A stretch of DNA of 64,000 bases, from positions 217,281-281,280 of the forward strand of contig CAXXNF010000001.1 in NCBI GenBank assembly GCA_963666365.2, written 5' to 3'. Below the pieces are notes generated by a model that was not told where the DNA came from, ran no database searches, and was given only the letters and a program-made list of their open reading frames with translations. The translations under genes were made by a program, and so were the position numbers. The stretch is from Syntrophales bacterium (lineage in GTDB: Bacteria; Desulfobacterota; Syntrophia; Syntrophales; UBA2210). Shown here in pieces: positions 1 through 64,000 of this stretch (within the stretch, counting starts at the first letter, position 1; the number at the start of each line of letters is the position of its first letter).

Positions 1-564
1 GATGTCGCGCAGAAAAGGCTCCATATCGCCGTAATCAATGCGAACCGCCTTCGCAGGTTCTACCCCATCCAAGGCAGCATCAATGGCTTTGAGCAAATTC
101 TGCTTCCCGGAACCGTTTTTCATGGACGTGGGAACGACAGGAACTCCTATCGTCTTCGAAAGCTTTACAACATCTATTTCGGCGCCGCTCCGTTTCGCCA
201 CGTCCATCATGTTCAGATTCAATATAACGGAAATGTCCATTTCCAGTAGCTGAAAAGTAAAGTACAGACTGCGCTTCAGATTCGACGCATCTACGACATT
301 GATGGCAACTGCCGGGTTCTCATGAAGAATGAAATCTCGCGTGACTCGTTCTTCTGGAGAATAAAAAGTAAGGCTGTACGCACCGGGAAGATCAACCACT
401 TCCACCCTGACACCGTTATATCGATACCATCCGACCATCTTGTCCACGGTTACGCCGGGATAATTGGCCACGTGCTGGCTCGCACCGGTAAGTGCATTAA
501 ACACGGTGGACTTGCCGCAATTAGGCTGTCCGGCAAGAGAGATCAGGTACTTTTGGCCTTTCAT
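1..564 (-). CDS. feoB: Ferrous iron transporter FeoB, N-terminal GTPase domain (gene continues beyond the left window edge)
   Basis: Absent from the ORF track because there is no stop in the window. Manual reverse translation from the ATG at 564-562 gives MKGQKYLISLAGQPNCGKSTVFNALTG... with G1 (GQPNCGKS), G3 (DLPG) and G4 (NMMD) motifs. The ATG overlaps the feoA stop (ATGA). Confidence 0.9.
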   Translation of the reverse strand, partial: MKGQKYLISLAGQPNCGKSTVFNALTGASQHVANYPGVTVDKMVGWYRYNGVRVEVVDLPGAYSLTFYSPEERVTRDFILHENPAVAINVVDASNLKRSLYFTFQLLEMDISVILNLNMMDVAKRSGAEIDVVKLSKTIGVPVVPTSMKNGSGKQNLLKAIDAALDGVEPAKAVRIDYGDMEPFLRDI

Positions 565-785
565 GGCAGTTCCACCTCGACAAATCGAGCCTCTTCGTGA
601 CGGAGACTGATGCAGTAGCCGTCCAGTGCAACTTCCATGGGATCGTCAAGAGGGGCGTTTCGAATTACCCTCATCCTCAAACCGGGATACACCCCCATAT
701 CGAGCAGTCTCTGCCCCAGTGTATCGACTGTTTTCAATTTTTTAATACGACACTCGCCACCCGGTTTAATCTGATCCAGCGTCAT
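561..785 (-). CDS. feoA: FeoA family iron transport protein
   Basis: 74-aa ORF with an SH3-like FeoA signature (CRIKKL...LGQRLLDMGVYPGLRMRVIRNAPLDDPMEV). It is translationally coupled to feoB, with a GAGGAG RBS upstream. Confidence 0.85.
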   Translation of the reverse strand: MTLDQIKPGGECRIKKLKTVDTLGQRLLDMGVYPGLRMRVIRNAPLDDPMEVALDGYCISLRHEEARFVEVELP

Positions 786-802
786 GTTTCATTCTCCTCA
801 GT

Positions 803-856
803 TCAAAAACAAAAAGGCGCAACCTGATGCGCTTCGCACGCTTCAAGTTGCGCCTT
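803..856 (-). terminator. Rho-independent terminator-like hairpin about 15 nt upstream of the feoA RBS
   Basis: On the minus strand, AAGGCGCAAC (856-847) pairs perfectly with GTTGCGCCTT (823-814). The loop is 23 nt and is followed by TTTTTGTTTTTG (813-803). Confidence 0.45.
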
Positions 857-1051
857 CGCTTCCATCGCGCCGATAAAGGCCGACGGCCGCAAGCCGCACC
901 ACATAATGTTCGATTACTATACCTTAAAAATAATTGCCTAATGTACGTACTATTCTTACATCGTCACGCATTTTTAAATGCCCTTGATTCATCTTCATAC
1001 CCTCATTGATCTTCAACATATGATTTGCCCCTTCCGTTTCTGCTCGCGCAT

Positions 1052-1405
1052 TCACAAAAAATTCCTCTGGGACTGTGACACAGGCGATTCGATCAACACC
1101 TGCGTCAGTTTTTTACGCAAAATTTCAAGCTGCCTTGATTTGAAGGCCTTTCTACTCTGCTCCAATACTTCTATGGCTTCTTTAAGCGCATTTTCCAACT
1201 TGAGTTCTCTCGTTCGTGCATGACACATCCATTCAAGTGCGTGCAGAGAGTGGTCATCGCCCTGTTCTTTCAGAAAAGAAGCTACAAGAATGCAATGTGC
1301 AGTTATACCGCGTTGAAGCTCTTTCATGCTTGCGCTGAGCGCATTAAGTAGAGTTGTATCTGAGATCTGCATAAACTTATATTTACCTTCCAATGTTATA
1401 TTCAT
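1052..1405 (-). CDS. Hypothetical helical protein
   Basis: 117-aa ORF between the dtxR-like gene and feoA on the same strand. I recognise no motif. Confidence 0.4.
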   Translation of the reverse strand: MNITLEGKYKFMQISDTTLLNALSASMKELQRGITAHCILVASFLKEQGDDHSLHALEWMCHARTRELKLENALKEAIEVLEQSRKAFKSRQLEILRKKLTQVLIESPVSQSQRNFL

Positions 1406-1484
1406 CTAACAATACTGACAAAAAAAACCAGCGGGACATTTCTTTTCAAAAAACGGATGGCACTTCAGATTCCTTCTCACATAC

Positions 1485-2042
1485 TCACCCCTCATTATCT
1501 TCATTGTCACCCAAATCAATCTGGCTTCTAAATTCACAGGAAAACGCTGCGCCGTTCTTTCGACATTTGTCAGGATCGCAGCCCTGCTGCCGGTATTCCT
1601 CGAAATAGCGAAGCCAGCTCTCGCCGGTTCGTGGGCATATCTGAACAAATTCCATAAAGTCCGTCAACGTTGCCAGCGTTGAGGCACTGAGTATATGCTC
1701 CATTTTGCAGGCCTCTTCGTCGGCAACGGTGCCTTCGATTCGCAATATTTCAGTCAAAAACCTGCGCAATGCTTCGTGCCTGCGGCGCATCTCCTTTCCG
1801 ACGGCGGCTCCGCTTTTCGTCAGCTCTACATATTCATATCGTTCGTAATGGATCAATCCATTATTTTTCAATGTTTTCAACATGCTGGACACGGTGGGCA
1901 TCTTGACGTTCATCCGCTTGGCGATATCTTTGACGCGCACCACCCTTTTTTCCTTATCGAGATCGAAAATGGTTTCCAGATAGTCTTCCATGACCGACGT
2001 CAAAGGTTTCTCATCCTCTTTTTTTTCATTATGGAGTATCAC
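1485..2042 (-). CDS. DtxR/MntR-family metal-dependent transcriptional repressor with a Cys-rich C-terminal tail
   Basis: MEDYLETIFDL...VRVKDIAKRMNVKMPTVSSMLKTLKNNGLI (wHTH) plus a metal/dimerisation helix region (RRRHEALRRFLTEIL). GTG start at 2042 is preceded by an AAGGAG RBS. It lies next to feoAB. Confidence 0.85.
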   Translation of the reverse strand: MILHNEKKEDEKPLTSVMEDYLETIFDLDKEKRVVRVKDIAKRMNVKMPTVSSMLKTLKNNGLIHYERYEYVELTKSGAAVGKEMRRRHEALRRFLTEILRIEGTVADEEACKMEHILSASTLATLTDFMEFVQICPRTGESWLRYFEEYRQQGCDPDKCRKNGAAFSCEFRSQIDLGDNEDNEG

Positions 2043-2056
2043 GATGCATGCTCCTT

Positions 2057-2072
2057 GTTAGAATTATCTAAC
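2057..2072. promoter_or_regulatory. Candidate DtxR-type operator (GTTAGA-N4-TCTAAC) just upstream of the repressor gene RBS
   Basis: Inverted repeat GTTAGAATTATCTAAC read directly from the sequence. The TTAG...CTAA half-sites resemble DtxR/IdeR boxes. Confidence 0.3.
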
Positions 2073-2285
2073 ATAGATTTGATTAACTAATAATTTACTC
2101 TGCCCTTCATGTCAAGCTTTTTTTGAAATAGTCTTGCGGCACACAGCGCAATATTGTACTCTTCTTCGCGTCGGGAACCGTTTTCCATCGCTGTACTCTT
2201 TGAAACTCCAGGGGACTTACACCACACAGACAGCCGCCACTACAAAGGATAGGGCGGTAATAACGCATTTAAAAGGGAGAACTCC

Positions 2286-3536
2286 ATGGCTGACAGGAAG
2301 GATTCCATTGTTTTTACGCCAGGCAGAATCGGCGCCATCGAGCTGAAGAATCGGCTCATCCGTTCCGCAACCTTCGAACATATCGCAACGGCCGAAGGAG
2401 AAATATCGGATGCGCTTATCGACTTTCACCGCACCCTTGCAAAGGGCGGCGTGGGGCTTATCGTAACGGGAATCTCATGGTTTTACCCTTACAGGGAAGC
2501 ACCGCCGCATATGGCGAGAGTCGACAGCGATTCTTTCATCCCGGGACTGCGAAGACTTGCCCGCGCGGTCCATGAGGCCGACCGGGATTGCAGGATCATG
2601 CTCCAGCTGCATCATCCCGGCCGCCAGGTGACACGCCCGGAGGAGGCGGAGAAGATCGCCGCCGTAATCCCCCCTGCCCTTCTGAGAGTCATGCAAAATC
2701 AACCGGAAACGGGCAGCGACAGTCCTGCGCCGCCGCATGCCGTCGAAGAACCGGTGGCCCCATCTGCCGTGCGGGATACCCTTTACGATCGTATCCCCCG
2801 GACCTTGACCGTCGACGAGATAGAACAGATAATCGACAGTGCCGCCGAAGCCGTTCGCCGGGCCCGGGACGCCGGATTTGACGGGGTCCAGCTCCATGCC
2901 GCCCACGGCTGGCTCCTCTCTTCGTTTTTGTCTCCCAGGACCAATCGCCGCACCGACCGATACGGCGGTTCCACCGAAAATCGCGCGAGGATCGTCACGG
3001 AGATCTACCGCCGGGCGAGAACAAAAGTGGGGGACCGTTTTCCTCTGTTAATCAAATTCAATGCCACTGATTTTCTTCCCGGCGGCACGGATCTGGAGGA
3101 AGGCATCCGGGTGGCGAAGATTCTCGCGGAGACCGGCTTTGACGCGGTCGAGGTAAGCGGAGGAATGTGGGAGGCGACAACCCGCAGTGAGGATGAGCTG
3201 GGATGGCCGCCCGTGCTCCTGCCCGAATCCAGGACGAATATCAGGACCATCGATCAGGAAGGCTACTTTCTGCCGGCCGCAAAGGCCGTCAAGGACCACA
3301 CGGCCAATACCGTCATTTCCGTCGGAGGATACCGCTCTTTTCGCAAGATCGAGGATGCCCTCGCATCGAAGAGCGCCGATTTTATCTCGCTGTCCCGACC
3401 TCTGATCAGACAGCCCGATCTTCCCAACCTCTGGTACTCGGGAGCGGGACCGGACAGGGCGGAATGCATTTCCTGCAATGCCTGCCTGCCCGTCGGCACC
3501 TTAACCACCGTCTGCCGGGCGAAAGGCCAGAGGTAA
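2286..3536 (+). CDS. NADH:flavin oxidoreductase, Old Yellow Enzyme / 2,4-dienoyl-CoA reductase N-terminal-domain family
   Basis: FTPGRIGAIELKNRLIRSATFE... and GFDGVQLHAAHGWLLSSFLSPRTNRRTDRYGGSTENR are the OYE TIM-barrel signature. GGGAGA RBS. Confidence 0.85.
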   Translation: MADRKDSIVFTPGRIGAIELKNRLIRSATFEHIATAEGEISDALIDFHRTLAKGGVGLIVTGISWFYPYREAPPHMARVDSDSFIPGLRRLARAVHEADRDCRIMLQLHHPGRQVTRPEEAEKIAAVIPPALLRVMQNQPETGSDSPAPPHAVEEPVAPSAVRDTLYDRIPRTLTVDEIEQIIDSAAEAVRRARDAGFDGVQLHAAHGWLLSSFLSPRTNRRTDRYGGSTENRARIVTEIYRRARTKVGDRFPLLIKFNATDFLPGGTDLEEGIRVAKILAETGFDAVEVSGGMWEATTRSEDELGWPPVLLPESRTNIRTIDQEGYFLPAAKAVKDHTANTVISVGGYRSFRKIEDALASKSADFISLSRPLIRQPDLPNLWYSGAGPDRAECISCNACLPVGTLTTVCRAKGQR

Positions 3537-3704
3537 GGGAGACCCGCCTCCGATCGAGCGCTTTACATCACTCTCTTTTCTGCCCGGGCTTGATCCGAAA
3601 TCAGAAAAGGGCTTAAAAACCGGCTGCCTTCCGGACTTGACCCGGGATCTGCCGGCTCAACGAACTTGATGCTGCTATGAGGCTCTACAAGGGAGGGATA
3701 GAGG

Positions 3705-4308
3705 ATGGGAAAAATCTTTCTTGAAACGGTCCGTTCGGAGAGATTGGCGCACCTGTCCTATGTGGTCGGTCGTGGCGGAAAAGCGGCCGTCATCGACCCC
3801 CCGCAGGGACAAACGTCGATATATGGACATCGCCTACCGCTATCCCGCACACGGCGCCGGTTCAGTGTGCGGGGCCGGCATGGCCGATCGGAAGTTTACC
3901 ACACTGGGCTACGAACGAAGGCACAACCCTGTCTTGCGGAACACAAACGAGGGACTGCATGCATGGCAAATCAGCGGACGCACCTACGATCAGATACCTG
4001 CCGTTCACGCCTCGGAATTGGTCAGGAGAATCCAATCCGAAGAAAGCTTTACTCTTCTGGATATCCGCAAAATCGACGAATATGAAGAGAGACGACTGCC
4101 CGGTGCGGTCCATATCTTTCTGGGGGAACTTCCGGAAAGGCTTAACGAGATTCCTAAGGATCGGCCTGTCGCAACTTTTTGCGGCAGCAGCCAGCGGGCC
4201 ATCATCGTCGCATCGATTCTGAAACAACATGGCTTTACAATGGTGGAAGACTCCCTGGGATCGATGGCGGCATGTCAGGCTATCGGCTGTCCTATAGTAG
4301 CGCGCTGA
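3705..4308 (+). pseudogene. Decayed MBL-fold hydrolase / rhodanese fusion gene (frameshift plus internal deletions)
   Basis: Frame 0 gives MGKIFLETVRSERLAHLSYVVGRGGKAAVIDP. After a run of six C (3797-3802) the homology continues in the +1 frame as RRDKRRYMDIAYRY. It then jumps directly to PAHGAGSVCG...TLGYERRHNP, so the HxHxDH metal-binding core is missing. The C-terminal rhodanese domain (FTLLDIR...ATFCGSSQRA) is intact. Confidence 0.6.
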
Positions 4309-4479
4309 GCCCGATGTTCATCAACAATGATTAGGGCGCAGGAATTACTCTTGCGATGAAAGCGGTCATAGTATACTCTTCGCAATTACGGGAACCGTTA
4401 TCATTCATCGCACCCAGGCTGTGTTCAGGATTGTTCTTTCGCCATCTTTCGCTTCAGTTCCGACTAAGGGGGGAACACT

Positions 4480-5373
4480 ATGAATAGAGCTGCCTCAATC
4501 ACTATCAAAAACGAAACCTGCACTCTCTGCGGTCTCTGTGCGGAAGTATGTCCCATCCCGGTTATCAGAAAAGATGGTAACATGGGAATGCGCATTCTCC
4601 CGGATCGGACGCCTCTCTGCATCAGTTGCGGCCAGTGCATGGCGGTCTGTCCTGTGGAAGCAATCACCGTTGAAGGATTGGACTATCTGCGGGACTTCTT
4701 TCCGTTGCCCTCCGACGGGACAGTCGAAACGCCCTTTTTGAAGATGATCCAAACGCGCAGATCGATACGGGTGTTCAAGGATACACCGGTACCCCGTAAA
4801 GTACTGGAGAAGGTGGTGCAGGCGATCGCCTTCGCGCCTCCCGGCTTTCCGCCTCTTAAAACCGAACTCGTCGTAGTTGAAGACAGGGGGGTGATTCGCC
4901 GGGCTTTGCCGGAAATAATCACCTTCTATGATAAATTGATAACGGCAATGAGAAATCCCATTGCCCGTTTTTTCATTCGCCGTAACGCAGGACCATCGAC
5001 ATTCACGACACTGGAAAATCATGTGGTGCCGTTGATGAAGAGCCGTCTCTCGGATTTAAAGGGCGGAGTCAATGACACGATTACGCGCAATGCCCAGGCA
5101 ATGCTACTATTTCATGCCGCCCGCAATGCCGAGAACTATGAGACGGACATACACATCGCCCTGACTTATGGATTGCTGATCGCACACGAACTGGGCCTGG
5201 GGGCGACCGCGATAGACCTCATTCCTCCGGCGATCGAGCATAGCCCCGCGTTGCGCAGGCTGTTCTCAATACCGGATGGGAATGTCGTGGTGTCTTCAAT
5301 GGTCCTGGGCTATCCCCGCTACCGGTACCAGCGGAGCATCAAGCGCGACCTCAAGAGCGTAACCTGGATATGA
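4480..5373 (+). CDS. 2x[4Fe-4S] ferredoxin domain fused to a nitroreductase-family domain
   Basis: CTLCGLCAEVCP and CISCGQCMAVCP cluster motifs, followed by TRRSIRVFKDTPVPRKVLEKVVQAIAFAP (nitroreductase N-terminus). Confidence 0.8.
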   Translation: MNRAASITIKNETCTLCGLCAEVCPIPVIRKDGNMGMRILPDRTPLCISCGQCMAVCPVEAITVEGLDYLRDFFPLPSDGTVETPFLKMIQTRRSIRVFKDTPVPRKVLEKVVQAIAFAPPGFPPLKTELVVVEDRGVIRRALPEIITFYDKLITAMRNPIARFFIRRNAGPSTFTTLENHVVPLMKSRLSDLKGGVNDTITRNAQAMLLFHAARNAENYETDIHIALTYGLLIAHELGLGATAIDLIPPAIEHSPALRRLFSIPDGNVVVSSMVLGYPRYRYQRSIKRDLKSVTWI

Positions 5374-5440
5374 GCACTGCAGGCTGATCGCTGAACAGTC
5401 GGCGCCATGGCGTTATAGACTTCCTGTGTTCAGCGGACCC

Positions 5441-5644
5441 TTATTCATCGTGGTCTTCTTCGTCTTCTTCTTTATCGAATCCCATAACGTTCTCCAGGGC
5501 CACTGCTTCACGGCACTGCGGACAAAGATTATTCACCTGGGAATATCCGATATACCGAAGATATACGTCGGCATGCTCTTCGGAAGGGCTTAAGTTGTAC
5601 AAATCATCCTCAAAACTCCTTTCGCAGCGGATACATCGTCTCAT
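5441..5644 (-). CDS. Small zinc-ribbon protein with an acidic tail (hypothetical)
   Basis: 67-aa ORF with CIRC...CPQC pairs and a C-terminal EEDEEDHDE tail. Confidence 0.4.
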   Translation of the reverse strand: MRRCIRCERSFEDDLYNLSPSEEHADVYLRYIGYSQVNNLCPQCREAVALENVMGFDKEEDEEDHDE

Positions 5645-5891
5645 AATCGCCCCTTATAAACGTTTCTGAACCAAACTTTCGTGATGGTACTCCCAATTGA
5701 GGTATAACACCAGTATCATGTCATGCCGAAGGAGGTATTGGCATCTATTTTTTACCTCTCTTTCAGGAAAATCAGAGCTCTTGTCCACTCAATGATCACT
5801 CCTCTTTCCCGCTCTTTTTGACTATCGGGACTGCAGTGGTTATATTGTCATTCAACAGAAAACAGATCAACTACCACCGAAGGAAATCGCT

Positions 5892-6905
5892 TTGACCATT
5901 ATATTGAACAGCCTGAATTTCGTAAGAACGTATCTGCAGTATCTGATAATCGGAGTCATCGTTCTGGGACTTTTAAATGTGTATGTGTGTGGAGGGTTCG
6001 ACACACCCAAATCGGTGCTGCTTATCATCGTGGTGTTCTTTGTGATTTATCCAGTGCTGATAAATACAAAATTTTCAGAAATTATCGGACATTTACGGGA
6101 GCCAAGGCCCATTTTCTGCAGCATCGCACTAAACTTTATCATATCTCCTCTTATCGCCTATGGTGTCGGCTTAACGATGCTGTCGGATCAGCCGGAGTTC
6201 TTTGCCGCGCTGATTCTTCTCTCGCTGATTCCCACAAGTGCAATGAGCGCTGCCTGGACATCCTTTTCAGGCGGCAGCATGGCGACGGTTCTGTATTTAA
6301 TTCCATTGAATCTGCTCTTCGCAGCCTTTGTCGGATTGCCCTTCATACTGCCCGTACTCATCCGGGATGCCGTGTCGATACACCATGCGGCAATAATGAA
6401 AAATATCCTTCTTGTCTTTCTGATCCCACTTATTTTAGGCCAGATTACGCGCGTTTTTATCATTCGATATAAGGGAGCTGCCACATATCAGCGGCGTATT
6501 CAACCGGAACTGGGTGGAATCAGCGCCATGGGCATCCTGGTGCTTCTGTTTCTTGTAATGTCCCTTAAGAGAAACTCGATTCTACTCCACAATTACCATC
6601 TGATACTTACTGCTGTCGTTCCGGTTATACTCTATTACATTTCGCTGTATGTACTCAGTGTTGTATGGGCGAGGCTCCTTGTCCGGCGAAAGATCCTGTC
6701 GCCGGACAAGGCGATAACGATAATCTATACGTCTATCACCCGACATGTAAATATTTCCCTTGCTCTGGTTCTTTCCGCATTTCCTCTTGCGCAGGCTTCA
6801 TTAATGATTCTGCTCATTGTCATAGCCTATATTATGCAAGTGCCAAGCATGGCGTTTTATGCACAGCACTATGGCAAGAAATTTGTCGCCGCAGGACCTG
6901 GTTAG
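5892..6905 (+). CDS. Bile acid:Na+ symporter (SBF-like)/ACR3-superfamily permease
   Basis: Polytopic membrane ORF. SLIPTSAMSAAWTSFSGGSMATVLYL parallels the BASS [23 protein letters not shown] region. TTG start with a GAAGGA RBS. Confidence 0.6.
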   Translation: MTIILNSLNFVRTYLQYLIIGVIVLGLLNVYVCGGFDTPKSVLLIIVVFFVIYPVLINTKFSEIIGHLREPRPIFCSIALNFIISPLIAYGVGLTMLSDQPEFFAALILLSLIPTSAMSAAWTSFSGGSMATVLYLIPLNLLFAAFVGLPFILPVLIRDAVSIHHAAIMKNILLVFLIPLILGQITRVFIIRYKGAATYQRRIQPELGGISAMGILVLLFLVMSLKRNSILLHNYHLILTAVVPVILYYISLYVLSVVWARLLVRRKILSPDKAITIIYTSITRHVNISLALVLSAFPLAQASLMILLIVIAYIMQVPSMAFYAQHYGKKFVAAGPG

Positions 6906-7062
6906 CCTGTTCAGTATGATGCGTGCAACTGTTTTGTTTTGCAGCGCCTTCTCACAAATGGGAATATCTGCCCAGGAAATACCTGGCCTATCATGGACTG
7001 CATCTTAGAAGTATTTGCTCTTTGGCTTCTCGAACTCATGTATCCGATTGGAACAATGTACA

Positions 7063-7839
7063 CTATAAGACGTTACCCCTTAACCAGCCGGGACGGTTTG
7101 TGGTCAAGGAATCGACACCGAGACTGCAGAAACGCTTTGCTTTCGCCACTGTGTTGACAGTCCACAGATGAAGCTCCTTACCGGCCCCATGGACTGCATC
7201 GACAAGAAAACGATCGATGGCGGCGCAGGCCTTGCCGTCGACGCCGTCGGCGCCCGTCAGTTCCAGCAGTGTCAGCATATCGCCCACAGGGGGATTCCAG
7301 GTTTCTGTTGCGCGGTCTCGTTTAAAATCAACGATCAAGAATGCTTTCAAAAGGGGAAGCATGCGCTTCGCTTTCATGACGATCCCGGTGTCGAAAGAAA
7401 TAATCGCCATTTGTGTGGCGGCAAGTCCTGAAGATTCAACAATCTTTTTGAGGGATGCCATGATTTCAGGTCCGCTTTTGAGTTCCATGAATATTTTTTT
7501 TCCCTCGGGAACCGTGGCAAGCACCTCAGAGAGGGTCGGTATCCGTTCTCCTTTCCATTGGCAGCCTTTCCATAATCCAGCGTCCAGTCTCCGAAGCTCC
7601 CGAAGGCTCGTTGCAGCTACACTCAGTCGTACGCCGCAGGTACGCCTGGTGGTGGCATCATGGATGCACACTATTTCTCCGTCTCCTGTCAGGCGGAAAT
7701 CACCTTCAATGCCGTCGGCGCCTTCCTTCCAGGCACGATTGAAGGCTGAGATGGTGTTCTCCGGGGCACCATGGGAAGCGCCGCGATGGGCGATCAGTGC
7801 AGGCATGACCATTTGAGTCTGCAGGGGCACCCTATCCAC
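7063..7839 (-). CDS. Glycerophosphodiester phosphodiesterase
   Basis: LIAHRGASHGAPENTISAF...GADGIEGDFRLTGDGEIVCIHD is the GDPD catalytic signature. Confidence 0.85.
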   Translation of the reverse strand: MDRVPLQTQMVMPALIAHRGASHGAPENTISAFNRAWKEGADGIEGDFRLTGDGEIVCIHDATTRRTCGVRLSVAATSLRELRRLDAGLWKGCQWKGERIPTLSEVLATVPEGKKIFMELKSGPEIMASLKKIVESSGLAATQMAIISFDTGIVMKAKRMLPLLKAFLIVDFKRDRATETWNPPVGDMLTLLELTGADGVDGKACAAIDRFLVDAVHGAGKELHLWTVNTVAKAKRFCSLGVDSLTTNRPGWLRGNVL

Positions 7840-7841
7840 CG

Positions 7842-8345
7842 TCAGTCTTTTCTCCGCTGTTGCATCTGTAGTCTTTGAACGGCAATGCCGGCAACGGTTA
7901 TAAGCACAAAGATGAGTGCGCCGATCGCCTCTTCAAGGCCCAGGGCAACCACTATTGCCCCGGCACCAGCCAGTGATGAAAGCATGATAAGCGCCCAGTC
8001 CATAATGAGTGCCGCAACTACCGCGCCGATTACTCCCCCTATAACGGGACCGACGACGCTGACGCTTCCTATATCGTAGAACCGGCACACTGAAAAAAGG
8101 AGATAGGCACCGGCATAGAAGCCCGCCAAGGCAAAACCCACACGCTGCGCAAGAATGGCGACCACAATGCCCGCCAGTCCGAGCCCGGCGCCGGCCAGGA
8201 ACTGCACCCATAGCGGCTGATCGGGCAGAAGAAAGGCGGTAAATTCCAGGCCGGCAAGAAACCCTGCAATGCCTACAAAACACCAGAAGAGCTCACGCCC
8301 CAAAGTAAGAAGAACGACCCCCAAAATTATAAGCAGAATGTGCAC
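7842..8345 (-). CDS. Gly/Ala-rich integral membrane protein (hypothetical)
   Basis: 167-aa ORF that is almost entirely hydrophobic helices. It lies 2 nt upstream of the GDPD gene. Confidence 0.55.
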   Translation of the reverse strand: MHILLIILGVVLLTLGRELFWCFVGIAGFLAGLEFTAFLLPDQPLWVQFLAGAGLGLAGIVVAILAQRVGFALAGFYAGAYLLFSVCRFYDIGSVSVVGPVIGGVIGAVVAALIMDWALIMLSSLAGAGAIVVALGLEEAIGALIFVLITVAGIAVQRLQMQQRRKD

Positions 8346-8376
8346 GCCTTGCCACCTAAGAGAAAAGTGTTCCCCT

Positions 8377-8571
8377 TCACTGTAATATTTCTTTTACGCG
8401 GCCCACCTGGCCGGATACAAGGCGGACCTTGATACCGTGGGGATGAAACGCCGACTTTGTCAGTATGTCCCGCACAATTCCCTCGGTCGTCCTCCCCGAT
8501 CGTTGATCCTCTTTAAGAACAATGGCTACAGCCATCCCCGGTTTTATTTCTTCACGCTTTGTTCCATTCAT
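8377..8571 (-). CDS. YwbE-family small protein
   Basis: MNGTKREEIKPGMAVAIVLKEDQRSGRTTEGIVRDILTKSAFHPHGIKVRLVSGQVGRVKEI matches the YwbE/DUF2196 pattern. The ORF track extends to 8637, but the family length favours the internal ATG at 8571. Confidence 0.7.
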   Translation of the reverse strand: MNGTKREEIKPGMAVAIVLKEDQRSGRTTEGIVRDILTKSAFHPHGIKVRLVSGQVGRVKEILQ

Positions 8572-8739
8572 GAAATTCGCACTTTTTAAACGCTTTTCAA
8601 TATAGTGATCAGATATAATACAATCCGAAGGAAGCATTTACCACCTCTTTCTCCTTTTAAACGCTGCTTTCTTACATAAAAATATCCCCCCTATGTCTAA
8701 AAAACATTTGTTGTAGTCTCTATCACTTTGGAGATGAAC

Positions 8740-8828
8740 GGGGACACTTCCCTATTTTTGTACGGCAACTTGCTTATTTTCATTTTTATATCATGCACTT
8801 ACAGACAAAAAAATAGGGAAGTGTCCCC
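8740..8828. repeat. MITE/REP-like inverted-repeat element, copy 1
   Basis: Perfect 20-bp terminal inverted repeats: GGGGACACTTCCCTATTTTT (8740-8759) and AAAAATAGGGAAGTGTCCCC (8809-8828), flanking a 49-nt core. It is homologous to 46872-46958 and lies 2 nt past the stop of the mod-operon last gene. Confidence 0.8.
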
Positions 8829-8830
8829 TT

Positions 8831-10462
8831 TTATTTGCCGAAATGACAGAGGGGATAGACGCAGGTTTCGCAGTTGAGGCAAAAGCCGCCGTGCCCCAGG
8901 CGGGCAAGATCCTGCCGTGTGATGTCTAGTCCCGCCAGAATACGAGGGACAAGCACATCGAAACTGGTCGTCTTGAAGTAGAGCGCGGCGGCGGGGACGC
9001 CAATCAATTGTACGTTTCCTATCCGGCCCGTCAGGGTCATGGCGCCAGGCAGAATCGGAGCACCGTAAACACTATCGACGGCGCCGGCATCGAGAAGTCC
9101 CAGACGGGTAACATCGTCAGGATCGACGGAAAGCCCTCCTGTCGTAACCAGAAGGTCGATTCCTTCACCGATCAGCTCGGCCACCCCTTCGGCAATGGCC
9201 TTTCGGTCGTCGGGAACGATGCGGCTGTGAAAGGTTTCACAGCCCAGCTTCGTCAGTTTGGCCCGAATAAGCGGCTCAAAGCGGTCTTTCACAAGCCCCT
9301 TCGCCACTTCAGTTCCCGTCACCAGTATGCCCACAACAGCCTTTCGAAGCGGCAGCACTTTAAACAGAGGAGCGCCGGCAAGCACCTGCATGGCCCTGTT
9401 AAAATTATTTTTCGATATATACAGTGGAATTGCCCGAGTTGCACCGATGCCGGAATCCGCCGACACGTACGTCCCGCTTCTGCGGCTTGCGCACATGACA
9501 TCGGGAAGCAGGTTAAAAGAGGCAAGGCGTTCGACGTCTATGCTCAAGTAACCGTCTCTTTCTGCGTAAAAGGTTATTTTCCCTTCGCTCGGTGTCTCAT
9601 TATGGCTTATCCCCTCCCCTGCCATGGCAGCGGCAAAGGCGCGGGCCGCGTCGTCTTCGTGAACCCAGTTTGCATCCGGCTCGCCCATTTCTTTGACATA
9701 GACACGTTCCCTCCCCATTGTGCGGAGCATGTCTATATCCTCGGACCTGACCACCTGATTATGCCTGAAGGCAGGGCCTTTTGCCTCGAAGGGAACAACC
9801 CGCGTCATATCGTGAAGACCGGTTTTCCCCAGAGCGTCCTCCACGGCAAGGGCTTTCAGCTCGGGGCCGGCCTCTCCCCCGGAGGGATCCTGCACCTGAT
9901 AAGGGATTGCATCGCGGCACCCCTTGCACAGGTCGCCGTCCCTGCCCGGGTAGGCCTCGCCACAGAGAGGACAGATGACGATTGTTTTGCCCTTGCTTCT
10001 TTTTTCCATAAATTTCGACTGTATTGCAACCCGCTGCGAGCCGAACATTTGATAGCCTGCATCTTTTATCTGATCGAGCAGCACCTCCAGATCCTGTTCT
10101 CTTTTCGGTTTGAGTTTCAGGAACCAGTTTTTGATTTCCGGCCAGTTGTCCAGTTTGGCCGCGTCGAGAAAGACTCGCACTCCGTTGCCCCCATATTTAT
10201 CATAGAGGGTAACGGCATAGCGGCCGAGATCGACGATCTTCAACCAGCCGTTGCCGATGGTGCAGGGCGTGAGAAGCTGGACGGCATCGGGAAGGCAGCT
10301 GGGTGTTTCGCAGATCGCGTCACAGAGCGCCTCTTCCGGCATCTGGCTTCGCGCATATTGCACCATAAAACCACCGATGACTATGCCGGGAGCAACACTC
10401 CCGTGAAAGGATTTCGCCAGTTGGATATATTCTTCAAAGGAATAAATTCCTACATTCGCCAT
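8831..10462 (-). CDS. FmdE-family domain fused to a molybdopterin-binding (MoCF-biosynthesis-type) domain
   Basis: N-terminus FHGSVAPGIVIGGFMV...CPLCGEAY...CKGC (FmdE plus zinc ribbon). C-terminus VGILVTGTEV...IDLLVTTGGLSVDPDDVT (MoaB/MoeA-type fold). The start overlaps the modC stop. Confidence 0.75.
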   Translation of the reverse strand: MANVGIYSFEEYIQLAKSFHGSVAPGIVIGGFMVQYARSQMPEEALCDAICETPSCLPDAVQLLTPCTIGNGWLKIVDLGRYAVTLYDKYGGNGVRVFLDAAKLDNWPEIKNWFLKLKPKREQDLEVLLDQIKDAGYQMFGSQRVAIQSKFMEKRSKGKTIVICPLCGEAYPGRDGDLCKGCRDAIPYQVQDPSGGEAGPELKALAVEDALGKTGLHDMTRVVPFEAKGPAFRHNQVVRSEDIDMLRTMGRERVYVKEMGEPDANWVHEDDAARAFAAAMAGEGISHNETPSEGKITFYAERDGYLSIDVERLASFNLLPDVMCASRRSGTYVSADSGIGATRAIPLYISKNNFNRAMQVLAGAPLFKVLPLRKAVVGILVTGTEVAKGLVKDRFEPLIRAKLTKLGCETFHSRIVPDDRKAIAEGVAELIGEGIDLLVTTGGLSVDPDDVTRLGLLDAGAVDSVYGAPILPGAMTLTGRIGNVQLIGVPAAALYFKTTSFDVLVPRILAGLDITRQDLARLGHGGFCLNCETCVYPLCHFGK

Positions 10463-11217
10463 TTCTCAACCTCCAGTGAATCGTAGAGGACCGATCGATC
10501 GAACTCGTGATAGCGGTTGAATCCGTATTTATAATCGTCTTCGGACCTTTTCTTCGCATTTCGTTCTTTTAATATGAATTGAAGCATCCATTTTCTTACG
10601 ATCTTTCCATTCAGAATGGGGAGCACGTCGTCGGCGAGAAACAGCGCTTCGTCGATATCGTGCGTTACATGTATGATGGGCACGGAAAGTTGATTTCTCA
10701 GCGTTTTCAGCTCGTCCCTCAAATTCCTTCTCGTATTGGCGTCAAGAGCCGAAAAAGGTTCGTCCAGCAGCAGCACACGGGGCTTTCGCGCCAGGGCCTG
10801 GCAGATGGCGCATCGCTGGCGCTCGCCGCCGGAGATCTCGTGCTGCTTGCGATCCTTGAGATGCCAGATATCGAAGAGTTTGAGAAGTCGTACCACTTCA
10901 TCCTTCGACTCGGCGGCGAAGGCCACATTTTTAAACACATTGAGGTGAGGAAAAAGCGTGTAATCCTGAAAGACAAACCCTAAAGACCGTTCCTGCGGAG
11001 GGCGTACTATGCCTTTTTCCCCATCGAACCACACTTTGTCATTGTAGGAGATTATACCGCTGTCGGGTCGCGTCAATCCGGCGATCATCCGTATGATCGT
11101 CGTTTTACCCGCGCCTGAAGGACCGACCAGGGCCAGCACATTTTTCTCGTCGCAGGAAAAGGCGACGTCCAGTTCGAAGTGGGGAAGTTTTTTTGTGATT
11201 TTCACTCTAAGACCCAT
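10450..11217 (-). CDS. modC: Molybdate/tungstate ABC transporter ATP-binding protein (short form without a TOBE domain)
   Basis: Walker A GPSGAGKTT, signature ISGGERQR and Walker B LLLDEPFSALD. Overlaps the modB stop. Confidence 0.8.
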   Translation of the reverse strand: MGLRVKITKKLPHFELDVAFSCDEKNVLALVGPSGAGKTTIIRMIAGLTRPDSGIISYNDKVWFDGEKGIVRPPQERSLGFVFQDYTLFPHLNVFKNVAFAAESKDEVVRLLKLFDIWHLKDRKQHEISGGERQRCAICQALARKPRVLLLDEPFSALDANTRRNLRDELKTLRNQLSVPIIHVTHDIDEALFLADDVLPILNGKIVRKWMLQFILKERNAKKRSEDDYKYGFNRYHEFDRSVLYDSLEVEKWRM

Positions 11218-11872
11218 AGATCTTACTCCTGGTGAGTCGATTAATAATTAAAAGAAAAAAATAACTGATCGGCACCAGTATCAGGCACATAATGCCCGCC
11301 TCCCGATAATTGAGCGCTTCCACCGCCTCGTATATGGCGATGGACGCTACCCTGGTCTCGCCGGGAATGCTGCCGCCGATCATGAGAATGACGCCGAATT
11401 CCCCCATGGTATGGACGAAAACAAGTATGGCCGATGCGGCAACGCCCCCCAGCGCGTTCGGCACAATAACCTTGAAGAAGGTTGCCAGCGGGGAAAGGCC
11501 GAGCACATAGGCCGATTCAAGAAGCCGCCGATCGATCTTTTCAAAGGCCGTCTTCATCGGTTGTATGGCGAAGGGAAAACTGTAGACGATCGAGGCAATG
11601 ACAATCCCCGTAAAGGTGAATACGAGCGGCGACGACGTGACTGTTTCCCATATCCGTCCCAGGGCGCCCTTCGGTCCCATGACGACAAGGAGATAAAAAC
11701 CCAGCACGGTCGGCGGCAGCACCATGGGAAGATTGAGCAGGGCCTCAAGAAAGGACTTTCCGCGAAAGCGGAAATAGACCAGCAGATAGGCCAGGGGCGC
11801 CGATAGGATTATCAATATGACTGTCGAAAAGATCGCCAGCTTTATCGAAAGATAAAGGGGAACAAGATCCAT
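11207..11872 (-). CDS. modB: Molybdate ABC transporter permease
   Basis: 221-aa, 5-TM ORF with an EAA-like loop (ESAYVLGLSPLATFFKVIVP). Sits between modA and modC. Confidence 0.85.
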   Translation of the reverse strand: MDLVPLYLSIKLAIFSTVILIILSAPLAYLLVYFRFRGKSFLEALLNLPMVLPPTVLGFYLLVVMGPKGALGRIWETVTSSPLVFTFTGIVIASIVYSFPFAIQPMKTAFEKIDRRLLESAYVLGLSPLATFFKVIVPNALGGVAASAILVFVHTMGEFGVILMIGGSIPGETRVASIAIYEAVEALNYREAGIMCLILVPISYFFLLIINRLTRSKIYGS

Positions 11873-12646
11873 TTATTTATACCCGTAACGCTCCTTCACC
11901 TTAACGGCCGCGGGAGAGAGCAGAAATGCGGCATACTGCTCCGCCGCCTTCCGGTTGGCGGTATTCGAAAGTACGCAGGCGGCCTGCATGATGGGCGGCG
12001 CCTGCGGGATCCTGTAGACGCAGCCCTTTCTGCCGTCATCGGACAGCGCCGAAGAATAGGCGCAGAACCCCAGATCGGCAGACTCCGTGACCGCATACTG
12101 GAAGGCCTGGGCAACCGTCTGGGGAAAGACAAACTTCCCCTCAAGGGCATCCCAGAGCCCCTCTTCTTTGAGCGCGTTCATGGCAACCGTTCCATAGGGG
12201 GCGGTCACTGTATTGGCGATGGCAATTTTATGAATTTCTTTTCGCTGGATCACCTCCCGCCAGTCGGCAGTACCGCAGAACTCTTTTTTCGCCGTCCAGA
12301 GGACAACCTGCCCCTGAGCATAGACAAAGGGTTTATCCGACAGCCCCTTTTCGAAAAGGAGACCGGGGCGTTTCTCGTCCGCGGCGAGGAAAATATCGTA
12401 GGGCGCCCCTTTTACGATCTGGCTGTAGAGCTTTCCTGTGGAAGTGTAGGTTGCCTCGGCTACTATGCCGGTTTTCTCCCGAAACATTTTCACAAGCTCC
12501 TGGGAGGGCAGAATAAAATTGGCCGCCACGGCCACAATGAGCTTGTCCCCCGCCCAGGCCGAAGAAAAAGATGCGAAAAAGACTGTTGCTATGACGGTTA
12601 TGGCTGTAAATATATTTTTCAGACCTCTATTCCACGTAAGTTTCAT
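11873..12646 (-). CDS. modA: Molybdate-binding periplasmic protein
   Basis: Signal peptide, then LIVAVAANFILPSQELVKMFREKTGIVAEATYTSTGKLYSQIVKGAPYDIFLAAD (ModA family). Confidence 0.85.
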   Translation of the reverse strand: MKLTWNRGLKNIFTAITVIATVFFASFSSAWAGDKLIVAVAANFILPSQELVKMFREKTGIVAEATYTSTGKLYSQIVKGAPYDIFLAADEKRPGLLFEKGLSDKPFVYAQGQVVLWTAKKEFCGTADWREVIQRKEIHKIAIANTVTAPYGTVAMNALKEEGLWDALEGKFVFPQTVAQAFQYAVTESADLGFCAYSSALSDDGRKGCVYRIPQAPPIMQAACVLSNTANRKAAEQYAAFLLSPAAVKVKERYGYK

Positions 12647-12718
12647 CTCTGTATCCCTTTGTAAGTAGCAGCCGATTTACGGCTTCGAGTCTTGATATGC
12701 TACAATTAACATATAATG

Positions 12719-12747
12719 TGCATACCGTAAAATGATGGACCTGTCAA
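12719..12747 (-). promoter_or_regulatory. Candidate sigma-70 promoter for modABC
   Basis: On the minus strand: TTGACA (12747-12742), a 17-nt spacer, then TATGCA (12724-12719). It lies about 70 nt upstream of the modA ATG. Confidence 0.3.
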
Positions 12748-12881
12748 AGAAAATATGTTTATTTTAGCATAGATAACGGTGATACACCCTGTCTTGCACC
12801 GGGTTACTCGCCCAGCGCCTGTGACGTCTCATCGAGCTGCGGGGCTGAATTCGTTGCCTAGGACCGTGGTGACACCACGAA

Positions 12882-12910
12882 AGCGGGCGCCTCGGGGGCG
12901 CCCGCTTTTT
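12882..12910 (-). terminator. GC-rich hairpin terminator after fdhA (bidirectional shape)
   Basis: Perfect 10-bp stem AGCGGGCGCC/GGCGCCCGCT with a 5-nt loop, flanked by an A-tract and a T-tract. It starts 5 nt past the fdhA stop. Confidence 0.5.
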
Positions 12911-12914
12911 CGTT

Positions 12915-15608
12915 CTAGAGCTTTTCCACAGATACGGCGCAGGCCTTGTACTCGGCGGTCAGTGTTGCCGGATCGAACACAGGATTGGTCAACCAGTTTG
13001 CACAGGCGTCCCGGAAATGAAAGGCCATCCACACCATGCCGGGCGGCACCTGCTCCGTTACGTTCGCCTTGACTTTCACATCGCCGCGTCTCGATCTGAC
13101 CCGGATTATCTCGTCATGGACGATGCCGAGCCGTTCGGCATCGGCAGGCGATATATCGGCGGTTTCCTCGGGCAGGAGAAAGTCCATATCGGCGCGGCCG
13201 GTCTGCGTCCTGGTGTGATACTGATAGAGACGTCTCCCCGTACTGAGTACGAAGGGATAATCCTCGTCGGCCACTTCAGCCGGCGGCGTCCAATCCACCG
13301 CATTGAACAGGCCGAGTCCACAGGTAAATTTACCCTCTTTGTGAAGGAAGCTGGTGCCCGGATGATTTTCGTCCGGGCAGGGCCACTGCAGACCGTCCTG
13401 CTCTATTCTCCGATACTTGATTCCGCAAAGGGCGGGCGCCAACACAGAGATTTCGTTGTCCCATATTTCCTGAGAACTTTCGGACTTCCACTCGTGACCC
13501 ATCCTTCGGGCCAACTCCCTGAAGATCCACCAGTTCGGACGGGCAATGCCCGGTGGTTCGCTTACCTTGCGCACACGGCTGACGCGGCGCTCACTGTTTG
13601 TGAACGTACCGTCATCTTCGCACCAGGCGGCGGCCGGGAACACAACATCGGCAAAACGGGTCGTTTCCGTGGGGAAAATATCCTGACAGACGACAAACTC
13701 GGCCGCCGCAAGTTCTTCTTCCACCTTTGCGATATCGGGTTCACTGTTGGCCAGATTCTCGCCGAAGATATAAAATGCCTTTACGGCCCCGCTTTTCAGG
13801 CCTTCCATCATCTGGGGAATCATAAGGCCGTTTGTGTCGGGCAGATCCGTGACGCCCCAGGCCTTCTCGAACTTGGCGCGGGATTCAGGATCGATCACTG
13901 CCTGATATCCGGGAAACACATTGGGAAGTGCGCCCATATCACAGGCACCCTGCACATTGTTCTGGCCTCGCAGCGGATTGACGCCGCCGCACTCTTTCCC
14001 CATATTCCCCAGAAGCATCTGGAGGTTCGCCGTGGACATGACGTTGTTCTTTCCGCAGGTATGCTCGGTAATGCCCAGCGTGTAGCAGAGCATGCAGGAA
14101 TCGGCGGCTGCCAGCCTGTGTGCCACATCCCGAATCATATCTTCTGAAATGCCGGTGATTTCCGCCGCTCTCTCCAGAGGATATTCCAGGATCTTCACTT
14201 TCAACTCATCAAAACCGATACAGCATGAAGAGACAAATTCCTTGTCATAAAGATTTTCTGTTATAAGCACATGCATAACGCCGTTCAGAAAGGCGATATC
14301 GGATCCCACGTTAATGGGCACATGGAGCGAGGCAAATTCGACCAGGGGTTGTTTCCTTGGATCGACCACGATCAGTTCTGCACCGTTCGTCACGGCGTTT
14401 TTAAGGAACGTGGCCGCAACCGGATGGGCCTCGATCATATTGGTGCCGATGCAGAGGAACATCTTTGCCCTGCTGAATTCTTCGAAGGAATTGGTCATCG
14501 CGCCCGAACCGAAAGATGCCGCCAGACCGGCGACAGTGGGGGCGTGTCAGGTACGGGCACAGTGATCGATGTTGTTCGTCCCGATCACCGATCGAAAGAG
14601 TTTCTGCATCTGGTAGGAATCTTCGTTGATGCTTCGGGCGCAGCTCACACCGGCAATGGCGTCAGGCCCGTATATTTCTTTTATCTCAGTGAACTTATCG
14701 GCAACAAGACCGAGGGCCTCATCCCAGGAGGCCTCACGGAATTTACCATGCTCCTTGATGAGCGGGGTGGTAAGTCGGTCTTCGGAATAGATGAAATCGT
14801 AGGCAAAGCGGCCTTTCACACAGAGACGTCCCTTGTTCGGCGCGCCGTCCTCGACGCCGGTCACTTTGGCAATGCGTCCCTCCCTGTTCATGTGCAACCA
14901 GAGCTGGCAGCCTACACCGCAATAGGGACAGGTGGTGCGCACCTTTGTAAGTTCCCAGGGGCGTCCCCTGTACCTCGATTTCTTTTCAATGAGGGCCCCC
15001 ACGGGACAGACTTGGACACAGTGGCCGCAGAACACGCAGTCGCTCTCGAAATAGGGCTGGTCGGTTCCTGCAACGATCTTGGAGTCGGAACCCCGGTAGC
15101 CGTAACTGATCGCCCGGTTCACCACTACTTCATTGCAGGCCTGGACGCAACGGCCGCAGAGAATACAGCGGGAGAAATCGCGAATGATAAAGGGATTGTC
15201 TTCTTCTTTCGGAAATGGTTGGGGAGTGAGGGGAAAATGAACTTGTGTGATTCCGTACTTGTATGCCAGATCCTGGAGACGGCAGTCGCCGTTTGCCTCG
15301 CAGGTAAGGCAGTCATGGGTGCCGCTGGCAAGAAGAAGTTCCACATTCAATTTTCTTGCCCGGTTAACCCGTTCCGAGTCGGTCCATATTTCCATCCCCT
15401 CAGAGGCCGGAGTGCTGCAGGCTGCGACAAGCGACCGCGCCCCCGCCACTTCAACCATACACATGCGGCACGCACCCGTCGGGGTTGTGCCCTTTAAATA
15501 ACAGAGCGTCGGTATCTCAATCCCCGACTCTGTTGCGACGTCGAGAATCGACTGACCGGGCTCAAATTCAACACGTCTCCCGTTCAATTGCAACGTTGCT
15601 TTCGCCAT
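12915..15608 (-). CDS. fdhA: Formate dehydrogenase alpha subunit, selenocysteine-containing, with N-terminal 2Fe-2S and 4Fe-4S domains
   Basis: Two track ORFs (14547-15608 and 12915-14498) join in frame across a TGA at 14549-14547. The read-through gives [31 protein letters not shown], the canonical Sec active-site context of molybdopterin FDHs. The N-terminus has NuoG-like Fe-S motifs. Confidence 0.85.
14500..14549 (-). promoter_or_regulatory. UGA(Sec) recoding site plus bacterial SECIS hairpin
   Basis: After the UGA the mRNA reads CACGCCCCCACU-GUCGCC-GGUCU-GGCGGC. This gives a 6-bp stem and a GGUCU apical loop starting 18 nt after the UGA. From memory, E. coli fdhF SECIS has the same loop sequence and a similar spacing. 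Confidence 0.7.
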
Positions 15609-15907
15609 GGTTTCACCTCAATGTGGAAGTTATCGGTCTCACTGAACCTCGAAACAGAATCGTTTAGAATTCTCCAAGGATAGTGAACAATGACACAGCA
15701 TACGCGGAGGGATTGCCTCACGTGCTCGCCCTCTCATCTCTCCATGCACCCTATGTCGTTGCAGACATATGTCATTAATGTCACGTTGTCAAGCTTTTAT
15801 AAGAGAAGTTTTTGCGAGACCGTCATGTTTTGTCCTTGAAAAAAGGAAGTAACATCTGTTTAATGATTCCCCTGAAAAATAATGCAGGAAAGACAGGTAA
15901 CTGATGT

Positions 15908-16876
15908 ATGGATTTTCGTGTCGTGCTGAATGGGTTGGGGCATGCCTTTCTCAGGGAATTCGGATGCCTCTGTGCGCGCTGCCACAGGAGTGAGCATGCG
16001 GCAAATACCTCCGCATCAATTGTCGGCAGAGACAGTGAAACCGGCATGGCGGCATGGCACTGCCTTGTCGATGCAGGACTTGGAGTAAACGACAGCCTCT
16101 GCAACTATTTCACGCCGGCCGATGCACGGCTCGACTGGCTTCTTTTTTCTCATTGGCATCCCGATCACACACTCGAACTGAACAGGCTCGGCGAAACGGC
16201 CCGGCGCAGGGCACGCAATCGGGGAGTAAAATTCGTGCGAATCCCCACGTGGTGCCGTACCGGAACGGCCCGATGGATTCAGAAAAATCACTCCTACGAG
16301 TGGTATCGGCATCTTCGTCCCCATACCAGCGAAGAGGTCTCAGCCCCGGGCGCCCTGTTGGAACCTGTTCCTACGGGAATAGACGGACTGACCATTACAC
16401 CGGTGACCGTATCCCATTACACCGCCGACATCGATCCGGCTTCTTTCAAAGACAAGCTCTACTCAAGCGCCGTTTTCGTCATTGAAACAGACTCGAAAAA
16501 AGCGGTGCTTCTTTGGGATCTTGACAACAGGAACAACTGGATTTTACATCCCGAAACCGAAGAGCACAGACAGGCACAAAAATTGGTATCGGAGGCCGAC
16601 TATCTTTTCGTCGACTCTTTCACCTGGTCGATTGAGGAAGTAAACGGATTCAACACGGGACACCTGTCGTTTGCAACGATCAAAAAATATGCCGCCCTTC
16701 TGCGTCCCCGCCAGACGCTTCTCGTTCATATGAGCGGCCATGAAGACGGTGAAGGAAACTGCGGCTACGGCTGGTCCGACGACAAGTGGGAGAGAGAAGC
16801 GCAAAAGGCCTGGAAGAGTGCCGGCCTGGCGGGCGCCGTCCGGGTTCCCACGATTGGAGAGGAATTTCCTCTGTAA
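15908..16876 (+). CDS. MBL-fold metallo-hydrolase
   Basis: FSHWHPDH (HxHxDH) motif and a later HMSGHED motif. Its stop is 6 nt before the next gene. Confidence 0.75.
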   Translation: MDFRVVLNGLGHAFLREFGCLCARCHRSEHAANTSASIVGRDSETGMAAWHCLVDAGLGVNDSLCNYFTPADARLDWLLFSHWHPDHTLELNRLGETARRRARNRGVKFVRIPTWCRTGTARWIQKNHSYEWYRHLRPHTSEEVSAPGALLEPVPTGIDGLTITPVTVSHYTADIDPASFKDKLYSSAVFVIETDSKKAVLLWDLDNRNNWILHPETEEHRQAQKLVSEADYLFVDSFTWSIEEVNGFNTGHLSFATIKKYAALLRPRQTLLVHMSGHEDGEGNCGYGWSDDKWEREAQKAWKSAGLAGAVRVPTIGEEFPL

Positions 16877-16882
16877 AAGATT

Positions 16883-17983
16883 ATGATTCGTACAGCCACA
16901 TACGAAGATCTGGACGACCTCCTTGAAATCGAAAATCGCTGTTTCGTGCTCGATAGATTTTCGCGGCGGACTTTCCGCTACCTGCTGACCAAGGCAAATG
17001 CCGAAACAATTATAGACGAAGGAAAAGAAGCCGTTCGCGGGTATGCGACGGTTCTCTTTCACGCGGGAATTTCACTGGCCCGGCTCTACTCTATCGCCGT
17101 CGATCCGGTCTTTCAGGGACAATCCATTGGGAAAACACTGATAAACAAGGCCGAGGAGAAGGCCCTGGCACAGGACTGCGTGGCAATGCGCATCGAAGTG
17201 CGGAGGGACAATACACAGGCCCTTTCTCTTTATGAAGCACTGGGATACAGGCGGTTCGACATCGTCGATGATTACTACGAAGACCACATGGAGGCGATTC
17301 GGCTTGAAAAATCGCTGGCGCCTCACTTAAAGCCCGACATGGTGAGAATTCCCTTCTACGAGCAAACCCTGGAATTTACCTGCGGTCCCTCGGCGCTTAT
17401 TATGGCGATGAAAACGCTGGACCCCTCCATTGCACCGAACCGGACCCTGGAACTGAGACTCTGGAGAGAGTCCACATCCATCTTTATGACCTCCGGCCAT
17501 GGCGGATGCGGGCCCTACGGGATGACTCTATCAGCCTATCACAGAGGCTTTGACGTAGAGGTATACGTAAGCGAAGACAACCCTCTCTTCATTGATTCGG
17601 TAAGAAGCCCCGAAAAAAAAGAGGTTATTCGAATAGTCCAGAAGGATTTTATGGATGAGATCAATGAACTTCCCATAAAGCTAACGCAGGAGAGTCTTAC
17701 CATAGCCGAGATTCAGCAGAAATTCGAGGAGGGGGGAATCCCTCTGGTGCTCATCAGCTCATACAGGATCTACCACGAGAAATCGCCCCACTGGGTCGTC
17801 GTCACCGGGTTCGACGAAAAATACATCTATGTCCACGACCCCTACGTGGATAAGGACATGGGCAAGACGGCCACCGATTGTATCAACATGCCTATTTTAA
17901 GGCGGGATTTCGAGCGCATGGCACGCTATGGAAAGGCAGGACTGAAGGCAATACTGATCATAAAAAAAATGAGTCAAAAATAG
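16883..17983 (+). CDS. GNAT N-acetyltransferase fused to a C39-like (papain-fold) peptidase domain
   Basis: GNAT acetyl-CoA loop RLYSIAVDPVFQGQSIGKTL. C-terminal half has LEFTCGPSALIMAMK (Cys) and SPHWVVVTGFD (His). Confidence 0.75.
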   Translation: MIRTATYEDLDDLLEIENRCFVLDRFSRRTFRYLLTKANAETIIDEGKEAVRGYATVLFHAGISLARLYSIAVDPVFQGQSIGKTLINKAEEKALAQDCVAMRIEVRRDNTQALSLYEALGYRRFDIVDDYYEDHMEAIRLEKSLAPHLKPDMVRIPFYEQTLEFTCGPSALIMAMKTLDPSIAPNRTLELRLWRESTSIFMTSGHGGCGPYGMTLSAYHRGFDVEVYVSEDNPLFIDSVRSPEKKEVIRIVQKDFMDEINELPIKLTQESLTIAEIQQKFEEGGIPLVLISSYRIYHEKSPHWVVVTGFDEKYIYVHDPYVDKDMGKTATDCINMPILRRDFERMARYGKAGLKAILIIKKMSQK

Positions 17984-17999
17984 GGAAGTGTCCCTATTT
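17977..17999. repeat. Solo arm of the GGGAAGTGTCCC repeat family, forming a short hairpin at a gene junction
   Basis: AAATAGGGA-AGTG-TCCCTATTT palindrome overlapping the TAG stop of the GNAT/C39 gene. It shares the AAAAATAGGGAAGTGTCCC arm with the elements at 8809 and 46941. Confidence 0.5.
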
Positions 18000-18009
18000 C
18001 GGAGTTTTT

Positions 18010-19491
18010 ATGACAAAGCATATAGTTCTGGTGGAAAACAAGCGAGACTGGAAGACGCACTTCCCCGACACTTTCGTTGTTTCAGCAAAGGATTATCTGG
18101 GACGTACGGAATATCACCAACTGCGTGACATCCGGGTTATTAATCTATGTCGCAACTATCGTTATCTGAGCATGGGCTATTACTGTTCGCTTCTCGCCAC
18201 CGCACGTCGGCACAAGATAATCCCTTCGGTACGAACGATCACCGACCTCAGCAGCCGTGCCATTTACAGCCTCAATACAGAAGATCTTGACCCGCTGGTA
18301 CAAAGGAGTCTGAAAAAGCGTAAAAACGATACACAGGAGGGACGTTACGAAATCGATATATTTTTCGGGCTCTGTCGCGACAAGGGGCTTCAGGAACTCG
18401 CCCGTCACATATTCGACCTCTTCCGCGCACCGCTTCTCAGGGTCGTGTTTCATCTGAACGGTACCTGGCACATCGAAGCAATCCGTCCGGTTCCCTTTCA
18501 AAATCTTACAGAGGAGCAGGAATCGCTCTTTTTCGATGCGTTCAGTGCCTATACCACCAGACGCTGGACCATTCCCAGGGAAGAAAAACCCGCCCGTTAT
18601 GATCTGGCAATTCTTTTCGACCCCACCGCACCGCTCCCCCCTTCCAACAAGCGGGCGATAAGAAAATTCGCCCGTGCAGGAGAAAAGCTGGGCATTGACG
18701 TTGATATAATCGGAAAAAAGGACTTCCCCCGCCTTGCCGAATATGATGCGCTGTTCATTCGCGAAACAACCAACATCGATCACTATACCTACCGTTTTTC
18801 AAAAAAAGCCGAGGCGGAAGGCATGGTGGTTATTGATGATCCCGATTCCATTGTGAAGTGCACCAACAAGGTCTACCTCACAGAATTACTCTCGGCAAAC
18901 CGCATACCGACGCCGAAAACCGCCGTGCTTCAAAAGCTGCGGGGAGGGCGTATCGGCGGCCTGCCTCCTTCAGTTTCATACCCGCTGGTGTTGAAAATTC
19001 CGGACGGCTCATTTTCCAGAGGCATTCATAAAGTGAGAAATTCGGACGAGCTGGGAAACATCGCATCACTCCTCTTCAAAGAATCGGACCTGATCCTGGC
19101 ACAGGAATTTCTCTACACGGCCTTCGACTGGCGTATCGGCATCCTCAACCGCACCCCTATTTACGCATGCCAGTATTTTATGTCGAAGCGGCATTGGCAG
19201 ATCGTAAAACACGAACCGTCAGGGCGATTCACCGAAGGAGATTCCATAGCGCTCCCCATTGAAAAAGCGCCGGAAAAAGTAGTCAAGACGGCGCTCAAGG
19301 CGGCAAACCTGATAGGGAACGGTCTTTACGGCGTTGATGTGAAGGAGACCGGTTCAAATGTCTTCATTATGGAAATCAACGACAACCCCAGTATCGACGC
19401 CGGCGTGGAGGACGAAGCACTGGGAAACCGGCTCTACGAAATCGTTATGGCCGAGTTTGTACGCCGTCTCGAGTCGCGACGGGCTCCTTGA
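18010..19491 (+). CDS. RimK-family ATP-grasp ligase with an N-terminal RimK-like accessory domain
   Basis: The ATG at 18010 begins MTKHIVLVENKRDW. ATP-grasp motifs are LVLKIPDGSFSRGIHKV and FIMEINDNPSIDAGVED. The track ORF start at 17878 overlaps the upstream gene and is unlikely. Confidence 0.8.
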   Translation: MTKHIVLVENKRDWKTHFPDTFVVSAKDYLGRTEYHQLRDIRVINLCRNYRYLSMGYYCSLLATARRHKIIPSVRTITDLSSRAIYSLNTEDLDPLVQRSLKKRKNDTQEGRYEIDIFFGLCRDKGLQELARHIFDLFRAPLLRVVFHLNGTWHIEAIRPVPFQNLTEEQESLFFDAFSAYTTRRWTIPREEKPARYDLAILFDPTAPLPPSNKRAIRKFARAGEKLGIDVDIIGKKDFPRLAEYDALFIRETTNIDHYTYRFSKKAEAEGMVVIDDPDSIVKCTNKVYLTELLSANRIPTPKTAVLQKLRGGRIGGLPPSVSYPLVLKIPDGSFSRGIHKVRNSDELGNIASLLFKESDLILAQEFLYTAFDWRIGILNRTPIYACQYFMSKRHWQIVKHEPSGRFTEGDSIALPIEKAPEKVVKTALKAANLIGNGLYGVDVKETGSNVFIMEINDNPSIDAGVEDEALGNRLYEIVMAEFVRRLESRRAP

Positions 19492-19798
19492 ATTCAGCCC
19501 GTGGAATGTTTTGCTGTTGCAACATTACCGGCGCTTTGATATGAAGCAGACGTATAGCGTGGTAAACCTTTCCCTCTTCAGGGAACGCACCACTCGCAAT
19601 CAATTGTGAGCGGGCATGCCGATCCGTGACGCCTTATAACAGGACCTGTGACGCAGTTCACAGCCGTTCCCGCCGACACCACCTTCGAGACAACCAGACG
19701 CTTAATCAGAACATTGATTCTACGGTCAGCAGATCCATGTCTCACAGTGATTGTGAGCAACAAGGACTTCGAGCAATGCGATCGCAAGGAGATGTGAA

Positions 19799-20947
19799 AT
19801 GCACTATGTAAACTGGGTTGATCCCGATATTGACGGCAACAAGGGAGCGCAGACAGCGGAACCGGATTCTCATGAAGGAATGCCTTCCACAAAACCGGCG
19901 GTTCGTTCTTTCAGACTGTCGTTTTACGGCGCCGGGGGCGAGTATTTCAAAATATGGATACTGAATCTGCTTTTAACCGTTCTCACGCTGGGAATATACG
20001 CCGCCTGGGCAAAGGTACGAAGCCGCCGATATTTTTATGCACAGACCCGTCTTATGGGACACCCCTTCGAATACCTGGCAAATCCGATAGCCATCCTGAA
20101 AGGGAATCTGATTATCGGCGGCAGTGCCGTCTGCTACGTGCTTGCGGGCCACTTTCTGCCCTGGGCGGGCTTTGCCGTAATGGGTATCTTTTACCTGATC
20201 ATCCCCTTCCTTATCTATAAATCGCTCAGATTCTATGCCCACAATTCTTCTTATCGGAATATAAGATTTCATTTCAGGGGCACATTACCACGAGCCTACG
20301 TCGTCTACCTTCTCTACCCGATTCTTATACCTCTCACACTGGGACTCATAGTTCCTTATTGGTCTCTGCAGCAAAAACGATACGTTATGAACAACATCGC
20401 CTACGGAACGACAAAGGCGGCGCTCAGTGCAAAAGCAGGATTTTTTTACAGAACCTATCTTAAGGTATTCTTCACTTCTTGCGCATTGGCCCTGGTAGGT
20501 ATCGCACTCATAGTCCTGTCGTTCCATCAATTTGCAGGAACACTGCACACAGCCTCTCCCAAAGCGGAACCGTTCCCAATGATGACTGCAGTAACGATAC
20601 TGTCCAATGTGATAACCTTTTTTTACATTATTCTGCTGCAGCAGTTTCTCTATGCCAGATTGACAAACTATACCTGGAGCGTTACAAAACTCGGTACAGT
20701 GCGTTTCGAATGCGGCCTCAAGGCCCGGGAGCTGATGTGGATACAGATCACCAATCTCCTGGCCATGATTGTCTCACTGGGGCTTCTCGTCCCTTGGGCC
20801 AAAATTCGTAAAACAAGGTATATTCTTGAAAATATCACGGTAAAAACCGACGGCGATCTGGCAGGATTCATGGCCTCTTCTGAAGAAAGCATAAGCGCCG
20901 TAGGCGACGCGGCAACCGACATTTTTGATGTGGATATCGGACTATGA
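19799..20947 (+). CDS. DUF898 (YjgN-like) membrane protein
   Basis: GEYFKIWILNLLLTVLTLGIYAAWAKVRSRRYFYAQTRL and a second LGLLVPWAKIRKTRY repeat are typical of DUF898. AAGGAG RBS 7 nt upstream. Confidence 0.75.
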   Translation: MHYVNWVDPDIDGNKGAQTAEPDSHEGMPSTKPAVRSFRLSFYGAGGEYFKIWILNLLLTVLTLGIYAAWAKVRSRRYFYAQTRLMGHPFEYLANPIAILKGNLIIGGSAVCYVLAGHFLPWAGFAVMGIFYLIIPFLIYKSLRFYAHNSSYRNIRFHFRGTLPRAYVVYLLYPILIPLTLGLIVPYWSLQQKRYVMNNIAYGTTKAALSAKAGFFYRTYLKVFFTSCALALVGIALIVLSFHQFAGTLHTASPKAEPFPMMTAVTILSNVITFFYIILLQQFLYARLTNYTWSVTKLGTVRFECGLKARELMWIQITNLLAMIVSLGLLVPWAKIRKTRYILENITVKTDGDLAGFMASSEESISAVGDAATDIFDVDIGL

Positions 20948-21981
20948 TCGAATTTCGCGGTACCTATTTCGATGGAAAAATGTCCATGGGACATAGCGTA
21001 GCCGTCCGTGTCACTGAAGGGGTTCTTTCGGTATACGACATAGAAAATCGAAAGATCGTGGAACTACCCGTCCATTGGACAACATTTGATCCCCCACTCG
21101 GTCGGACTCACCGAACAATAACCTTTCCTGGCGGTGGAAAGATCCTAACCTACAATTTTGATGCCTTCGACCGTCTTCAACACACACTCGGAAAAAATTC
21201 GTGGACCTTTCTCCTCTGTCGGTTGGAATCACATTGGACATCCGTGTTGATTGGCCTGACTGTACTCATTGTCTGTGTTTTTTTCTTTACGTTCTGCGGA
21301 ATTCCCTGGGGTGCAAAAATAGCGGCATCATTCATCCCTTTTCAACTGAAGGAATCAATCAGTACCCAAACGCTGAATCTGCTTGATAAACAATTTCTTT
21401 CTCCCTCGACACTTGAACGGGAAAAAGCCGAATGTATTCAGAGATGCTTCACTGCAGTCATTGAAGATATGGCCTTATCGGGCGCCTATCGTCTTGAACT
21501 TCGCAAAGGAAATCGTCTGTCCGCCAATGCCTTCGCGCTTCCTTCGGGCATCATTGTTTTCACCGACGAACTGGCGGGGTTGGTCGAATCAGACGAAGAA
21601 GCTGCAGGCATATTCGCCCACGAGATATGCCACGTGGAGCATCATCACGGCGTGCGCAGCGTTATTCAAAATACGGGCATCTTTTTGTTACTAGCCATTC
21701 TCGCAGGCGATGTGGCGTCGATTACGTCAGTCTCCGCATCGCTTCCTACAATTTTTATCGAAGCGGGATATTCGCGCCGATTTGAAAACGAAGCCGATGA
21801 GGCGGCCGCTCGCTACCTTCTTCGAAAAGGATACGGCATAGGACCGTACAGAGACATTCTGATGCGGATCCGCGAGCAGTCGCCTCATAAAGCACGCATT
21901 TCCTGGCTCTCTTCACATCCGGCGTTGGCGGACCGTCTCTCCCGTATAGACGCCATCGGGAACGATCCGGACGTTCAGTAA
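20944..21981 (+). CDS. M48-family zinc metallopeptidase with an N-terminal membrane anchor
   Basis: HEICHVEHHH (HExxH) and a downstream ENEADE motif. The ATGA overlaps the DUF898 gene stop. Confidence 0.8.
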   Translation: MIEFRGTYFDGKMSMGHSVAVRVTEGVLSVYDIENRKIVELPVHWTTFDPPLGRTHRTITFPGGGKILTYNFDAFDRLQHTLGKNSWTFLLCRLESHWTSVLIGLTVLIVCVFFFTFCGIPWGAKIAASFIPFQLKESISTQTLNLLDKQFLSPSTLEREKAECIQRCFTAVIEDMALSGAYRLELRKGNRLSANAFALPSGIIVFTDELAGLVESDEEAAGIFAHEICHVEHHHGVRSVIQNTGIFLLLAILAGDVASITSVSASLPTIFIEAGYSRRFENEADEAAARYLLRKGYGIGPYRDILMRIREQSPHKARISWLSSHPALADRLSRIDAIGNDPDVQ

Positions 21982-22025
21982 GGAACCCCTTCGCCACCTG
22001 CATAACGCAGAGCGTCTCACATCGA

Positions 22026-23162
22026 TTATTTTCTGAGCAGCGTTCTGCCGATGATCAGTCTCTGGATTTCACTGGTCCCTTCATACACCCGGAGCGGACG
22101 TATCTCCCGGTAGAGCCTCTCCACCACGGATCCTCGCAGAACGCCGATGCCGCCGTGGATCTGAACGGCCTCGTCAACGGCCCGCCACCCCGCTTCGGTG
22201 GCGTACAGCTTGGCCATGGACGAAGCGAGGCTTACATCGGGGGCGTTCGTATCTTTCTTTATGGCGGCCCGGTAGACGAGCAGTCTCGCCGCCATAAGTT
22301 CCGTGGCCATATCGGCCAGTTTGAACATGATCCCCTGCTGGCCGGCAATAGGCGACCCGAACTGCACCCGCTGGGGCGCATAGGCAAGGGCCTCGTCCAG
22401 GGCCCTTTGTCCCATCCCGAGTGCTGCGGCGCCGACGGTCACCCGCATGAGATCAAGGGTCTGCATTGCCAGTTTAAAGCCGTCGCCCGGATTACCGACA
22501 AGATTTTCCGTCGGTACAAACACCTTGTCCATACTGAGGCTGACAATATCGTGGGCAGCCATGATAGTGAGACGATTGTCCACCTCGAAGCCCGGCATCC
22601 CCTTTTTGAAGATAAAGGCAGAGATGGAACGGGGATTCTCATCGGTAGCGGTCTTGGCAAAGACGACCCCCATGTGGGCCGAGTAGCCGTTCGAGATAAA
22701 CCGTTTTCTTCCGGAAATGGAGTACCCGCCTTCGACGGGGGTGGCCGCGGTTTCCAGACTCGACACATCCGATCCCGCCGCCGGCTCGGTCAGTGCAAAG
22801 GTGGACAGTATCTCGCCGGTTGCAATCCCCGGCAGATAGGCCTTCTTCTGGTTCTCCGTCCCGGCCAGCACGATCGGGTGAGATCCCAGCCCCTGGAGCG
22901 CCAGGGTCACATCGGCCGGCCCGTAGGTCCCCGCCAGAACCTCCCTGGCAAGACAGACGCGAAGGGCGCTGACGCCATACCCGCCGTATGTCTCGGGAAT
23001 AAGATACTTGAAGAATCCTTCATCTGCCAGGCTTTGCCGCAGCTCGTCGGGCACCTCGTAAATCTCCCCGTACTTCTTCGCCAGGTTCGCCAGCGCACCA
23101 GCAGCATACTCCCGGCATCGGACCTGGTAGACCCGATCTTCCGCACTCAATATGGACTCCAT
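22026..23162 (-). CDS. Acyl-CoA dehydrogenase
   Basis: 378 aa with LTEPAAGSDVSSLET and a C-terminal YREIRPLRVYEGTSEIQRLIIGR signature. Confidence 0.85.
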   Translation of the reverse strand: MESILSAEDRVYQVRCREYAAGALANLAKKYGEIYEVPDELRQSLADEGFFKYLIPETYGGYGVSALRVCLAREVLAGTYGPADVTLALQGLGSHPIVLAGTENQKKAYLPGIATGEILSTFALTEPAAGSDVSSLETAATPVEGGYSISGRKRFISNGYSAHMGVVFAKTATDENPRSISAFIFKKGMPGFEVDNRLTIMAAHDIVSLSMDKVFVPTENLVGNPGDGFKLAMQTLDLMRVTVGAAALGMGQRALDEALAYAPQRVQFGSPIAGQQGIMFKLADMATELMAARLLVYRAAIKKDTNAPDVSLASSMAKLYATEAGWRAVDEAVQIHGGIGVLRGSVVERLYREIRPLRVYEGTSEIQRLIIGRTLLRK

Positions 23163-23253
23163 ACACGCTCCCTCACTTTCTATGACCTCTTACGGTTTCA
23201 TCATATTCAGACATTAAAGATTTAAAATTGATACACGCCCTTGAACCACTTTT

Positions 23254-24483
23254 TTAGGGCACCCCCTTGGACTTAATGGCAAAAACAGCGCGATTGACCG
23301 TTTCCAAGGCCTCGGGGCGCCCGTTTTTAAGGGTTTCCCGGGCCTCTTCGACAAGCTGTCGCAGCCCGTCGTCATATTTTCCCCACCGTTTCACAAAGGA
23401 AAGATAGCCGCCTTCGGTATAGCGTTCGAAAATAACACGGGCCCTGTCAAATTCCGACATCTCCTGGTATGCATCAATCGCGGCGCACATGTTCCCTTTT
23501 ATTTTTGAAAAGGTCCCCTTGACGGTAAAAAGCGGGTTGGTCATCTGGAGCGTTTCGAAAGTGCAGTCGAATGTCAGACCTTCGATAAGCGCCCGGAGCT
23601 CATCGATCATCAGGTCGTCGCCGGGCGGAACGAATTCGCCGGCACGCCACCGTTCATAAAGCAGTGAGTTCTCCTGTACCGCAAGGCTGCGCACCCGCAC
23701 TTCCGACGGCTTTATTTCATTAAGAACGGAAAGCGTATCCACAATATGACACCGTGAACGATCCTCAACGCCCCCCGCAAGGCCGGGCATGACAAAGGCG
23801 GCCATGGAAATTCCCGATCTCATAACCGCTCGTCCTCCTTCGATGTGCTCCTTGTGCGTGACCCCCTTTTTCATGAAGGAAAGCACGTCGTCGCAACCCG
23901 ACTCCAGGCCCACATAGCACCAGGTCAACCCGGCATCATGCAACTCCGCCAGTTCCTCCGGGTGCTTGTGCTGACAGGTTTTCGCTCTCCCATAGGAAGA
24001 GACCGTCGTTACGGAAGGAAAGGTTTTTTTCAGATGCCGGATCGTCTCAACAAGTTCCGGTGTTTTCATTATGAGGGCATCGGCATCCTGGAGAAAGACC
24101 CGTTTTGCACCGCAAAGAATCCAGTTGACCACGGCACCCAGGGTATCGGCGGCCCGGGCCTGTGCAAAGGTCATGTCGACCGGGTAGGTTCCGTAGGCGG
24201 CAGGGTAGCGGCGCAGCATCTCTCTGACCGTTTCGCCGCTGATTCTGCCGCTGGTCCCCATCTCCAGCGATATCGATTCGAGTTCGTCACGAAGGCGGGC
24301 CACGATATCGATATCGCCCTTGATTTCATCCAGGCTTCGCAGACTGAATCGTCTGTTTTTGTACACGGAACAGAAGAGACATCGATTCCAGGGGCAGTGG
24401 CGGTTCACACGAAATATCAGCGCTTCCTTCTCGCCGATGGGTCCCATGGGACCCAGTTCGATTGTCGCGTCCTTCGGCTCCAT
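23254..24483 (-). CDS. Radical SAM-like protein with a non-canonical Cys spacing
   Basis: N-terminal HCPWNRCLFCSVY cluster motif (CX4CX2C as read), and a TIM-barrel-like length of 409 aa. Confidence 0.65.
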   Translation of the reverse strand: MEPKDATIELGPMGPIGEKEALIFRVNRHCPWNRCLFCSVYKNRRFSLRSLDEIKGDIDIVARLRDELESISLEMGTSGRISGETVREMLRRYPAAYGTYPVDMTFAQARAADTLGAVVNWILCGAKRVFLQDADALIMKTPELVETIRHLKKTFPSVTTVSSYGRAKTCQHKHPEELAELHDAGLTWCYVGLESGCDDVLSFMKKGVTHKEHIEGGRAVMRSGISMAAFVMPGLAGGVEDRSRCHIVDTLSVLNEIKPSEVRVRSLAVQENSLLYERWRAGEFVPPGDDLMIDELRALIEGLTFDCTFETLQMTNPLFTVKGTFSKIKGNMCAAIDAYQEMSEFDRARVIFERYTEGGYLSFVKRWGKYDDGLRQLVEEARETLKNGRPEALETVNRAVFAIKSKGVP

Positions 24484-24519
24484 TTATTTTATTTTCTAAG
24501 CAACTGATTCATTTTTCCC

Positions 24520-24581
24520 CGCAGAGACGCCAAGACACAGAGAAAAAAATTATATTCCCCTTTGTCCTCAGCGTCTCTGCG
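24520..24581. repeat. 11-bp perfect inverted repeat in the leader of the radical SAM gene
   Basis: CGCAGAGACGC (24520-24530) and GCGTCTCTGCG (24571-24581) are separated by 40 nt. On the minus strand a TATAAT lies at 24646-24641. Confidence 0.4.
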
Positions 24582-24700
24582 CCTCTGCACGAAATTTTGC
24601 TTTTCCGGTATGCTGCCCGAAAAACTTTGAGTTATTTTCCATTATAATGCTGATGTGTCGGCATAGTTGAGCTTTTTAAAAACCTTTCCGGCTCGGGACC

Positions 24701-26404
24701 TTATTTGTCCCACTTCCCTTCGGAACGCAGACGCTCCACAATTGCCTTCGCCTGTTCCTTGAGGGTCACGTAATCGGTCTTCGCCACCCGGTTGAGGGGG
24801 ATCTCCCCCACCTTGACGACCTCTATGTGAGAAGGCCGTGAATAGGCCGAAATCTGCTTGCAGGCTTCATTGATGTCGTCGGCTGTAATGTTCTCGCCGT
24901 CGGGCACCTCGACAAAGGCTATAATGCCCTCCGTAAAGACATCGTGCTCTGCGCCGACCACGGCGACGGTTCCCAGTCTCCCCTTGAAGCTGTGCTCGAT
25001 GTGATTTTCCACATCCCCGGGAAAAACCTGATATCCTTTCGGTTTGATGACCATTTTACCCCTGCCGGCGAAATGAAGCCCCTCATCGTCGTAGTAACCC
25101 AAATCTCCCGTATATACGATCCCGTCCGACGAGATCGTCTTTGCCGTGTTTTCGGGATCTCCCAAATAGCCCAGAAACACCTGCGGCCCCTGGAAGCAGA
25201 TTTCGCCTACCTCTCCGGCCGGCTTTTCATCACCGGCGGATCCGTCCTTTTTCATCATGCCGCGGATGCTGATGGGAAAGAAGGGCATCGCATAGCCGAT
25301 CCCTTTCATGATGTCGTCCACTGTGGAAGGTATGTCAGTATAGGTGCAGAATCCCCCCGTCTCCGTCAGCCCCAGACCGGTGGCGATTTCCGGGGCCATG
25401 GTCTGCATCTTCTCAAGAAACTGCCGTGAGACCGCCTGGCCGCCGTAGATGGCCATCTTGATACTGGAGAGATCGTAGCTGTCGTAATCGGGAAGTCGCC
25501 ATTCCATGTTGAAAAGCGCCGGGATCTGGCCCAGATGGGTGATCTTGTGTTCCTGCACGGCTTCGAGACTCAGCTTTGGATCGAAGATGTGAAGAATCAC
25601 CGGCGTGGCCCCCATGAAAAGGGGAGTCTGCAGCAGCTCGGTGGTGCATCCCACATGCGAAGGGGGCAGATTGACCAGCATTCTGCTGGATTCATCCATT
25701 TCAAAGGCCACACCGAGCGCCACATTCTGCACGAGAATGTTCTCATGGCAGAGCAGGGCAGGTTTCGGTGAACCGGTGGAACCGGTGGTAAAAATGATGA
25801 GACAGGGATCACGCCTGTCCACGAGTTCCCGGGCCTTTTGCACCACCCCCGTTTCCAGGCTCTTCATAAATATCTCAGGGATGTCCTTTGCGAATTCAGC
25901 GAGACCGACTGCCCCTTCCATGACAAGATCCGCTTCCTTCTGTACCTGGACCCAGGTTGTGATCGAAGGAGTTGTTTTCATCACTTCTTCCACCATGGGA
26001 CGGAAATCGGCCATGAGCGTCTTTCCCAGAAAGAAATAGGCCTTGGGCTCTATCTTGCCCATTGCGTACTGGATCTCGGCAACCTTGAGACGCAGGTCCA
26101 GAGGAGCAAGAATAACGCCTATCCGGTAGCAGGCGTACATCAGGTACACATGCTCCTTTAACAGAGGAAGTGACGTCGCAATAATGTCCCCTTTCTTCAG
26201 TCCCATCGAGAGCAGTTTTGCGGCAAAGGCGGACACGGCCATGTCGAAGGCCTGCCAGGTGATTTTTTCGCCTGTATTGTGTTCGATGAGCGCGGTTGCG
26301 TTCGGTTTTTCCTGTGCATATTTGGCCACACAGTCGGCAATGTTCGGTACGATGTCCTGCAGCAGCTTCTCGGCACGTGCTATCTTCTCCTGACTAATCG
26401 GCAT
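24701..26404 (-). CDS. AMP-dependent acyl-CoA synthetase/ligase
   Basis: AMP-binding motif IIFTTGSTGSPKPAL, with YTGDLGYYDDEG and a C-terminal GEIPLNRVAKTD. Confidence 0.85.
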   Translation of the reverse strand: MPISQEKIARAEKLLQDIVPNIADCVAKYAQEKPNATALIEHNTGEKITWQAFDMAVSAFAAKLLSMGLKKGDIIATSLPLLKEHVYLMYACYRIGVILAPLDLRLKVAEIQYAMGKIEPKAYFFLGKTLMADFRPMVEEVMKTTPSITTWVQVQKEADLVMEGAVGLAEFAKDIPEIFMKSLETGVVQKARELVDRRDPCLIIFTTGSTGSPKPALLCHENILVQNVALGVAFEMDESSRMLVNLPPSHVGCTTELLQTPLFMGATPVILHIFDPKLSLEAVQEHKITHLGQIPALFNMEWRLPDYDSYDLSSIKMAIYGGQAVSRQFLEKMQTMAPEIATGLGLTETGGFCTYTDIPSTVDDIMKGIGYAMPFFPISIRGMMKKDGSAGDEKPAGEVGEICFQGPQVFLGYLGDPENTAKTISSDGIVYTGDLGYYDDEGLHFAGRGKMVIKPKGYQVFPGDVENHIEHSFKGRLGTVAVVGAEHDVFTEGIIAFVEVPDGENITADDINEACKQISAYSRPSHIEVVKVGEIPLNRVAKTDYVTLKEQAKAIVERLRSEGKWDK

Positions 26405-26440
26405 ATCCCTGACCTCCCCTTTTTATTGTACACACCCCTA

Positions 26441-26626
26441 CTATGCCTGATTTGCTATCACATTGTCACATTCGCTGCAACCATAGAACTCTTTAGAACG
26501 GCAATTTGCAGATAAATAGTATTTTCCATCTATTGCGACAGCGTCCGTTTTCATTAATCGTACAAATTCGTCCAGCACAACCCGGCTATCTCCGGAGCAG
26601 CAATTCCTTGAACCCACGAGCACCAC
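26441..26626 (-). CDS. Small Cys-rich ORF (hypothetical, weak)
   Basis: 61-aa GTG-start ORF (..NCCSGD...ANC...GCSEC..) in the 446-bp gap between the ALDH-ADH and ligase genes. The RBS is poor. Confidence 0.25.
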   Translation of the reverse strand: MVLVGSRNCCSGDSRVVLDEFVRLMKTDAVAIDGKYYLSANCRSKEFYGCSECDNVIANQA

Positions 26627-26850
26627 TATGGTCCCGAATAAACCTCTCTTATCTTGCCGTCCGTAATGAAATGAATCAGTGACGGGATTAATCTGTGCAC
26701 CCGTTCAAGGAATCTTGCAGTGAATCCGGGTGTGATGAGATATCGGTTTTTTTGAACATAGAATCACCCCCTATGGATGCCTCCCGCCCAAACTACGGAA
26801 TTATGATCCGTGACCAGGGCAGAATGTGCCCCGGTCACGCGAACACGGCT

Positions 26851-29649
26851 TTAGTAGACCTGCCTATAAAGTGCCAGCACGTCACCCGGATCGGTCACAG
26901 GACGGGGATTGAAAAGAACGGTGGCATCCCCTAATGCGTGGAATGCAGCTATTTCAAGCCCATCCTCGGTAACCCCTACATCACGCAGACGAAGCGGGTG
27001 TTTGACCGAGTTAATAAGTTTTTCTATATCATCCGCCGCCGCCAGAGCTGCATCACGATTACTCATGCCCGGTTCTCTGATGCCCAGGGCCTCTGCCACC
27101 ATGGCCAGTTTGTCCGTGGCATGGTCCACATTGAAGCGCATCACTTTGGGAAGCATGATGCCACAGGCCATACCATGAGGAATGTCATACAGCGCTCCGA
27201 GTGTGTGAGCCGTGGCGTGCGCAAGCGCGGTCTGAGTCATGTTGATTGCCCAACCCGCCATTGTGGCCGCAGTCTGAAGATTGCCTCTTGCTTCCTCGTC
27301 CTGACCGTTGGCCATTACCTTTGGAAGATTTTCCTTGATCAACCGTATGGCATGCATGGCATTCCCGTCGCTGAACGCATGCGGCATGGCTCCGGTAAGC
27401 GATTCTATGGCGTGCGTCATGGCATCCATGGCAGTCTGCGCCGTTAGCGAAGGCGGAAGGGTAACGGTGAAACAGGGATCGAGAATCGCGACATCGGGCA
27501 CAATATAGGGGTCCAAAATGAACACCTTCCGGCCTGCCACTTTACTCTTGATCACGCATGCATTGGTCACTTCGCTTCCTGTCCCGGAAGTCGTCGGAAT
27601 CACGATGTGGGGGGTCTGGCGCTCGGTGAGGCGCATGAGAGTGATGTGATCGTCCGCTTTTCCCCCGTTTTTCAATGTCACACATGCCGCCTTGCCCGTA
27701 TCGATGACGCTGCCTCCTCCCACACTGACGATGCAGTCGGCATTCAGTGCACGGGCCAGTTCGGTGGCCTCATCGACTGTGTCAAGATCGCTGTCATGCC
27801 CGATTTTATCGAAAACACCCACACAAAAATCTCCCAGGGCATTCTGGACCATCTGAGCAAGCCCTGCATCACGGACCCCCTTATCGGTCAGAACAAGTGC
27901 CCGGGTACATTTCAAACTGGCAACCTCCTTGGCAATCGAAGCGAGACATCCCTTTCCCGAAATAACGTTTGTGTGGGAGTGAAACGGCAGGAAATTGCCC
28001 ACCTTCGGGTTGTCGCTGACTAAATGCCACATGGTGAAATTAGTATCCGGATTGGCATAGGAGCTCACATGCACCCTCTTGACCTGTGTATATTCCCGCA
28101 ATCCGATCTCGCCCAGTTCGCGGCCGACGCCGGATTGCTTGTACCCGCCGAAAGGCGCAAAATCACCGAAGGCATGGTAACTGTTGATCCACACCGTGCC
28201 CGTGCGGATCCTGTGGGCAATCTTTTGTGCCCGTTCGCTGTTCCTGGAAAATACCCCTCCGGCCAACCCGTAGGGGGAATCATTGGCGATGGAGACGGCC
28301 TCGTCCTCATCATCGTACTTTATCACACACACAACCGGTCCGAAAATTTCTTCCTGAGCGATTTTCATCGAGTTCTTTACATCCGTGAAGATGGTAGGCG
28401 CGAAGTAGTACCCGCCCATACCGGTGATCTCGACCCTTTTGCCGCCCGCGGCGATACGGGCCCCCTCTTTCTGCCCCAATTCCACGTAACTCTCAACCTT
28501 TGCCAGCTGAACGTCATTGACAAGGGGTCCGAGATGGGATTCCGGAAGGAGTTGATATCCTATCTTCATGGCATCGGCCCGTTTTTTCAGCTTTTCTACA
28601 AATTCATCGTGCATCGTTGCCGGAACGAGAATACGCGTCCCCGATTCGCACACCTGCCCCTGATGCCAGAATGTTCCGAATGCCGCAGTAGCAGTTGCCA
28701 GTTTCATATCGGCGTCGTCGAGTATTATGTTAGCCGATTTGCCGCCCAACTCCAAAGTCACCTTCTTGACCGTTTCCGAGGCCAATCTCATAATTGTGCG
28801 GCCCACCTCAGTGCTGCCGTTGAGGGATATCTTGTCCACAGCAGGATGTGTAGAGAGCACGTCCCCGAGTTCTGCACCGGGCCCGGGAAGAATATTGACG
28901 ACACCCGCCGGAATACCCGCCGCCTGGGCGGCCTCGCCTATGATACATGCACTCAGCAGCGTTGAGGAGGCCGGTTTCACCACGATGGTGTTGCCCATGA
29001 CAATGGCGTGGGCAATCTTCCATACCGCCTGAAGCGATGGGAAGTTCCACGGAACGATGCCCACGCATACTCCAATCGGTTCGCGCCGTATATAATCGCG
29101 CCCCGGGGCGAACACATTACCGGAACTCAATATTTCCTCTTCCCAGGGAAACTTGTGGACCGCGTAATAGGCGAAGTTACGAAGGGCCCCCTGGCACATC
29201 ATTCCCCATAATGAACTGAGTCTTATGCACTGTCCCGAATCCATCGCTTCGACCATGGCGATGCGCAACGACTGCCTGGCTATCTCATCGGCAAAGAGGT
29301 ACACGATATCAGCACGTGCCCGCGGGCTCAGTCCGCTCCACTCCCCCCTGTCAAAGGCCTTCCTGGCCGCCATGACAACTTTTTCCGCATCGGCCTGGGT
29401 GGCTTTCGCCACAGTAGCAAAGGGCTGTCCCGGATATTCCGCAGCGAGGATTTGGAGACGTCCGTCAGTCTGATATACGACTATTTCAAGAAATATATAC
29501 CGCTCGACTTCATTACCATCGTTGTCTACGATGCAACGCAGCATGCCGTACAACACCGGATTCACTCCACCGATGCCGGCATAATCCTTGTGGAAGAACT
29601 TATAAAATTTTCTGAGGATACGAAAAAAGAAGCTCAAGATCTCTTTCAC
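26851..29649 (-). CDS. Fusion of a non-acylating NAD(P)-aldehyde dehydrogenase (N-terminus) and an iron-containing alcohol dehydrogenase (C-terminus)
   Basis: ALDH motifs VTLELGGKSANII, HQGQVCESGTRILV and EEIFGPVV. The Fe-ADH half has SVGGGSVIDTGKA and HAxxH-type motifs (AHATAHTLG). The true start may be the internal ATG at 29544 (MLRC...). Confidence 0.8.
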   Translation of the reverse strand: MKEILSFFFRILRKFYKFFHKDYAGIGGVNPVLYGMLRCIVDNDGNEVERYIFLEIVVYQTDGRLQILAAEYPGQPFATVAKATQADAEKVVMAARKAFDRGEWSGLSPRARADIVYLFADEIARQSLRIAMVEAMDSGQCIRLSSLWGMMCQGALRNFAYYAVHKFPWEEEILSSGNVFAPGRDYIRREPIGVCVGIVPWNFPSLQAVWKIAHAIVMGNTIVVKPASSTLLSACIIGEAAQAAGIPAGVVNILPGPGAELGDVLSTHPAVDKISLNGSTEVGRTIMRLASETVKKVTLELGGKSANIILDDADMKLATATAAFGTFWHQGQVCESGTRILVPATMHDEFVEKLKKRADAMKIGYQLLPESHLGPLVNDVQLAKVESYVELGQKEGARIAAGGKRVEITGMGGYYFAPTIFTDVKNSMKIAQEEIFGPVVCVIKYDDEDEAVSIANDSPYGLAGGVFSRNSERAQKIAHRIRTGTVWINSYHAFGDFAPFGGYKQSGVGRELGEIGLREYTQVKRVHVSSYANPDTNFTMWHLVSDNPKVGNFLPFHSHTNVISGKGCLASIAKEVASLKCTRALVLTDKGVRDAGLAQMVQNALGDFCVGVFDKIGHDSDLDTVDEATELARALNADCIVSVGGGSVIDTGKAACVTLKNGGKADDHITLMRLTERQTPHIVIPTTSGTGSEVTNACVIKSKVAGRKVFILDPYIVPDVAILDPCFTVTLPPSLTAQTAMDAMTHAIESLTGAMPHAFSDGNAMHAIRLIKENLPKVMANGQDEEARGNLQTAATMAGWAINMTQTALAHATAHTLGALYDIPHGMACGIMLPKVMRFNVDHATDKLAMVAEALGIREPGMSNRDAALAAADDIEKLINSVKHPLRLRDVGVTEDGLEIAAFHALGDATVLFNPRPVTDPGDVLALYRQVY

Positions 29650-29678
29650 GGAAATACCAACATACGCTACATCCCGAA

Positions 29679-30710
29679 TTGGTCATTGCCCATCTGAGAG
29701 AACGTATTATTTCCCATAATCGGGAACTCCGGAAAAGACGGGGGCAGAACGCCGCAGAGGGAACAACCGGCCTGCAGGATGTCATGTCACAGGTCGAACA
29801 GGTGGCAAAGCTCCACACCCCGGTACTGCTCATCGGCGAAACCGGCGCCGGCAAGGAGCTGCTGGCCACTACAATCCATCACCTGTCAAAACGCTCCTAT
29901 GGCCCGCTTGTCAGCATAAACTGCGGAACGCTCGCGGAAACATTGCTCGACAGCGAATTGTTCGGCCAAGAGAAAGGGGCCTTTACCGGCGCCAGCTCTC
30001 TAAAAAAGGGGATTTTCGAACAGGCGGATGGGGGCTCGATTTTCCTCGATGAGATCAGCGAATTATCAAAACAGGCCCAAGTGAAGTTGCTCAGAGTACT
30101 TCAAACCATGGACTTTCGCCGTGTCGGGGGGCCGAGGCCTATCTCCGTCGATGTGCGGGTAATTGCAGCGACGAATCGGGATATTGCCGGGATGGTGCAA
30201 CATCAGGAATTCAGAAAGGACTTATGGTTTCGGCTTAACACATTTCCCATTAAAATCCACCCTTTGAGGAATCGCAAAGAAGACATCCCTATTCTTGCGG
30301 AATATTTTGCCAACCGTCTTTCAGTAGAAATGAATCTTCCCTATCAGTATCGTTTTGCACCGCATGCCATGGCGCAACTCCAAGAATACGGCTGGCCGGG
30401 AAACGTCAGGGAACTGGAGAATGCCATTGAAAAGTCACTGATTGTCAGCAGGGGAGCCCAATTGTCATTTCCCTATCTCAATGCGGCACTCCCCAAAGAT
30501 TTTCCCCTCTATCCCGACGATGACGAAGGCACACCTCCAACCATGAATGAAGTGATGACGCGTCATATCATGCGTGTCCTTCAACTCACCAGTGGCCGGA
30601 TCGAAGGGAAAAGAGGAGCAGCCGAGATCCTCGGCATGAAACCATCGACGCTGAGAGCAAGAATAAAAAAGCTTGGAATTAGGATATCAAAATCTCCGTA
30701 TTTCACGTGA
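29679..30710 (+). CDS. Sigma-54-dependent transcriptional activator consisting only of an AAA+ core and an HTH (no sensor domain)
   Basis: Walker A GETGAGKE, ELFGQEKGAFTGA (GAFTGA loop), GSIFLDEI and a C-terminal Fis-type HTH (AAEILGMKPSTLRARIKKLGI). TTG start, with only about 30 aa ahead of the AAA+ core. Confidence 0.8.
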   Translation: MVIAHLRERIISHNRELRKRRGQNAAEGTTGLQDVMSQVEQVAKLHTPVLLIGETGAGKELLATTIHHLSKRSYGPLVSINCGTLAETLLDSELFGQEKGAFTGASSLKKGIFEQADGGSIFLDEISELSKQAQVKLLRVLQTMDFRRVGGPRPISVDVRVIAATNRDIAGMVQHQEFRKDLWFRLNTFPIKIHPLRNRKEDIPILAEYFANRLSVEMNLPYQYRFAPHAMAQLQEYGWPGNVRELENAIEKSLIVSRGAQLSFPYLNAALPKDFPLYPDDDEGTPPTMNEVMTRHIMRVLQLTSGRIEGKRGAAEILGMKPSTLRARIKKLGIRISKSPYFT

Positions 30711-30756
30711 AGAAAACGGGGCCGGACCTACCTGACGGCATTTCCCATAGGAGAGA

Positions 30757-31146
30757 CTACTGATCAAGCGGGCGACAATAATTATCTACTACTACTCCCC
30801 CGGGGAAAGTCACACATATGTGGTTAATAACGCGAATGTCTGGCATGCGTATTGGAGGATATCTTCGGAGGCATTCATCCATCCAGTAGTCAGGAGTGGT
30901 ATAGTTGTTTGCACAATGCCACGGTCTGCATCCAAGTCCGAATCTCCAACAGGTGGGAGTCTCAATTACTCCCAGTTCTATCGAATTCTGTGGAGCAAAC
31001 GTATTATAATTTTTATGATTATCCATTAAATCGAAAACATGCGTCTGTAATTGCCAACATCTCGCTACATTAGGACAGTCAGCACCCGCTATCGCAGGAA
31101 CGATGAGAAGTGCGAGCGCCATGCATTCAACCGCGATTCTTTTCAT
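30757..31146 (-). CDS. Secreted 8-Cys protein, paralog A (unknown family)
   Basis: Signal peptide MKRIAVECMALALLIVPAIAGA, then a mature part with 8 Cys. It shares the block IETPTCWRFGLGCRPWHCANNYTTPDYW with paralog B. AAGGAGG RBS. Confidence 0.6.
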   Translation of the reverse strand: MKRIAVECMALALLIVPAIAGADCPNVARCWQLQTHVFDLMDNHKNYNTFAPQNSIELGVIETPTCWRFGLGCRPWHCANNYTTPDYWMDECLRRYPPIRMPDIRVINHICVTFPGGVVVDNYCRPLDQ

Positions 31147-31212
31147 TATGTGCCTCCTTGTCGCATTCCCGTAATATTGTTTCCTTACCGCTTCCTCACT
31201 GCCGATGGTTAT

Positions 31213-31241
31213 AAATTACGCTCGGGTAAGCGAGTTGTCAA
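31213..31241 (-). promoter_or_regulatory. Candidate sigma-70 promoter of Cys-rich paralog A
   Basis: On the minus strand: TTGACA (31241-31236), 17 nt, TAATTT (31218-31213). The same architecture is conserved upstream of paralog B, and the spacer holds a small CTCG..CGAG dyad. Confidence 0.4.
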
Positions 31242-31318
31242 GATCCCTTTACTACGGGCTGCTGTCGGAGGTAAATGGGGGTTTTTTTGAGGAGACCTTC
31301 ATTGTCCCGTAGATAAGA

Positions 31319-31690
31319 CTACTGATTAAGCGGGCGGCAGTAATCATTGACCACTATTCCACCGGGAAAGGTCACACATATCTTGGGATCAAGGTTAAAT
31401 TGCCTGTTAAGTGCGATAGGAAACCTTCTGATACATTCGTCTATCCAGTAGTCAGGAGTGGTATAGTTGTTTGCACAATGCCATGGTCTGCATCCAAGTC
31501 CGAATCTCCAACAGGTGGGGGTCTCAATTGTTCCTATTTCGACTGATTGCTGAACAATAGTTGTCGACGGACTAAGACCAAATCCCCATTGGAGTACCCA
31601 ACATCTTGCTGTATCAGGACAGTCAGCACCCGCTATCGCAGGAACGATGAAAAGAACGAGCACCATGCATGCAACCGCGATCCATTTCAT
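31319..31690 (-). CDS. Secreted 8-Cys protein, paralog B (unknown family)
   Basis: The ATG at 31690 (MKWIAVACMVL...) aligns with the paralog A start. The longer track ORF start (MTRRHT) is really the AAGGAGG RBS read as codons. Confidence 0.6.
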   Translation of the reverse strand: MKWIAVACMVLVLFIVPAIAGADCPDTARCWVLQWGFGLSPSTTIVQQSVEIGTIETPTCWRFGLGCRPWHCANNYTTPDYWIDECIRRFPIALNRQFNLDPKICVTFPGGIVVNDYCRPLNQ

Positions 31691-31746
31691 TGTGTGCCTC
31701 CTTGTCATGCTCCCGTAGTCTTGCTTCCTTATCGCCGTCGGGTGTG

Positions 31747-31775
31747 AATTTACGCTCGGTTACGCGAGTTGTCAA
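31747..31775 (-). promoter_or_regulatory. Candidate sigma-70 promoter of Cys-rich paralog B
   Basis: On the minus strand: TTGACA (31775-31770), 17 nt, TAAATT (31752-31747). Homologous to 31213-31241. Confidence 0.4.
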
Positions 31776-31854
31776 GCCGCTTTTAATAAGAAGCCCCCTT
31801 TAATATGCATGTTCTTATGACGTAAGACATTTACCTTGGTCCGTCTCCAAGATA

Positions 31855-32253
31855 TCACCGCTCGCTGATGCACTGAAGTACGTAGATCGCTTCCGTCAAA
31901 TCAATGCGGTCGTCGGCATTCACGTCGCCCCCGATAAAAGTCAACCCCGTATCCATACTGCAGGCGAGTTTGGCCGCCACGATCGCGTCCTCAAGTCCGA
32001 TAACACTATCGGCGTTCACGTCTCCGGGTATAGATCCCTCCACAAGGCGGAGGATATTCCCCATGGCGTCGTAGGTATAGCGGATGATCTTGCCGTTGTC
32101 GTAATTGACCCCCGTGAGCCTTCCCGCCTGGTCGTAGGTATAGGTAACGGTTCCGGCCCCGGCAGCAAGGGGCGCCCCGATACACAGAATCAAAAGAACA
32201 GCCACCCAGGTTTTTCCCGACCTGCTTGCATTCCTCGCTTCACTCCTGAACAT
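31855..32253 (-). CDS. Small secreted protein with two YD repeats plus a dockerin-like double Ca-loop module
   Basis: Signal peptide, then TYTYDQAGRLTGVNYDNGKIIRYTYDAMGNILRL, GDVNADSVIGLEDAIVAAKL and GDVNADDRIDLTEAIYVLQ. The ATG at 32253 has a GAGG RBS. It lies 79 nt downstream of the RHS gene. Confidence 0.65.
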   Translation of the reverse strand: MFRSEARNASRSGKTWVAVLLILCIGAPLAAGAGTVTYTYDQAGRLTGVNYDNGKIIRYTYDAMGNILRLVEGSIPGDVNADSVIGLEDAIVAAKLACSMDTGLTFIGGDVNADDRIDLTEAIYVLQCISER

Positions 32254-32332
32254 ATGCACACCTCACAATTCCCGAGAATATAAAAATGAGTCGAACGTAG
32301 ACTTGCCCCTATCTCCCGGAAAATCCGTTTTG

Positions 32333-35300
32333 CTATTCGGGGGAAAAGCCCATCCTTTTGAGTTCTTTTTCGGCTGCGTCCACACTTTGCCTGAAGGATT
32401 CAGCCTGCTCCATGCGCTCCCGTGCACTATATATCTCTGCCTCACAGTCCTGGATGAGACCGGCGATTGAGGGAGAGTCATAGTGACCAGCTGCCTCATC
32501 TAAAATTTTATCCAGCAGTGCGTATTCCTTATGAATTATCTCTTTGTTTTTCGGCTGTTCGAGTTCACGGATTTTCGCCCTCCCCTCGGAGACCCTCTTC
32601 AACAATGCGTTGACCTTCTTCTCGATCCGGACCGCTTTTTGCTGCATTTCCCTTCTTCCCATAAAGGACAACTTCTTGATAATCTTAATGCTATGGGCAA
32701 GAAAACAACGAACCATGTGAAGATCAAAATCTTCGCAGTCTTCATACAGGTCCGCATGATCAATGCAGCTCTGGTAAACCAATGCTTCAGTCTTTGCACG
32801 TTCATACTCCCGATGCAGATCGAGGAACTCTGAGGGAGTCATCGTTGCAGTCGGCGCAAAGCCCGTTACGTCCACCGTGGAAACAGGATTGGCGTAGGCG
32901 TAGAGGTAGGGATTGAGCATATGCAGATCCGGCTCCTGGGGCCGGAGGGGTTCCGGCGACAGAAATCGACCGTTCCCTGCATCGTAGTAACGGGCACGTA
33001 TGTGGAAGAGATCTCCGCCCTCGCCTTCCTGGCGCACCCCCCACTTGCCCGCATAGGTAAAGAACTGGAGGCTTTCGCCCTGGTGCCCCAGGACCCGGCC
33101 GTAGGGAGTATAGGCGTAGGCGTCCGTCACCAGCCCGTTTTCATCCGTGAGGGCCAGTGTCGAACCGGTCAGATTGAAATGGTAGAACCTGACCGAGGGC
33201 TCCGCCGTCGCCATGCCTATGCTGTAGAGGAGCTCTCCCTCTGGACTCCATACGTAATAACGGGTCACCGTGCCGGTCGCTCCCACCTCCTCCGCCACGA
33301 CGGGATGGAGACCGATGCCGTAGTTGTAGTGGTAGCGGGTGGTGCTGTCGTCTTCGGTCCGGGTCAGGAGATCCCCCATTCCGTTGTAGGACAGGTCTGT
33401 GTCGTCCACCCTCGCAAGCAGGGATTCCGCGTTCCACTGGAAACGGTGCGAGGGCGATGAGGTGGTGTTGCCCGCATTGTCCGAGGAATGACCGGGGGAT
33501 TGCGGGCTGCAGGCGCTGTCGTATGCGTAGTGGCGTGTGCGAAAGCCCAGCGCTTCGGCAGGATCCAGGGGCACGGTCATGTCCGCGGAGACGACCTGGC
33601 CTGCATTGTCCAGGGTGTAGGCGCAATCGACGATGCTGCCTTCCTGTATGCGTACAAGTTCGCCCGCACCGTTGTAGGTGTAGGTCCCGTTGACGCCGTT
33701 TGAACGGGTGATCCCGGTGAGACGCCGGTCCCGGTCGTATGAAAGGGTCATCCACGTGCCGGTCAGGGTATCACCCAGGCCGGTGAGCAGTCCCGTGTCC
33801 CCGTCATAGGAATAATCCACATTGAAGTCGTTCCCGTAGGATGCCGTTACCAGCCGCCCTGCCCCGTCATAGACGGCGCCGAAAGTCTTTCCCCCTGTGG
33901 AGGTGGTTTCAACCAGTCCTTCGGCATCCCTTGTCAAAATGAGACCTTCGGTGGAGGTGAGACGGCCGAGTTCGTCGTATTCATAGGTGAAAACGGTCCC
34001 GTCTGAGCAGGTCTTCCCGGTGACGTTTCCTGCGGCATCCCTGATGAGAGACACGCTACGCCCGTCGGATCCGGTCTCGGAGGAGACCCTTCCCTGATTG
34101 TCGTATTCATAGGTTATTTTATACCCGGAAGGAGTGGCGGCCGATTCCATGCGGCCGGATTCGGAACGGGTAAAAGGCCAGGAATTGCCCCTTCTGTCCG
34201 TAATACCGGTGAGCGCACCCATGGCATCGTACTGAAGGGTCATGGTACCGGTTTCCGGAAGGGTGATCGACGAGAGGTTGCCGCCGGGTCCATATGCAAG
34301 ACCGCCGGTCCTGCCCAGGCCGTCGGTGACCGAGATGATCCTGTTCATGGCATCCCACTCAAAATAAATGCTGCGGCCGCAGGCATCGGTCATCCGGGTC
34401 ACCTGCCCCAAAGCGTCCGTCACGTATCCGGTGGTATACCCCAGGGGTGTGGTGCGGGAACTCACCACGCCTTCCGCGTCGTAGGCGGTCTGCCACGTGT
34501 CTCCGCCCCGGGTCATACCGACCAGACGGCCAAGGGAATCGTAATGAAAAACGCTTGCCACACTCGCAGGGTCGGTCATGGAGGAAATCCGCCCCATGGT
34601 ATCGTAACCGGTTGTGGTTACCGCCCCGGTCCTGTCGGTGGCGCTTACCGTCCTGTCCATATCGTCAAAAACCAGGGATGCGGCATTTCCCGTGGGATCG
34701 GTAATCGAGGTCAGGTTTCCGTTCGTATCGTAGGTGAATTGATAGGTGCTGCCGGTGGGATGGGTGATTCCGGTTATACGGTCGTTCCCGTCGTAGTCCA
34801 TGGTGGTGGTGGAAGTTCCCGCCACGGTAATACCGGTTCGCCTGCGCATGGCATCGTAGGTGAATGCGGCGGTCACGCCGTCGGGATCGGTTGCGGATGC
34901 GGCGGTCCCGTCGGTATTGTAGGTATAGGTAGTAGTGCCTCCCACAGGATTGGTGCTCGAGGTCATGCGGCCCTGTTCGTCGTAAACAAATGTCCATGTC
35001 TCGCCGGAGGGGTCCGTCATGGAGGTAATATTCCCTCTTTCATCGTAGGCCAGGCCAAGGGATGTCCCGTCAGGGTAATCTTCCTTTGTCGGGTCGTGAA
35101 ACGTGAAGTTCACTGACTCTTCGTCTTCCGGGTGGCTGAATGTCTGCTCCTGTGAGGTATAGGTATAAGAAATCCTGTTTCCGAGTGCATTGGTCACCGA
35201 AGTCGTAAAACCGGTGTCGGGGTCCGACGTCAAGGTCGCCACCCCGCCGAGCCGGTCGGTGACGCCTGTGATTTCGTCCCGGACGGAGTCGGATGAAAAT

Positions 35301-37645
35301 TGCGCCGTATTGCCGGCAGGATCGGTCAAGGATTTTGCCACCCGGCCCTGGTGATCGTGCCGGTATGTGTAGGAAGTGCCGTCGGGCCTGGTCTCGGTCA
35401 GGGAGCTTTCCTCACTTATATAAGGCACAAACTCCTCCCCTTCCGAATCCTGAAGGGAAAGTGTCGTCACGTTTTCATCGGCATCCTGCTGAGTCGCCGC
35501 TACGCCGCCGCCCTCCCGATAGGTCTGCCTGTAGGGGGTGTTTCCCTCGGGATAGGTCACGCCGGTAATGGCGCCGTAACCGGCATAGGCAAAAGTGGTT
35601 GATGCGGCCATGGGATCAATTACGGACCGCAGGACCAGTTCCTGAGGGTTGTCCGTTGGATTTTCCTCGTAGGCAAGGTCGAAGGTACGGCCCTGGTCGT
35701 CGGTAACCGACACCAGATACTTGTTCGTATCCTGCGTTCCGACCTGGGCGTAGGCAAAGGAGAGGGATCGGCCCAGGCCGTCTTCCACCGATTCGGGCAT
35801 GTGGGAGAAATCCCCTTCACCGTAGCGGTACGTGAGGACGTTGCCGTTGCGGTCCTCGATGCGGACCAGACGTGCCCGGGAGGCCTGGGTCACCGCCGCC
35901 AGATAGACGTCTTCCTGTGATTCGTTGACCACACCGTCGACCAATGTCGTTGCCCCGGTGTAAAAAACTACGAAACCTCCATCCGCTGAGATGGAGGACC
36001 GAAAACAGCCATCATCCGCCTCGACGCCTGCGCTGCTGACGCTCGCCCGCGTGGTGGCGCTTCCCTCCATGTCCCGAACGAACACGTCGTAGGACCAGTT
36101 CATGTCGTCCGCTACGAGATTTGAAGCCCAGGACTCGAAAGCCACAAAGCGGCCGTCCGCCGAAATGGACGGATAACGCGAGCTGTTGTCGGATGCGGCG
36201 CCTTCCATACCCACGCTTACCAGAACGGTGGCTGTTTCTTGACTGTCGTACAGGAAGACATCCGAACGCCCGTTTGTATCACCTGCAACGAGATTGGTAG
36301 CAGACGAGTAAAAGGTCACGTACCGGCCGTCAGCGGACAGGGATGGCCATTCCGAACTGCTGTCGCCTTCCGTTCCCTCCGAGTCTACGCTCACCCGTGT
36401 GGTCGTACCCGTCTCCCGATCATGGACGAAAACGTCCCTGGCACTGTTGGCATCGTCCGAAACCAGGGTGCTCGCTTCTGAGGTAAAGGCCACATAGCGG
36501 CCGTCTGCCGAAATCGCGGTGTAAAAAGAATTGCCATTACCCTGGGTCCCGTCCGAATGGATACTTACCAGCGTGGTTTCTCCGGTCTGCCTGTCATGGA
36601 TAAAAACATCCTTCATCTCGTTTACATCGTTCTCTACCAGATTTGAGGCAGAGGAGGCAAAGGCCACATAGCGGCCGTCTGCCGATATGGCAGCATAGGA
36701 GGAATGACCGTTTCCCTGCGTTCCGTCGGAGGACACGCTCACAAGACAGGTCTCGCCCTGTTCCCGATCGCAAACGAATATATCCTCATACCCGTTCACG
36801 TCGCCTTCAACCAGATCGGATGCGTAGGATTCAAAGACTACATACCGGCCGTCCGGGGTAATGGCGGGATTACGCGAAATATTGTTTCCCGACGTCCCTA
36901 CAGGCGTCACGCTGACCAGAGAGACCTGTCCCGATGCTCTGTCGCGTACAAAAACGTCCATTTTCCCATTGGTGTCGGGGGTCACAAGGTTGGAAGCCAC
37001 CGATCCAAAGGCCACGACACGTCCTCCTTCGGAAACGCATGCGACGGTTGACCAATTATCCGCCTCCGCTCCTTCGGAGGTCTCGCTTATACGCTCTGAG
37101 ATCGCCATGGACCAGGGAATCGCCTCTTTCTTATAGGAGTATACCAGCTCTTCTTCGGGCTGGAGAAGATAGAAAAACCCGTCCGTTTCCTTAAGACTGC
37201 ACCGCACACCCTCGAGGGAAAAGGGCTCCCAGGCAGCGCCGTTTTTGCGGAACCCGTATTCCTTTCCCGCGCCGATGTCCGCATAGACCTCTTCCGGCGT
37301 TGTATCGGCATAGCGCGTCACACCGCCCGTGTGGGTCCCGGCGAATACCGATGGCAGGCCGTCGGAAAAACGCTTGGCATCCATTTGTGAACCGTAGAAA
37401 AGAGAAAAGGAAACCGGCAACGGCCCGCCCAGATCGAAGGGATTCATGGTGAAGAAATACTCGCCTGTGGCGGCATTAATCGGATCGCCCACTTTCAACA
37501 CCGTCGTTTCTGTTTTGGAGATCCCTATCTTCGAATATTCTGTCGGTTCCTCGCCATTGGCAGCACAGGTGACACCCAGAAGCAGCACGACAACAAGCAA
37601 GAGTATCATCCCCCGCATACCGAGTGGGTTCATCTCATTTCGCAT
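32333..37645 (-). CDS. Sec-signal RHS/YD-repeat protein: DUF6531-like N-terminus, 7-repeat PD40/TolB-like beta-propeller, YD shell, RHS core and a 174-aa helical C-terminal domain
   Basis: The signal peptide is followed by GDPINAATGEYFFTMNPFDLGGPLPVSFSLFY. Seven repeats of about 58 aa follow the pattern SADGRYVAF.S.ASNLV..D.N...DVFV.D. Dozens of YxYDxxGR(L/M) repeats come next. The core end reads ARYYDAGNGRFLSPEP...NPYLYAYANPVSTVDVTGF. GGGAGG RBS. Confidence 0.9.
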   Translation of the reverse strand: MRNEMNPLGMRGMILLLVVVLLLGVTCAANGEEPTEYSKIGISKTETTVLKVGDPINAATGEYFFTMNPFDLGGPLPVSFSLFYGSQMDAKRFSDGLPSVFAGTHTGGVTRYADTTPEEVYADIGAGKEYGFRKNGAAWEPFSLEGVRCSLKETDGFFYLLQPEEELVYSYKKEAIPWSMAISERISETSEGAEADNWSTVACVSEGGRVVAFGSVASNLVTPDTNGKMDVFVRDRASGQVSLVSVTPVGTSGNNISRNPAITPDGRYVVFESYASDLVEGDVNGYEDIFVCDREQGETCLVSVSSDGTQGNGHSSYAAISADGRYVAFASSASNLVENDVNEMKDVFIHDRQTGETTLVSIHSDGTQGNGNSFYTAISADGRYVAFTSEASTLVSDDANSARDVFVHDRETGTTTRVSVDSEGTEGDSSSEWPSLSADGRYVTFYSSATNLVAGDTNGRSDVFLYDSQETATVLVSVGMEGAASDNSSRYPSISADGRFVAFESWASNLVADDMNWSYDVFVRDMEGSATTRASVSSAGVEADDGCFRSSISADGGFVVFYTGATTLVDGVVNESQEDVYLAAVTQASRARLVRIEDRNGNVLTYRYGEGDFSHMPESVEDGLGRSLSFAYAQVGTQDTNKYLVSVTDDQGRTFDLAYEENPTDNPQELVLRSVIDPMAASTTFAYAGYGAITGVTYPEGNTPYRQTYREGGGVAATQQDADENVTTLSLQDSEGEEFVPYISEESSLTETRPDGTSYTYRHDHQGRVAKSLTDPAGNTAQFSSDSVRDEITGVTDRLGGVATLTSDPDTGFTTSVTNALGNRISYTYTSQEQTFSHPEDEESVNFTFHDPTKEDYPDGTSLGLAYDERGNITSMTDPSGETWTFVYDEQGRMTSSTNPVGGTTTYTYNTDGTAASATDPDGVTAAFTYDAMRRRTGITVAGTSTTTMDYDGNDRITGITHPTGSTYQFTYDTNGNLTSITDPTGNAASLVFDDMDRTVSATDRTGAVTTTGYDTMGRISSMTDPASVASVFHYDSLGRLVGMTRGGDTWQTAYDAEGVVSSRTTPLGYTTGYVTDALGQVTRMTDACGRSIYFEWDAMNRIISVTDGLGRTGGLAYGPGGNLSSITLPETGTMTLQYDAMGALTGITDRRGNSWPFTRSESGRMESAATPSGYKITYEYDNQGRVSSETGSDGRSVSLIRDAAGNVTGKTCSDGTVFTYEYDELGRLTSTEGLILTRDAEGLVETTSTGGKTFGAVYDGAGRLVTASYGNDFNVDYSYDGDTGLLTGLGDTLTGTWMTLSYDRDRRLTGITRSNGVNGTYTYNGAGELVRIQEGSIVDCAYTLDNAGQVVSADMTVPLDPAEALGFRTRHYAYDSACSPQSPGHSSDNAGNTTSSPSHRFQWNAESLLARVDDTDLSYNGMGDLLTRTEDDSTTRYHYNYGIGLHPVVAEEVGATGTVTRYYVWSPEGELLYSIGMATAEPSVRFYHFNLTGSTLALTDENGLVTDAYAYTPYGRVLGHQGESLQFFTYAGKWGVRQEGEGGDLFHIRARYYDAGNGRFLSPEPLRPQEPDLHMLNPYLYAYANPVSTVDVTGFAPTATMTPSEFLDLHREYERAKTEALVYQSCIDHADLYEDCEDFDLHMVRCFLAHSIKIIKKLSFMGRREMQQKAVRIEKKVNALLKRVSEGRAKIRELEQPKNKEIIHKEYALLDKILDEAAGHYDSPSIAGLIQDCEAEIYSARERMEQAESFRQSVDAAEKELKRMGFSPE

Positions 37646-37705
37646 CGCAACCTCCCGCGTAACAGTAAGGATAAAAAAAGATCCAAATTTTTATCATGAA
37701 AGGGA

Positions 37706-37734
37706 AATATAAGAAAAACGGCATTGCGAGTCAA
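37706..37734 (-). promoter_or_regulatory. Candidate sigma-70 promoter of the 1770-aa RHS gene
   Basis: On the minus strand: TTGACT (37734-37729), 17 nt, TATATT (37711-37706), in the AT-rich 187-bp gap after the giant gene. Confidence 0.35.
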
Positions 37735-37832
37735 TGAATAATACCCGTCATACAGGCAATGCAAAATATATCAAATTGATTTCACAATATATTTACCGCG
37801 TCTTTTTTATTAAGGTGGAATTTTTTCAGTGC

Positions 37833-40800
37833 TCAGGGCAACCCGGCGGATTTTCGAAGGGTATAGATAAGATCTTCCACGCCTGCCTTCCCGTCGCCGT
37901 TTACGTCGCCGGTAACGAAACAGTCGTCCGGAACGGTACCGGCGATCACCTGTAACAGTATAACGGAGTCTGCCAGACCGACCTCCCCGTCATTGTTGAA
38001 ATCGCCCCTTATATACTCAGAGGAGAAGACGGCTTCGATCACATGATCGGCAATTACGTCGCTGAGGGTATAGTGAGCCGGCATACCGTACAACGGATCG
38101 GCGGGGATCACCGCCGCCAGTACCGACATACCGTCCACGGCGACGTCGATGAGCGACGCGCCAGGATCGGGAACGAACATCCACATATATGATTCGTGAT
38201 CTTCGAGATACACCGGTTCGGAAGGCAGGATTTTACCCCTTCCCGAACTGACCGGTGTGATCTCGTGTTCGTTCAGAGCAAATCGCGCCTCTATCGCATG
38301 CCCCTCGTTTACGTTGCTGAAAACGTATGTCTCGACGGGACCGACGGACAGGCCGTCCACAAGAACATCTTCGAGATGATAATTCGCCCCGGCACCCATG
38401 TAATAAGTGATTTCGCCGCCGTGGGTTACGGTGGAATCGCCTGCGGGGTCGATGTACCCCCCGGCGCCCGCCGTTGCGGATATAATATAACGGTTTGCCT
38501 CGAACCAGGCCGCGATGGAATGGTAATCGTTCGTAACCTCTATAAACGTGTAGGTATCGACCGGTTCGGGAAGCACAAGCCCGTCCACAATTACGGATGA
38601 TACATGAAACCCCTCGTCGGCACCGATGGTAAAGGTGAGGTCGCCGCCGTGGTATACGGGCGCTTCTCCCGAAGGATCGATCCAGCCTCCGCTGCCCGCG
38701 TCGGCGCTGATCGTGTACTGCACCGTTCCGAAGGTCGCCTCGACGGTATGGTCGGAAGCGATGTCGTCAAAGGTGTAACTGTCGATCGGTCCCTGCGAAA
38801 CGCCGTCGACGTGCACATCCTCGATATAATGACCCCAATCGGCATCGATCGTGTAGACGACGCCGGACGTGCCGTGGTCGTATTCACTCGCGCCGGGAGG
38901 CCAAATCGTGCCTCCTGCGCCTGCAATTGCCGTCACGGTATATCGCTTCAGGGTAAAGACAGCCCCGATCTCCCTGTCCCGATCCACCGAAATCGTGCAT
39001 GTCGTTCCGCTCCAGGATTCGACCCCCGTAAATCCTCCGAAGTTGGAGGTTTCATCGGGTGTTGCCAGAAGCGTCACTTCTGTTCCCGCGAGGAATTCGG
39101 CACTGCACAGGTCGCCGCACTCGATGCCGCCCGGTATCGAGAGGACGACTCCTCCTCCGTTTCCTTCCCGGACAAGGGTGAAGGTATAGATTCTCGTGAC
39201 TTCCGTGTCCATATGAACGGCATTGTTCGATTCATCGGGATCGATATTCGGGCCTTTCACGGTTGCATCGTTCATAAGCGAATCCGCCCCTCGGGGTGCC
39301 TTGAGCGTCAAGGTTACCGTGGCGGAGGCGCCGGCGGCCAGGCCGCTCAGGACGAACTGCGCCTCCCCGTCGGACGTATTGACAGTCCCCTCGCCGGCGT
39401 CGGCGGAAATAAAGAGGGCATCCTGCGGAAAGGTATCGACGATACGCACCGACTGCGCATCGTCGGGGCCACGGTTGGTCACGGTAATGGTGTAGGTCAG
39501 CGCCTCGCCCGCCAGCACAGGATCGGCATCGGCACTCAGCGAAACTTCCATGTCCGACAGGCCAACGGTTCGCACCGGCCAGACGTTGGCCCCGTTCATA
39601 TCGGCTTCCTTGCTCATCGCGTCGATGCGCATCTCCCAGAAATTGCCCACCCAGGCGACCGTCGCCGGATCGGCAGGCCGACTGGTGGAAGACCAGTACA
39701 TGCTCCTGACATCCTCAAAGGGCATGCCGGGGATGGTTCCTCCCTCGCTATATATCTTCGACACATCGAAAAGGCTTGCCAGTTCGTATATTGCGGGCAT
39801 ACGCCAATCTGTGCAAGGACTTTCGCTTACCCGATAGGTCCCGTCGTTGATACCGGCGATAAAATCAAGGGCCATCTGCCAGGAGACGCGTCCTTCATTC
39901 CGACAATTCCCGAAGGTGTCGTAGGAGGGATATAATACCCCGACGGGATCGGCCTTCTTCAGCCACTGAAGCCCCGTCATGCTATCGGTGACGGTGCCGT
40001 CGCCGTTCTCCTTGAACCGCACCGCCGGCGCCGCAAGCCCCCGTTGGAGATCGCCGTCGTCGCCCGTTGCATAGCTTTCGGTCTGTCCCGTTTTCGGGAT
40101 CTTTGCGGACCCGCTACCTCTTCCCCGCACGGGAAGGAAAAAATAGTGATTTGTCTTCGCGATTGTCGACAGAGCAGCCGAAGCGCCCAGGGAACAGCGA
40201 TAGGCGGACGCGGACGAGCTGTGAAAACTGGTCGAGGTCCAGAAGGCCATGGAATACAGTGAAAAGCCGAATGAATTGAGCCACTCGACAACATTCGACT
40301 CTCGGCCGTTCATCACAAGGCTTGTCATCTCAAAAACATTGGGCACCCGCCAGTCGTTATAGGATGCGGAGTAGCCATAGTTCACGTAATTTTGGGAAGA
40401 TACATTCAGGGACTGCACGAGCGCAAACGTGTCCTGCCAGGTCGGCGCCAAATCGCCAAAAAGATCAATGCGGCCTATCCACATGAGTCCCGTGTAGTGA
40501 TCGGTAATTGTGCCGTCCCCGTTGTCGGTGAAGCGCGGTTCCGGCCATGGAGGACCAACGTGCAGATCGCCGTCGTCTCCCTGCGCATAGCTCGTCCGTT
40601 GTCCTGAAAAGGCCGGGGTGATGGGATAGGATATCTCATGAAAGACCACTTCGACAACATGATCGGCTTCAATGTATGACAGCAGCAGTGACCCGGCGAC
40701 GGGGCCCCTGTCCGTACCATCGACGACCACCTGCGCCGTTTCAAACCCTTCGTCCGGGGTGATGGCGATCACCAGCGAATCGCCGTACTCAATCACGCGG

Positions 40801-43800
40801 CTGCCTGCGGGAATCACCGCGCCGCCTGCCCCTGCCGCTATATCGACGGTAAAGGTCCTGATGCGGAAGGAGACGTCGATCGTATGATCGGCATGGATAT
40901 CGCTGAAGGTGTAGCTGTCGACGGCGCCAATCGAAACACCGTCGATGCGCACGTCGTCGATCTCGTAGCCGACATCCGGGGTAATCACAAACGTGGCGTC
41001 GCTGCCTGCCGGAAAAGAACTCACCCCCGCCGGGGCAATAGCACCTTGATAGCCCGCCGTTGCAGTGATCCTGTGTACCTCCACCGCGACAGCGCAGATC
41101 GTCTGGTCGGAGGTGACGGCATCGAAGGTCCATGCATCGACGGCCCCTATCGAGACGCCGTTGACACAGACGTCGGCAATCGCATAGCCCGTCTCGGCGT
41201 CAACGGAGAAGGAGCAGCTTCCTCCATGGGGAACCGTCTGCGTTTCCGAGGGAGTAAAGACCACATGGGGAGCGGCACAAGGCGTCACACTGTAGGTAGT
41301 GACGGCGAAGGTCGCCTCTACGATGTGATCCTCTTCCACTATTCCGATTTCGTAGGACGACACCGCCCCCACCGAAAGGCCGTTATCGGTGACATCCGCC
41401 ACATGGTATCCCTCGTCCGGTGTGATGTCGAAGGTGATGCCGTAGGTGGCGTCGACCACCTGGGGCCCCGACGGGGAGATGGTCCCGTGCGCGCCGGCCG
41501 TTCCCGTCACGATGAATTTCTGAAGCTCGAAAACGGCTTCGATCGTATGATCTTCTGTGACCCCCGTGAAGATATAGGAATCGGAGACGCCCGCCGACAG
41601 GCCGTCTACCCTCAGATCGGCAATATTGTAATAGGTATCGGGCGTTATCCTGTAGGTACTATCGCCCCCGTAGTTGACGGTGGTCGTTCCCGCCGGGTCG
41701 ATACGGCCTCCCGCGACATGGTACTCCGTATCACGTATCGATGAAACGATCTCTAAAGTACGAAGCGTAAAGGTGATCACCGCCTGTGTATCGCCGTCCA
41801 TGGTAAGGGTGGCAGAGCCCGTACCGGTGCAGGCACCGCTCCACTGCCCCGCAGCGGTCCCTTCATCGGCCAGCGGATACAATCTGACAAGGGTGCCGGG
41901 ATTCAGGACCAGTTCCGTATCTTCCCTCGCACGGATCGTATCGTACCCCTCGGCGGAGATCTCCACCTCGCCGCTGCCGTTGCCGCTGAAATCGACGGTA
42001 AGGGTATGGGCGATTCCCGTTCCCGTCAGGGGAACCGTTACCGACGGATAGTGCGGATCATCAGAAGTGATAATAAGAAAGGTCTTTTTCACCCCCCTTG
42101 ACAGGGGGGCAAAGCCCACGGAACATTGTATCTGCTGCGACGGCATGATGACCGCATTCGAGGGAGGGCTGTGGTAGAGAAAATAGAAATCGTCCCTGTC
42201 GCCGCCGAAAAGATAGACCGGCCCCAGGGTCAGGTCGCCGGCACCCGAGTTTCCTATGGTCACTTCGAGCACATGATCGTATGAAGGATCCGCCCCCACG
42301 TCTACACTCCCGAAATCACGGACCGATCGGTTTACCCCTATAACGGGGTCGTTCCCCTTTTCCACCCGCCCTCCCCGCACCGGCCAGAGGGCGTATTCGT
42401 TTGCTTTTTCGCTTCTGCCGAAACGTCCTTTCGAAAAACTCACGTAATAGGCCATCGAGGGATCGAGGAGCACATTCGTCGAAGACCAGCAGGAACCCGC
42501 CACATTGATGAAGGGGTGTCCTTCGGCAAGAGACGGATCGTAGCGCGAAAAGTCCACAAGGCTTTCCAGTTCCTTGAAGTTGGGCAGGCGCCAGTCGGCA
42601 TACCCCGCGTTCAGATTCGGATAGATTTCGTGATTATAGTAGGTTTCGTCGTTGAGGGCGGCGACGAAATCGAGGGCCTGCCGCCAGGTGAGGGTACCAC
42701 CGCTATAGCCCGCAGTGGCGGCGGGGGAGGCGTTTTTCATCCACACCAGTCCCGTAAGGGCATCCGTGACGGTGCCGTCGCCGTTGTCCACAAAGCGGGG
42801 GTCAGGCCAGGCCACTCCCCGGCGTGTGTCGCCGTCGTCACCTGAGGCCGCCGAATGCGACGCACCCTGACCGGTCTTGGCCACATTGGCCGGGTACAGA
42901 GGATCGCGGTCGTTCTCCTGCCCCCCCCTGACAAGCAGCACGTGGAGCGTATCGGGAGACGACACGCCGATTTCGTCACGGAAAAAGCGATCGATCCTCC
43001 GGGTTTCGCCGAAATCGGCCCCCCAGGCGTAGACAAAGTCGGCATTGTTGTCGCAGGTGGAGGACCAGTAGAGGGCATCGGCGGGCACATTATTAAATCC
43101 CCGCGGACCGATGAACTGGGCCGTGGTAAATTCGTCATTTTCCATGAGGCTGATCAGTTCGTTGACGTTGGGAAGCCGCCAGTCGTTGTACCCCGCGGCG
43201 CAGTCTCCGAATGTTCCGTCGTTGACACCGGCCACAAAGGCAAGGGCATGATGCCAGGTAACCCGGCCGTCGGCGTTCCCGTCGCCATCGAAGGCAGGAT
43301 AGTGGGACCCGACGGGATTTCCGTCGCCGTACCACACAAGCCCCGTCAGATTGTCCCGCACCGTTCCGTCGCCCAATTCCGTAAAACGTTCTTCGGGCCA
43401 GGCGACACCGGCCCTTGCGTCGCCGTCCTGGCCGGACCCCGCGCAATCGATCGAATAGCCGTCATCGTCATAACAGGAGTAATGATCAGCCAGTCCGTCC
43501 CAATATGCCGTCTGGGGAATCTCTACAACGCCCGCGGGCGCCCCTTTGCCCGTCAGAGGATATTCGTCGGAGACACCGTTGTCGTTGCCGTAGGCATCGA
43601 GACATACGCCGGGATGAACCGGATCGGGATTCGAACAGACGTGATCGTACCAGTAATTGCCCCATCCCTCGAAGGACCACTGATTGCCGCCGTCGTCAAT
43701 GGCGCTGCAATAGATGAAACTGTTGTGCCAGGAAACCACCGAATTGCATCCGATAAGGGACATTCCGCAGTCAAGGTCGTCGAAAACGTTATCGTGTACC

Positions 43801-46800
43801 TTTGCGCCGGCGACATTTTGAAGCCGCAGGCCCGTGACTGAAGAGGCATCGGAAAAAATATTTTTGCCGATCACCAGATCCGCCGCGTTCAGGAGGGAAG
43901 TCCCCGCAACGGCAATCCCGTAGAAGGAAGAATTCCACAGGCCATCGAAGGAGTTCGACGACACATCGATATGAGACGACCCGTTGTCGATGGAGAATTC
44001 GATCCCCCCTTCGCAACCCGCAAAGACATTCTCCCGTATCACGATATTTTTCAGGAGCCCTTCCCCGGCAATTGCATTCGCCGACGTCCTGTTAAAGGTG
44101 CACGCCTCTACGGTAATATTTTCGCAGTCGCTAAGGAACAACGGCGTCTCCGTTCCAGAAAAATCCATGTTCTCTATGTCGAAATTGTTGCAACCGGAAA
44201 GGGAAATTTTTTCGATTGCCGAATCGCGCAGCCTTCCGGAGACAGTTGCCGAAAAATCCATATTCGAAAGCGTCAGCTCCCTACAGGTTACCCCCTCAAG
44301 AGAAACGCCCGAGGCACCGGAGATTGACAGGCCGTAATCCGGAAACGCGCAGTCTGTCAGCAAAAGCGGCCCGGCCTTTACCAGGGTGATCGATTGGCCG
44401 TCCAGATCGACGGCAAAATCGCTTGCGGGCGGAGAATAATTCGGAATCAGCGGTGTCGTTCCGTAGACAAGGCTGACCTTCGCCCCCATCTGCGTTCCGG
44501 CAAGCGAGAGTGTGCCTCCTTCGGCAACCCTTATGGGCAGGCTGTCGGTATTGCTGAAAACCGCATCGCCGACACTCAGCGCTCCTCCCGACGCCACTTC
44601 GACGGCGGGCGATGTATAGGGGGACGGAACCCAGACGATATCGCCCCCGTTAACGGTCAGCAAATCGCCCGCTTGAATATCCCTGAGATCGGCGGCATAT
44701 ACGGGACCGGTCGCGTCAAAGGTTCCCCGTGGCCGCAGGATCACTTTTTCGGATACCTTGTTGCCCCCGTCGACAAGGAGCGTCGCATATATATCCTGCG
44801 GCCCGAAATAGCCGGAAGTGTCCCAGGTCATACGGGCGATACCCCGGCTTCCCCACCGGCTGACGTCAAGGGGCGCATCGTTGATGCACTGTCCCCCGTT
44901 CGCGGGATCGCCGAAATAGATGTCAACGGTATAGTCGTCATTGCCGAAAAGGCCTTCGATAAAGATCTTCAGTTCAAGCGCCGTTCCCGCCGGGACGTCA
45001 GCCGCCCCGTAGACGCGATCGTCCTTCTCCTTTCCCGCCGCAATGCAATAGGATCCCGTCCCCGAATAATCGCTCCAGGCGTTGCCTGTGGAGTTCCCGT
45101 CATCCCACGCATTCGCGCCGCCGTCGTAGGCCGCCGCTCCTCCCTCCACACCGTTCTTCAGGAACAAAGCGTTTGAAAAGATGCGGTTTCCGTATCCGCG
45201 CTCCACCCGCAGGGCGTTGGCAAGTGTCTCGTATATGCGGTTCCCCTCTATAACATTATTGTTGCCGTTATTTATCGCAATGCCGCAGCAGCTCCACTGA
45301 ATGTGGTTTCCCCCGATGGTGCAGTTGTCCGCGCCGTCGAGGATAATGCCCGTAACGGTGCGCAGAATCCGCATATTATAGAGTCTGACGCCCGATGCGG
45401 CGATTCGGAAGCCGTAGTCGAGATAGTGTTCTCCCTCCGGCCTCGCCGCGACGGCAGGATTTTCCCGGTCCCGGCAGAACAGGGTAAGATTCGGGGTGGC
45501 GATCCGCACCGGTTCCTCATAATATTCCCCGTCGCCTTTCGGAAAGATTTCAATGGAATCCCCCGGCGTCGAGGCATCGACGGCCGCCTGGATCGTGGCG
45601 TATTGACGGCCGGGTCCGACAGTATGTGTGGCCGTTTCCGGCAGATCGTCAGCGACATAGGCGGAGAGATCCCCGATGGACGGGACAGGATACCTGTCGA
45701 CTCCAGCCGTCTCATCACTCTCCGAAGGGGCCGTAAATACCAAGGTTTGCACTCGCGGGCGGGTATACTCGGTGACCGTATCGGCATGAAGGGCGGCAAG
45801 TCCTTCCAGTCCGCGCAGTTCACCCATCCAGGCCAGCAAGATGGCTTCGTAGAGCATGTCGTTCGTGCCGTTTCCATCGACATCGCCGACATCGGCCAGG
45901 GGGTCCATTCCCGCCGTGGACAAGGCACTCAGGATCCACTGCTGTATCCATCCATAGCCGAGGCGGGTCTTTGTCGTGGACGCCTTGACGTGCACCGCTC
46001 CGGCGACGGCTTTCCCCGCGGAAAGGGAGGCTCTGAGCGCATCCACGGCTGCCATATTGGCTTCCGCCGTTGCCCCGTAGGAAAACCCAGCATCAATGAG
46101 GGCAACGGCATCGGACAGGTTTTTGATCGCCGCGCCGGTCTGATCTGCCGGTTCGACAAGATTTGACCCGACCTCGTAGAGTTCATCCCCCCATGAATCC
46201 TGCCAGGCCCGATAGAGGTAGAGTTCCGCGGCGCCTCGGTAAAAATTGTCCATCATGCCCGAAAGACCCGCAAGCGTTGATGTGGCGAGGAAGGCCGCAT
46301 TATTTTTAAAGGTCTGAAGCGGCATCAGCAGCGGAGGAACTCCCAGGTATTCCATGGCATATTCGACCAGTGCGCCCGCTCCCTCTTTTGCAAGATTATC
46401 AAAGCTTACCTTTTCCTTCGCCTCCTTCATGAGAAAGACCGCCCCGTCATCCGCGTTCCTGATCGCTTCAATCTCCTTTATTTTCTGAAAATCTTCCGCA
46501 TAGAGGGGACCCAGGGTCTTCATATCGACATGGTCGGAATAGGGCGTCATGTTTTGAAACATTTCGAAATGGTGATACATGGCGCTCCGGTACTGCTGAT
46601 AGGCAAAAAGAAAATAGGAGAGTTTGTGCCGCAAAACGAAAAGATCGGCCTGAGATAATTGGAGTCCCGGATATGGATCAGCACAGGCATCTTCGCAAAC
46701 CGTATTACCTGCGGAGGAGGTGCTGTAAGGGATATCAGCGGCGCAGTTCGCGCAGCCGCTATGACATGCTGCAGGAACGTACCGAGGCAGCCAGAGGATT

Positions 46801-46856
46801 AGGCACAGGAAAAGGATAAGACGTACCCTGGGAAGAGAATGGCCGGGTATTCTCAT
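37833..46856 (-). CDS. 3007-aa secreted/surface multidomain protein: helical N-region, right-handed beta-helix (CASH/NosD-like) segments, 4 DUF1566-like domains, about 12 Ig-like InlB-B-type repeats, a DUF11-like repeat and a C-terminal dockerin-like module
   Basis: N-terminal signal peptide. Beta-helix stretches include NCTIGGNHIQ..NNVIEGNRIY..GNRIFSNALF. The DUF1566 hallmark DWR(L/V/M)P..(E)L.SL occurs four times. Many roughly 70-aa repeats follow Y(T/I)(V/I)TA.AG.GG.I.P.G...V..G....(Y/F).I..D.G(Y/F).(I/V).DV.VDG.S.G....Y.F..(V/I)..DH.(I/V)EA.F. A DUF11-like LTYTITVTNRGPDDAQSV is present. The protein ends GDFNNDGEVGLADSVILLQVIAG...GDVNGDGKAGVEDLIYTLRKSAG. Confidence 0.85.
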   Translation of the reverse strand: MRIPGHSLPRVRLILFLCLILWLPRYVPAACHSGCANCAADIPYSTSSAGNTVCEDACADPYPGLQLSQADLFVLRHKLSYFLFAYQQYRSAMYHHFEMFQNMTPYSDHVDMKTLGPLYAEDFQKIKEIEAIRNADDGAVFLMKEAKEKVSFDNLAKEGAGALVEYAMEYLGVPPLLMPLQTFKNNAAFLATSTLAGLSGMMDNFYRGAAELYLYRAWQDSWGDELYEVGSNLVEPADQTGAAIKNLSDAVALIDAGFSYGATAEANMAAVDALRASLSAGKAVAGAVHVKASTTKTRLGYGWIQQWILSALSTAGMDPLADVGDVDGNGTNDMLYEAILLAWMGELRGLEGLAALHADTVTEYTRPRVQTLVFTAPSESDETAGVDRYPVPSIGDLSAYVADDLPETATHTVGPGRQYATIQAAVDASTPGDSIEIFPKGDGEYYEEPVRIATPNLTLFCRDRENPAVAARPEGEHYLDYGFRIAASGVRLYNMRILRTVTGIILDGADNCTIGGNHIQWSCCGIAINNGNNNVIEGNRIYETLANALRVERGYGNRIFSNALFLKNGVEGGAAAYDGGANAWDDGNSTGNAWSDYSGTGSYCIAAGKEKDDRVYGAADVPAGTALELKIFIEGLFGNDDYTVDIYFGDPANGGQCINDAPLDVSRWGSRGIARMTWDTSGYFGPQDIYATLLVDGGNKVSEKVILRPRGTFDATGPVYAADLRDIQAGDLLTVNGGDIVWVPSPYTSPAVEVASGGALSVGDAVFSNTDSLPIRVAEGGTLSLAGTQMGAKVSLVYGTTPLIPNYSPPASDFAVDLDGQSITLVKAGPLLLTDCAFPDYGLSISGASGVSLEGVTCRELTLSNMDFSATVSGRLRDSAIEKISLSGCNNFDIENMDFSGTETPLFLSDCENITVEACTFNRTSANAIAGEGLLKNIVIRENVFAGCEGGIEFSIDNGSSHIDVSSNSFDGLWNSSFYGIAVAGTSLLNAADLVIGKNIFSDASSVTGLRLQNVAGAKVHDNVFDDLDCGMSLIGCNSVVSWHNSFIYCSAIDDGGNQWSFEGWGNYWYDHVCSNPDPVHPGVCLDAYGNDNGVSDEYPLTGKGAPAGVVEIPQTAYWDGLADHYSCYDDDGYSIDCAGSGQDGDARAGVAWPEERFTELGDGTVRDNLTGLVWYGDGNPVGSHYPAFDGDGNADGRVTWHHALAFVAGVNDGTFGDCAAGYNDWRLPNVNELISLMENDEFTTAQFIGPRGFNNVPADALYWSSTCDNNADFVYAWGADFGETRRIDRFFRDEIGVSSPDTLHVLLVRGGQENDRDPLYPANVAKTGQGASHSAASGDDGDTRRGVAWPDPRFVDNGDGTVTDALTGLVWMKNASPAATAGYSGGTLTWRQALDFVAALNDETYYNHEIYPNLNAGYADWRLPNFKELESLVDFSRYDPSLAEGHPFINVAGSCWSSTNVLLDPSMAYYVSFSKGRFGRSEKANEYALWPVRGGRVEKGNDPVIGVNRSVRDFGSVDVGADPSYDHVLEVTIGNSGAGDLTLGPVYLFGGDRDDFYFLYHSPPSNAVIMPSQQIQCSVGFAPLSRGVKKTFLIITSDDPHYPSVTVPLTGTGIAHTLTVDFSGNGSGEVEISAEGYDTIRAREDTELVLNPGTLVRLYPLADEGTAAGQWSGACTGTGSATLTMDGDTQAVITFTLRTLEIVSSIRDTEYHVAGGRIDPAGTTTVNYGGDSTYRITPDTYYNIADLRVDGLSAGVSDSYIFTGVTEDHTIEAVFELQKFIVTGTAGAHGTISPSGPQVVDATYGITFDITPDEGYHVADVTDNGLSVGAVSSYEIGIVEEDHIVEATFAVTTYSVTPCAAPHVVFTPSETQTVPHGGSCSFSVDAETGYAIADVCVNGVSIGAVDAWTFDAVTSDQTICAVAVEVHRITATAGYQGAIAPAGVSSFPAGSDATFVITPDVGYEIDDVRIDGVSIGAVDSYTFSDIHADHTIDVSFRIRTFTVDIAAGAGGAVIPAGSRVIEYGDSLVIAITPDEGFETAQVVVDGTDRGPVAGSLLLSYIEADHVVEVVFHEISYPITPAFSGQRTSYAQGDDGDLHVGPPWPEPRFTDNGDGTITDHYTGLMWIGRIDLFGDLAPTWQDTFALVQSLNVSSQNYVNYGYSASYNDWRVPNVFEMTSLVMNGRESNVVEWLNSFGFSLYSMAFWTSTSFHSSSASAYRCSLGASAALSTIAKTNHYFFLPVRGRGSGSAKIPKTGQTESYATGDDGDLQRGLAAPAVRFKENGDGTVTDSMTGLQWLKKADPVGVLYPSYDTFGNCRNEGRVSWQMALDFIAGINDGTYRVSESPCTDWRMPAIYELASLFDVSKIYSEGGTIPGMPFEDVRSMYWSSTSRPADPATVAWVGNFWEMRIDAMSKEADMNGANVWPVRTVGLSDMEVSLSADADPVLAGEALTYTITVTNRGPDDAQSVRIVDTFPQDALFISADAGEGTVNTSDGEAQFVLSGLAAGASATVTLTLKAPRGADSLMNDATVKGPNIDPDESNNAVHMDTEVTRIYTFTLVREGNGGGVVLSIPGGIECGDLCSAEFLAGTEVTLLATPDETSNFGGFTGVESWSGTTCTISVDRDREIGAVFTLKRYTVTAIAGAGGTIWPPGASEYDHGTSGVVYTIDADWGHYIEDVHVDGVSQGPIDSYTFDDIASDHTVEATFGTVQYTISADAGSGGWIDPSGEAPVYHGGDLTFTIGADEGFHVSSVIVDGLVLPEPVDTYTFIEVTNDYHSIAAWFEANRYIISATAGAGGYIDPAGDSTVTHGGEITYYMGAGANYHLEDVLVDGLSVGPVETYVFSNVNEGHAIEARFALNEHEITPVSSGRGKILPSEPVYLEDHESYMWMFVPDPGASLIDVAVDGMSVLAAVIPADPLYGMPAHYTLSDVIADHVIEAVFSSEYIRGDFNNDGEVGLADSVILLQVIAGTVPDDCFVTGDVNGDGKAGVEDLIYTLRKSAGLP

Positions 46857-46871
46857 TACAACTTACCTCAT

Positions 46872-46958
46872 AGGGACACTTCCCTATTTTTGTGCGTGAG
46901 ATCCACGTATCCGCATTTATATCAGTGCCTTACACACCATAAATTGGGAAGTGTCCCC
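46872..46958. repeat. MITE/REP-like inverted-repeat element, copy 2
   Basis: AGGGACACTTCCCTATTTTTGT ... AAATTGGGAAGTGTCCCCTTTT. The core (GCATTTATATCAGTGCCTTACA) is homologous to copy 1 (CATTTTTATATCATGCACTTACA). It sits between the RND operon end and the giant gene start. Confidence 0.8.
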
Positions 46959-47017
46959 TTTTGTTACCTTTTGTTATTTTTTTATGCGGTATGAATGGTT
47001 TTGAGTCAAGATAAAAG

Positions 47018-50000
47018 TCATGACCTTTTCCTTCCGTTCACAATGCTGATGAGAACGGGAACTACATTCAGTGTGAGAAGGGTGGCGAAGGCCAGGCCGA
47101 AGATCACGGCCACGGCCATGGGCCCCCACCACTGGGACGACTCGCCGCCGATATTCCACTCCATTTTGCTGAAATCGAAGCTGATGCCCGTCGCCATGGG
47201 AAGAAGCCCCAGTATGGTGGTGACGGCCGTCAGCATGACCGGCCGGAAACGGACAAGGCCTGCCTGGATGACGGCCTCTGTCAATTCCAGACCGCGGTCC
47301 CGTAATTTATTATAATAGTCGATGAGTACGATGGTGTTGTTGACAACCACCCCGGCGAGACTGATGACACCAACGCCCGTCATGATAATTCCGAAGGCCG
47401 TGCCGGTTACGAGAAGACCGATAAACACACCGATCAGCGAAAGCAGGACCGAGGTGAGAATGATCAGCGGTGTTGCAAAGGAGTTGAATTGCGTGATCAG
47501 TATCAAAAATATAATAAAGAGGGCGGCCACGAATGCCTTTTTGAGAAAGGTCGACGCCTTCTCCTGTTCCTGCTGCTCGCCGGTGAAGTTGAGCATATAT
47601 CCCCGGGGCCAGTCGAAATCAGCCAGGCGCTCCTTTATATCGGCAATGACATCATTAGCAAGGCGCCCCGACACATCACCGGAGATGGTGACGATCCGTT
47701 TCTGATTGAGCCGGTTGACGGCCCCGACGCCACTGCCCAGGCTTACCGACGCCACCGATGTCAGGGGAATCGGTTCACCCTGCGGTCCCGATACGGTAAT
47801 TCGCTTAACGCTTTCCACGCTTCGACGGTCGCGCTCGGGAAGCCGCGCAATGATGTCGTACTCATCCTTCCCCAGTCTGAAGACGCCTGCCTTGACGCCG
47901 TTGATGGCGGCCTTGACGGTATAGGCGATGGTAAAGGTATCGAGGCCCACCAGCGCCGCCTTTTCCCTGTCCACCCGCACCACGATCTCCGGTTTGCCCT
48001 TCACGAAGTTGTCCTTCAGATCGACAAGCCCCGGAACATCGCTAATCCGATTCCGTATGCGGTGGGCCAGGTCGCCAAGCACCAGGATATCATCGCCGGT
48101 AATTTCCATGTTGACCGGCGCGCCCGTGGGCGGTCCCTCTTCTTCTTTTTCCACCTGCACCTCGGCGCCTGTAATGACGGCCAGAATCCTCTCTCGTAAC
48201 TCCTTAATTATTTCCGAGGAGGGGCGGGAGCGGTCATGGAAGTCTTTGAAGTCGATGGCGACCCGGTTGATATGGGTCCCCGTTCCCCCCTGCGAGAAAG
48301 GATCGCCGCCGACGGAGCCCACGTTGGCGATGACATACTGGAGGTCTTCGTATTCGGCCGCGATCGCCTCGACCTGGCGCACCAGCCGGTCCGAGGCATC
48401 CAGATTGGTGCCTTCAGGCGCCTTCAGGAACACATAGGCCCTGCGAGGCTCCGTCTCGGGAAAAAATTCCACGCCCCTGCCGAAGAGAGAGAAGCTGCCG
48501 ATCGACCCGATCAAAAGCACAAAGGCCATGGTCATCACCGCACACCGGTGGCCCAGCGACCATTCAAGGATGCGCAAGTAGATCCGCTTGACCAGCGGAA
48601 GATGGTCTTCGTCCTCCTTGCCGAAAACGCCGCCTTTAACCGACTGGTACCGGGCCGAAAGGACGGGATTGATCACAAGGGCCACAAAAAGGGAAGAACT
48701 GAGGGCAAAGATCAGCGTCAGGGGCAGAAATCCCATGAACTCGCCCATGATGCCCGGCCAGAAAAGCATGGGGACAAAGGCGCCCAGGGTGGTCAAGGTC
48801 GAGGTAATGACAGGCCAGGCCACTTCATCCGTGCCGTTTTGTGCGGCCTCGACCCTCGACTCCCCTTCCTGCATGTGCCGGTAGATATTTTCCACGATCA
48901 CGATGCCGTTGTCGACGAGCATCCCCAGGGCGAGTATGAGGGAAAAAAGCACTACCATATTGAGCGTGATGCCACCGGCGGTGAGCATGAGGAAGGTCAT
49001 CAGCATGGAATAGGGGATGGCAAGCGCCACAAAGAGCGCCGACCGCCCGCCGATAAAAATAAAAATTACCGCCAGCACCAGGATCAGACCCGAAAGGATG
49101 TTGTTTTCCAGATCCGCCACCATCAGATTCACATCTTTCGACATATCCGAGGTGAGATCTATCTTCAGGGCGGGCGGAAGCAGCGGGCGAAGTTCGTCAA
49201 CCACCTTTTTCACCTCGTCGGTCACGGTGACAATATTCTCACCGCTTCGTTTCAGCACGGCAAGGGTGACACTCTGCTCGCCGTTTATCCTGCTTCGGGT
49301 CAAGGGGTCTTTGTAGCTGTCGCTGATGACCGCCAGATCTCTAAGATAGACGGGCTTCCCGTCCCTGACAAAGGCAACGAGCGAGAATATCTCGGCGGGG
49401 GTTTTATAATCCTCCGGCACGCGGACTAGGTACTTGATGGGACCGATATCCATACTCCCGCTGGGCATGTTTACATTGCCCCGCTCCACCGCGGCAATCA
49501 ACGTGGAAAAGGGCACGTTATAGGCGGCCACTCGATCCAGGTCAAATTCGACATGGATCTCCCGTTCGAGACCGCCCGTCAGGCGCGCCTCCAGCACTCC
49601 CGGCACCGCTTCAATCCTGTCCTCGAATTCATCGGCAAACGTCTTGAGGCGGCGCAGGCTGAAGGGTCCCGAAAGCACCACGCGAATGACGGGATAATCG
49701 GACAAGTTGAACTCCTGAATCACCGGATCATCGGGAAGCTCTGCGGGAAGATCCGATTTGGCCAGATCGACTTTGTCCCGCACCTTCTGAAGGGCGTCGT
49801 CGATATCGACCTTTGGCAGAAACTCGATCGCCACCGTGGAAATGCCTTCAGCCGAAGTGGAACGAATTTCTTCCACATCGGCAAGGCCTTTCAGCTTCCG
49901 CTCGATGGGCATAGTGATGAGCTTTTCCATATCCTCGGGCGCCACCCCCTCATAGGTGGTGGTGACAAAAATATAGGGAATAGTGATGTCGGGGAAGGAC

Positions 50001-50104
50001 TCGCGGGGAAGCGCGACATAGGCGTAGAGACCGGCAATGAGAATAACTGCCAGAAGCGCCAGGACCGTTGCCTGCCGTGTGAGCGCAGCCCGATTGACGA
50101 TCAT
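47018..50104 (-). CDS. RND (AcrB/HAE1-type) efflux transporter permease
   Basis: 1028 aa with a 12-TM plus two large periplasmic loops layout. Typical N-terminus RAALTRQATVLALLAVILIAGLYAY...FPDITIP. Confidence 0.9.
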   Translation of the reverse strand: MIVNRAALTRQATVLALLAVILIAGLYAYVALPRESFPDITIPYIFVTTTYEGVAPEDMEKLITMPIERKLKGLADVEEIRSTSAEGISTVAIEFLPKVDIDDALQKVRDKVDLAKSDLPAELPDDPVIQEFNLSDYPVIRVVLSGPFSLRRLKTFADEFEDRIEAVPGVLEARLTGGLEREIHVEFDLDRVAAYNVPFSTLIAAVERGNVNMPSGSMDIGPIKYLVRVPEDYKTPAEIFSLVAFVRDGKPVYLRDLAVISDSYKDPLTRSRINGEQSVTLAVLKRSGENIVTVTDEVKKVVDELRPLLPPALKIDLTSDMSKDVNLMVADLENNILSGLILVLAVIFIFIGGRSALFVALAIPYSMLMTFLMLTAGGITLNMVVLFSLILALGMLVDNGIVIVENIYRHMQEGESRVEAAQNGTDEVAWPVITSTLTTLGAFVPMLFWPGIMGEFMGFLPLTLIFALSSSLFVALVINPVLSARYQSVKGGVFGKEDEDHLPLVKRIYLRILEWSLGHRCAVMTMAFVLLIGSIGSFSLFGRGVEFFPETEPRRAYVFLKAPEGTNLDASDRLVRQVEAIAAEYEDLQYVIANVGSVGGDPFSQGGTGTHINRVAIDFKDFHDRSRPSSEIIKELRERILAVITGAEVQVEKEEEGPPTGAPVNMEITGDDILVLGDLAHRIRNRISDVPGLVDLKDNFVKGKPEIVVRVDREKAALVGLDTFTIAYTVKAAINGVKAGVFRLGKDEYDIIARLPERDRRSVESVKRITVSGPQGEPIPLTSVASVSLGSGVGAVNRLNQKRIVTISGDVSGRLANDVIADIKERLADFDWPRGYMLNFTGEQQEQEKASTFLKKAFVAALFIIFLILITQFNSFATPLIILTSVLLSLIGVFIGLLVTGTAFGIIMTGVGVISLAGVVVNNTIVLIDYYNKLRDRGLELTEAVIQAGLVRFRPVMLTAVTTILGLLPMATGISFDFSKMEWNIGGESSQWWGPMAVAVIFGLAFATLLTLNVVPVLISIVNGRKRS

Positions 50105-51159
50105 TGCACCTGGACCCGCATCCCTTCTTCGATCTCGGTCTGTCCGGAAATCACGACATCATCCCCTGCCTCCAGGCCTTCGGCAATCTGAATGCGTTCC
50201 CCATTGATGACGCCGATTGATACGGTCCTGGCATGGGCGATGCCATCTTTCACCACAAAGAGCACCCGCTCACCCCCTTTATCGACCAGCGCTTCAAGGG
50301 GAACCGCCAGCGCGTTCTGAATGTGACGGCGCACAAAGGTCGCTCTCGCAATCATGCCGGGACGGATTACATGATCTCTGTTTTCAAGAATAATTCTGGT
50401 TTGAAAGGTTTTGGTGACCGGATCCGCCTTGTAGGCAACAAAATCGATAGGCTCCTCAAAGGTCATTTCGGGAAGGGCATCGACAGTGACTATTGCCTGG
50501 CGGCCCACCTTTATGTAGGGAACATCGATTTCGGGTACACTCACGTTAACCTTGACTTTATCGATATCCACCAGATCGATGACCGGGGCGCCCCGTCCGA
50601 CATACTCGCCCACATCGACATAGACCCTGTTTACGAGGCCCGCACAGGGGGACACCAGAAAGCCCCTTTTATACTCCACGCGAGCCCTACGGAGCGTACT
50701 TTCAGCCAGATCGCACTCCGTCTTGCTGCGATCGAATTCCTCCTGAGACGCCACTTTCCGTTCCAGGAGCTCTTTCCGGCGCTGGAATTGACTTTCGGCC
50801 AAGCGAAAGGATGCCTCGGCGCTGTCAAGGGCGGCCTTCAGGGCCGACACCTCAATCTTTGCGATGAGTTCCCCTGCCTTGATCCTGTCCCCTTCAGTGG
50901 GACCGACCCACTCCACCAGCCCATCCAGATCGGCGGCCAGACGGACATCCTCGTAGGGTTCCGTTTCTCCCGGCAGCAAAAGCAGATCCCTGATCGTTCC
51001 CGGCGTCACGTTCATAACCGACACCTTGACCGCCAGCCGCTCGGCAGCGGTCGACGCCGTATCCACCCTGTTATCGGAACATCCCATAAAGATCAGTGCA
51101 ATGATCAACGCGCATATCACTCGAATTATTATCGGGGGTACGGTAACGTTCATGACCAT
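50101..51159 (-). CDS. RND efflux periplasmic adaptor (membrane fusion protein), lipoprotein
   Basis: Lipobox LIFMGC, a coiled-coil hairpin region and beta-barrel motifs (VVISGQTEIEEGMRV). Overlaps the RND gene start by 4 nt. Confidence 0.85.
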   Translation of the reverse strand: MVMNVTVPPIIIRVICALIIALIFMGCSDNRVDTASTAAERLAVKVSVMNVTPGTIRDLLLLPGETEPYEDVRLAADLDGLVEWVGPTEGDRIKAGELIAKIEVSALKAALDSAEASFRLAESQFQRRKELLERKVASQEEFDRSKTECDLAESTLRRARVEYKRGFLVSPCAGLVNRVYVDVGEYVGRGAPVIDLVDIDKVKVNVSVPEIDVPYIKVGRQAIVTVDALPEMTFEEPIDFVAYKADPVTKTFQTRIILENRDHVIRPGMIARATFVRRHIQNALAVPLEALVDKGGERVLFVVKDGIAHARTVSIGVINGERIQIAEGLEAGDDVVISGQTEIEEGMRVQVQ

Positions 51160-51513
51160 CTCGCTCTCATATGCGTTCCTTGAAATGTGCTACTATAGGG
51201 CATTGTTCATTGTTTTCAAAGCATTTTATTCTCACTTTTTTCAAGGAATAGAAAACGTATAGACAGGGCATCACAATAATGTTATGTAGGAAATAATATT
51301 TTTTCAAAAGCACGTTAACAATTGAGCATGGCAATTGCAACGATGGTCTGAGTCATTCATATCACGCATACAGGACCGATCTCAGGCATGTTACCTGCGC
51401 TGCTCTTCTGAAGGGAAGTTTTCATACTTCATATCGACTTAAAATAAAATCTGTTTAGTACCATATAGTAACTATCGATGGCCTGAATCACGCCATCCTG
51501 AGGAGTGTATGAT

Positions 51514-54500
51514 ATGAACAGGCCTCTCAGCATAGTTCTTTCTTGTTTGATTCTTGTAATTTGCGTACTTGCAGCACCCTCTGCACCTCTGTTCGCCGAG
51601 CCCGGCTCGCTGCTCTGGAGATCGCCCCTGTCGAGCGGCGGTCCGTGCACCTGGTCCACACCCGTGGTAACAGGAAGCCGGTGCTATGTACAGGATCAGG
51701 AGGGCGGCATATACTGCTTTAACACGGCCGACGGTGAACAGCTCTGGTACAAGAAATTATCGGGCGGCTGGCCGACCGCGTCGCCTGTGTATAAAAACGG
51801 CAAGTTGTTCGTGTTTGCCGGAAGCGGCATCGATTTCGACGTTGTCGATACCGTCTACCGTCTCGATCCCCTCTCTTGCGGGGCTGTCGAAACGCAATTT
51901 ACGCCGGCGCCGGGCGTCGCCATCAGCGCAATGTCTCCTGCCGTTTCGGATACGATGGTCTACGTTCCCACATCATCGACCCTTTATGCCATCGATGCGG
52001 GCACCTTTGAAAAAGCATGGGAGATGTCAGTTCCGGGGGCAAGCGTCATTATCGGGGGAGAAATCCTCTATGTCCTCGCCGACAAGCTCTACGGCGTTGA
52101 TGCGCAAACCGGGAAAGAATACTGGCGCATGGACCCGCCCCACAGCACGGGATTCGATATGGGAGCCCTGTCGGGGGATATTTTGGTGGCGTATACAAAA
52201 TATTCGGGTTCGCCCGACTACGTATCCAAACTCCACGCCTTTCGACTGAGTCCGGAAAATATGGGTGCCTCCTTGCTGGCCACCTCCGTTGATCCTCCCT
52301 CATTGCTCTGGTCTTTCACGCCCACCGACCACGCATATTCGGATTGGTCCCCACCGGCCATAGACGCCAGCATATCGAGGGTGTATGCAGTAAACAGAGC
52401 CGGATATTTGTGGGCCTTCGATCTTGAAGGCGACGGGACTCTTCTCTGGAACAGGCCTGTCAGGGGAAGCGGAATGGCATCGGCAAAACCGGTCGCTCTT
52501 GACGGCAAGGTCTATATACAAGCGGCGGGAACTTCCGGAGAATACGGCACTCCTCACTGGCTTGTCTGTTATGATGTAAATGAACTGGAGAAGTTCTTGG
52601 AATATGATGATCCAAATGACCCGGATACGTTCTGGCAATCGGAATCGTTGGTGGATCTATGGAATGCAAACGCGACCCCGGAGGATATAGAACGACGGGC
52701 CCAATGGGAGGCGGACGGGTTCACCATCGGTGAGATGAAAACCGCCTGGGGCTCCCCGGCGGTCGTGAACGGCAAAGTTTATATAGCCACGGACCACGGC
52801 GGCGGAGTACTCGCCTTCGAAGGCGAACCGTCGGAGCACAGCTGGTACATGATCAGCCAGAATCCGCACCTTACCGGGTCAGTTGACGGGTCTCAGAAAG
52901 ACTTTTACAATTCCCCCTCCACTCTCGGCCTGTCCGTAGACAACGCCACCACCGCCTTCGGCTTCAGCGATCAGCCCCCCATGAGGATCGGGCTGCCCGA
53001 TTACCAGGTCAACACGGCAACGCTCAACCTTGTGTTGCAGGGAACCCTGTTCTGGATGAAAACCAGAGGCCCCTCCGTTGCCGCCGCACTGGTGTACAAC
53101 GCAGACCATACACTGCATTCCGGCCTGTTCGGTCACGGATGGCGCTTCGCCTATGAATCCACCGCAACCATCGGCTGCTCCAGCCACGCCATAGATATCC
53201 GCAAGGGAAGCGGGCAGGTCCTCACCTTCACATCGACCGAAGACCTGACCGCCGATCCCGACACCCTTGACTACCCTCTGGAACTTACCCCCCCCACGGG
53301 TAATTTCGACCGCGTCACCGTGTATGAAGGGTACTGCGAATGGTTTGAAAAATCCTCCCGGTTTACCTACCGGTATGACAAATCCACCCTGGAGGGATCG
53401 CAAATCTATTACCTCACCTCCATCACCGACCGGAACGGAAACCGCATTGACGTGGAGGTGGACCGGACAAACGGACACATCACCTCCGTCACCGGGCCGG
53501 CGGACCGCCAACTGACGATGACCTATGATGCCGACAGCCGCTGTACTCAGATTGCGACCCCGGCTTTCGATTCCCGATCCCTTGCCTTCGAATATGACGA
53601 AGAGGGGTTTCTCACGGCGGTTACCGACATGGCGGGCTACCGCAGCACCTACGAATACGATGACGACGGATACATGACCAGGATGACCCGGGACAGCCAC
53701 TGGGCGACCTTCGAATACGCATCCCGGGGATCGGGCCTGGGGAAATACGTGACGAAGGTCACGGACAGCGATGTCGGGTGGACCCTCTATGAACTCCTGA
53801 AGCAGGACCCGGTGGAGGTGCGGCGTACCAGCCGGCAGGGCAAGGCGAGGATTTTCAAAAGCAACGACGGCCTGACCGGGTCGGTAACGGACCCCCTGGG
53901 CAACGTCAGCACCATCGGATACGAGAACAAGCTGCCCGTCAGCTTCAAGGACAGAAACGGGCACATAGAGCGTCTGGTATACGACAACCGGGGAAATGTC
54001 ACCACACAGATAGACGCCCTGAACCGTTGGACCCGGTTTTCGTACAACAGCGATGACACGCTTCACTCCATGACCAACCCGCTTTCCGAAACCTGGTACT
54101 ACGCATACGACTCGCATCAGAACCTGACACGAGTCACCTCGCCCGAAGGCAACATCACACAGATCAGCTACGACAGTTACGGTCAGGTCAATAAAATTAC
54201 CGATCCCAACGGCCATGTCACCGATTATTATTACGACATCTGGGGCAATCTGAAAACCGTGGAAGATCCCCTGGGCAATGTCACCCGGTTCGGCTATGAC
54301 GGATCCCATCTCCATTGCATATACATCACCGATGCACGGGATAATGAAAAACAGATACTCTACGACGACAACGACCGCCTGAGCCGCGTCTATTATGGGC
54401 CGGACTACGAAGGACCCAGCGTACGCAACGAGTTTGACGCCTTCTGGCAAATCAGGGCGACCGACGAAAACGGCAACCAGACACGGGTCGAGCGAAACCG

Positions 54501-56442
54501 CTTCGGCTACATCACCATGTTGAGACCGCCCCTGTGGAACGACAGTTTCTACGAATACGACAGGGACAACAATCTGATCAAAGCCACCGATCCGTTGAGA
54601 AGAGCCACCTACAACGGCTACGACAAGAACGGACGGCTTTATATGACAAGAGACGCCCGGAATAACACCGTATACCGCTACTACGACAAGGAAGGAAACC
54701 TGGTCCGGCTCAGAGACCAGCGTGCCAACGAAACCCGGTTCGATTATGACTCGAACGACCGGTTGACGGACACTACCGACCCGCTGGCACGAACCATCAC
54801 CTACACCCGTGACGCTCTGGGCCGCATTGCGGAACAGACAAACAAACGGGGGCAGAAGGTGGCGTTCTCCTACGACGGAGAAGGCCGCATGACATCAAAA
54901 CGATATGACGGCACGGAGGAAGCGGCATACACCTACGATGCCGCCGGTAACCTTACCCAAATGATCGATGACTGGGGAACCACCACATATGACTACGATG
55001 AGCGAAACCGGGTAACCGCAATCACCTATCCGGACACTATGACCCTTTCTTTTACCTACGACGAACTGGGCAACTGCAGTTCCCTCACCTACCCCGACGG
55101 CCAGACGGTACGCTACACCTACGACGATGTGAACCGGATCACGATACCGCGGGGCCTGAGAAACGGCGCCAATATCGAAATACGGCCGAACAGGGAAAAG
55201 CCGAACCGGATCACCGCCATGAACTGGGGGGAGACTCACTCCGTCACAGGCGACTATGACCCCGCCGCCCGTTTGATCACACAGACCCGCTCAAACGGCG
55301 CCGTGACCGAGTTTTCCTACGACGCCAACGACCGGGTAACGGGGATCAATCACAAAAAAGGGGACACCCCCCTTCTCGAACTGAATTATACCTATGACGA
55401 CGCGGACAACCTGCTTTCCGAACTTTCCTCAGATCCCGTCACACCGGCCGTGAGCGATGCCTCCCTGGCAGCGACTGTCGACGCCGCCAACCAAATCAGC
55501 CGGCTGGGAAGCGACACGTACACCTTCGACAGCGACGGCAATCGAATCGGAGTAAGCAGTGGTCAATTCGCCGCCGTCTACGACCCGGAAAACCATGCCA
55601 CGCAGATCACCCGCAACGGGGTCGCCGCCGCCTGCACCTACGACGGACAGGGCATGATGGTGCAGCGCACAGTGGACGGCGAGACCACCACCTACCACTA
55701 CGACGATGCGGGACGCCTCCTTTTTGAAACGGATAGTTCGGGCGCCGTGAGCAACACCTATATATACATGGGCAGAAAACCGGTTGCCATGGGAACAAAG
55801 GACAGCGGATACAGGTTCTTTCATTTCAACAACCTCGGAAACACGCTCGCCCTGACCGACGCGACCGGTTCGGTCATCAAACGGTACGCCTACCAGCCTT
55901 ACGGGGCCGCGACCGGCAGTGGGTCAGAGATTTCGAACCTCTTCACCTTTGTGGGCGCTCACGGCGTCATGGATCTGGGCGACGGCCTGTTTCTGATGAA
56001 ACGCAGGCTCTACGACGCCCGGAGCGGCAGGTTCCTGCAGACCGACCCCATCGGCATCGCCGGCGGGATCAATCTTTACACCTATGCCGAGAACAATCCC
56101 CTGCGCTACATCGATCCCGAAGGCACCTCAATCCTCCTTGCTTACGCGGCAGGTGCAGCTATAGTCGCTCTCGCAGTGGTCATTTTGACACCAGCCGACG
56201 ACACAAAAGATGCCGACCAGACGACAGATGCCGGCTTTCACGAACATGCCGAGCAGGCAGCTGAAAATAGGGTGAAGGGTGCACAAAAAGTGAAAGAAGC
56301 CAAAGGTACGGGAAACAAGTTCAGAGCCTTTACGGACGCGTACTATGAATCCAAAGAAGATACTCGTAAATTGGCTCCAAAGGCGGGTGAGGAGGCAGTA
56401 GAGAAAGTCGGAAAGGGGTACTTACGGGTACTAAGGCGTTAG
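51514..56442 (+). CDS. Sec-signal RHS/YD-repeat protein with an N-terminal PQQ/BamB-like beta-propeller and a short TM-containing C-terminal tip (copy 1)
   Basis: ATG at 51514 with an AGGAG RBS, and signal peptide MNRPLSIVLSCLILVICVLAAPSAPLFA. PQQ-like repeats include GGIYCFNTADGEQLWYKK and LYGVDAQTGKEYWRMD. The DUF6531-like block is YQVNTATLNLVLQGTLFWMKTRGPSVAAALVYN. About 40 YD repeats follow. The core end is RLYDARSGRFLQTDPIGIAGGINLYTYAENNPLRYIDPEGT. Confidence 0.9.
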   Translation: MNRPLSIVLSCLILVICVLAAPSAPLFAEPGSLLWRSPLSSGGPCTWSTPVVTGSRCYVQDQEGGIYCFNTADGEQLWYKKLSGGWPTASPVYKNGKLFVFAGSGIDFDVVDTVYRLDPLSCGAVETQFTPAPGVAISAMSPAVSDTMVYVPTSSTLYAIDAGTFEKAWEMSVPGASVIIGGEILYVLADKLYGVDAQTGKEYWRMDPPHSTGFDMGALSGDILVAYTKYSGSPDYVSKLHAFRLSPENMGASLLATSVDPPSLLWSFTPTDHAYSDWSPPAIDASISRVYAVNRAGYLWAFDLEGDGTLLWNRPVRGSGMASAKPVALDGKVYIQAAGTSGEYGTPHWLVCYDVNELEKFLEYDDPNDPDTFWQSESLVDLWNANATPEDIERRAQWEADGFTIGEMKTAWGSPAVVNGKVYIATDHGGGVLAFEGEPSEHSWYMISQNPHLTGSVDGSQKDFYNSPSTLGLSVDNATTAFGFSDQPPMRIGLPDYQVNTATLNLVLQGTLFWMKTRGPSVAAALVYNADHTLHSGLFGHGWRFAYESTATIGCSSHAIDIRKGSGQVLTFTSTEDLTADPDTLDYPLELTPPTGNFDRVTVYEGYCEWFEKSSRFTYRYDKSTLEGSQIYYLTSITDRNGNRIDVEVDRTNGHITSVTGPADRQLTMTYDADSRCTQIATPAFDSRSLAFEYDEEGFLTAVTDMAGYRSTYEYDDDGYMTRMTRDSHWATFEYASRGSGLGKYVTKVTDSDVGWTLYELLKQDPVEVRRTSRQGKARIFKSNDGLTGSVTDPLGNVSTIGYENKLPVSFKDRNGHIERLVYDNRGNVTTQIDALNRWTRFSYNSDDTLHSMTNPLSETWYYAYDSHQNLTRVTSPEGNITQISYDSYGQVNKITDPNGHVTDYYYDIWGNLKTVEDPLGNVTRFGYDGSHLHCIYITDARDNEKQILYDDNDRLSRVYYGPDYEGPSVRNEFDAFWQIRATDENGNQTRVERNRFGYITMLRPPLWNDSFYEYDRDNNLIKATDPLRRATYNGYDKNGRLYMTRDARNNTVYRYYDKEGNLVRLRDQRANETRFDYDSNDRLTDTTDPLARTITYTRDALGRIAEQTNKRGQKVAFSYDGEGRMTSKRYDGTEEAAYTYDAAGNLTQMIDDWGTTTYDYDERNRVTAITYPDTMTLSFTYDELGNCSSLTYPDGQTVRYTYDDVNRITIPRGLRNGANIEIRPNREKPNRITAMNWGETHSVTGDYDPAARLITQTRSNGAVTEFSYDANDRVTGINHKKGDTPLLELNYTYDDADNLLSELSSDPVTPAVSDASLAATVDAANQISRLGSDTYTFDSDGNRIGVSSGQFAAVYDPENHATQITRNGVAAACTYDGQGMMVQRTVDGETTTYHYDDAGRLLFETDSSGAVSNTYIYMGRKPVAMGTKDSGYRFFHFNNLGNTLALTDATGSVIKRYAYQPYGAATGSGSEISNLFTFVGAHGVMDLGDGLFLMKRRLYDARSGRFLQTDPIGIAGGINLYTYAENNPLRYIDPEGTSILLAYAAGAAIVALAVVILTPADDTKDADQTTDAGFHEHAEQAAENRVKGAQKVKEAKGTGNKFRAFTDAYYESKEDTRKLAPKAGEEAVEKVGKGYLRVLRR
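54789..56099 (+). repeat. 1311-bp tract apparently 100% identical to 60451-61761
   Basis: Same sense translation, and identical antisense track ORFs (54895-55239 = 60557-60901; 55429-55824 = 61091-61486). Spot checks of several lines are identical at a constant offset of 5662. Confidence 0.8.
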
Positions 56443-56523
56443 TAAAGGATGTCATAGCGGGAGCATCAGCTGTGACAGGGGTCTCGGGATTACACCTAAT
56501 CCGTAAAGCTCCGGAAAAATAAT

Positions 56524-56548
56524 GCATCGCATCGCATTGCATTGCATA
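56524..56548 (+). repeat. Pentanucleotide tandem repeat (GCATY)x5 in the leader of the YD-dockerin gene
   Basis: GCATC GCATC GCATT GCATT GCATA read directly. The paralogous site 62174-62188 has only GCATC GCATT GCAAA. Confidence 0.6.
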
Positions 56549-56576
56549 CATGCTTCATCACACAGGGAGTGATATT

Positions 56577-56960
56577 ATGAAGAGACGCATCCACTCAGTT
56601 TTACTCATAGCGGCCATGTGTTTCATCTGCACTGCCGCAGCGGCTGCCACCTACACCTATGACGAGCTGAACCGTCTCACGAAAGTCGTCTACGGCTCCG
56701 GCAGCGACGGGACCTTGTCGTACATCGAATACACCTACGATACGGCCGGCAACATCACCCTCATCAGTTCCCTCGGGAATATATTATATGGCGATGTCGA
56801 CAACAACCGGACAGTCGATCTGGCCGATGCCATCATGTCGCTTCGGATCGTAACCGGCCAGAGCGTCTCTCCTCCCAACGTCCGGAAAGCGGCGATCAAC
56901 AACGACCAACGGATCGGCCCTGAAGAGACGATATACATTATGAAGAAAATATCCGAGTGA
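56577..56960 (+). CDS. Small secreted protein with two YD repeats plus a dockerin-like module (copy 1 of the tandem pair)
   Basis: The ATG at 56577 has an AGGGAG RBS. MKRRIHSVLLIAAMCFICTAAAAA is followed by TYTYDELNRLTKVVYGSGSDGTLSYIEYTYDTAGNITLI, GDVDNNRTVDLADAIMSLRIVTG and INNDQRIGPEETIYIMKKISE. Confidence 0.65.
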   Translation: MKRRIHSVLLIAAMCFICTAAAAATYTYDELNRLTKVVYGSGSDGTLSYIEYTYDTAGNITLISSLGNILYGDVDNNRTVDLADAIMSLRIVTGQSVSPPNVRKAAINNDQRIGPEETIYIMKKISE

Positions 56961-57253
56961 CTCCTGTAGCTGCCATCCTTCAAAAATTAATTAATCCGGT
57001 TCATCATTTCCAACCTTTCAAAGCCAATAAGTACGCAAGAACCGGATGAACCTGTTTTTTTCTGCCTTTCGGCGTCTTGCGGGAACAAATAAATCAGTTA
57101 CTTAGAAGTAGACAGGACATCACAATAATGTTAGGTTGAAAGCAGTTTTTTTTCAAAGCTACCTCACATCGCGCGAATATAAAAACTGTTTTTTTCGGTA
57201 GCATACAGCAACTATCGATGGCCTGAATCACGCCATCCTGAGGAGTGTGTGAC

Positions 57254-60200
57254 ATGAACAGGCCTTTCGCTGTAATTCTCTCTTGTGTGACTCTTGTAAT
57301 TTGTGTACTTGCAGCAACCTCTGCCCCTCTCCTGGCCGAACCCGGCACGCTGCTCTGGAGATCGCCCCTGTCGAGCGGTGAACCAAGCACCTGGTCCACT
57401 CCAGTGGTGATAGGCGACAGGTGCTATGTGCAGGATCAGGCTGGCGGCATCTACGGTTTTCGAACAACCGACGGGGAGCAGCTCTGGTATAAAAAGGTTT
57501 CCGGAGGCTGGCCGGTTTCGTCGCCCGTCTACAGAAACGGCAAATTGTTCATGATGGCCAGCAGCAACAATGAAATTGACAGCAAGGATCCTTATGTTGT
57601 CGATACTGTCTACCGGCTCCACCCCGACTGCGGGCGTATTGAAAAGCAGTTTACCCCTGAGGTCGGCGTCTCCATCAATGCAATGTCTCCGGCCGTATCC
57701 GATTCCCTGGTGTACATACCCACCTTTTCAAAACTCTACGCCATCGATGTCAATACCTTCGAACCGGTCTGGGAGATGGCCGTCACCGGGGCAAGCGTCA
57801 TCATCGGCGGCGACATCCTCTATGTGCTTGCCGATAAACTCTATGGCGTGAATGCCGAAACCGGAGAAGAATACTGGCACATGGATGCCCCCCACAGTAC
57901 CGGATTCGACATGGGGGCGCTCTCCGGGGATATTCTGGTGGCCTTTACAAAGTATTGTTGGACGGACTATTTCTCAACGCTGCATGCCTTCAGGCTGCAT
58001 CCCGAAAATATGGAGATTCCCCCTCCCACAGAGACTCCGCCCTACCGGATCGACCCTCCGGAAGTTATCTGGTCTTATGCCTATCGCACCGGGCTTCTGG
58101 AGACCGCAGGGTCGTCCGACTTCTCTCCCCCCGCAATCGACAGCAGCACGGCAACCGTGTATGGGATTAACAGATCCGGGGTTCTGAAAGCATTCGCCCT
58201 CGAAGGCAATGGAGAACCGCTCTTCATGATGGGTGTCAGGGATAATGGCCTGGCTTCGGCCAAGCCGGTGGCCCTTGACGGAAAGATTTACATACAGGTA
58301 GGATCCGGCACCTCCTATTATCTTCGCTGTTTTGATGCACGTAATCTCCCTGGCGTCCCTCCCGTACTATGGGCGTCAGAATCGCTGGGGAGTGGCGGCG
58401 AGATGCAGGTTGCCTGGGGATCACCTGCTGTAGTGGATGGCAGAATTTATATCGCCACCGACCATGGCGGCGGCCTGCTGTGTTTTGAAAGCGATCCTTC
58501 GGAACACAGCTGGTACATGCTCACCCAGAACCCCAATCTGACAGGGTCTGCGGGCGGCTGGAAAAAGGATTTCGGCAATTACCCTGCCACCCTCGGTCTG
58601 GCCACAGACAACGAAAATACCGCCTTCGGCTTCAGCGATGAGCCGCCCATGAGAATCGGGCTGCCCGATTACCAGGTGAACACGGCTACGCTCAACCTTG
58701 TATTGCAGGGAACCCTGTTCTGGATGAAAACCCGCGGCCCTTCAGTTGCCGCCGCCCTGGTGTACAACGCCGACCACACCGCACCATCGGGCCCTTTCGG
58801 TAACGGCTGGCGATTTGCCTATGAATCCACCGTGGAAATCGACTGCAGCGGTAAAAACGCGGAATTACGAAAAGGCTCCGGCCAGGTCATTACTTTTTCA
58901 TCCAGGAAAGATCTTTTATCTGATACGCTTTCCTACCCCCAGAATCTGTCGCCCCCCACAGGCAATTTCGACGGTTTTATCGCCTATAACGGCTACTATG
59001 AATGGTTCGAGAAATCCTCCCGCTTTACTTACCGGTACGATTTTTCAACCATTCACGGACCGGCGCTTGCCTACCTGACCGCCATTACCGATCAGAACGG
59101 CAACCGTGTGACGCTGGATGTGGACCTCGCCACTGGAAAGATCAGCAGGATCACCGGGCCGGCAGAGCGCCAATTGACGCTGACCTATGACGATAACAGC
59201 CGCTGCATTCAGATCACAACCCCCGCCTTTGATTCCCGGACGATACGATTCGAATATGACGAAGAGGGGTTTCTCACGGCAATCAACGACATGGCCGGTT
59301 ACCGAAGCATCTACGAATACGATGACGACGGCTACATGACCAAGATGACCCGGGACAGCCACTGGGCATCCTTCGAATACGCATCCCGGGGATCGGGCCT
59401 TGGGAAATACGTGACGAAGGTCACGGACAGCGATGTCGGGTGGACCCTCTATGAACTTTTGAAGCAGGACCCGGTGGAGGTACGGCGCACCAGCCGGCAG
59501 GGCAAAGCGAGAGTTTTTAAAAGCAACGACGGCCTGACCGGGTCGGTGACAGACCCCCTGGGCAACGTCAGCACCATCGGCTACGAGAACAAGCTGCCCG
59601 TCAGTTTCAAAGACAGAAACGGGCACATAGAGCGGATGGTATACGACAACCGGGGAAATATCATCACACAGATAGACGCCCTGAACCGTTGGACCCGGTT
59701 TTCGTACAACAGCGATGACACGCTTCACTCCATGACCAACCCGCTTTCCGAAACCTGGTACTACGCATACGATTCGCATCAGAACCTGATACGAGTCACC
59801 TCGCCCGAAGGCAACATCACACAGATCAGCTACGACGAATACGGTCAGGTCAACACAATCATCGACCCCAACGGCCATGTCACCAATTATTATTACGACA
59901 GCTACGGCAATCTGAAAACCGTGGAAGATCCCCTGGGCAATGTCACCCGGTTCGGCTATGACGGATCCAAGCTCCACTGCATATTTATCACCGATGCACG
60001 GGGGAACGAAAAACAGATACTCTACGACGACAACGACCGCCTGAGCCGCGTCTATTATGGGCCGGACTACGAAGGACCCAGCGTACGCAACGAGTTTGAC
60101 GCCTTCTGGCAAATCAGGGCGACCGACGAAAACGGCAACCGGACACGGGTCGAGCGGAACCGCTTCGGCTACATCACCAGGCTGAGTCCGCCCCTGTCGA

Positions 60201-62095
60201 ACGACAGTTTCTACGAATACGACAGGGACAACAATCTGGTCAAGACCACCGATCCGTTGAAAAGAACCACCTACAACGGCTACGATAAGAACGGACGGCT
60301 TTATATGACAAGAGACGCCGGGGGACACACCGTATACCGCTATTACGACAAGGAAGGCAACCTGGTCCGACTCAAAGACCAGCGTGAAAACGAAACCCTC
60401 TTCGATTACGACTCGAACGACCGGTTGACGGAAAACACCGACCCGCTGGAACGAACCATCACCTACACCCGTGACGCTCTGGGCCGCATTGCGGAACAGA
60501 CAAACAAACGGGGGCAGAAGGTGGCGTTCTCCTACGACGGAGAAGGCCGCATGACATCAAAACGATATGACGGCACGGAGGAAGCGGCATACACCTACGA
60601 TGCCGCCGGTAACCTTACCCAAATGATCGATGACTGGGGAACCACCACATATGACTACGATGAGCGAAACCGGGTAACCGCAATCACCTATCCGGACACT
60701 ATGACCCTTTCTTTTACCTACGACGAACTGGGCAACTGCAGTTCCCTCACCTACCCCGACGGCCAGACGGTACGCTACACCTACGACGATGTGAACCGGA
60801 TCACGATACCGCGGGGCCTGAGAAACGGCGCCAATATCGAAATACGGCCGAACAGGGAAAAGCCGAACCGGATCACCGCCATGAACTGGGGGGAGACTCA
60901 CTCCGTCACAGGCGACTATGACCCCGCCGCCCGTTTGATCACACAGACCCGCTCAAACGGCGCCGTGACCGAGTTTTCCTACGACGCCAACGACCGGGTA
61001 ACGGGGATCAATCACAAAAAAGGGGACACCCCCCTTCTCGAACTGAATTATACCTATGACGACGCGGACAACCTGCTTTCCGAACTTTCCTCAGATCCCG
61101 TCACACCGGCCGTGAGCGATGCCTCCCTGGCAGCGACTGTCGACGCCGCCAACCAAATCAGCCGGCTGGGAAGCGACACGTACACCTTCGACAGCGACGG
61201 CAATCGAATCGGAGTAAGCAGTGGTCAATTCGCCGCCGTCTACGACCCGGAAAACCATGCCACGCAGATCACCCGCAACGGGGTCGCCGCCGCCTGCACC
61301 TACGACGGACAGGGCATGATGGTGCAGCGCACAGTGGACGGCGAGACCACCACCTACCACTACGACGATGCGGGACGCCTCCTTTTTGAAACGGATAGTT
61401 CGGGCGCCGTGAGCAACACCTATATATACATGGGCAGAAAACCGGTTGCCATGGGAACAAAGGACAGCGGATACAGGTTCTTTCATTTCAACAACCTCGG
61501 AAACACGCTCGCCCTGACCGACGCGACCGGTTCGGTCATCAAACGGTACGCCTACCAGCCTTACGGGGCCGCGACCGGCAGTGGGTCAGAGATTTCGAAC
61601 CTCTTCACCTTTGTGGGCGCTCACGGCGTCATGGATCTGGGCGACGGCCTGTTTCTGATGAAACGCAGGCTCTACGACGCCCGGAGCGGCAGGTTCCTGC
61701 AGACCGACCCCATCGGCATCGCCGGCGGGATCAATCTTTACACCTATGCCGAGAACAATCCGATAAAAAATATCGACCCAGAAGGCACCTCAATCCTCCT
61801 TGCTTACGCGGCAGGTGCAGCTATAGTCGCTCTCGCAGCGGTCATTTTGACACCAGCCGACGACACAAAAGATGCCGGCGATACGTCATTTTTGGATGAT
61901 GCCAGCCAGACATTTGAGAAAAATCAGCGGAATGAACAAAAAGTGAGAGAAGCCGCAAATACGGGAGACCGGTACCGTGTCGTGGCGGAAAGTTTACATG
62001 AGCAAAAAGAAGATATTCGCAGATTGGCTCCAAAGGCGGGTGAGGAGGCAGTAGAGAAAGTCGTAAAGGGAACATTTCGGGCACTAAGGCAGTAA
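57254..62095 (+). CDS. Sec-signal RHS/YD-repeat protein with an N-terminal PQQ/BamB-like beta-propeller and a short TM-containing C-terminal tip (copy 2)
   Basis: Paralog of 51514-56442. The N-terminal about 470 aa are diverged, the middle is near-identical and the last 1.3 kb of the shell is identical. The core end is ...NNPIKNIDPEGT, followed by a different tip. Confidence 0.9.
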   Translation: MNRPFAVILSCVTLVICVLAATSAPLLAEPGTLLWRSPLSSGEPSTWSTPVVIGDRCYVQDQAGGIYGFRTTDGEQLWYKKVSGGWPVSSPVYRNGKLFMMASSNNEIDSKDPYVVDTVYRLHPDCGRIEKQFTPEVGVSINAMSPAVSDSLVYIPTFSKLYAIDVNTFEPVWEMAVTGASVIIGGDILYVLADKLYGVNAETGEEYWHMDAPHSTGFDMGALSGDILVAFTKYCWTDYFSTLHAFRLHPENMEIPPPTETPPYRIDPPEVIWSYAYRTGLLETAGSSDFSPPAIDSSTATVYGINRSGVLKAFALEGNGEPLFMMGVRDNGLASAKPVALDGKIYIQVGSGTSYYLRCFDARNLPGVPPVLWASESLGSGGEMQVAWGSPAVVDGRIYIATDHGGGLLCFESDPSEHSWYMLTQNPNLTGSAGGWKKDFGNYPATLGLATDNENTAFGFSDEPPMRIGLPDYQVNTATLNLVLQGTLFWMKTRGPSVAAALVYNADHTAPSGPFGNGWRFAYESTVEIDCSGKNAELRKGSGQVITFSSRKDLLSDTLSYPQNLSPPTGNFDGFIAYNGYYEWFEKSSRFTYRYDFSTIHGPALAYLTAITDQNGNRVTLDVDLATGKISRITGPAERQLTLTYDDNSRCIQITTPAFDSRTIRFEYDEEGFLTAINDMAGYRSIYEYDDDGYMTKMTRDSHWASFEYASRGSGLGKYVTKVTDSDVGWTLYELLKQDPVEVRRTSRQGKARVFKSNDGLTGSVTDPLGNVSTIGYENKLPVSFKDRNGHIERMVYDNRGNIITQIDALNRWTRFSYNSDDTLHSMTNPLSETWYYAYDSHQNLIRVTSPEGNITQISYDEYGQVNTIIDPNGHVTNYYYDSYGNLKTVEDPLGNVTRFGYDGSKLHCIFITDARGNEKQILYDDNDRLSRVYYGPDYEGPSVRNEFDAFWQIRATDENGNRTRVERNRFGYITRLSPPLSNDSFYEYDRDNNLVKTTDPLKRTTYNGYDKNGRLYMTRDAGGHTVYRYYDKEGNLVRLKDQRENETLFDYDSNDRLTENTDPLERTITYTRDALGRIAEQTNKRGQKVAFSYDGEGRMTSKRYDGTEEAAYTYDAAGNLTQMIDDWGTTTYDYDERNRVTAITYPDTMTLSFTYDELGNCSSLTYPDGQTVRYTYDDVNRITIPRGLRNGANIEIRPNREKPNRITAMNWGETHSVTGDYDPAARLITQTRSNGAVTEFSYDANDRVTGINHKKGDTPLLELNYTYDDADNLLSELSSDPVTPAVSDASLAATVDAANQISRLGSDTYTFDSDGNRIGVSSGQFAAVYDPENHATQITRNGVAAACTYDGQGMMVQRTVDGETTTYHYDDAGRLLFETDSSGAVSNTYIYMGRKPVAMGTKDSGYRFFHFNNLGNTLALTDATGSVIKRYAYQPYGAATGSGSEISNLFTFVGAHGVMDLGDGLFLMKRRLYDARSGRFLQTDPIGIAGGINLYTYAENNPIKNIDPEGTSILLAYAAGAAIVALAAVILTPADDTKDAGDTSFLDDASQTFEKNQRNEQKVREAANTGDRYRVVAESLHEQKEDIRRLAPKAGEEAVEKVVKGTFRALRQ
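60451..61761 (+). repeat. 1311-bp tract apparently 100% identical to 54789-56099
   Basis: See 54789-56099. Confidence 0.8.
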
Positions 62096-62216
62096 AGGGT
62101 GTCATATCGGAAACTTAAGCTGCGACAGGGGCCCCGGGACTAAACCTAATCCGGGAAGCTCTGGGAGAATAATGCATCGCATTGCAAACATGCTTCATTA
62201 CACACGGGGAAATATT

Positions 62217-62600
62217 ATGAATAGACGAATCCAATTAGTTCTACTTATAGTGGCCATGTGTTTTACCTGCACTGCCGCAGCGGCAGCAACCTATACCTAC
62301 GATAAGCTGAACCGGTTGACTAAGGTCGTCTACGGCTCCGGCAGCGACGGGACCTTGTCGTACATCGAATACACCTACGACGCGGCCGGAAACATCACCC
62401 TCATCAGTTCCCTCGGGAACGTATTGTATGGCGATGTCGACAACAACCGGAAAGTCGATCTGGCCGATGCAATTATGTCTTTCCAGATCGTAACCGGCCA
62501 GAGCATCTCTCCCCCGGAAGTACGGAAAGCGGCGATCAACGATGACCGGCAGATAGGCCCGGAAGAGGCGATCTACATTCTGCGCAAAATATCTGAGTGA
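62217..62600 (+). CDS. Small secreted protein with two YD repeats plus a dockerin-like module (copy 2)
   Basis: The ATG at 62217 begins MNRRIQLVLLIVAMCFTCTAAAAA. It is followed by TYTYDKLNRLTKVVYGSGSDGTLSYIEYTYDAAGNITLI, GDVDNNRKVDLADAIMSFQIVTG and INDDRQIGPEEAIYILRKISE. Confidence 0.65.
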   Translation: MNRRIQLVLLIVAMCFTCTAAAAATYTYDKLNRLTKVVYGSGSDGTLSYIEYTYDAAGNITLISSLGNVLYGDVDNNRKVDLADAIMSFQIVTGQSISPPEVRKAAINDDRQIGPEEAIYILRKISE

Positions 62601-62783
62601 TCTTCTTCTCTACCATCCTTCAAAAATTAATTACTCCGGCTCACCATTTTTTTATTATATTTTTAGTATTACTATTTCTTTTCTCCTATGTTTTGCTACT
62701 AAAGTGGTGTAGAAGAACAGGTGCGCAACGCCTTGAAATTATCTATGACAGTCGGAAAAAGAAATACTAAAACAGGAGGAAAC

Positions 62784-64000
62784 ATGATGAATTTTTTTCT
62801 GCAGCCCCGTAAATACCAAAGTCTCATGACCGATGAGGGATCACGAGCCATTATGGAAAAAACCATCCGGTTTTTTGAAGACATGGGCAAAACAAAGCTC
62901 ACAGAGGATTTTTACAAACGAGTTTGGTACAAGGAATTTATTGATTTTATCGCCAAAGAGCAGATCTTCGCCAAGCTCCTTACCCCTCAGGCTTACGGCG
63001 GCGGCGATCCCGACTGCCGCTGGGACACGGCGCGCAACAGCGAGTACAGCGAGCTCCTCGCCTTCTACGGTCTCGGATACTGGTACTGTTTCCAGGTATC
63101 CATCCTGGGACTGGGCCCCATCTGGATGAGCCCGAATGAAAAAGCAAAACAGAAGGCGGCAAAACTGCTCAAAGAAGGAGCAATCTTCGCCTTCGGCCTC
63201 TCGGAACAGACCCACGGCGCCGACATATACGCCACGGAAACCGCCCTGACCCCCACAGAGGACGGCGCCTGGGCAGCAAACGGCGAGAAATACTACATCG
63301 GCAACGGCAACGAAGCCCCCATGGTTTCCACCTTGGGCAAGGTGAAGGACGGCACCGATGACTACGTCTTCTTCGCGACCAATTTCAGTCACAAGGCCTA
63401 CGAACTGAAAAAAAACGTCGTGTCCCATCAGCAGTATGTCTCAAACTTCGCCCTTCACGACTACCCCATTACCGCCGATGACATTCTGTGCAGGGGATCC
63501 CACGCCTGGGACTCGGCTTTGAACACTGTAAATATAGGTAAATTCAATATCGGCCCCGCCTCCATTGCACTGGCGGAGCACTGCTTTTACGAGTCCATTA
63601 CCCATGCCGCAAACCGAATACTGTACGGCGTCCCCGTTACCGACATGCCCCATGTGAGGAAGAATTTTATGGATGCCTGGCTCCGCCTGGTAGGCATGAA
63701 ACTGTATCAGCGACGGGCTACCGATTATTTCCGTAACGCATCGGAAAATGACCGCCGCTATCTGCTCTACAATCCCACGAGCAAAATGAAGGTCACCCTT
63801 CAGGCGGAGGACGTGATAAATCTGCTCTGGGATGTCATCGCCGCCAAAGGCTTCGAAAAGGACACCTATTTCTCCATGGCGGCCGCAGACATCCGCGGGC
63901 CCTCCAAGCTGGAGGGAACGGTACATGTCAACGTTCAACTCATTCGCAAGTTCATGCAAAATTATTTTTTCAACCCTGCGACATACGCCCCGGTGGCGCC
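62784..64000 (+). CDS. Acyl-CoA dehydrogenase-family protein (long form), 3' end beyond the window
   Basis: Absent from the ORF track because there is no stop in the window. Manual translation from the ATG at 62784 (AGGAGGA RBS) gives MMNFFLQPRKYQSLMTDEGSRAIMEKTIRFFED...FAFGLSEQTHGADIYATET...GEKYYIGNGN. The frame stays open to position 64000. Confidence 0.65.
   Translation, partial: MMNFFLQPRKYQSLMTDEGSRAIMEKTIRFFEDMGKTKLTEDFYKRVWYKEFIDFIAKEQIFAKLLTPQAYGGGDPDCRWDTARNSEYSELLAFYGLGYWYCFQVSILGLGPIWMSPNEKAKQKAAKLLKEGAIFAFGLSEQTHGADIYATETALTPTEDGAWAANGEKYYIGNGNEAPMVSTLGKVKDGTDDYVFFATNFSHKAYELKKNVVSHQQYVSNFALHDYPITADDILCRGSHAWDSALNTVNIGKFNIGPASIALAEHCFYESITHAANRILYGVPVTDMPHVRKNFMDAWLRLVGMKLYQRRATDYFRNASENDRRYLLYNPTSKMKVTLQAEDVINLLWDVIAAKGFEKDTYFSMAAADIRGPSKLEGTVHVNVQLIRKFMQNYFFNPATYAPVA

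Follow-up and report, generated by a model that had tools for sequence, protein, structure and literature searches.

The 64-kb stretch of DNA that we analysed (the window) carries three copies of a two-gene module, in which a large RHS gene is paired with a gene for a small secreted YD-dockerin protein. All the ORFs named in an earlier note on this DNA are present where it had placed them, and the gene calls correspond exactly to database entries of 1770, 1642 and 3007 aa. The RHS genes are rhs1 (32333..37645, minus strand; 1770 aa), rhs2 (51514..56442, plus strand; 1642 aa) and its tandem paralogue rhs3 (57254..62095, plus strand; 1613 aa). They encode genuine, standard RHS cocoon proteins, since Pfam and NCBIfam recovered RHS_repeat (230.7, 231.8 and 232.2 bits, respectively), the Rhs_assc_core family TIGR03696 (50.2, 65.5 and 65.7 bits) and DUF6531 (28.8, 19.3 and 26.0 bits, the rhs2 value lying below the gathering score of 24.1), and since RHS and Tc cocoons, together with a bacterial teneurin-like protein, are what they match best in the PDB. 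The order in rhs1 is an N-terminal part of DUF6531, a PD40-type beta-propeller (58.1 bits), the YD shell, the Rhs core and the tip; in rhs2 a PQQ_2/BamB-like propeller (74.5 bits; 54.6 bits in rhs3) is followed by DUF6531, the YD shell, the Rhs core and the tip. The shells are full-length: each has 16-25 YD units, alongside the plug and the core, and none contains a cohesin-sized insertion. The autoprotease motif of the Rhs core is intact, and the core ends in NPVSTVDVTG/F in rhs1 and in NPLRYIDPEG/T in rhs2. As the earlier note had described, all three proteins combine a Sec leader with an N-terminal propeller, the n-h-c leaders being judged by eye and the propellers assigned by Pfam as PD40 or PQQ_2. 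No PAAR, VgrG, TcdB/SpvB, LXG or TPS domain was reported by Pfam or NCBIfam in any of the three. Compared with rhs2, rhs3 has identical shell codons 1101-1460, a propeller of 54-78% identity (dS ~1.5) and a divergent tip.

Each RHS gene is followed by its small partner: small1 (31855..32259, minus strand; 134 aa), small2 (56577..56960, plus strand; 127 aa, identical to P0001) and small3 (62217..62600, plus strand; 127 aa, 85% identical to small2). All consist of a leader, one YD_2x unit, that is, two YD repeats, and two DxDxxxxxD/E loop-plus-helix segments. The YD unit is consensus-like and scores 31-38 bits against RHS_repeat; small1 reaches 38 bits, and 31.9 bits against TIGR01643. In small1, which shares 34% identity with small2/3 and 41% with the partner in L007, and whose near-identical orthologue is P0034, both Ca loops are canonical (DVNADSVIGLED and DVNADDRIDLTE); in small2 and small3, position 1 of the second loop is Ala. 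The earlier note had seen, after each RHS gene, a protein of about 130 aa with two YD repeats and a dockerin-like pair of Ca loops. The proteins and their YD repeats are as it described, but on the window copies Pfam gives Dockerin_1 only 9.2 bits, 14.8 bits or nothing, against a gathering score of 22.9. The dockerin call, weak on these copies, is solid at the level of the family and of the structure. Dockerin_1 was found at E<0.01 in 14 of 24 homologues (best 6.9e-10), and a profile of the family matched whole solved dockerins in the PDB, down to E=3e-6. The AlphaFold model of small2 (pLDDT 79) superposes in Foldseek on the dockerin CaDoc0917 with a target-normalised TM of 0.79-0.82 and an rmsd of 1.8-2.2 A, and its N-terminal half on YD strands from the shells of RHS, Tc and teneurin proteins. 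The small proteins are therefore a real family, with 279 matches at E<1e-10, mostly of 112-151 aa with precomputed PF00404 plus PF05593; the top 150 representatives include at least 17 clusters of full-length proteins. In distant members it is the dockerin half that is better conserved and closer to the canonical form.

The pairing is strictly syntenic. In 10/10 informative loci outside the window (L001, L002, L006, L007, L073, L074, L075, L077, L078 and L079) the RHS gene lies directly upstream of the small gene on the same strand (in L075 with two 74-aa genes in between), so the pair that the earlier note had proposed to look for in other genomes does recur. These loci include Desulfatibacillum AK-01 (L073), where the stop of the RHS gene and the start of the partner overlap, and loci with Bacteroidota-like neighbours, relatives in which LRR_5 forms the N-terminal domain of the RHS protein. 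Leaders are also visible on the RHS proteins of L001, L002, L006, L073, L074 and L075. The same pairing in L080, a near-identical strain of the rhs2/3 lineage, was left out of the ten. The small gene of L024 has a different tail and was rejected as a YD-dockerin partner, though the RHS protein there has a leader.

While the partner stays homologous, the C-terminal tips of the RHS proteins differ completely. The rhs1 tip (32336-32860, minus strand; 175 aa), delimited by tip and motif inspection, is helical and matches no Pfam family. The rhs2 tip (56125-56439, plus strand; 105 aa) opens with a TM-like helix (Kyte-Doolittle 19-residue maximum 2.75), and that of rhs3 occupies 61787-62092 on the plus strand (102 aa). 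Tips evolve at an omega of ~1.9, whereas the partner is under purifying selection (omega 0.18 for small3 against small2). Since the RHS protein of L001 joins an rhs2-like body to an rhs3-like tip, the tips behave as polymorphic cassettes. This bears on whether the small protein could be the cognate immunity protein, a periplasmic antidote to the tip. Such a role would fit a small gene that directly follows the toxin gene, export to the compartment in which a membrane-active tip is expected to work, and the L001 case, in which the rhs3-type tip travels with a small3-type partner. However, the same partner architecture lies beside the unrelated tips of rhs1, rhs2, L002, L006, L007, L073, L074 and L075; in L075 the partner comes only after two other small genes, which encode cytoplasmic proteins of 74 aa and sit in the immunity position; and a YD unit plus a dockerin is not an immunity-type fold. 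Because of the shared architecture, the L075 gene order and the contrast in omega, we regard an antidote function as highly improbable.

The earlier note had treated the region as one gene neighbourhood, but it consists of two separate blocks. DNA collinearity places the giant gene, rhs1, small1 and the 8-Cys genes within a ~20.5-kb strain-variable insertion, an island that strain L001 lacks. The rhs2/rhs3 block, a tandem duplication, lies on the far side of two minus-strand genes (47018..51159) for a conserved RND efflux pump (ACR_tran, 1028 aa) and the membrane-fusion protein that goes with it (352 aa). On the basis of synteny, precomputed Pfam in L001 and L080 and DNA collinearity, these two genes are conserved backbone outside the RHS system. 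The product of the giant gene (37833..46856, minus strand), 3007 aa long, is secreted and adhesin-like; its Pfam modules are Beta_helix/NosD, 4x Lcl_C (which we take to be the DUF1566 of the earlier note), Ig-like/DUF11 and Flg_new_2. It has no PDB homologue by sequence and forms a singleton cluster. Its terminal dockerin-like module (about 37836-38020, minus strand) scores 21.4 bits against Dockerin_1, just below the gathering score of 22.9, and is 45% identical to the L007 dockerin, which passes it. The two 8-Cys secreted paralogues, A (30757..31146, minus strand; identical to P0008) and the lineage-specific B (31319..31708, minus strand), of 129 aa each, are 64% identical (omega 0.5), carry 8 Cys after the leader and have separate promoter-like elements; no homologue was found outside their own genome.

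Could the giant adhesin, the three RHS and three YD-dockerin proteins and the 8-Cys paralogues all belong to a single machine assembled at the surface? Leaders are present on all of them, the giant protein and the partners have related dockerins at their ends, and L007 repeats the order of dockerin-tipped large protein, RHS and partner. L007 is, however, the only other locus with such a large protein beside the pair, 9/10 having none; the 8-Cys genes are orphans with promoters of their own, the conserved RND pump separates the two blocks, and the island with the rhs1 block is missing from L001. A single machine is very unlikely, and the inclusion of the giant and 8-Cys proteins as system parts in the earlier note did not hold. 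The giant protein is probably associated with its neighbour rhs1, yet it is not a conserved component.

As noted earlier, no recognisable delivery machinery accompanies these genes: the 64-kb window encodes no PAAR, VgrG, TcA, T6SS or CDI machinery. The further claim of an undescribed RHS delivery mode was overstated, because Sec-exported propeller RHS toxins and teneurin-like proteins had already been described. A 2012 catalogue lists Sec-dependent RHS polymorphic toxins, some with beta-propeller repeats (PMC3482391, Table 1), and a 2026 paper, which states that their delivery mechanism is unknown, reported Sec-exported bacterial teneurin-like proteins that unite a YD shell with a propeller (PMC13018210). 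A precedent for combining such modules is offered by the cellulosomal scaffoldins ScaO/ScaP, whose single chains unite cohesin, dockerin and Rhs (PMC6780208). The two-gene pairing itself appears undescribed, and the conserved YD-dockerin partner is the new element of the system.

The tips may be toxic. For rhs2 and rhs3 the payload would probably be a membrane-inserting peptide, because the TM-like helix directly follows the DPEG/T cleavage site, and the bacterial teneurin-like protein BiTLP has a similar short hydrophobic tip, a C-terminal domain of 92 aa with a predicted TM segment that permeabilises membranes (PMC13018210). The modules might instead be teneurin-like adhesion or cell-cell recognition devices with no toxin role, in which the propeller or LRR head binds a ligand, the cocoon is structural and the tips are anchors or signalling peptides; the rhs2/3 helix, for example, could be a stop-transfer anchor released by autoproteolysis. 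None of the ten tips (0/10) matched a known toxin family, a clear candidate for an immunity gene is absent from most loci, the heads of the two paralogues differ, as reflected in their propeller dS, the adhesin-like giant protein adjoins rhs1, and the paper on teneurin-like proteins allows for a role in communication (PMC13018210). Yet the autoprotease motif is intact and L075 has its two small genes in the immunity position. The swapping of tip cassettes, together with their high omega, is a hallmark of conflict systems. The toxicity of the similar BiTLP tip also argues against a purely adhesive role (PMC13018210), which we consider quite unlikely.

We favour, with a probability of about 0.45, the reading that the partner is a dedicated adaptor that hooks the RHS cocoon to the envelope or matrix so that its payload is displayed. 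The RHS protein is built, in this order, of a leader, a variable N-terminal binding domain, which here is a propeller of the PQQ/BamB-like or PD40 type, the DUF6531 plug, the YD shell, the aspartyl autoprotease of the Rhs core and a short tip, polymorphic and about 100-175 aa long, which is presumably cleaved and kept inside the shell. The cocoon, of ~180 kDa, would be exported across the outer membrane of a diderm cell. The mature partner, of ~100 residues, fuses one YD_2x unit of four beta-strands to a Ca-binding dockerin. Its YD hairpins may bind the cognate cocoon through beta-sheet pairing, as in TcB and TcC, which are separately encoded and join their YD sheets. The dockerin would then attach the cocoon to a receptor, of cohesin type or other, in the producer's envelope or matrix, and tethering would present the enclosed payload for contact-dependent action. 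Counted against the adaptor are the absence of a cohesin from all scanned proteins of the window and related loci (Pfam, precomputed Pfam), RHS shells free of any cohesin-sized insertion, the sub-gathering window dockerins with their Ala in the second Ca loop of small2 and small3, tips that match no known toxin family, the scarcity of obvious immunity genes among the loci and the export of so large a cocoon.

The cohesin result would also suit a small protein that is an assembly factor or trans-subunit of the cocoon, either a periplasmic folding nucleator or a TcB-TcC-like shell piece, with the dockerin as a Ca-triggered folding or stability module and no cohesin tethering. No cohesin partner is known for many non-cellulosomal dockerins, and the strict operonic linkage, the translational coupling in L073 and a consensus-like YD unit that superposes on shell strands all fit such a factor. 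On the other hand, the RHS proteins already possess plug, core and a shell of full length, the solved RHS cocoons are, as far as is known, self-contained single chains, and the better conservation of the dockerin half in distant members suggests a binding role, so that an assembly function is unlikely. Under the preferred adaptor reading, Sec-exported RHS toxins would have in this small protein a candidate for the adaptor so far missing from their anchoring or delivery.

The genes described in the earlier note were reproduced by our ORF map and translations, and the public annotation holds identical gene calls for rhs1 (1770 aa), rhs2 (1642 aa) and the giant adhesin-like protein (3007 aa; exact look-up). 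The three large RHS genes of the window, rhs1 (32333-37645, minus strand), rhs2 (51514-56442, plus strand) and rhs3 (57254-62095, plus strand), encode the multiple YD/RHS repeats that make up the shell of cocoon proteins: RHS_repeat scored 230.7, 231.8 and 232.2 bits, respectively (Pfam; 230-232 bits over 10-12 stretches), TIGR01643 scored 178-195 bits (NCBIfam), and 17-22 YD units were mapped in each protein. The Rhs_assc_core model TIGR03696 exceeded its cutoff of 32.5 bits in all three, with 50.2 bits in rhs1, 65.5 in rhs2 and 65.7 in rhs3. Core cleavage motifs were found as NPLRYIDPEG|T in rhs2, NPIKNIDPEG|T in rhs3 and the variant NPVSTVDVTG|F in rhs1. With both an Rhs core and a PxxxxDPxG-type motif, the three proteins are predicted to be cleaved as RHS cocoons are, and their closest solved relatives are the RHS cocoons RhsP, RhsA, Tse5 and Tse15, a bacterial teneurin-like protein and the TcB/TcC core region. 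They also contain a beta-propeller, PD40 in rhs1 (58.1 bits) and PQQ_2 in rhs2 (74.5 bits) and rhs3 (54.6 bits), and the plug domain DUF6531 (28.8 bits in rhs1, 26.0 in rhs3 and 19.3, under the gathering score of 24.1, in rhs2). The propeller precedes the plug in rhs2 and rhs3; in rhs1 the plug comes first. Leaders with an n-h-c organisation, judged by eye, open the RHS, small, giant and 8-Cys proteins of the window. The N-terminal region of rhs1 also contains three 104-nt direct DNA repeats with a spacing of 174 nt (58 codons; 36306-36757, minus strand), which fit PD40 propeller blades still recognisable at the DNA level.

Each RHS gene is accompanied by a small gene: small1 (31855-32259, minus strand), small2 (56577-56960, plus strand) and small3 (62217-62600, plus strand), whose products had been read as proteins of about 130 aa with YD repeats and a dockerin. 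The YD part held directly, with significant RHS_repeat matches of 31-38 bits (Pfam), while the dockerin part was weak in the window copies alone (Dockerin_1 at 9.2 bits, 14.8 bits or no match; gathering score 22.9), whose paired loops can be read by eye, and became clear at the family level. When 1.84 billion representatives were searched with a profile, at least 17 full-length clusters (118-139 aa) stood among the best 150 matches, and a word-seeded profile search gave 279 matches at E<1e-10, mostly of 112-151 aa with precomputed PF00404 and PF05593. Members share the same plan, a leader, TYTYDxLNRL...YTYDAAGN, and the loops GDxNGDGxVDLxDAI...L and ADVNGDGKIGxxEAIYILQ; in databases they are labelled only "hypothetical" or "YD repeat-containing protein". 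Dockerin_1 was matched at E<0.01 by 14 of 24 family members (best 6.9e-10), the partner at locus L007 exceeded the gathering score with 26.7 bits, and the family profile matched whole solved dockerins in the PDB, down to E=3e-6. The AlphaFold model of small2 obtained from 67 sequences (pLDDT 79.3, compared with 54 from 9 sequences only) has four strands followed by two helices. Its N-terminal half superposed on YD strands from the shells of RHS, Tc and teneurin proteins (Foldseek), and its C-terminal half fitted CaDoc0917 dockerins, whose chains were the best Foldseek matches of the model (target-normalised TM 0.79-0.82, rmsd 1.8-2.2 A, 58-61 residues). As modelled, small2 would have the two-helix, EF-hand-like pair of the dockerin fold. 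The dockerin-like modules proposed earlier thus have HMM and structural support at the family level, from the Dockerin_1 matches, the PDB profile search and the AlphaFold/Foldseek comparison.

The small gene could also be an orphan rhs fragment or pseudogene. We rejected this reading: its YD unit is consensus-like and aligns with numerous repeats of the paired RHS protein at only 30-45% identity, favouring no position, the gene encodes a leader of its own and evolves under purifying selection, and it is kept in both Desulfobacterota-type and Bacteroidota-like contexts. Separately, we observed a wider class of small secreted proteins from many phyla, with a leader, one YD_2x unit and a different C-terminal tail that ranges from an Ig-like segment, a poly-Pro linker or a possible sorting tail to hardly any residues at all (loci L011-L014, L018, L021, L024, L027, L029, L031, L034-L036, L041, L044, L045, L048, L049, L058 and L064). 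Several of these genes adjoin RHS-like ORFs by a crude motif count, and the YD-dockerin proteins may represent a single branch of a broader theme of "YD mini-adaptors". When genome contigs were scanned for YD motifs, most of the matches listed lay inside large RHS genes, and L007 was the only full-length match among them.

The pairing of the two genes is conserved elsewhere. Outside the window, the small gene is immediately preceded, on its own strand, by a large RHS gene in 10/10 informative loci retrieved, a count that excludes L080 (a near-identical strain of the rhs2/rhs3 lineage, in which the pairing is also present) and L072 (contig too short). The upstream gene encodes a PQQ_2-RHS protein in L001, from a relative with about 92% DNA identity, in L002-L005, a single locus on several contigs (1643 aa), and in L006 (1659 aa); a DUF6531-PD40-RHS protein, rhs1-like, in L079; and an LRR_5-DUF6531-RHS protein in L074 and L077, both with Bacteroidota-type neighbours. 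The remaining RHS proteins are those of L007, a Desulfatirhabdiaceae MAG (1125 aa), L073, in Desulfatibacillum AK-01 (1448 aa), where the start of the partner, Dalk_4503, overlaps the RHS stop, L075/L076 (1538 aa), with two 74-aa genes between RHS and partner, and L078 (1529 aa). Leaders were visible on the RHS partners read (L001, L002, L006, L073, L074 and L075), so the module consists of a signal-peptide RHS protein and a signal-peptide YD-dockerin protein. Judging from the domains matched, the RHS head is interchangeable and can be a PQQ propeller, a PD40 propeller, LRR_5 or none. Because the two-gene unit recurs in Desulfobacterota-type and Bacteroidota-like contexts, the module is more general than initially described.

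Next to this constant pair, the C-terminal segments of the RHS proteins past the core, the tips, vary. The shells of rhs2 and rhs3 are 90-100% identical and their tips about 54% identical. Their propellers, which are 54-78% identical with a dS of about 1.5 and an omega of 0.15, read as old, constrained alleles, and shell codons 1101-1460 show 0 differences in 1080 nt, indicating recent gene conversion. In L001, a body of the rhs2 type is joined to a tip of the rhs3 type in the RHS protein, which implies that tips are swapped as cassettes. In these respects rhs2 and rhs3 look like polymorphic toxins, with a hypervariable C-terminal cassette apparently exchanged by recombination on a conserved body. 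No Pfam family was matched in any of the 10 tips searched. A TM-like helix opens the rhs2 and rhs3 tips after DPEG|T (Kyte-Doolittle 19-residue maxima of 2.75 and 2.62), and the tips of L001 and L006 have a similar hydropathy. The Tse5 tip, a membrane-inserting pore-forming toxin, is comparable to these hydrophobic tips. The nearest functional precedent is the tip of BiTLP, a bacterial teneurin-like protein (TLP), which is a hydrophobic segment of 92 aa with a predicted TM segment that permeabilises membranes (PMC13018210); like it, the rhs2 and rhs3 tips are predicted to be hydrophobic, TM-bearing and membrane-permeabilising.

In TLP operons, diverse immunity genes lie downstream, not a conserved YD-dockerin gene (PMC13018210), and the small protein could by its position be taken for an immunity protein. 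This reading was rejected. The gene downstream of the RHS gene is here a conserved YD-dockerin gene and not a variable immunity gene, with partners that are homologous and of the same architecture beside wholly unrelated tips. Between tandem copies, omega is 0.18 for the partner and about 1.9 for the tip, which also counts against it. Moreover, the L075 partner comes after two small cytoplasmic genes that occupy the immunity slot. Extra small genes beside the pair were seen only in L075 and possibly in L002. Those of L075 (9499-9997), of 74 aa each, one with DUF3791 and the other without a family, are candidate immunity/antitoxin genes and the sole clear case among the loci examined. Overall, the RHS proteins behave in sequence like polymorphic toxins with a putative payload.

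The earlier note had joined all parts of the neighbourhood into a single large machine, a reading that rivals the two-gene module. In its favour, the giant protein (37833-46856, minus strand) ends in a dockerin-like module (Dockerin_1 at 21.4 bits; gathering score 22.9), and a dockerin-tipped large protein also lies beside the pair in L007 (Laminin_G_3/Flg_new_2/Dockerin, 899 aa), although only there. The giant protein otherwise contains Beta_helix/NosD, four Lcl_C (DUF1566) stretches, DUF11 and Flg_new_2 (Pfam), and had no match among PDB sequences. The two 8-Cys paralogues (31319-31708 and 30757-31146, minus strand) are 129 aa each and 64% identical, with eight Cys past the leader; they have no homologue beyond their own genome and matched no family in Pfam or NCBIfam. 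Each 8-Cys gene is preceded by a conserved element of 42 nt (31213-31254 and 31747-31788, minus strand); the upstream copy (31319-31708) has a promoter scan match, TTGACA-17-TAAATT, and a hairpin overlaps the element of the downstream copy. These promoter-like elements suggest that the 8-Cys genes are transcribed alone and not with rhs1-small1.

Comparison with two relatives of about 92% identity, L001 and L080, splits the supposed single neighbourhood in two, an rhs1 block and an rhs2/rhs3 block, which are separated by an RND pump (47018-51159, minus strand). In L001 a block of about 20.5 kb (26488-47027) is missing, and the AMP-binding gene abuts the RND pump. This block contains an AdhE-like gene, a truncated sigma-54 activator, the two 8-Cys genes, small1, rhs1 and the giant gene; it is at least partly present in L080, where the giant gene's 5' end, at a minimum, is kept. 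A search of the block's boundaries revealed no tRNA, integrase or flanking repeats. In turn, rhs3-small3 is a tandem duplication, L001 and L080 being single-copy. The finding is narrower than the version in the earlier note, since neither the giant adhesin nor the 8-Cys genes belong to the core.

The absence of recognisable delivery machinery was confirmed within the window, where no PAAR, VgrG, TcA or T6SS match was obtained. Positions 1-24,483 hold housekeeping genes (transporters, formate dehydrogenase, acyl-CoA metabolism and similar) and no T6SS, TcA, CDI or cohesin genes. Among them, two ORFs of 353 and 527 aa (12915-15608, minus strand) form one formate-dehydrogenase-alpha-like gene of 897 codons, whose only in-frame TGA, codon 354, lies within HCART*HAPTVAGL, a classic selenocysteine site. 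The RHS proteins themselves gave no Pfam or NCBIfam match to PAAR, VgrG, TcdB/SpvB, LXG or TPS domains. They share the plug, shell and core layout of the T6SS Rhs effectors RhsA, RhsP, Tse5 and Tse15 (7q97, 8h8a, 8cp6 and 8uxt), whose shells are the nearest solved ones (E=1e-36 to 1e-44). Unlike those effectors, they have a cleavable Sec-type leader in place of a PAAR/VgrG domain and prePAAR TM helices, and the window contains neither an EagR chaperone nor T6SS genes; they are not T6SS Rhs effectors as far as the window goes. Similarly, they resemble the BC subunits of Tc toxins (4igl, 4o9x, 6h6e) in having a YD cocoon, predicted here to enclose a tip that is released by autoproteolysis, and a beta-propeller associated with the shell, but the similarity to TcB/TcC does not extend beyond the Rhs core (residues 1432-1544). 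TcA, SpvB and TcdB_mid are absent from the window, the shell is undivided, the propeller sits at the N-terminus instead of forming a gate within the shell, and the YD piece in trans consists of only four strands and a dockerin. As far as the window goes, this is not a Tc (ABC) toxin.

WapA of Bacillus and Streptococcus is an experimentally studied Sec/T2SS-class RHS toxin from monoderms and is wall-anchored. Unlike WapA, the module described here is found in diderm-type genomes, without a wall-binding domain and without a clear immunity gene. A catalogue of 2012 lists RHS toxins of the Sec/T2SS class that have beta-propeller repeats (Zhang et al., PMC3482391, Table 1). In the parts of that survey covered here, the class agrees with our proteins in the signal peptide that replaces a PAAR/VgrG/LXG leader, in the RHS repeats with an Rhs core and a polymorphic C-terminal cassette, and in the lack of dedicated secretion genes nearby; it differs in that those parts describe no conserved accessory protein, and the words "dockerin" and "cohesin" have zero occurrences in them (PMC3482391). 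Sec-exported TLPs, some from Thermodesulfobacteriota, were characterised in 2026, with a delivery mechanism that "remains to be elucidated" (Raoelijaona et al., PMC13018210). Our RHS proteins are like TLPs (9ifo, 9pt5) in being Sec-targeted, with predicted surface exposure, in combining a YD shell, a plug and a beta-propeller, and in having a short (about 15 kDa) polymorphic tip that would lie inside the shell, and the module might instead be a non-toxic teneurin-like adhesion device. This rival has to accommodate the toxin-like behaviour of the tips. TLPs are ordered FN-plug, NHL propeller and YD shell, usually with TIP, whereas the window propellers are PD40 or PQQ_2, that of rhs2 and rhs3 precedes the plug, no NHL or TIP domain was matched in the window RHS proteins (Pfam), and the similarity to 9ifo and 9pt5 is confined to shell and core. 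Given the missing NHL/TIP matches and the differing domain order, the window proteins are not strict TLPs.

RHS repeats have also been linked to cohesin-dockerin assembly before, in the cellulosomal scaffoldins ScaO/ScaP of Acetivibrio cellulolyticus and Clostridium alkalicellulosi, which carry cohesin, dockerin and Rhs in one chain (PMC6780208, PMC3413522), and the trafficking domains of PT-TG toxins include, according to a 2026 survey, cohesin and dockerin. As in ScaO/ScaP, a secreted RHS-repeat region is here combined with a predicted type I dockerin; in contrast to these proteins of Gram-positive cellulosome producers with many cohesins, the dockerin sits on a separate mini-protein, in organisms that show no sign of a cellulosome and with no cohesin found in the window or related loci. 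With the 2012 catalogue, the 2026 TLP study and ScaO/ScaP as precedents, the delivery category, which the earlier note did not recognise as described, is a known one. What is apparently undescribed, and would be the new element, is the separate conserved YD-dockerin partner: in the literature searched we found no description of it and no paper combining "YD repeat" with "dockerin".

A Sec-exported RHS cocoon with a dedicated adaptor is the best-supported reading. In this model the YD hairpins of the adaptor would bind the cocoon, by analogy with TcB-TcC, two separately encoded YD proteins whose sheets join, as an example of YD contacts made in trans. The dockerin of the adaptor would link the complex to a receptor in the envelope or matrix, and the target would be bound by the variable propeller or LRR head, with the tip as payload. 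What the data show are domain content, synteny and selection patterns; binding, receptor, outer-membrane transit and toxicity are steps that we infer. The more specific proposal, to which we give a probability of only about three in ten, is that the YD-dockerin mini-protein is a handle in trans, gripping or completing the RHS cocoon by YD sheet pairing and docking it onto a cohesin-type surface scaffold. The main weakness of the adaptor reading is on the receptor side: cohesin (PF00963) had no match among the window proteins scanned or in the precomputed Pfam of related loci, and the partner RHS shells contain no cohesin-sized non-YD insertion, the only gaps being of about 73-112 aa. In a rival reading, the small protein would be an assembly factor or trans-subunit of the cocoon, again with TcB-TcC as the model.

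As a conserved, tightly linked accessory gene, the partner offers a cheap way into experiments, its YD half suggesting the cocoon and its dockerin half a scaffold as candidate partners. Should the adaptor model fail, the YD-dockerin family would still be an unannotated marker of a distinct subclass of RHS loci. If the adaptor model is true, cohesin-dockerin assembly would extend from the breakdown of polysaccharides in monoderms to the display of toxins in diderm anaerobes, and polymorphic toxins would gain a new trafficking class. The handle in trans, if real, would be the accessory component so far missing for the RHS and teneurin-like toxins exported by Sec, and would amount to a cellulosome-like display and delivery of encapsulated toxins in diderm anaerobes, here Desulfobacterota and loci with Bacteroidota-like neighbours.

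Follow-up and report, generated by a model that had tools for sequence, protein, structure and literature searches.

A secreted mini-protein with YD repeats and a dockerin-like module, encoded directly downstream of RHS genes, as a candidate adaptor for the RHS shell

A 2026 paper reports that bacterial teneurin-like proteins have their cognate immunity protein encoded by the next gene downstream (PMC13018210). In the 64,000-nucleotide stretch of a Syntrophales bacterium genome analysed here, to which we refer as the window, the same place behind each of three RHS genes is taken by a gene for a mini-protein that itself carries YD repeats, followed by a dockerin-like C-terminus. Are these mini-proteins immunity proteins, or do they serve the RHS proteins in another way? 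An initial annotation of the window, made from its letters, had leaned towards the second answer.

RHS genes and mini-protein genes of the window

RHS gene A (51505-56442, plus strand) encodes a protein of 1645 aa with Pfam matches to RHS_repeat (E = 3e-70), PQQ_2 and DUF6531. Its layout runs from a signal peptide through a PQQ-type beta-propeller, a DUF6531 plug and a YD shell to a core end of the form PxxxxDPEG and a C-terminal cargo of 105 aa. Translation probably begins at the ATG at 51514, given that the orthologue on the related contig L001 begins MNRPLS. RHS gene B (57245-62095, plus strand; 1616 aa) is a tandem paralogue of RHS gene A with a diverged propeller. The two proteins are 100% identical over the C-terminal half of the shell, and in 50-column windows their cargoes share 54-74% identity. 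Both shells end in ...NNP....DPEG, and both cargoes are just 102-105 aa long with a hydrophobic helix at their start. RHS gene C (32333-37645, minus strand; 1770 aa) encodes a signal peptide, a DUF6531 plug that is split by a PD40 propeller, a YD shell and a helical C-terminal region of about 200 aa (an estimate by eye; the core end was placed wrongly by the automated motif search). A core-like end is recognised in this protein by eye and by a sub-threshold Pfam RHS match only. All three RHS proteins begin with a signal-peptide-like segment, and Pfam found no T6SS or T7SS domain in any of them.

The genes for mini-protein A (56577-56960, plus strand; 127 aa, stop codon 56958-56960), mini-protein B (62217-62600, plus strand; 127 aa) and mini-protein C (31855-32253, minus strand; 132 aa) lie directly 3′ of RHS genes A, B and C, respectively. 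Each is on the same strand as its RHS gene, with gaps of 134, 121 and 79 nt, and hence immediately downstream of a toxin gene, where an immunity gene would be expected. Mini-proteins A and B are 85% identical, whereas A and C share 32% identity. RHS A with mini-protein A and RHS B with mini-protein B are a tandem duplication. On contig L001 there is a single RHS-mini unit with the same neighbours (RND efflux genes and an acyl-CoA dehydrogenase gene), and mini-protein B is 98% identical to the single mini-protein encoded there.

The mini-protein genes are under purifying selection, with dN/dS values of 0.12-0.23 in pairwise comparisons with orthologues in other assemblies. For mini-protein A, a Shine-Dalgarno sequence, GGGAG, can be read at 56565-56569 (plus strand), 7 nt 5′ of the ATG at 56577. 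Taken together with the location of these genes 3′ of RHS genes, the Shine-Dalgarno sequence and the dN/dS values indicate that the mini-proteins are encoded by real genes and are not chance ORFs. A terminator scan 3′ of the mini-protein A gene gave nothing convincing; there is only a long-loop inverted repeat before a T-run at 57055-57061.

Two other ORFs were considered as alternative immunity genes, and both were rejected. An ORF of 57 aa follows mini-protein B (62597-62770), and it has no intact counterpart after mini-protein A, where there is AT-rich spacer DNA. The other, a 96-aa ORF found 3′ of the mini-protein copies L003-L005, is absent from the window. We found no other conserved ORF 3′ of the RHS and mini-protein genes of the window.

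Domains and predicted structure of the mini-proteins

The N-termini of mini-proteins A, B and C pass from basic residues to a hydrophobic stretch and then to small residues (AAAAA or AAGAG). The first Y-x-Y-D strand starts 1-3 residues after the small-residue run, and a second YTYD..GN repeat comes next. In mini-protein A, the signal-peptide-like segment comprises residues 1-23 (56577-56645, plus strand), the two YD hairpin pairs residues 24-70 (56646-56786, plus strand), and the dockerin-like two-loop module residues 71-127 (56787-56957, plus strand). The same N-terminal pattern extends across 109 members of the mini-protein family: 98% have a strongly hydrophobic N-terminal 10-mer, the median position of the first Y.YD is 30, and the first YD strand begins a few residues past the predicted cleavage site. 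As judged from sequence, the mini-proteins are secreted by means of this N-terminal signal-peptide-like segment.

Pfam RHS_repeat (PF05593) matches mini-proteins A, B and C above its gathering score, with E-values of 3e-7, 7e-8 and 2e-9, respectively, and each of them has at least one significant YD repeat. TIGR01643 gives 32 bits for mini-protein C, while mini-protein A is below the cut-off for this model; NCBIfam has no model for the family other than the generic YD repeat. The mini-proteins have just two YD units, with four predicted strands in all, and lack both a core motif and a cargo; they are not complete RHS, Tc or teneurin shells. When the YD unit of a mini-protein was compared with the individual repeats of its cognate RHS protein, no repeat was clearly more similar than the others. 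We therefore make no claim that the unit is a copy of one specific repeat. The highest-scoring repeats, with scores not distinct from the rest, are often some 340-430 residues from the end of the RHS protein, and in the C pair RLVEGS aligns with RIQEGS.

Type I dockerins are defined by two tandem EF-hand-like calcium loops of 12 residues (ligands at positions 1, 3, 5, 9 and 12), each followed by a helix. All of the mini-proteins have the loop GDV(D/N)......L.DAI, in which G72, D73, L82, D84, A85 and I86 are nearly invariant. In mini-proteins A and B, loop 1 is canonical (D-V-D-N-N-R-T-V-D-L-A-D) and loop 2 is degenerate, with Ala at loop position 1, such that the first calcium ligand is gone. 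Loop 2 is canonical in mini-protein C, which has the same architecture as mini-protein A, and in close relatives such as P0004. The two loops of mini-protein C, GDVNADSVIGLEDA and GDVNADDRIDLTEA, are both canonical, having D or N at positions 1, 3 and 5 and D or E at position 12; position 9 of loop 1 is Gly.

Mini-protein A scores 14.9 bits against Pfam Dockerin_1 (PF00404), below the cut-off of 22.9 bits, and mini-proteins B and C have no match to this model at E < 0.1. The cut-off is passed by the relatives L012, L064, L049, L016 and P0074. Given that the Pfam match is sub-threshold or absent in the three mini-proteins of the window, their assignment as dockerin-like rests on profile, hhalign and Foldseek evidence. 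A profile of the mini-protein family matches the CelS dockerin in the PDB (1daq/2mte; E = 4e-4). By hhalign, the family aligns with L012, a Bacteroidaceae mini-protein whose dockerin passes the Pfam cut-off, at 99% probability (E = 5e-18), and with a bona fide Clostridium dockerin at 76% probability (E = 2e-5).

An AlphaFold model of mini-protein A, built from an alignment of 116 homologues, has a pLDDT of 81.3 and a pTM of 0.53; a run with 13 sequences gave a pLDDT of 56 and was discarded. In the retained model, predicted strands at residues 24-28, 34-39, 46-54 and 60-70 are followed by predicted helices at residues 82-92, 102-105 and 115-126. Since the pTM is only 0.53, the relative arrangement of the YD and dockerin-like domains is uncertain. 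A Foldseek search of the PDB with this model placed dockerins first, with CaDoc0917 (6kge_B) superposing at a target-normalised TM-score of 0.81, an rmsd of 2.0 Å over 60 columns and a probability of 1.00; the C-terminal module is thus predicted to adopt the dockerin fold. The model also matches segments of RHS and Tc shells, including RhsA (7q97) and TccC2 (6l7i; rmsd 1.5 Å over 46 columns), and across segments of the TccC2 and YenC2 shells the predicted strands superpose with an rmsd of 1.5-2.8 Å. Note that the Foldseek E-values are weak (8.5e-3 at best) because both domains are small.

We conclude that the C-terminal module of the mini-proteins is dockerin-like, as a divergent relative rather than a Pfam-threshold member of the family. 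The architecture that the initial annotation had proposed for the three ORFs, a signal peptide, two YD repeats and a dockerin-like end, holds despite the 32% identity of A and C. Both the YD hairpins and the dockerin-like loops, whose absence from a predicted structure would have spoken against that proposal, are present in the model. Pfam Cohesin has no match in seven large ORFs of the window, namely the three RHS proteins, a 3007-aa surface protein and three others.

Linkage of the mini-proteins to RHS genes and to the RHS shell

Searches with single mini-protein sequences returned only about a dozen close homologues. A word-indexed profile search, with three distant mini-proteins added, returned 1442 proteins at E ≤ 1e-3. 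The best 120 of these 1442 are nearly all 105-170 aa long with a PF05593 match, many have a PF00404 match as well, and almost all have the full-length architecture of the mini-proteins; where names are given among the best 120, they are "hypothetical" or "YD repeat-containing protein". These relatives and the purifying selection described above speak against the ORFs being untranslated or not conserved. We rejected an exhaustive profile search of 1.84 billion representatives, which used the full-length family alignment, as a gauge of family size: its best 150 matches are all giant RHS proteins, of 829-7290 aa and with multiple YD matches each. Such proteins swamp the search, which is therefore uninformative about the size of the family; the word-indexed search is the informative one.

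For the close homologues L001-L011, an RHS gene is directly upstream on the same strand in all contexts, and the next gene varies or is convergent. For the more distant members on long contigs (L088-L094), an RHS gene is directly upstream in all six of six contexts; it is whole, split in two or, as in L093, broken by IS elements. Across the examined contexts of the mini-protein family, the gap between the RHS gene and the mini-protein gene is 5-190 nt. The association with RHS genes elsewhere, on which the initial annotation had made its proposal depend, is therefore present in every mini-family context examined. In L046, an A-type homologue carries in-frame stops.

Scans of genome and metagenome collections showed that the constant part of these proteins is the N-terminal signal peptide with two YD repeats, and that the C-terminus varies. 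Genes of this form, signal peptide-2xYD-X, follow RHS genes in about seven phyla; their hosts belong to Bacteroidota, Desulfobacterota (Desulfobacterales), Acidobacteriota, Binatia, Sumerlaeota, Planctomycetota (Scalindua) and Pseudomonadota. There are 17 independent RHS-adjacent cases outside the two subfamilies found in the window itself. The RHS-following partners of L012, L064, L049 and L091 have a Dockerin_1 C-terminus, which in L064 is accompanied by TSP3. The partner of L024 consists of the YD handle and a T9SS-type FlgD_ig/Por_Secre_tail domain, and nothing else. Elsewhere, X is made up of MopE repeats and LamG (L013), of InlB B-repeats, BACON and RCC1 (L021), of eleven Big_5 domains (L075), or of a short tail (L061 and L073). 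From their sequences, the variable C-terminal modules look like anchoring or binding modules.

Roughly eight signal peptide-2xYD-X families have no RHS gene in the available flanks. Notable among them are Clostridia, with L014 and L016, and one gammaproteobacterial-looking series; the examples also include L038, L041, L070 and the L050-58 family. Given that this is a sizeable minority, the handle may also bind something besides an adjacent RHS protein. As a control, we inspected 20 arbitrary RHS genes, fetched because an internal repeat fit the search pattern, and found a 2xYD partner downstream of only one; the partner therefore marks a specific subclass of RHS genes. Wherever the N-terminus of a partner-linked RHS protein is complete, it is signal-peptide-like as judged by eye.

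Immunity genes are expected to co-vary with the C-terminal toxin domain, and the partner genes do not. L066 and L089 have unrelated toxin tips, yet their partners share 63% and their shells 73% identity. Four Bacteroidales loci (L012, L091, L049 and L047) show the same pattern: identity is 65-73% among the YD handles and 74-80% among the shells, and all four tips are unrelated. Taking the two sets of loci together, partners or handles are 60-73% identical and shells 73-80% identical, while the best local scores between tips are 25-34. Across phyla, the same partner architecture follows RHS genes with entirely different tips, of 137-273 aa. The partner tracks the RHS shell; it is part of what is conserved at these loci, and not of the polymorphic toxin cassette. 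Conservation of partner and shell alongside unrelated tips argues against a role in immunity. In the A-type lineage of the window the toxin tips are only moderately divergent, as judged by eye, so that this argument rests on the wider family.

A possible adaptor and the alternatives to it

We favour, with moderate confidence, a model in which the mini-protein is a secreted adaptor, and not an immunity protein: its YD handle would bind the RHS shell, and its free C-terminus would anchor or sort the complex. Export by Sec and cleavage of the signal peptide would leave a free N-terminal YD unit of four strands, in two hairpin pairs. Through pairing of edge strands, this unit may attach to the YD beta-sheet of the cognate RHS shell and so serve as a handle, by analogy with the pairing of TcB and TcC. 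The dockerin-like calcium-loop module would stay free and tether the complex to a partner on the cell surface or in the matrix. We infer shell binding, its mode, calcium binding and the attachment target of the dockerin-like end. The pairing with the cognate shell is proposed because the YD unit, taken alone, lacks a hydrophobic core and is known structurally only within YD shells. Given that the C-terminus of an RHS protein is cargo sealed in the shell, the RHS protein cannot itself carry C-terminal anchoring or sorting modules; the adaptor could supply them in trans. The L024 pair fits this rationale for a separate protein: its RHS protein has a signal peptide and, as judged by eye, no visible T9SS-like C-terminal sorting sequence, and its partner is a handle with a T9SS-type domain.

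The TcB and TcC proteins of ABC toxins likewise are two separately encoded YD-repeat proteins with adjacent genes. They provide the precedent for YD beta-sheets of different chains forming one continuous shell, an arrangement that is here no more than proposed for the mini-protein. However, TcB and TcC have hundreds of residues each and enclose the cargo together, whereas the mini-protein has four strands, is predicted to be secreted by Sec on its own, and bears a dockerin-like module; there is also no TcA-like partner here. Donor-strand complementation in chaperone-usher pili, where a mature N-terminal strand completes the beta-sheet of a partner, is a conceptual analogue of the proposed mechanism; the pilus proteins have no homology to the mini-proteins, and the comparison is one of mechanism only.

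Similarity to cellulosomal type I dockerins (PF00404) lies in a predicted duplicated unit of calcium loop and helix, and in the superposition of the mini-protein model on CaDoc0917. The mini-proteins differ in being non-cellulosomal, with genes around them in the window like those of Desulfobacterota loci, in their sub-threshold Pfam scores, in the degenerate loop 2 of A and B, and in lacking a cohesin among the scanned ORFs. Whereas cellulosomal dockerins sit on enzymes, the dockerin-like module of the mini-proteins sits on a YD handle of 45 residues. The dedicated accessories of T6SS Rhs proteins, namely the EagR/DUF1795 chaperones and the VgrG/PAAR adaptors, resemble the mini-proteins as RHS-adjacent delivery helpers. 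However, they are cytoplasmic, usually encoded upstream, bind N-terminal prePAAR or TM regions and serve the T6SS; here, both the RHS proteins and the mini-proteins have Sec signal peptides, and the RHS proteins of the window have no T6SS domain.

An alternative that we consider rather unlikely, if credible, is that the mini-protein works independently, as a secreted adhesin or calcium-binding surface protein, and shares no more than a transcript with the RHS gene. The target of the two YD repeats would then not be the RHS shell but, for instance, a carbohydrate, the cell wall or a different surface protein, and any cooperation between the two proteins would be loose, as in adhesion ahead of toxin delivery. 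The signal peptide-2xYD-X proteins that have no RHS gene in the fetched flanks fit this explanation, as do known cellulosomal scaffoldins that join Rhs-repeat modules, dockerins and cohesins; Rhs repeats and a dockerin occur in one polypeptide in ScaO and ScaP of A. cellulolyticus and in ScaP2 of C. alkalicellulosi (PMC6780208, PMC3413522). However, linkage to RHS genes is very tight in the dockerin-type mini-protein family, in every examined context and with the short gaps given above. Moreover, the partner stays with the shell when toxin tips are exchanged, and the sole known structural context of a four-stranded YD sheet without a core of its own is the YD shell.

A second alternative, which we regard as improbable, is that the mini-protein is a cap, folding nucleator or release regulator of the shell. 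In the periplasm, its YD hairpins would start or close the RHS spiral, thereby controlling folding or the release of cargo, and its dockerin-like end would act as a calcium switch and not as a tether. The synteny and the tracking of the shell agree with this role as much as with that of an adaptor; the calcium-loop motifs are conserved, and Sec-exported RHS proteins must fold outside the cytoplasm. However, the T9SS-type sorting, LamG, RCC1 and Ig modules that replace the dockerin-like end elsewhere look like devices for localisation or binding, and not like regulators.

It is very improbable that the mini-protein confers cognate immunity by countering, at the membrane or in the periplasm, the small cargo with its hydrophobic helix. 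The canonical position of the gene and the absence of another conserved ORF after the RHS genes are in keeping with an immunity function, as is the reported identity of the gene downstream of teneurin-like proteins. Toxins that act in the periplasm can have periplasmic immunity proteins. The statement in the initial annotation that classical RHS immunity proteins are cytoplasmic was too general; what speaks against immunity is that the mini-proteins do not co-vary with the toxin tip, and not that they are secreted. On that ground, its view that the mini-proteins are unlike immunity proteins is borne out by L066 and L089 and by the Bacteroidales set. The likeness to the immunity proteins of RHS and teneurin-like systems (RhsI; PMC13018210) is that of a small gene on the same strand immediately 3′ of the RHS gene. 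However, RHS immunity proteins are as polymorphic as the toxins, whereas the mini-proteins pair a secreted YD unit with a dockerin-like module and are conserved across unrelated tips. Their domains are YD repeats and anchoring modules, and the L024 relative has a handle and a T9SS-type sorting domain and no other part. Among the diverse immunity examples that open the supplementary sequence file of PMC13018210, there is no YD or dockerin protein.

Finally, orphan fragments are known to build up at RHS loci, and the A-type homologue in L046 has in-frame stops, but the possibility that the mini-protein is a non-functional remnant, either a piece of an RHS gene that recombination left behind or a chance ORF, is effectively refuted by its conservation: by the dN/dS values and the Shine-Dalgarno sequence, by the 1442 profile matches with almost all of the best 120 being full-length mini-proteins of conserved length and architecture, and by the signal peptide fused directly to YD repeats, which an RHS fragment would not provide.

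Significance of the RHS and YD-handle gene pair

Literature searches for dockerin and YD repeat found nothing, and those for dockerin and Rhs found only papers on cellulosome scaffoldins. They found no published description of the pairing of an RHS gene with a signal peptide-2xYD-X gene, or of the mini-protein family. What is new is an accessory component of the RHS system that was previously unrecognised; the domains themselves were already known.

It is possible, and we suggest it tentatively, that the two-hairpin YD handle serves Sec-exported RHS cocoons generally as a connector in trans, one that would complete or extend the beta-sheet of the shell by strand complementation and would thereby provide sorting or anchoring signals that the RHS protein, with its C-terminus enclosed, is unable to carry. 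Those signals would be the dockerin-like module here, the T9SS-type domain in Bacteroidota, and Ig, LamG or RCC1 modules elsewhere. If so, a toxin capsule of Bacteroidota would be exported piggyback and attached to the surface through the T9SS.

How RHS or teneurin-like capsules that have only Sec signals reach the surface, stay on it and find their targets is poorly understood, work so far having dealt with delivery by T6SS, T7SS and Tc systems. The pair of an RHS gene and a YD-handle gene with interchangeable ends is a testable candidate for the missing component of anchoring, export or targeting. It also calls for caution in annotation, in that a small gene 3′ of an RHS gene should not be called an immunity gene by default. 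RHS cocoons are already being engineered as containers for protein delivery, and the YD handle could serve as a compact natural tag for attaching modules to them.

Tandem RHS-mini units and their cargo

The window carries two tandem copies of a unit in which an RHS toxin gene is followed by a gene for a small secreted protein with two YD repeats and a dockerin-like end: RHS A with mini-A (51505-56960) and RHS B with mini-B (57245-62600). The N-terminal propellers of RHS A and RHS B have diverged, with 32-80% identity in 50-column windows, whereas their shells are 100% identical over the C-terminal half. This pattern of sequence identity suggests recent gene conversion in the tandem pair. A related contig (L001) has only one RHS-mini unit, in the same flanking context.

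The C-terminal cargo of RHS A (56125-56442) and RHS B (61787-62095) comprises only 102-105 aa past the DPEG motif that ends the RHS core. A hydrophobic helix resembling a TM segment comes first, directly after the motif, and a charged helical stretch follows it; Pfam gives no match to this cargo. On inspection by eye, several other RHS proteins encoded next to a YD partner (L001, L002, L013 and L019) likewise have a cargo with a hydrophobic start.

A 57-aa hydrophobic ORF (62597-62770, + strand) overlaps the mini-B stop codon. Given that its counterpart DNA after mini-A has stops in all frames, we consider this region to be probably an AT-rich spacer rather than a gene.

The surroundings of RHS C and mini-C

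Just downstream of mini-C, the small protein that follows the third RHS gene, and on the same strand, lie genes for two paralogous 129-aa proteins (30757-31146 and 31319-31708, - strand). These are ~64% identical to each other; both begin with a signal-peptide-like segment and contain numerous conserved cysteines. Neither matched Pfam or NCBIfam, and none of the fetched loci contains a homologue. Immediately upstream of RHS C, also on the same strand, is a gene for a 3007-aa surface-type protein (37833-46856, - strand) with beta-helix/NosD, four Lcl_C, DUF11 and InlB B-repeat domains. Lcl_C was also found two genes upstream of the RHS gene in L090, and as a weak match within the L047 partner protein.

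Partner genes in other genomes

In L093 (891-8366), the mini gene is intact, whereas its upstream RHS gene is interrupted by two copies of an IS element (HTH_33 plus DDE_3). In the closest metagenomic homologue of the mini-A/mini-B lineage (L046, 6998-7400; tblastn identity 61%), in-frame stops or a frameshift interrupt the sequence past the YD part, reflecting either a pseudogene or an error of assembly.

Classic polymorphic C-terminal tips are found in the RHS genes of four Bacteroidales loci (L012, L091, L049 and L047). No candidate immunity gene is visible in L012 or L091, since the YD partner there is followed by a gene that is unrelated or lies on the other strand. Immunity for these RHS genes may come from a gene elsewhere, or the toxins may be aimed at non-kin.

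Loci L014, L016 and L048 (Clostridia and similar) encode signal-peptide-2xYD proteins that carry He_PIG/PKD domains, and their fetched flanks contain no RHS gene; the L016 protein has a strong C-terminal Dockerin_1 match (55 bits). In these three loci, cellulosome-like systems may have co-opted the N-terminal YD handle.
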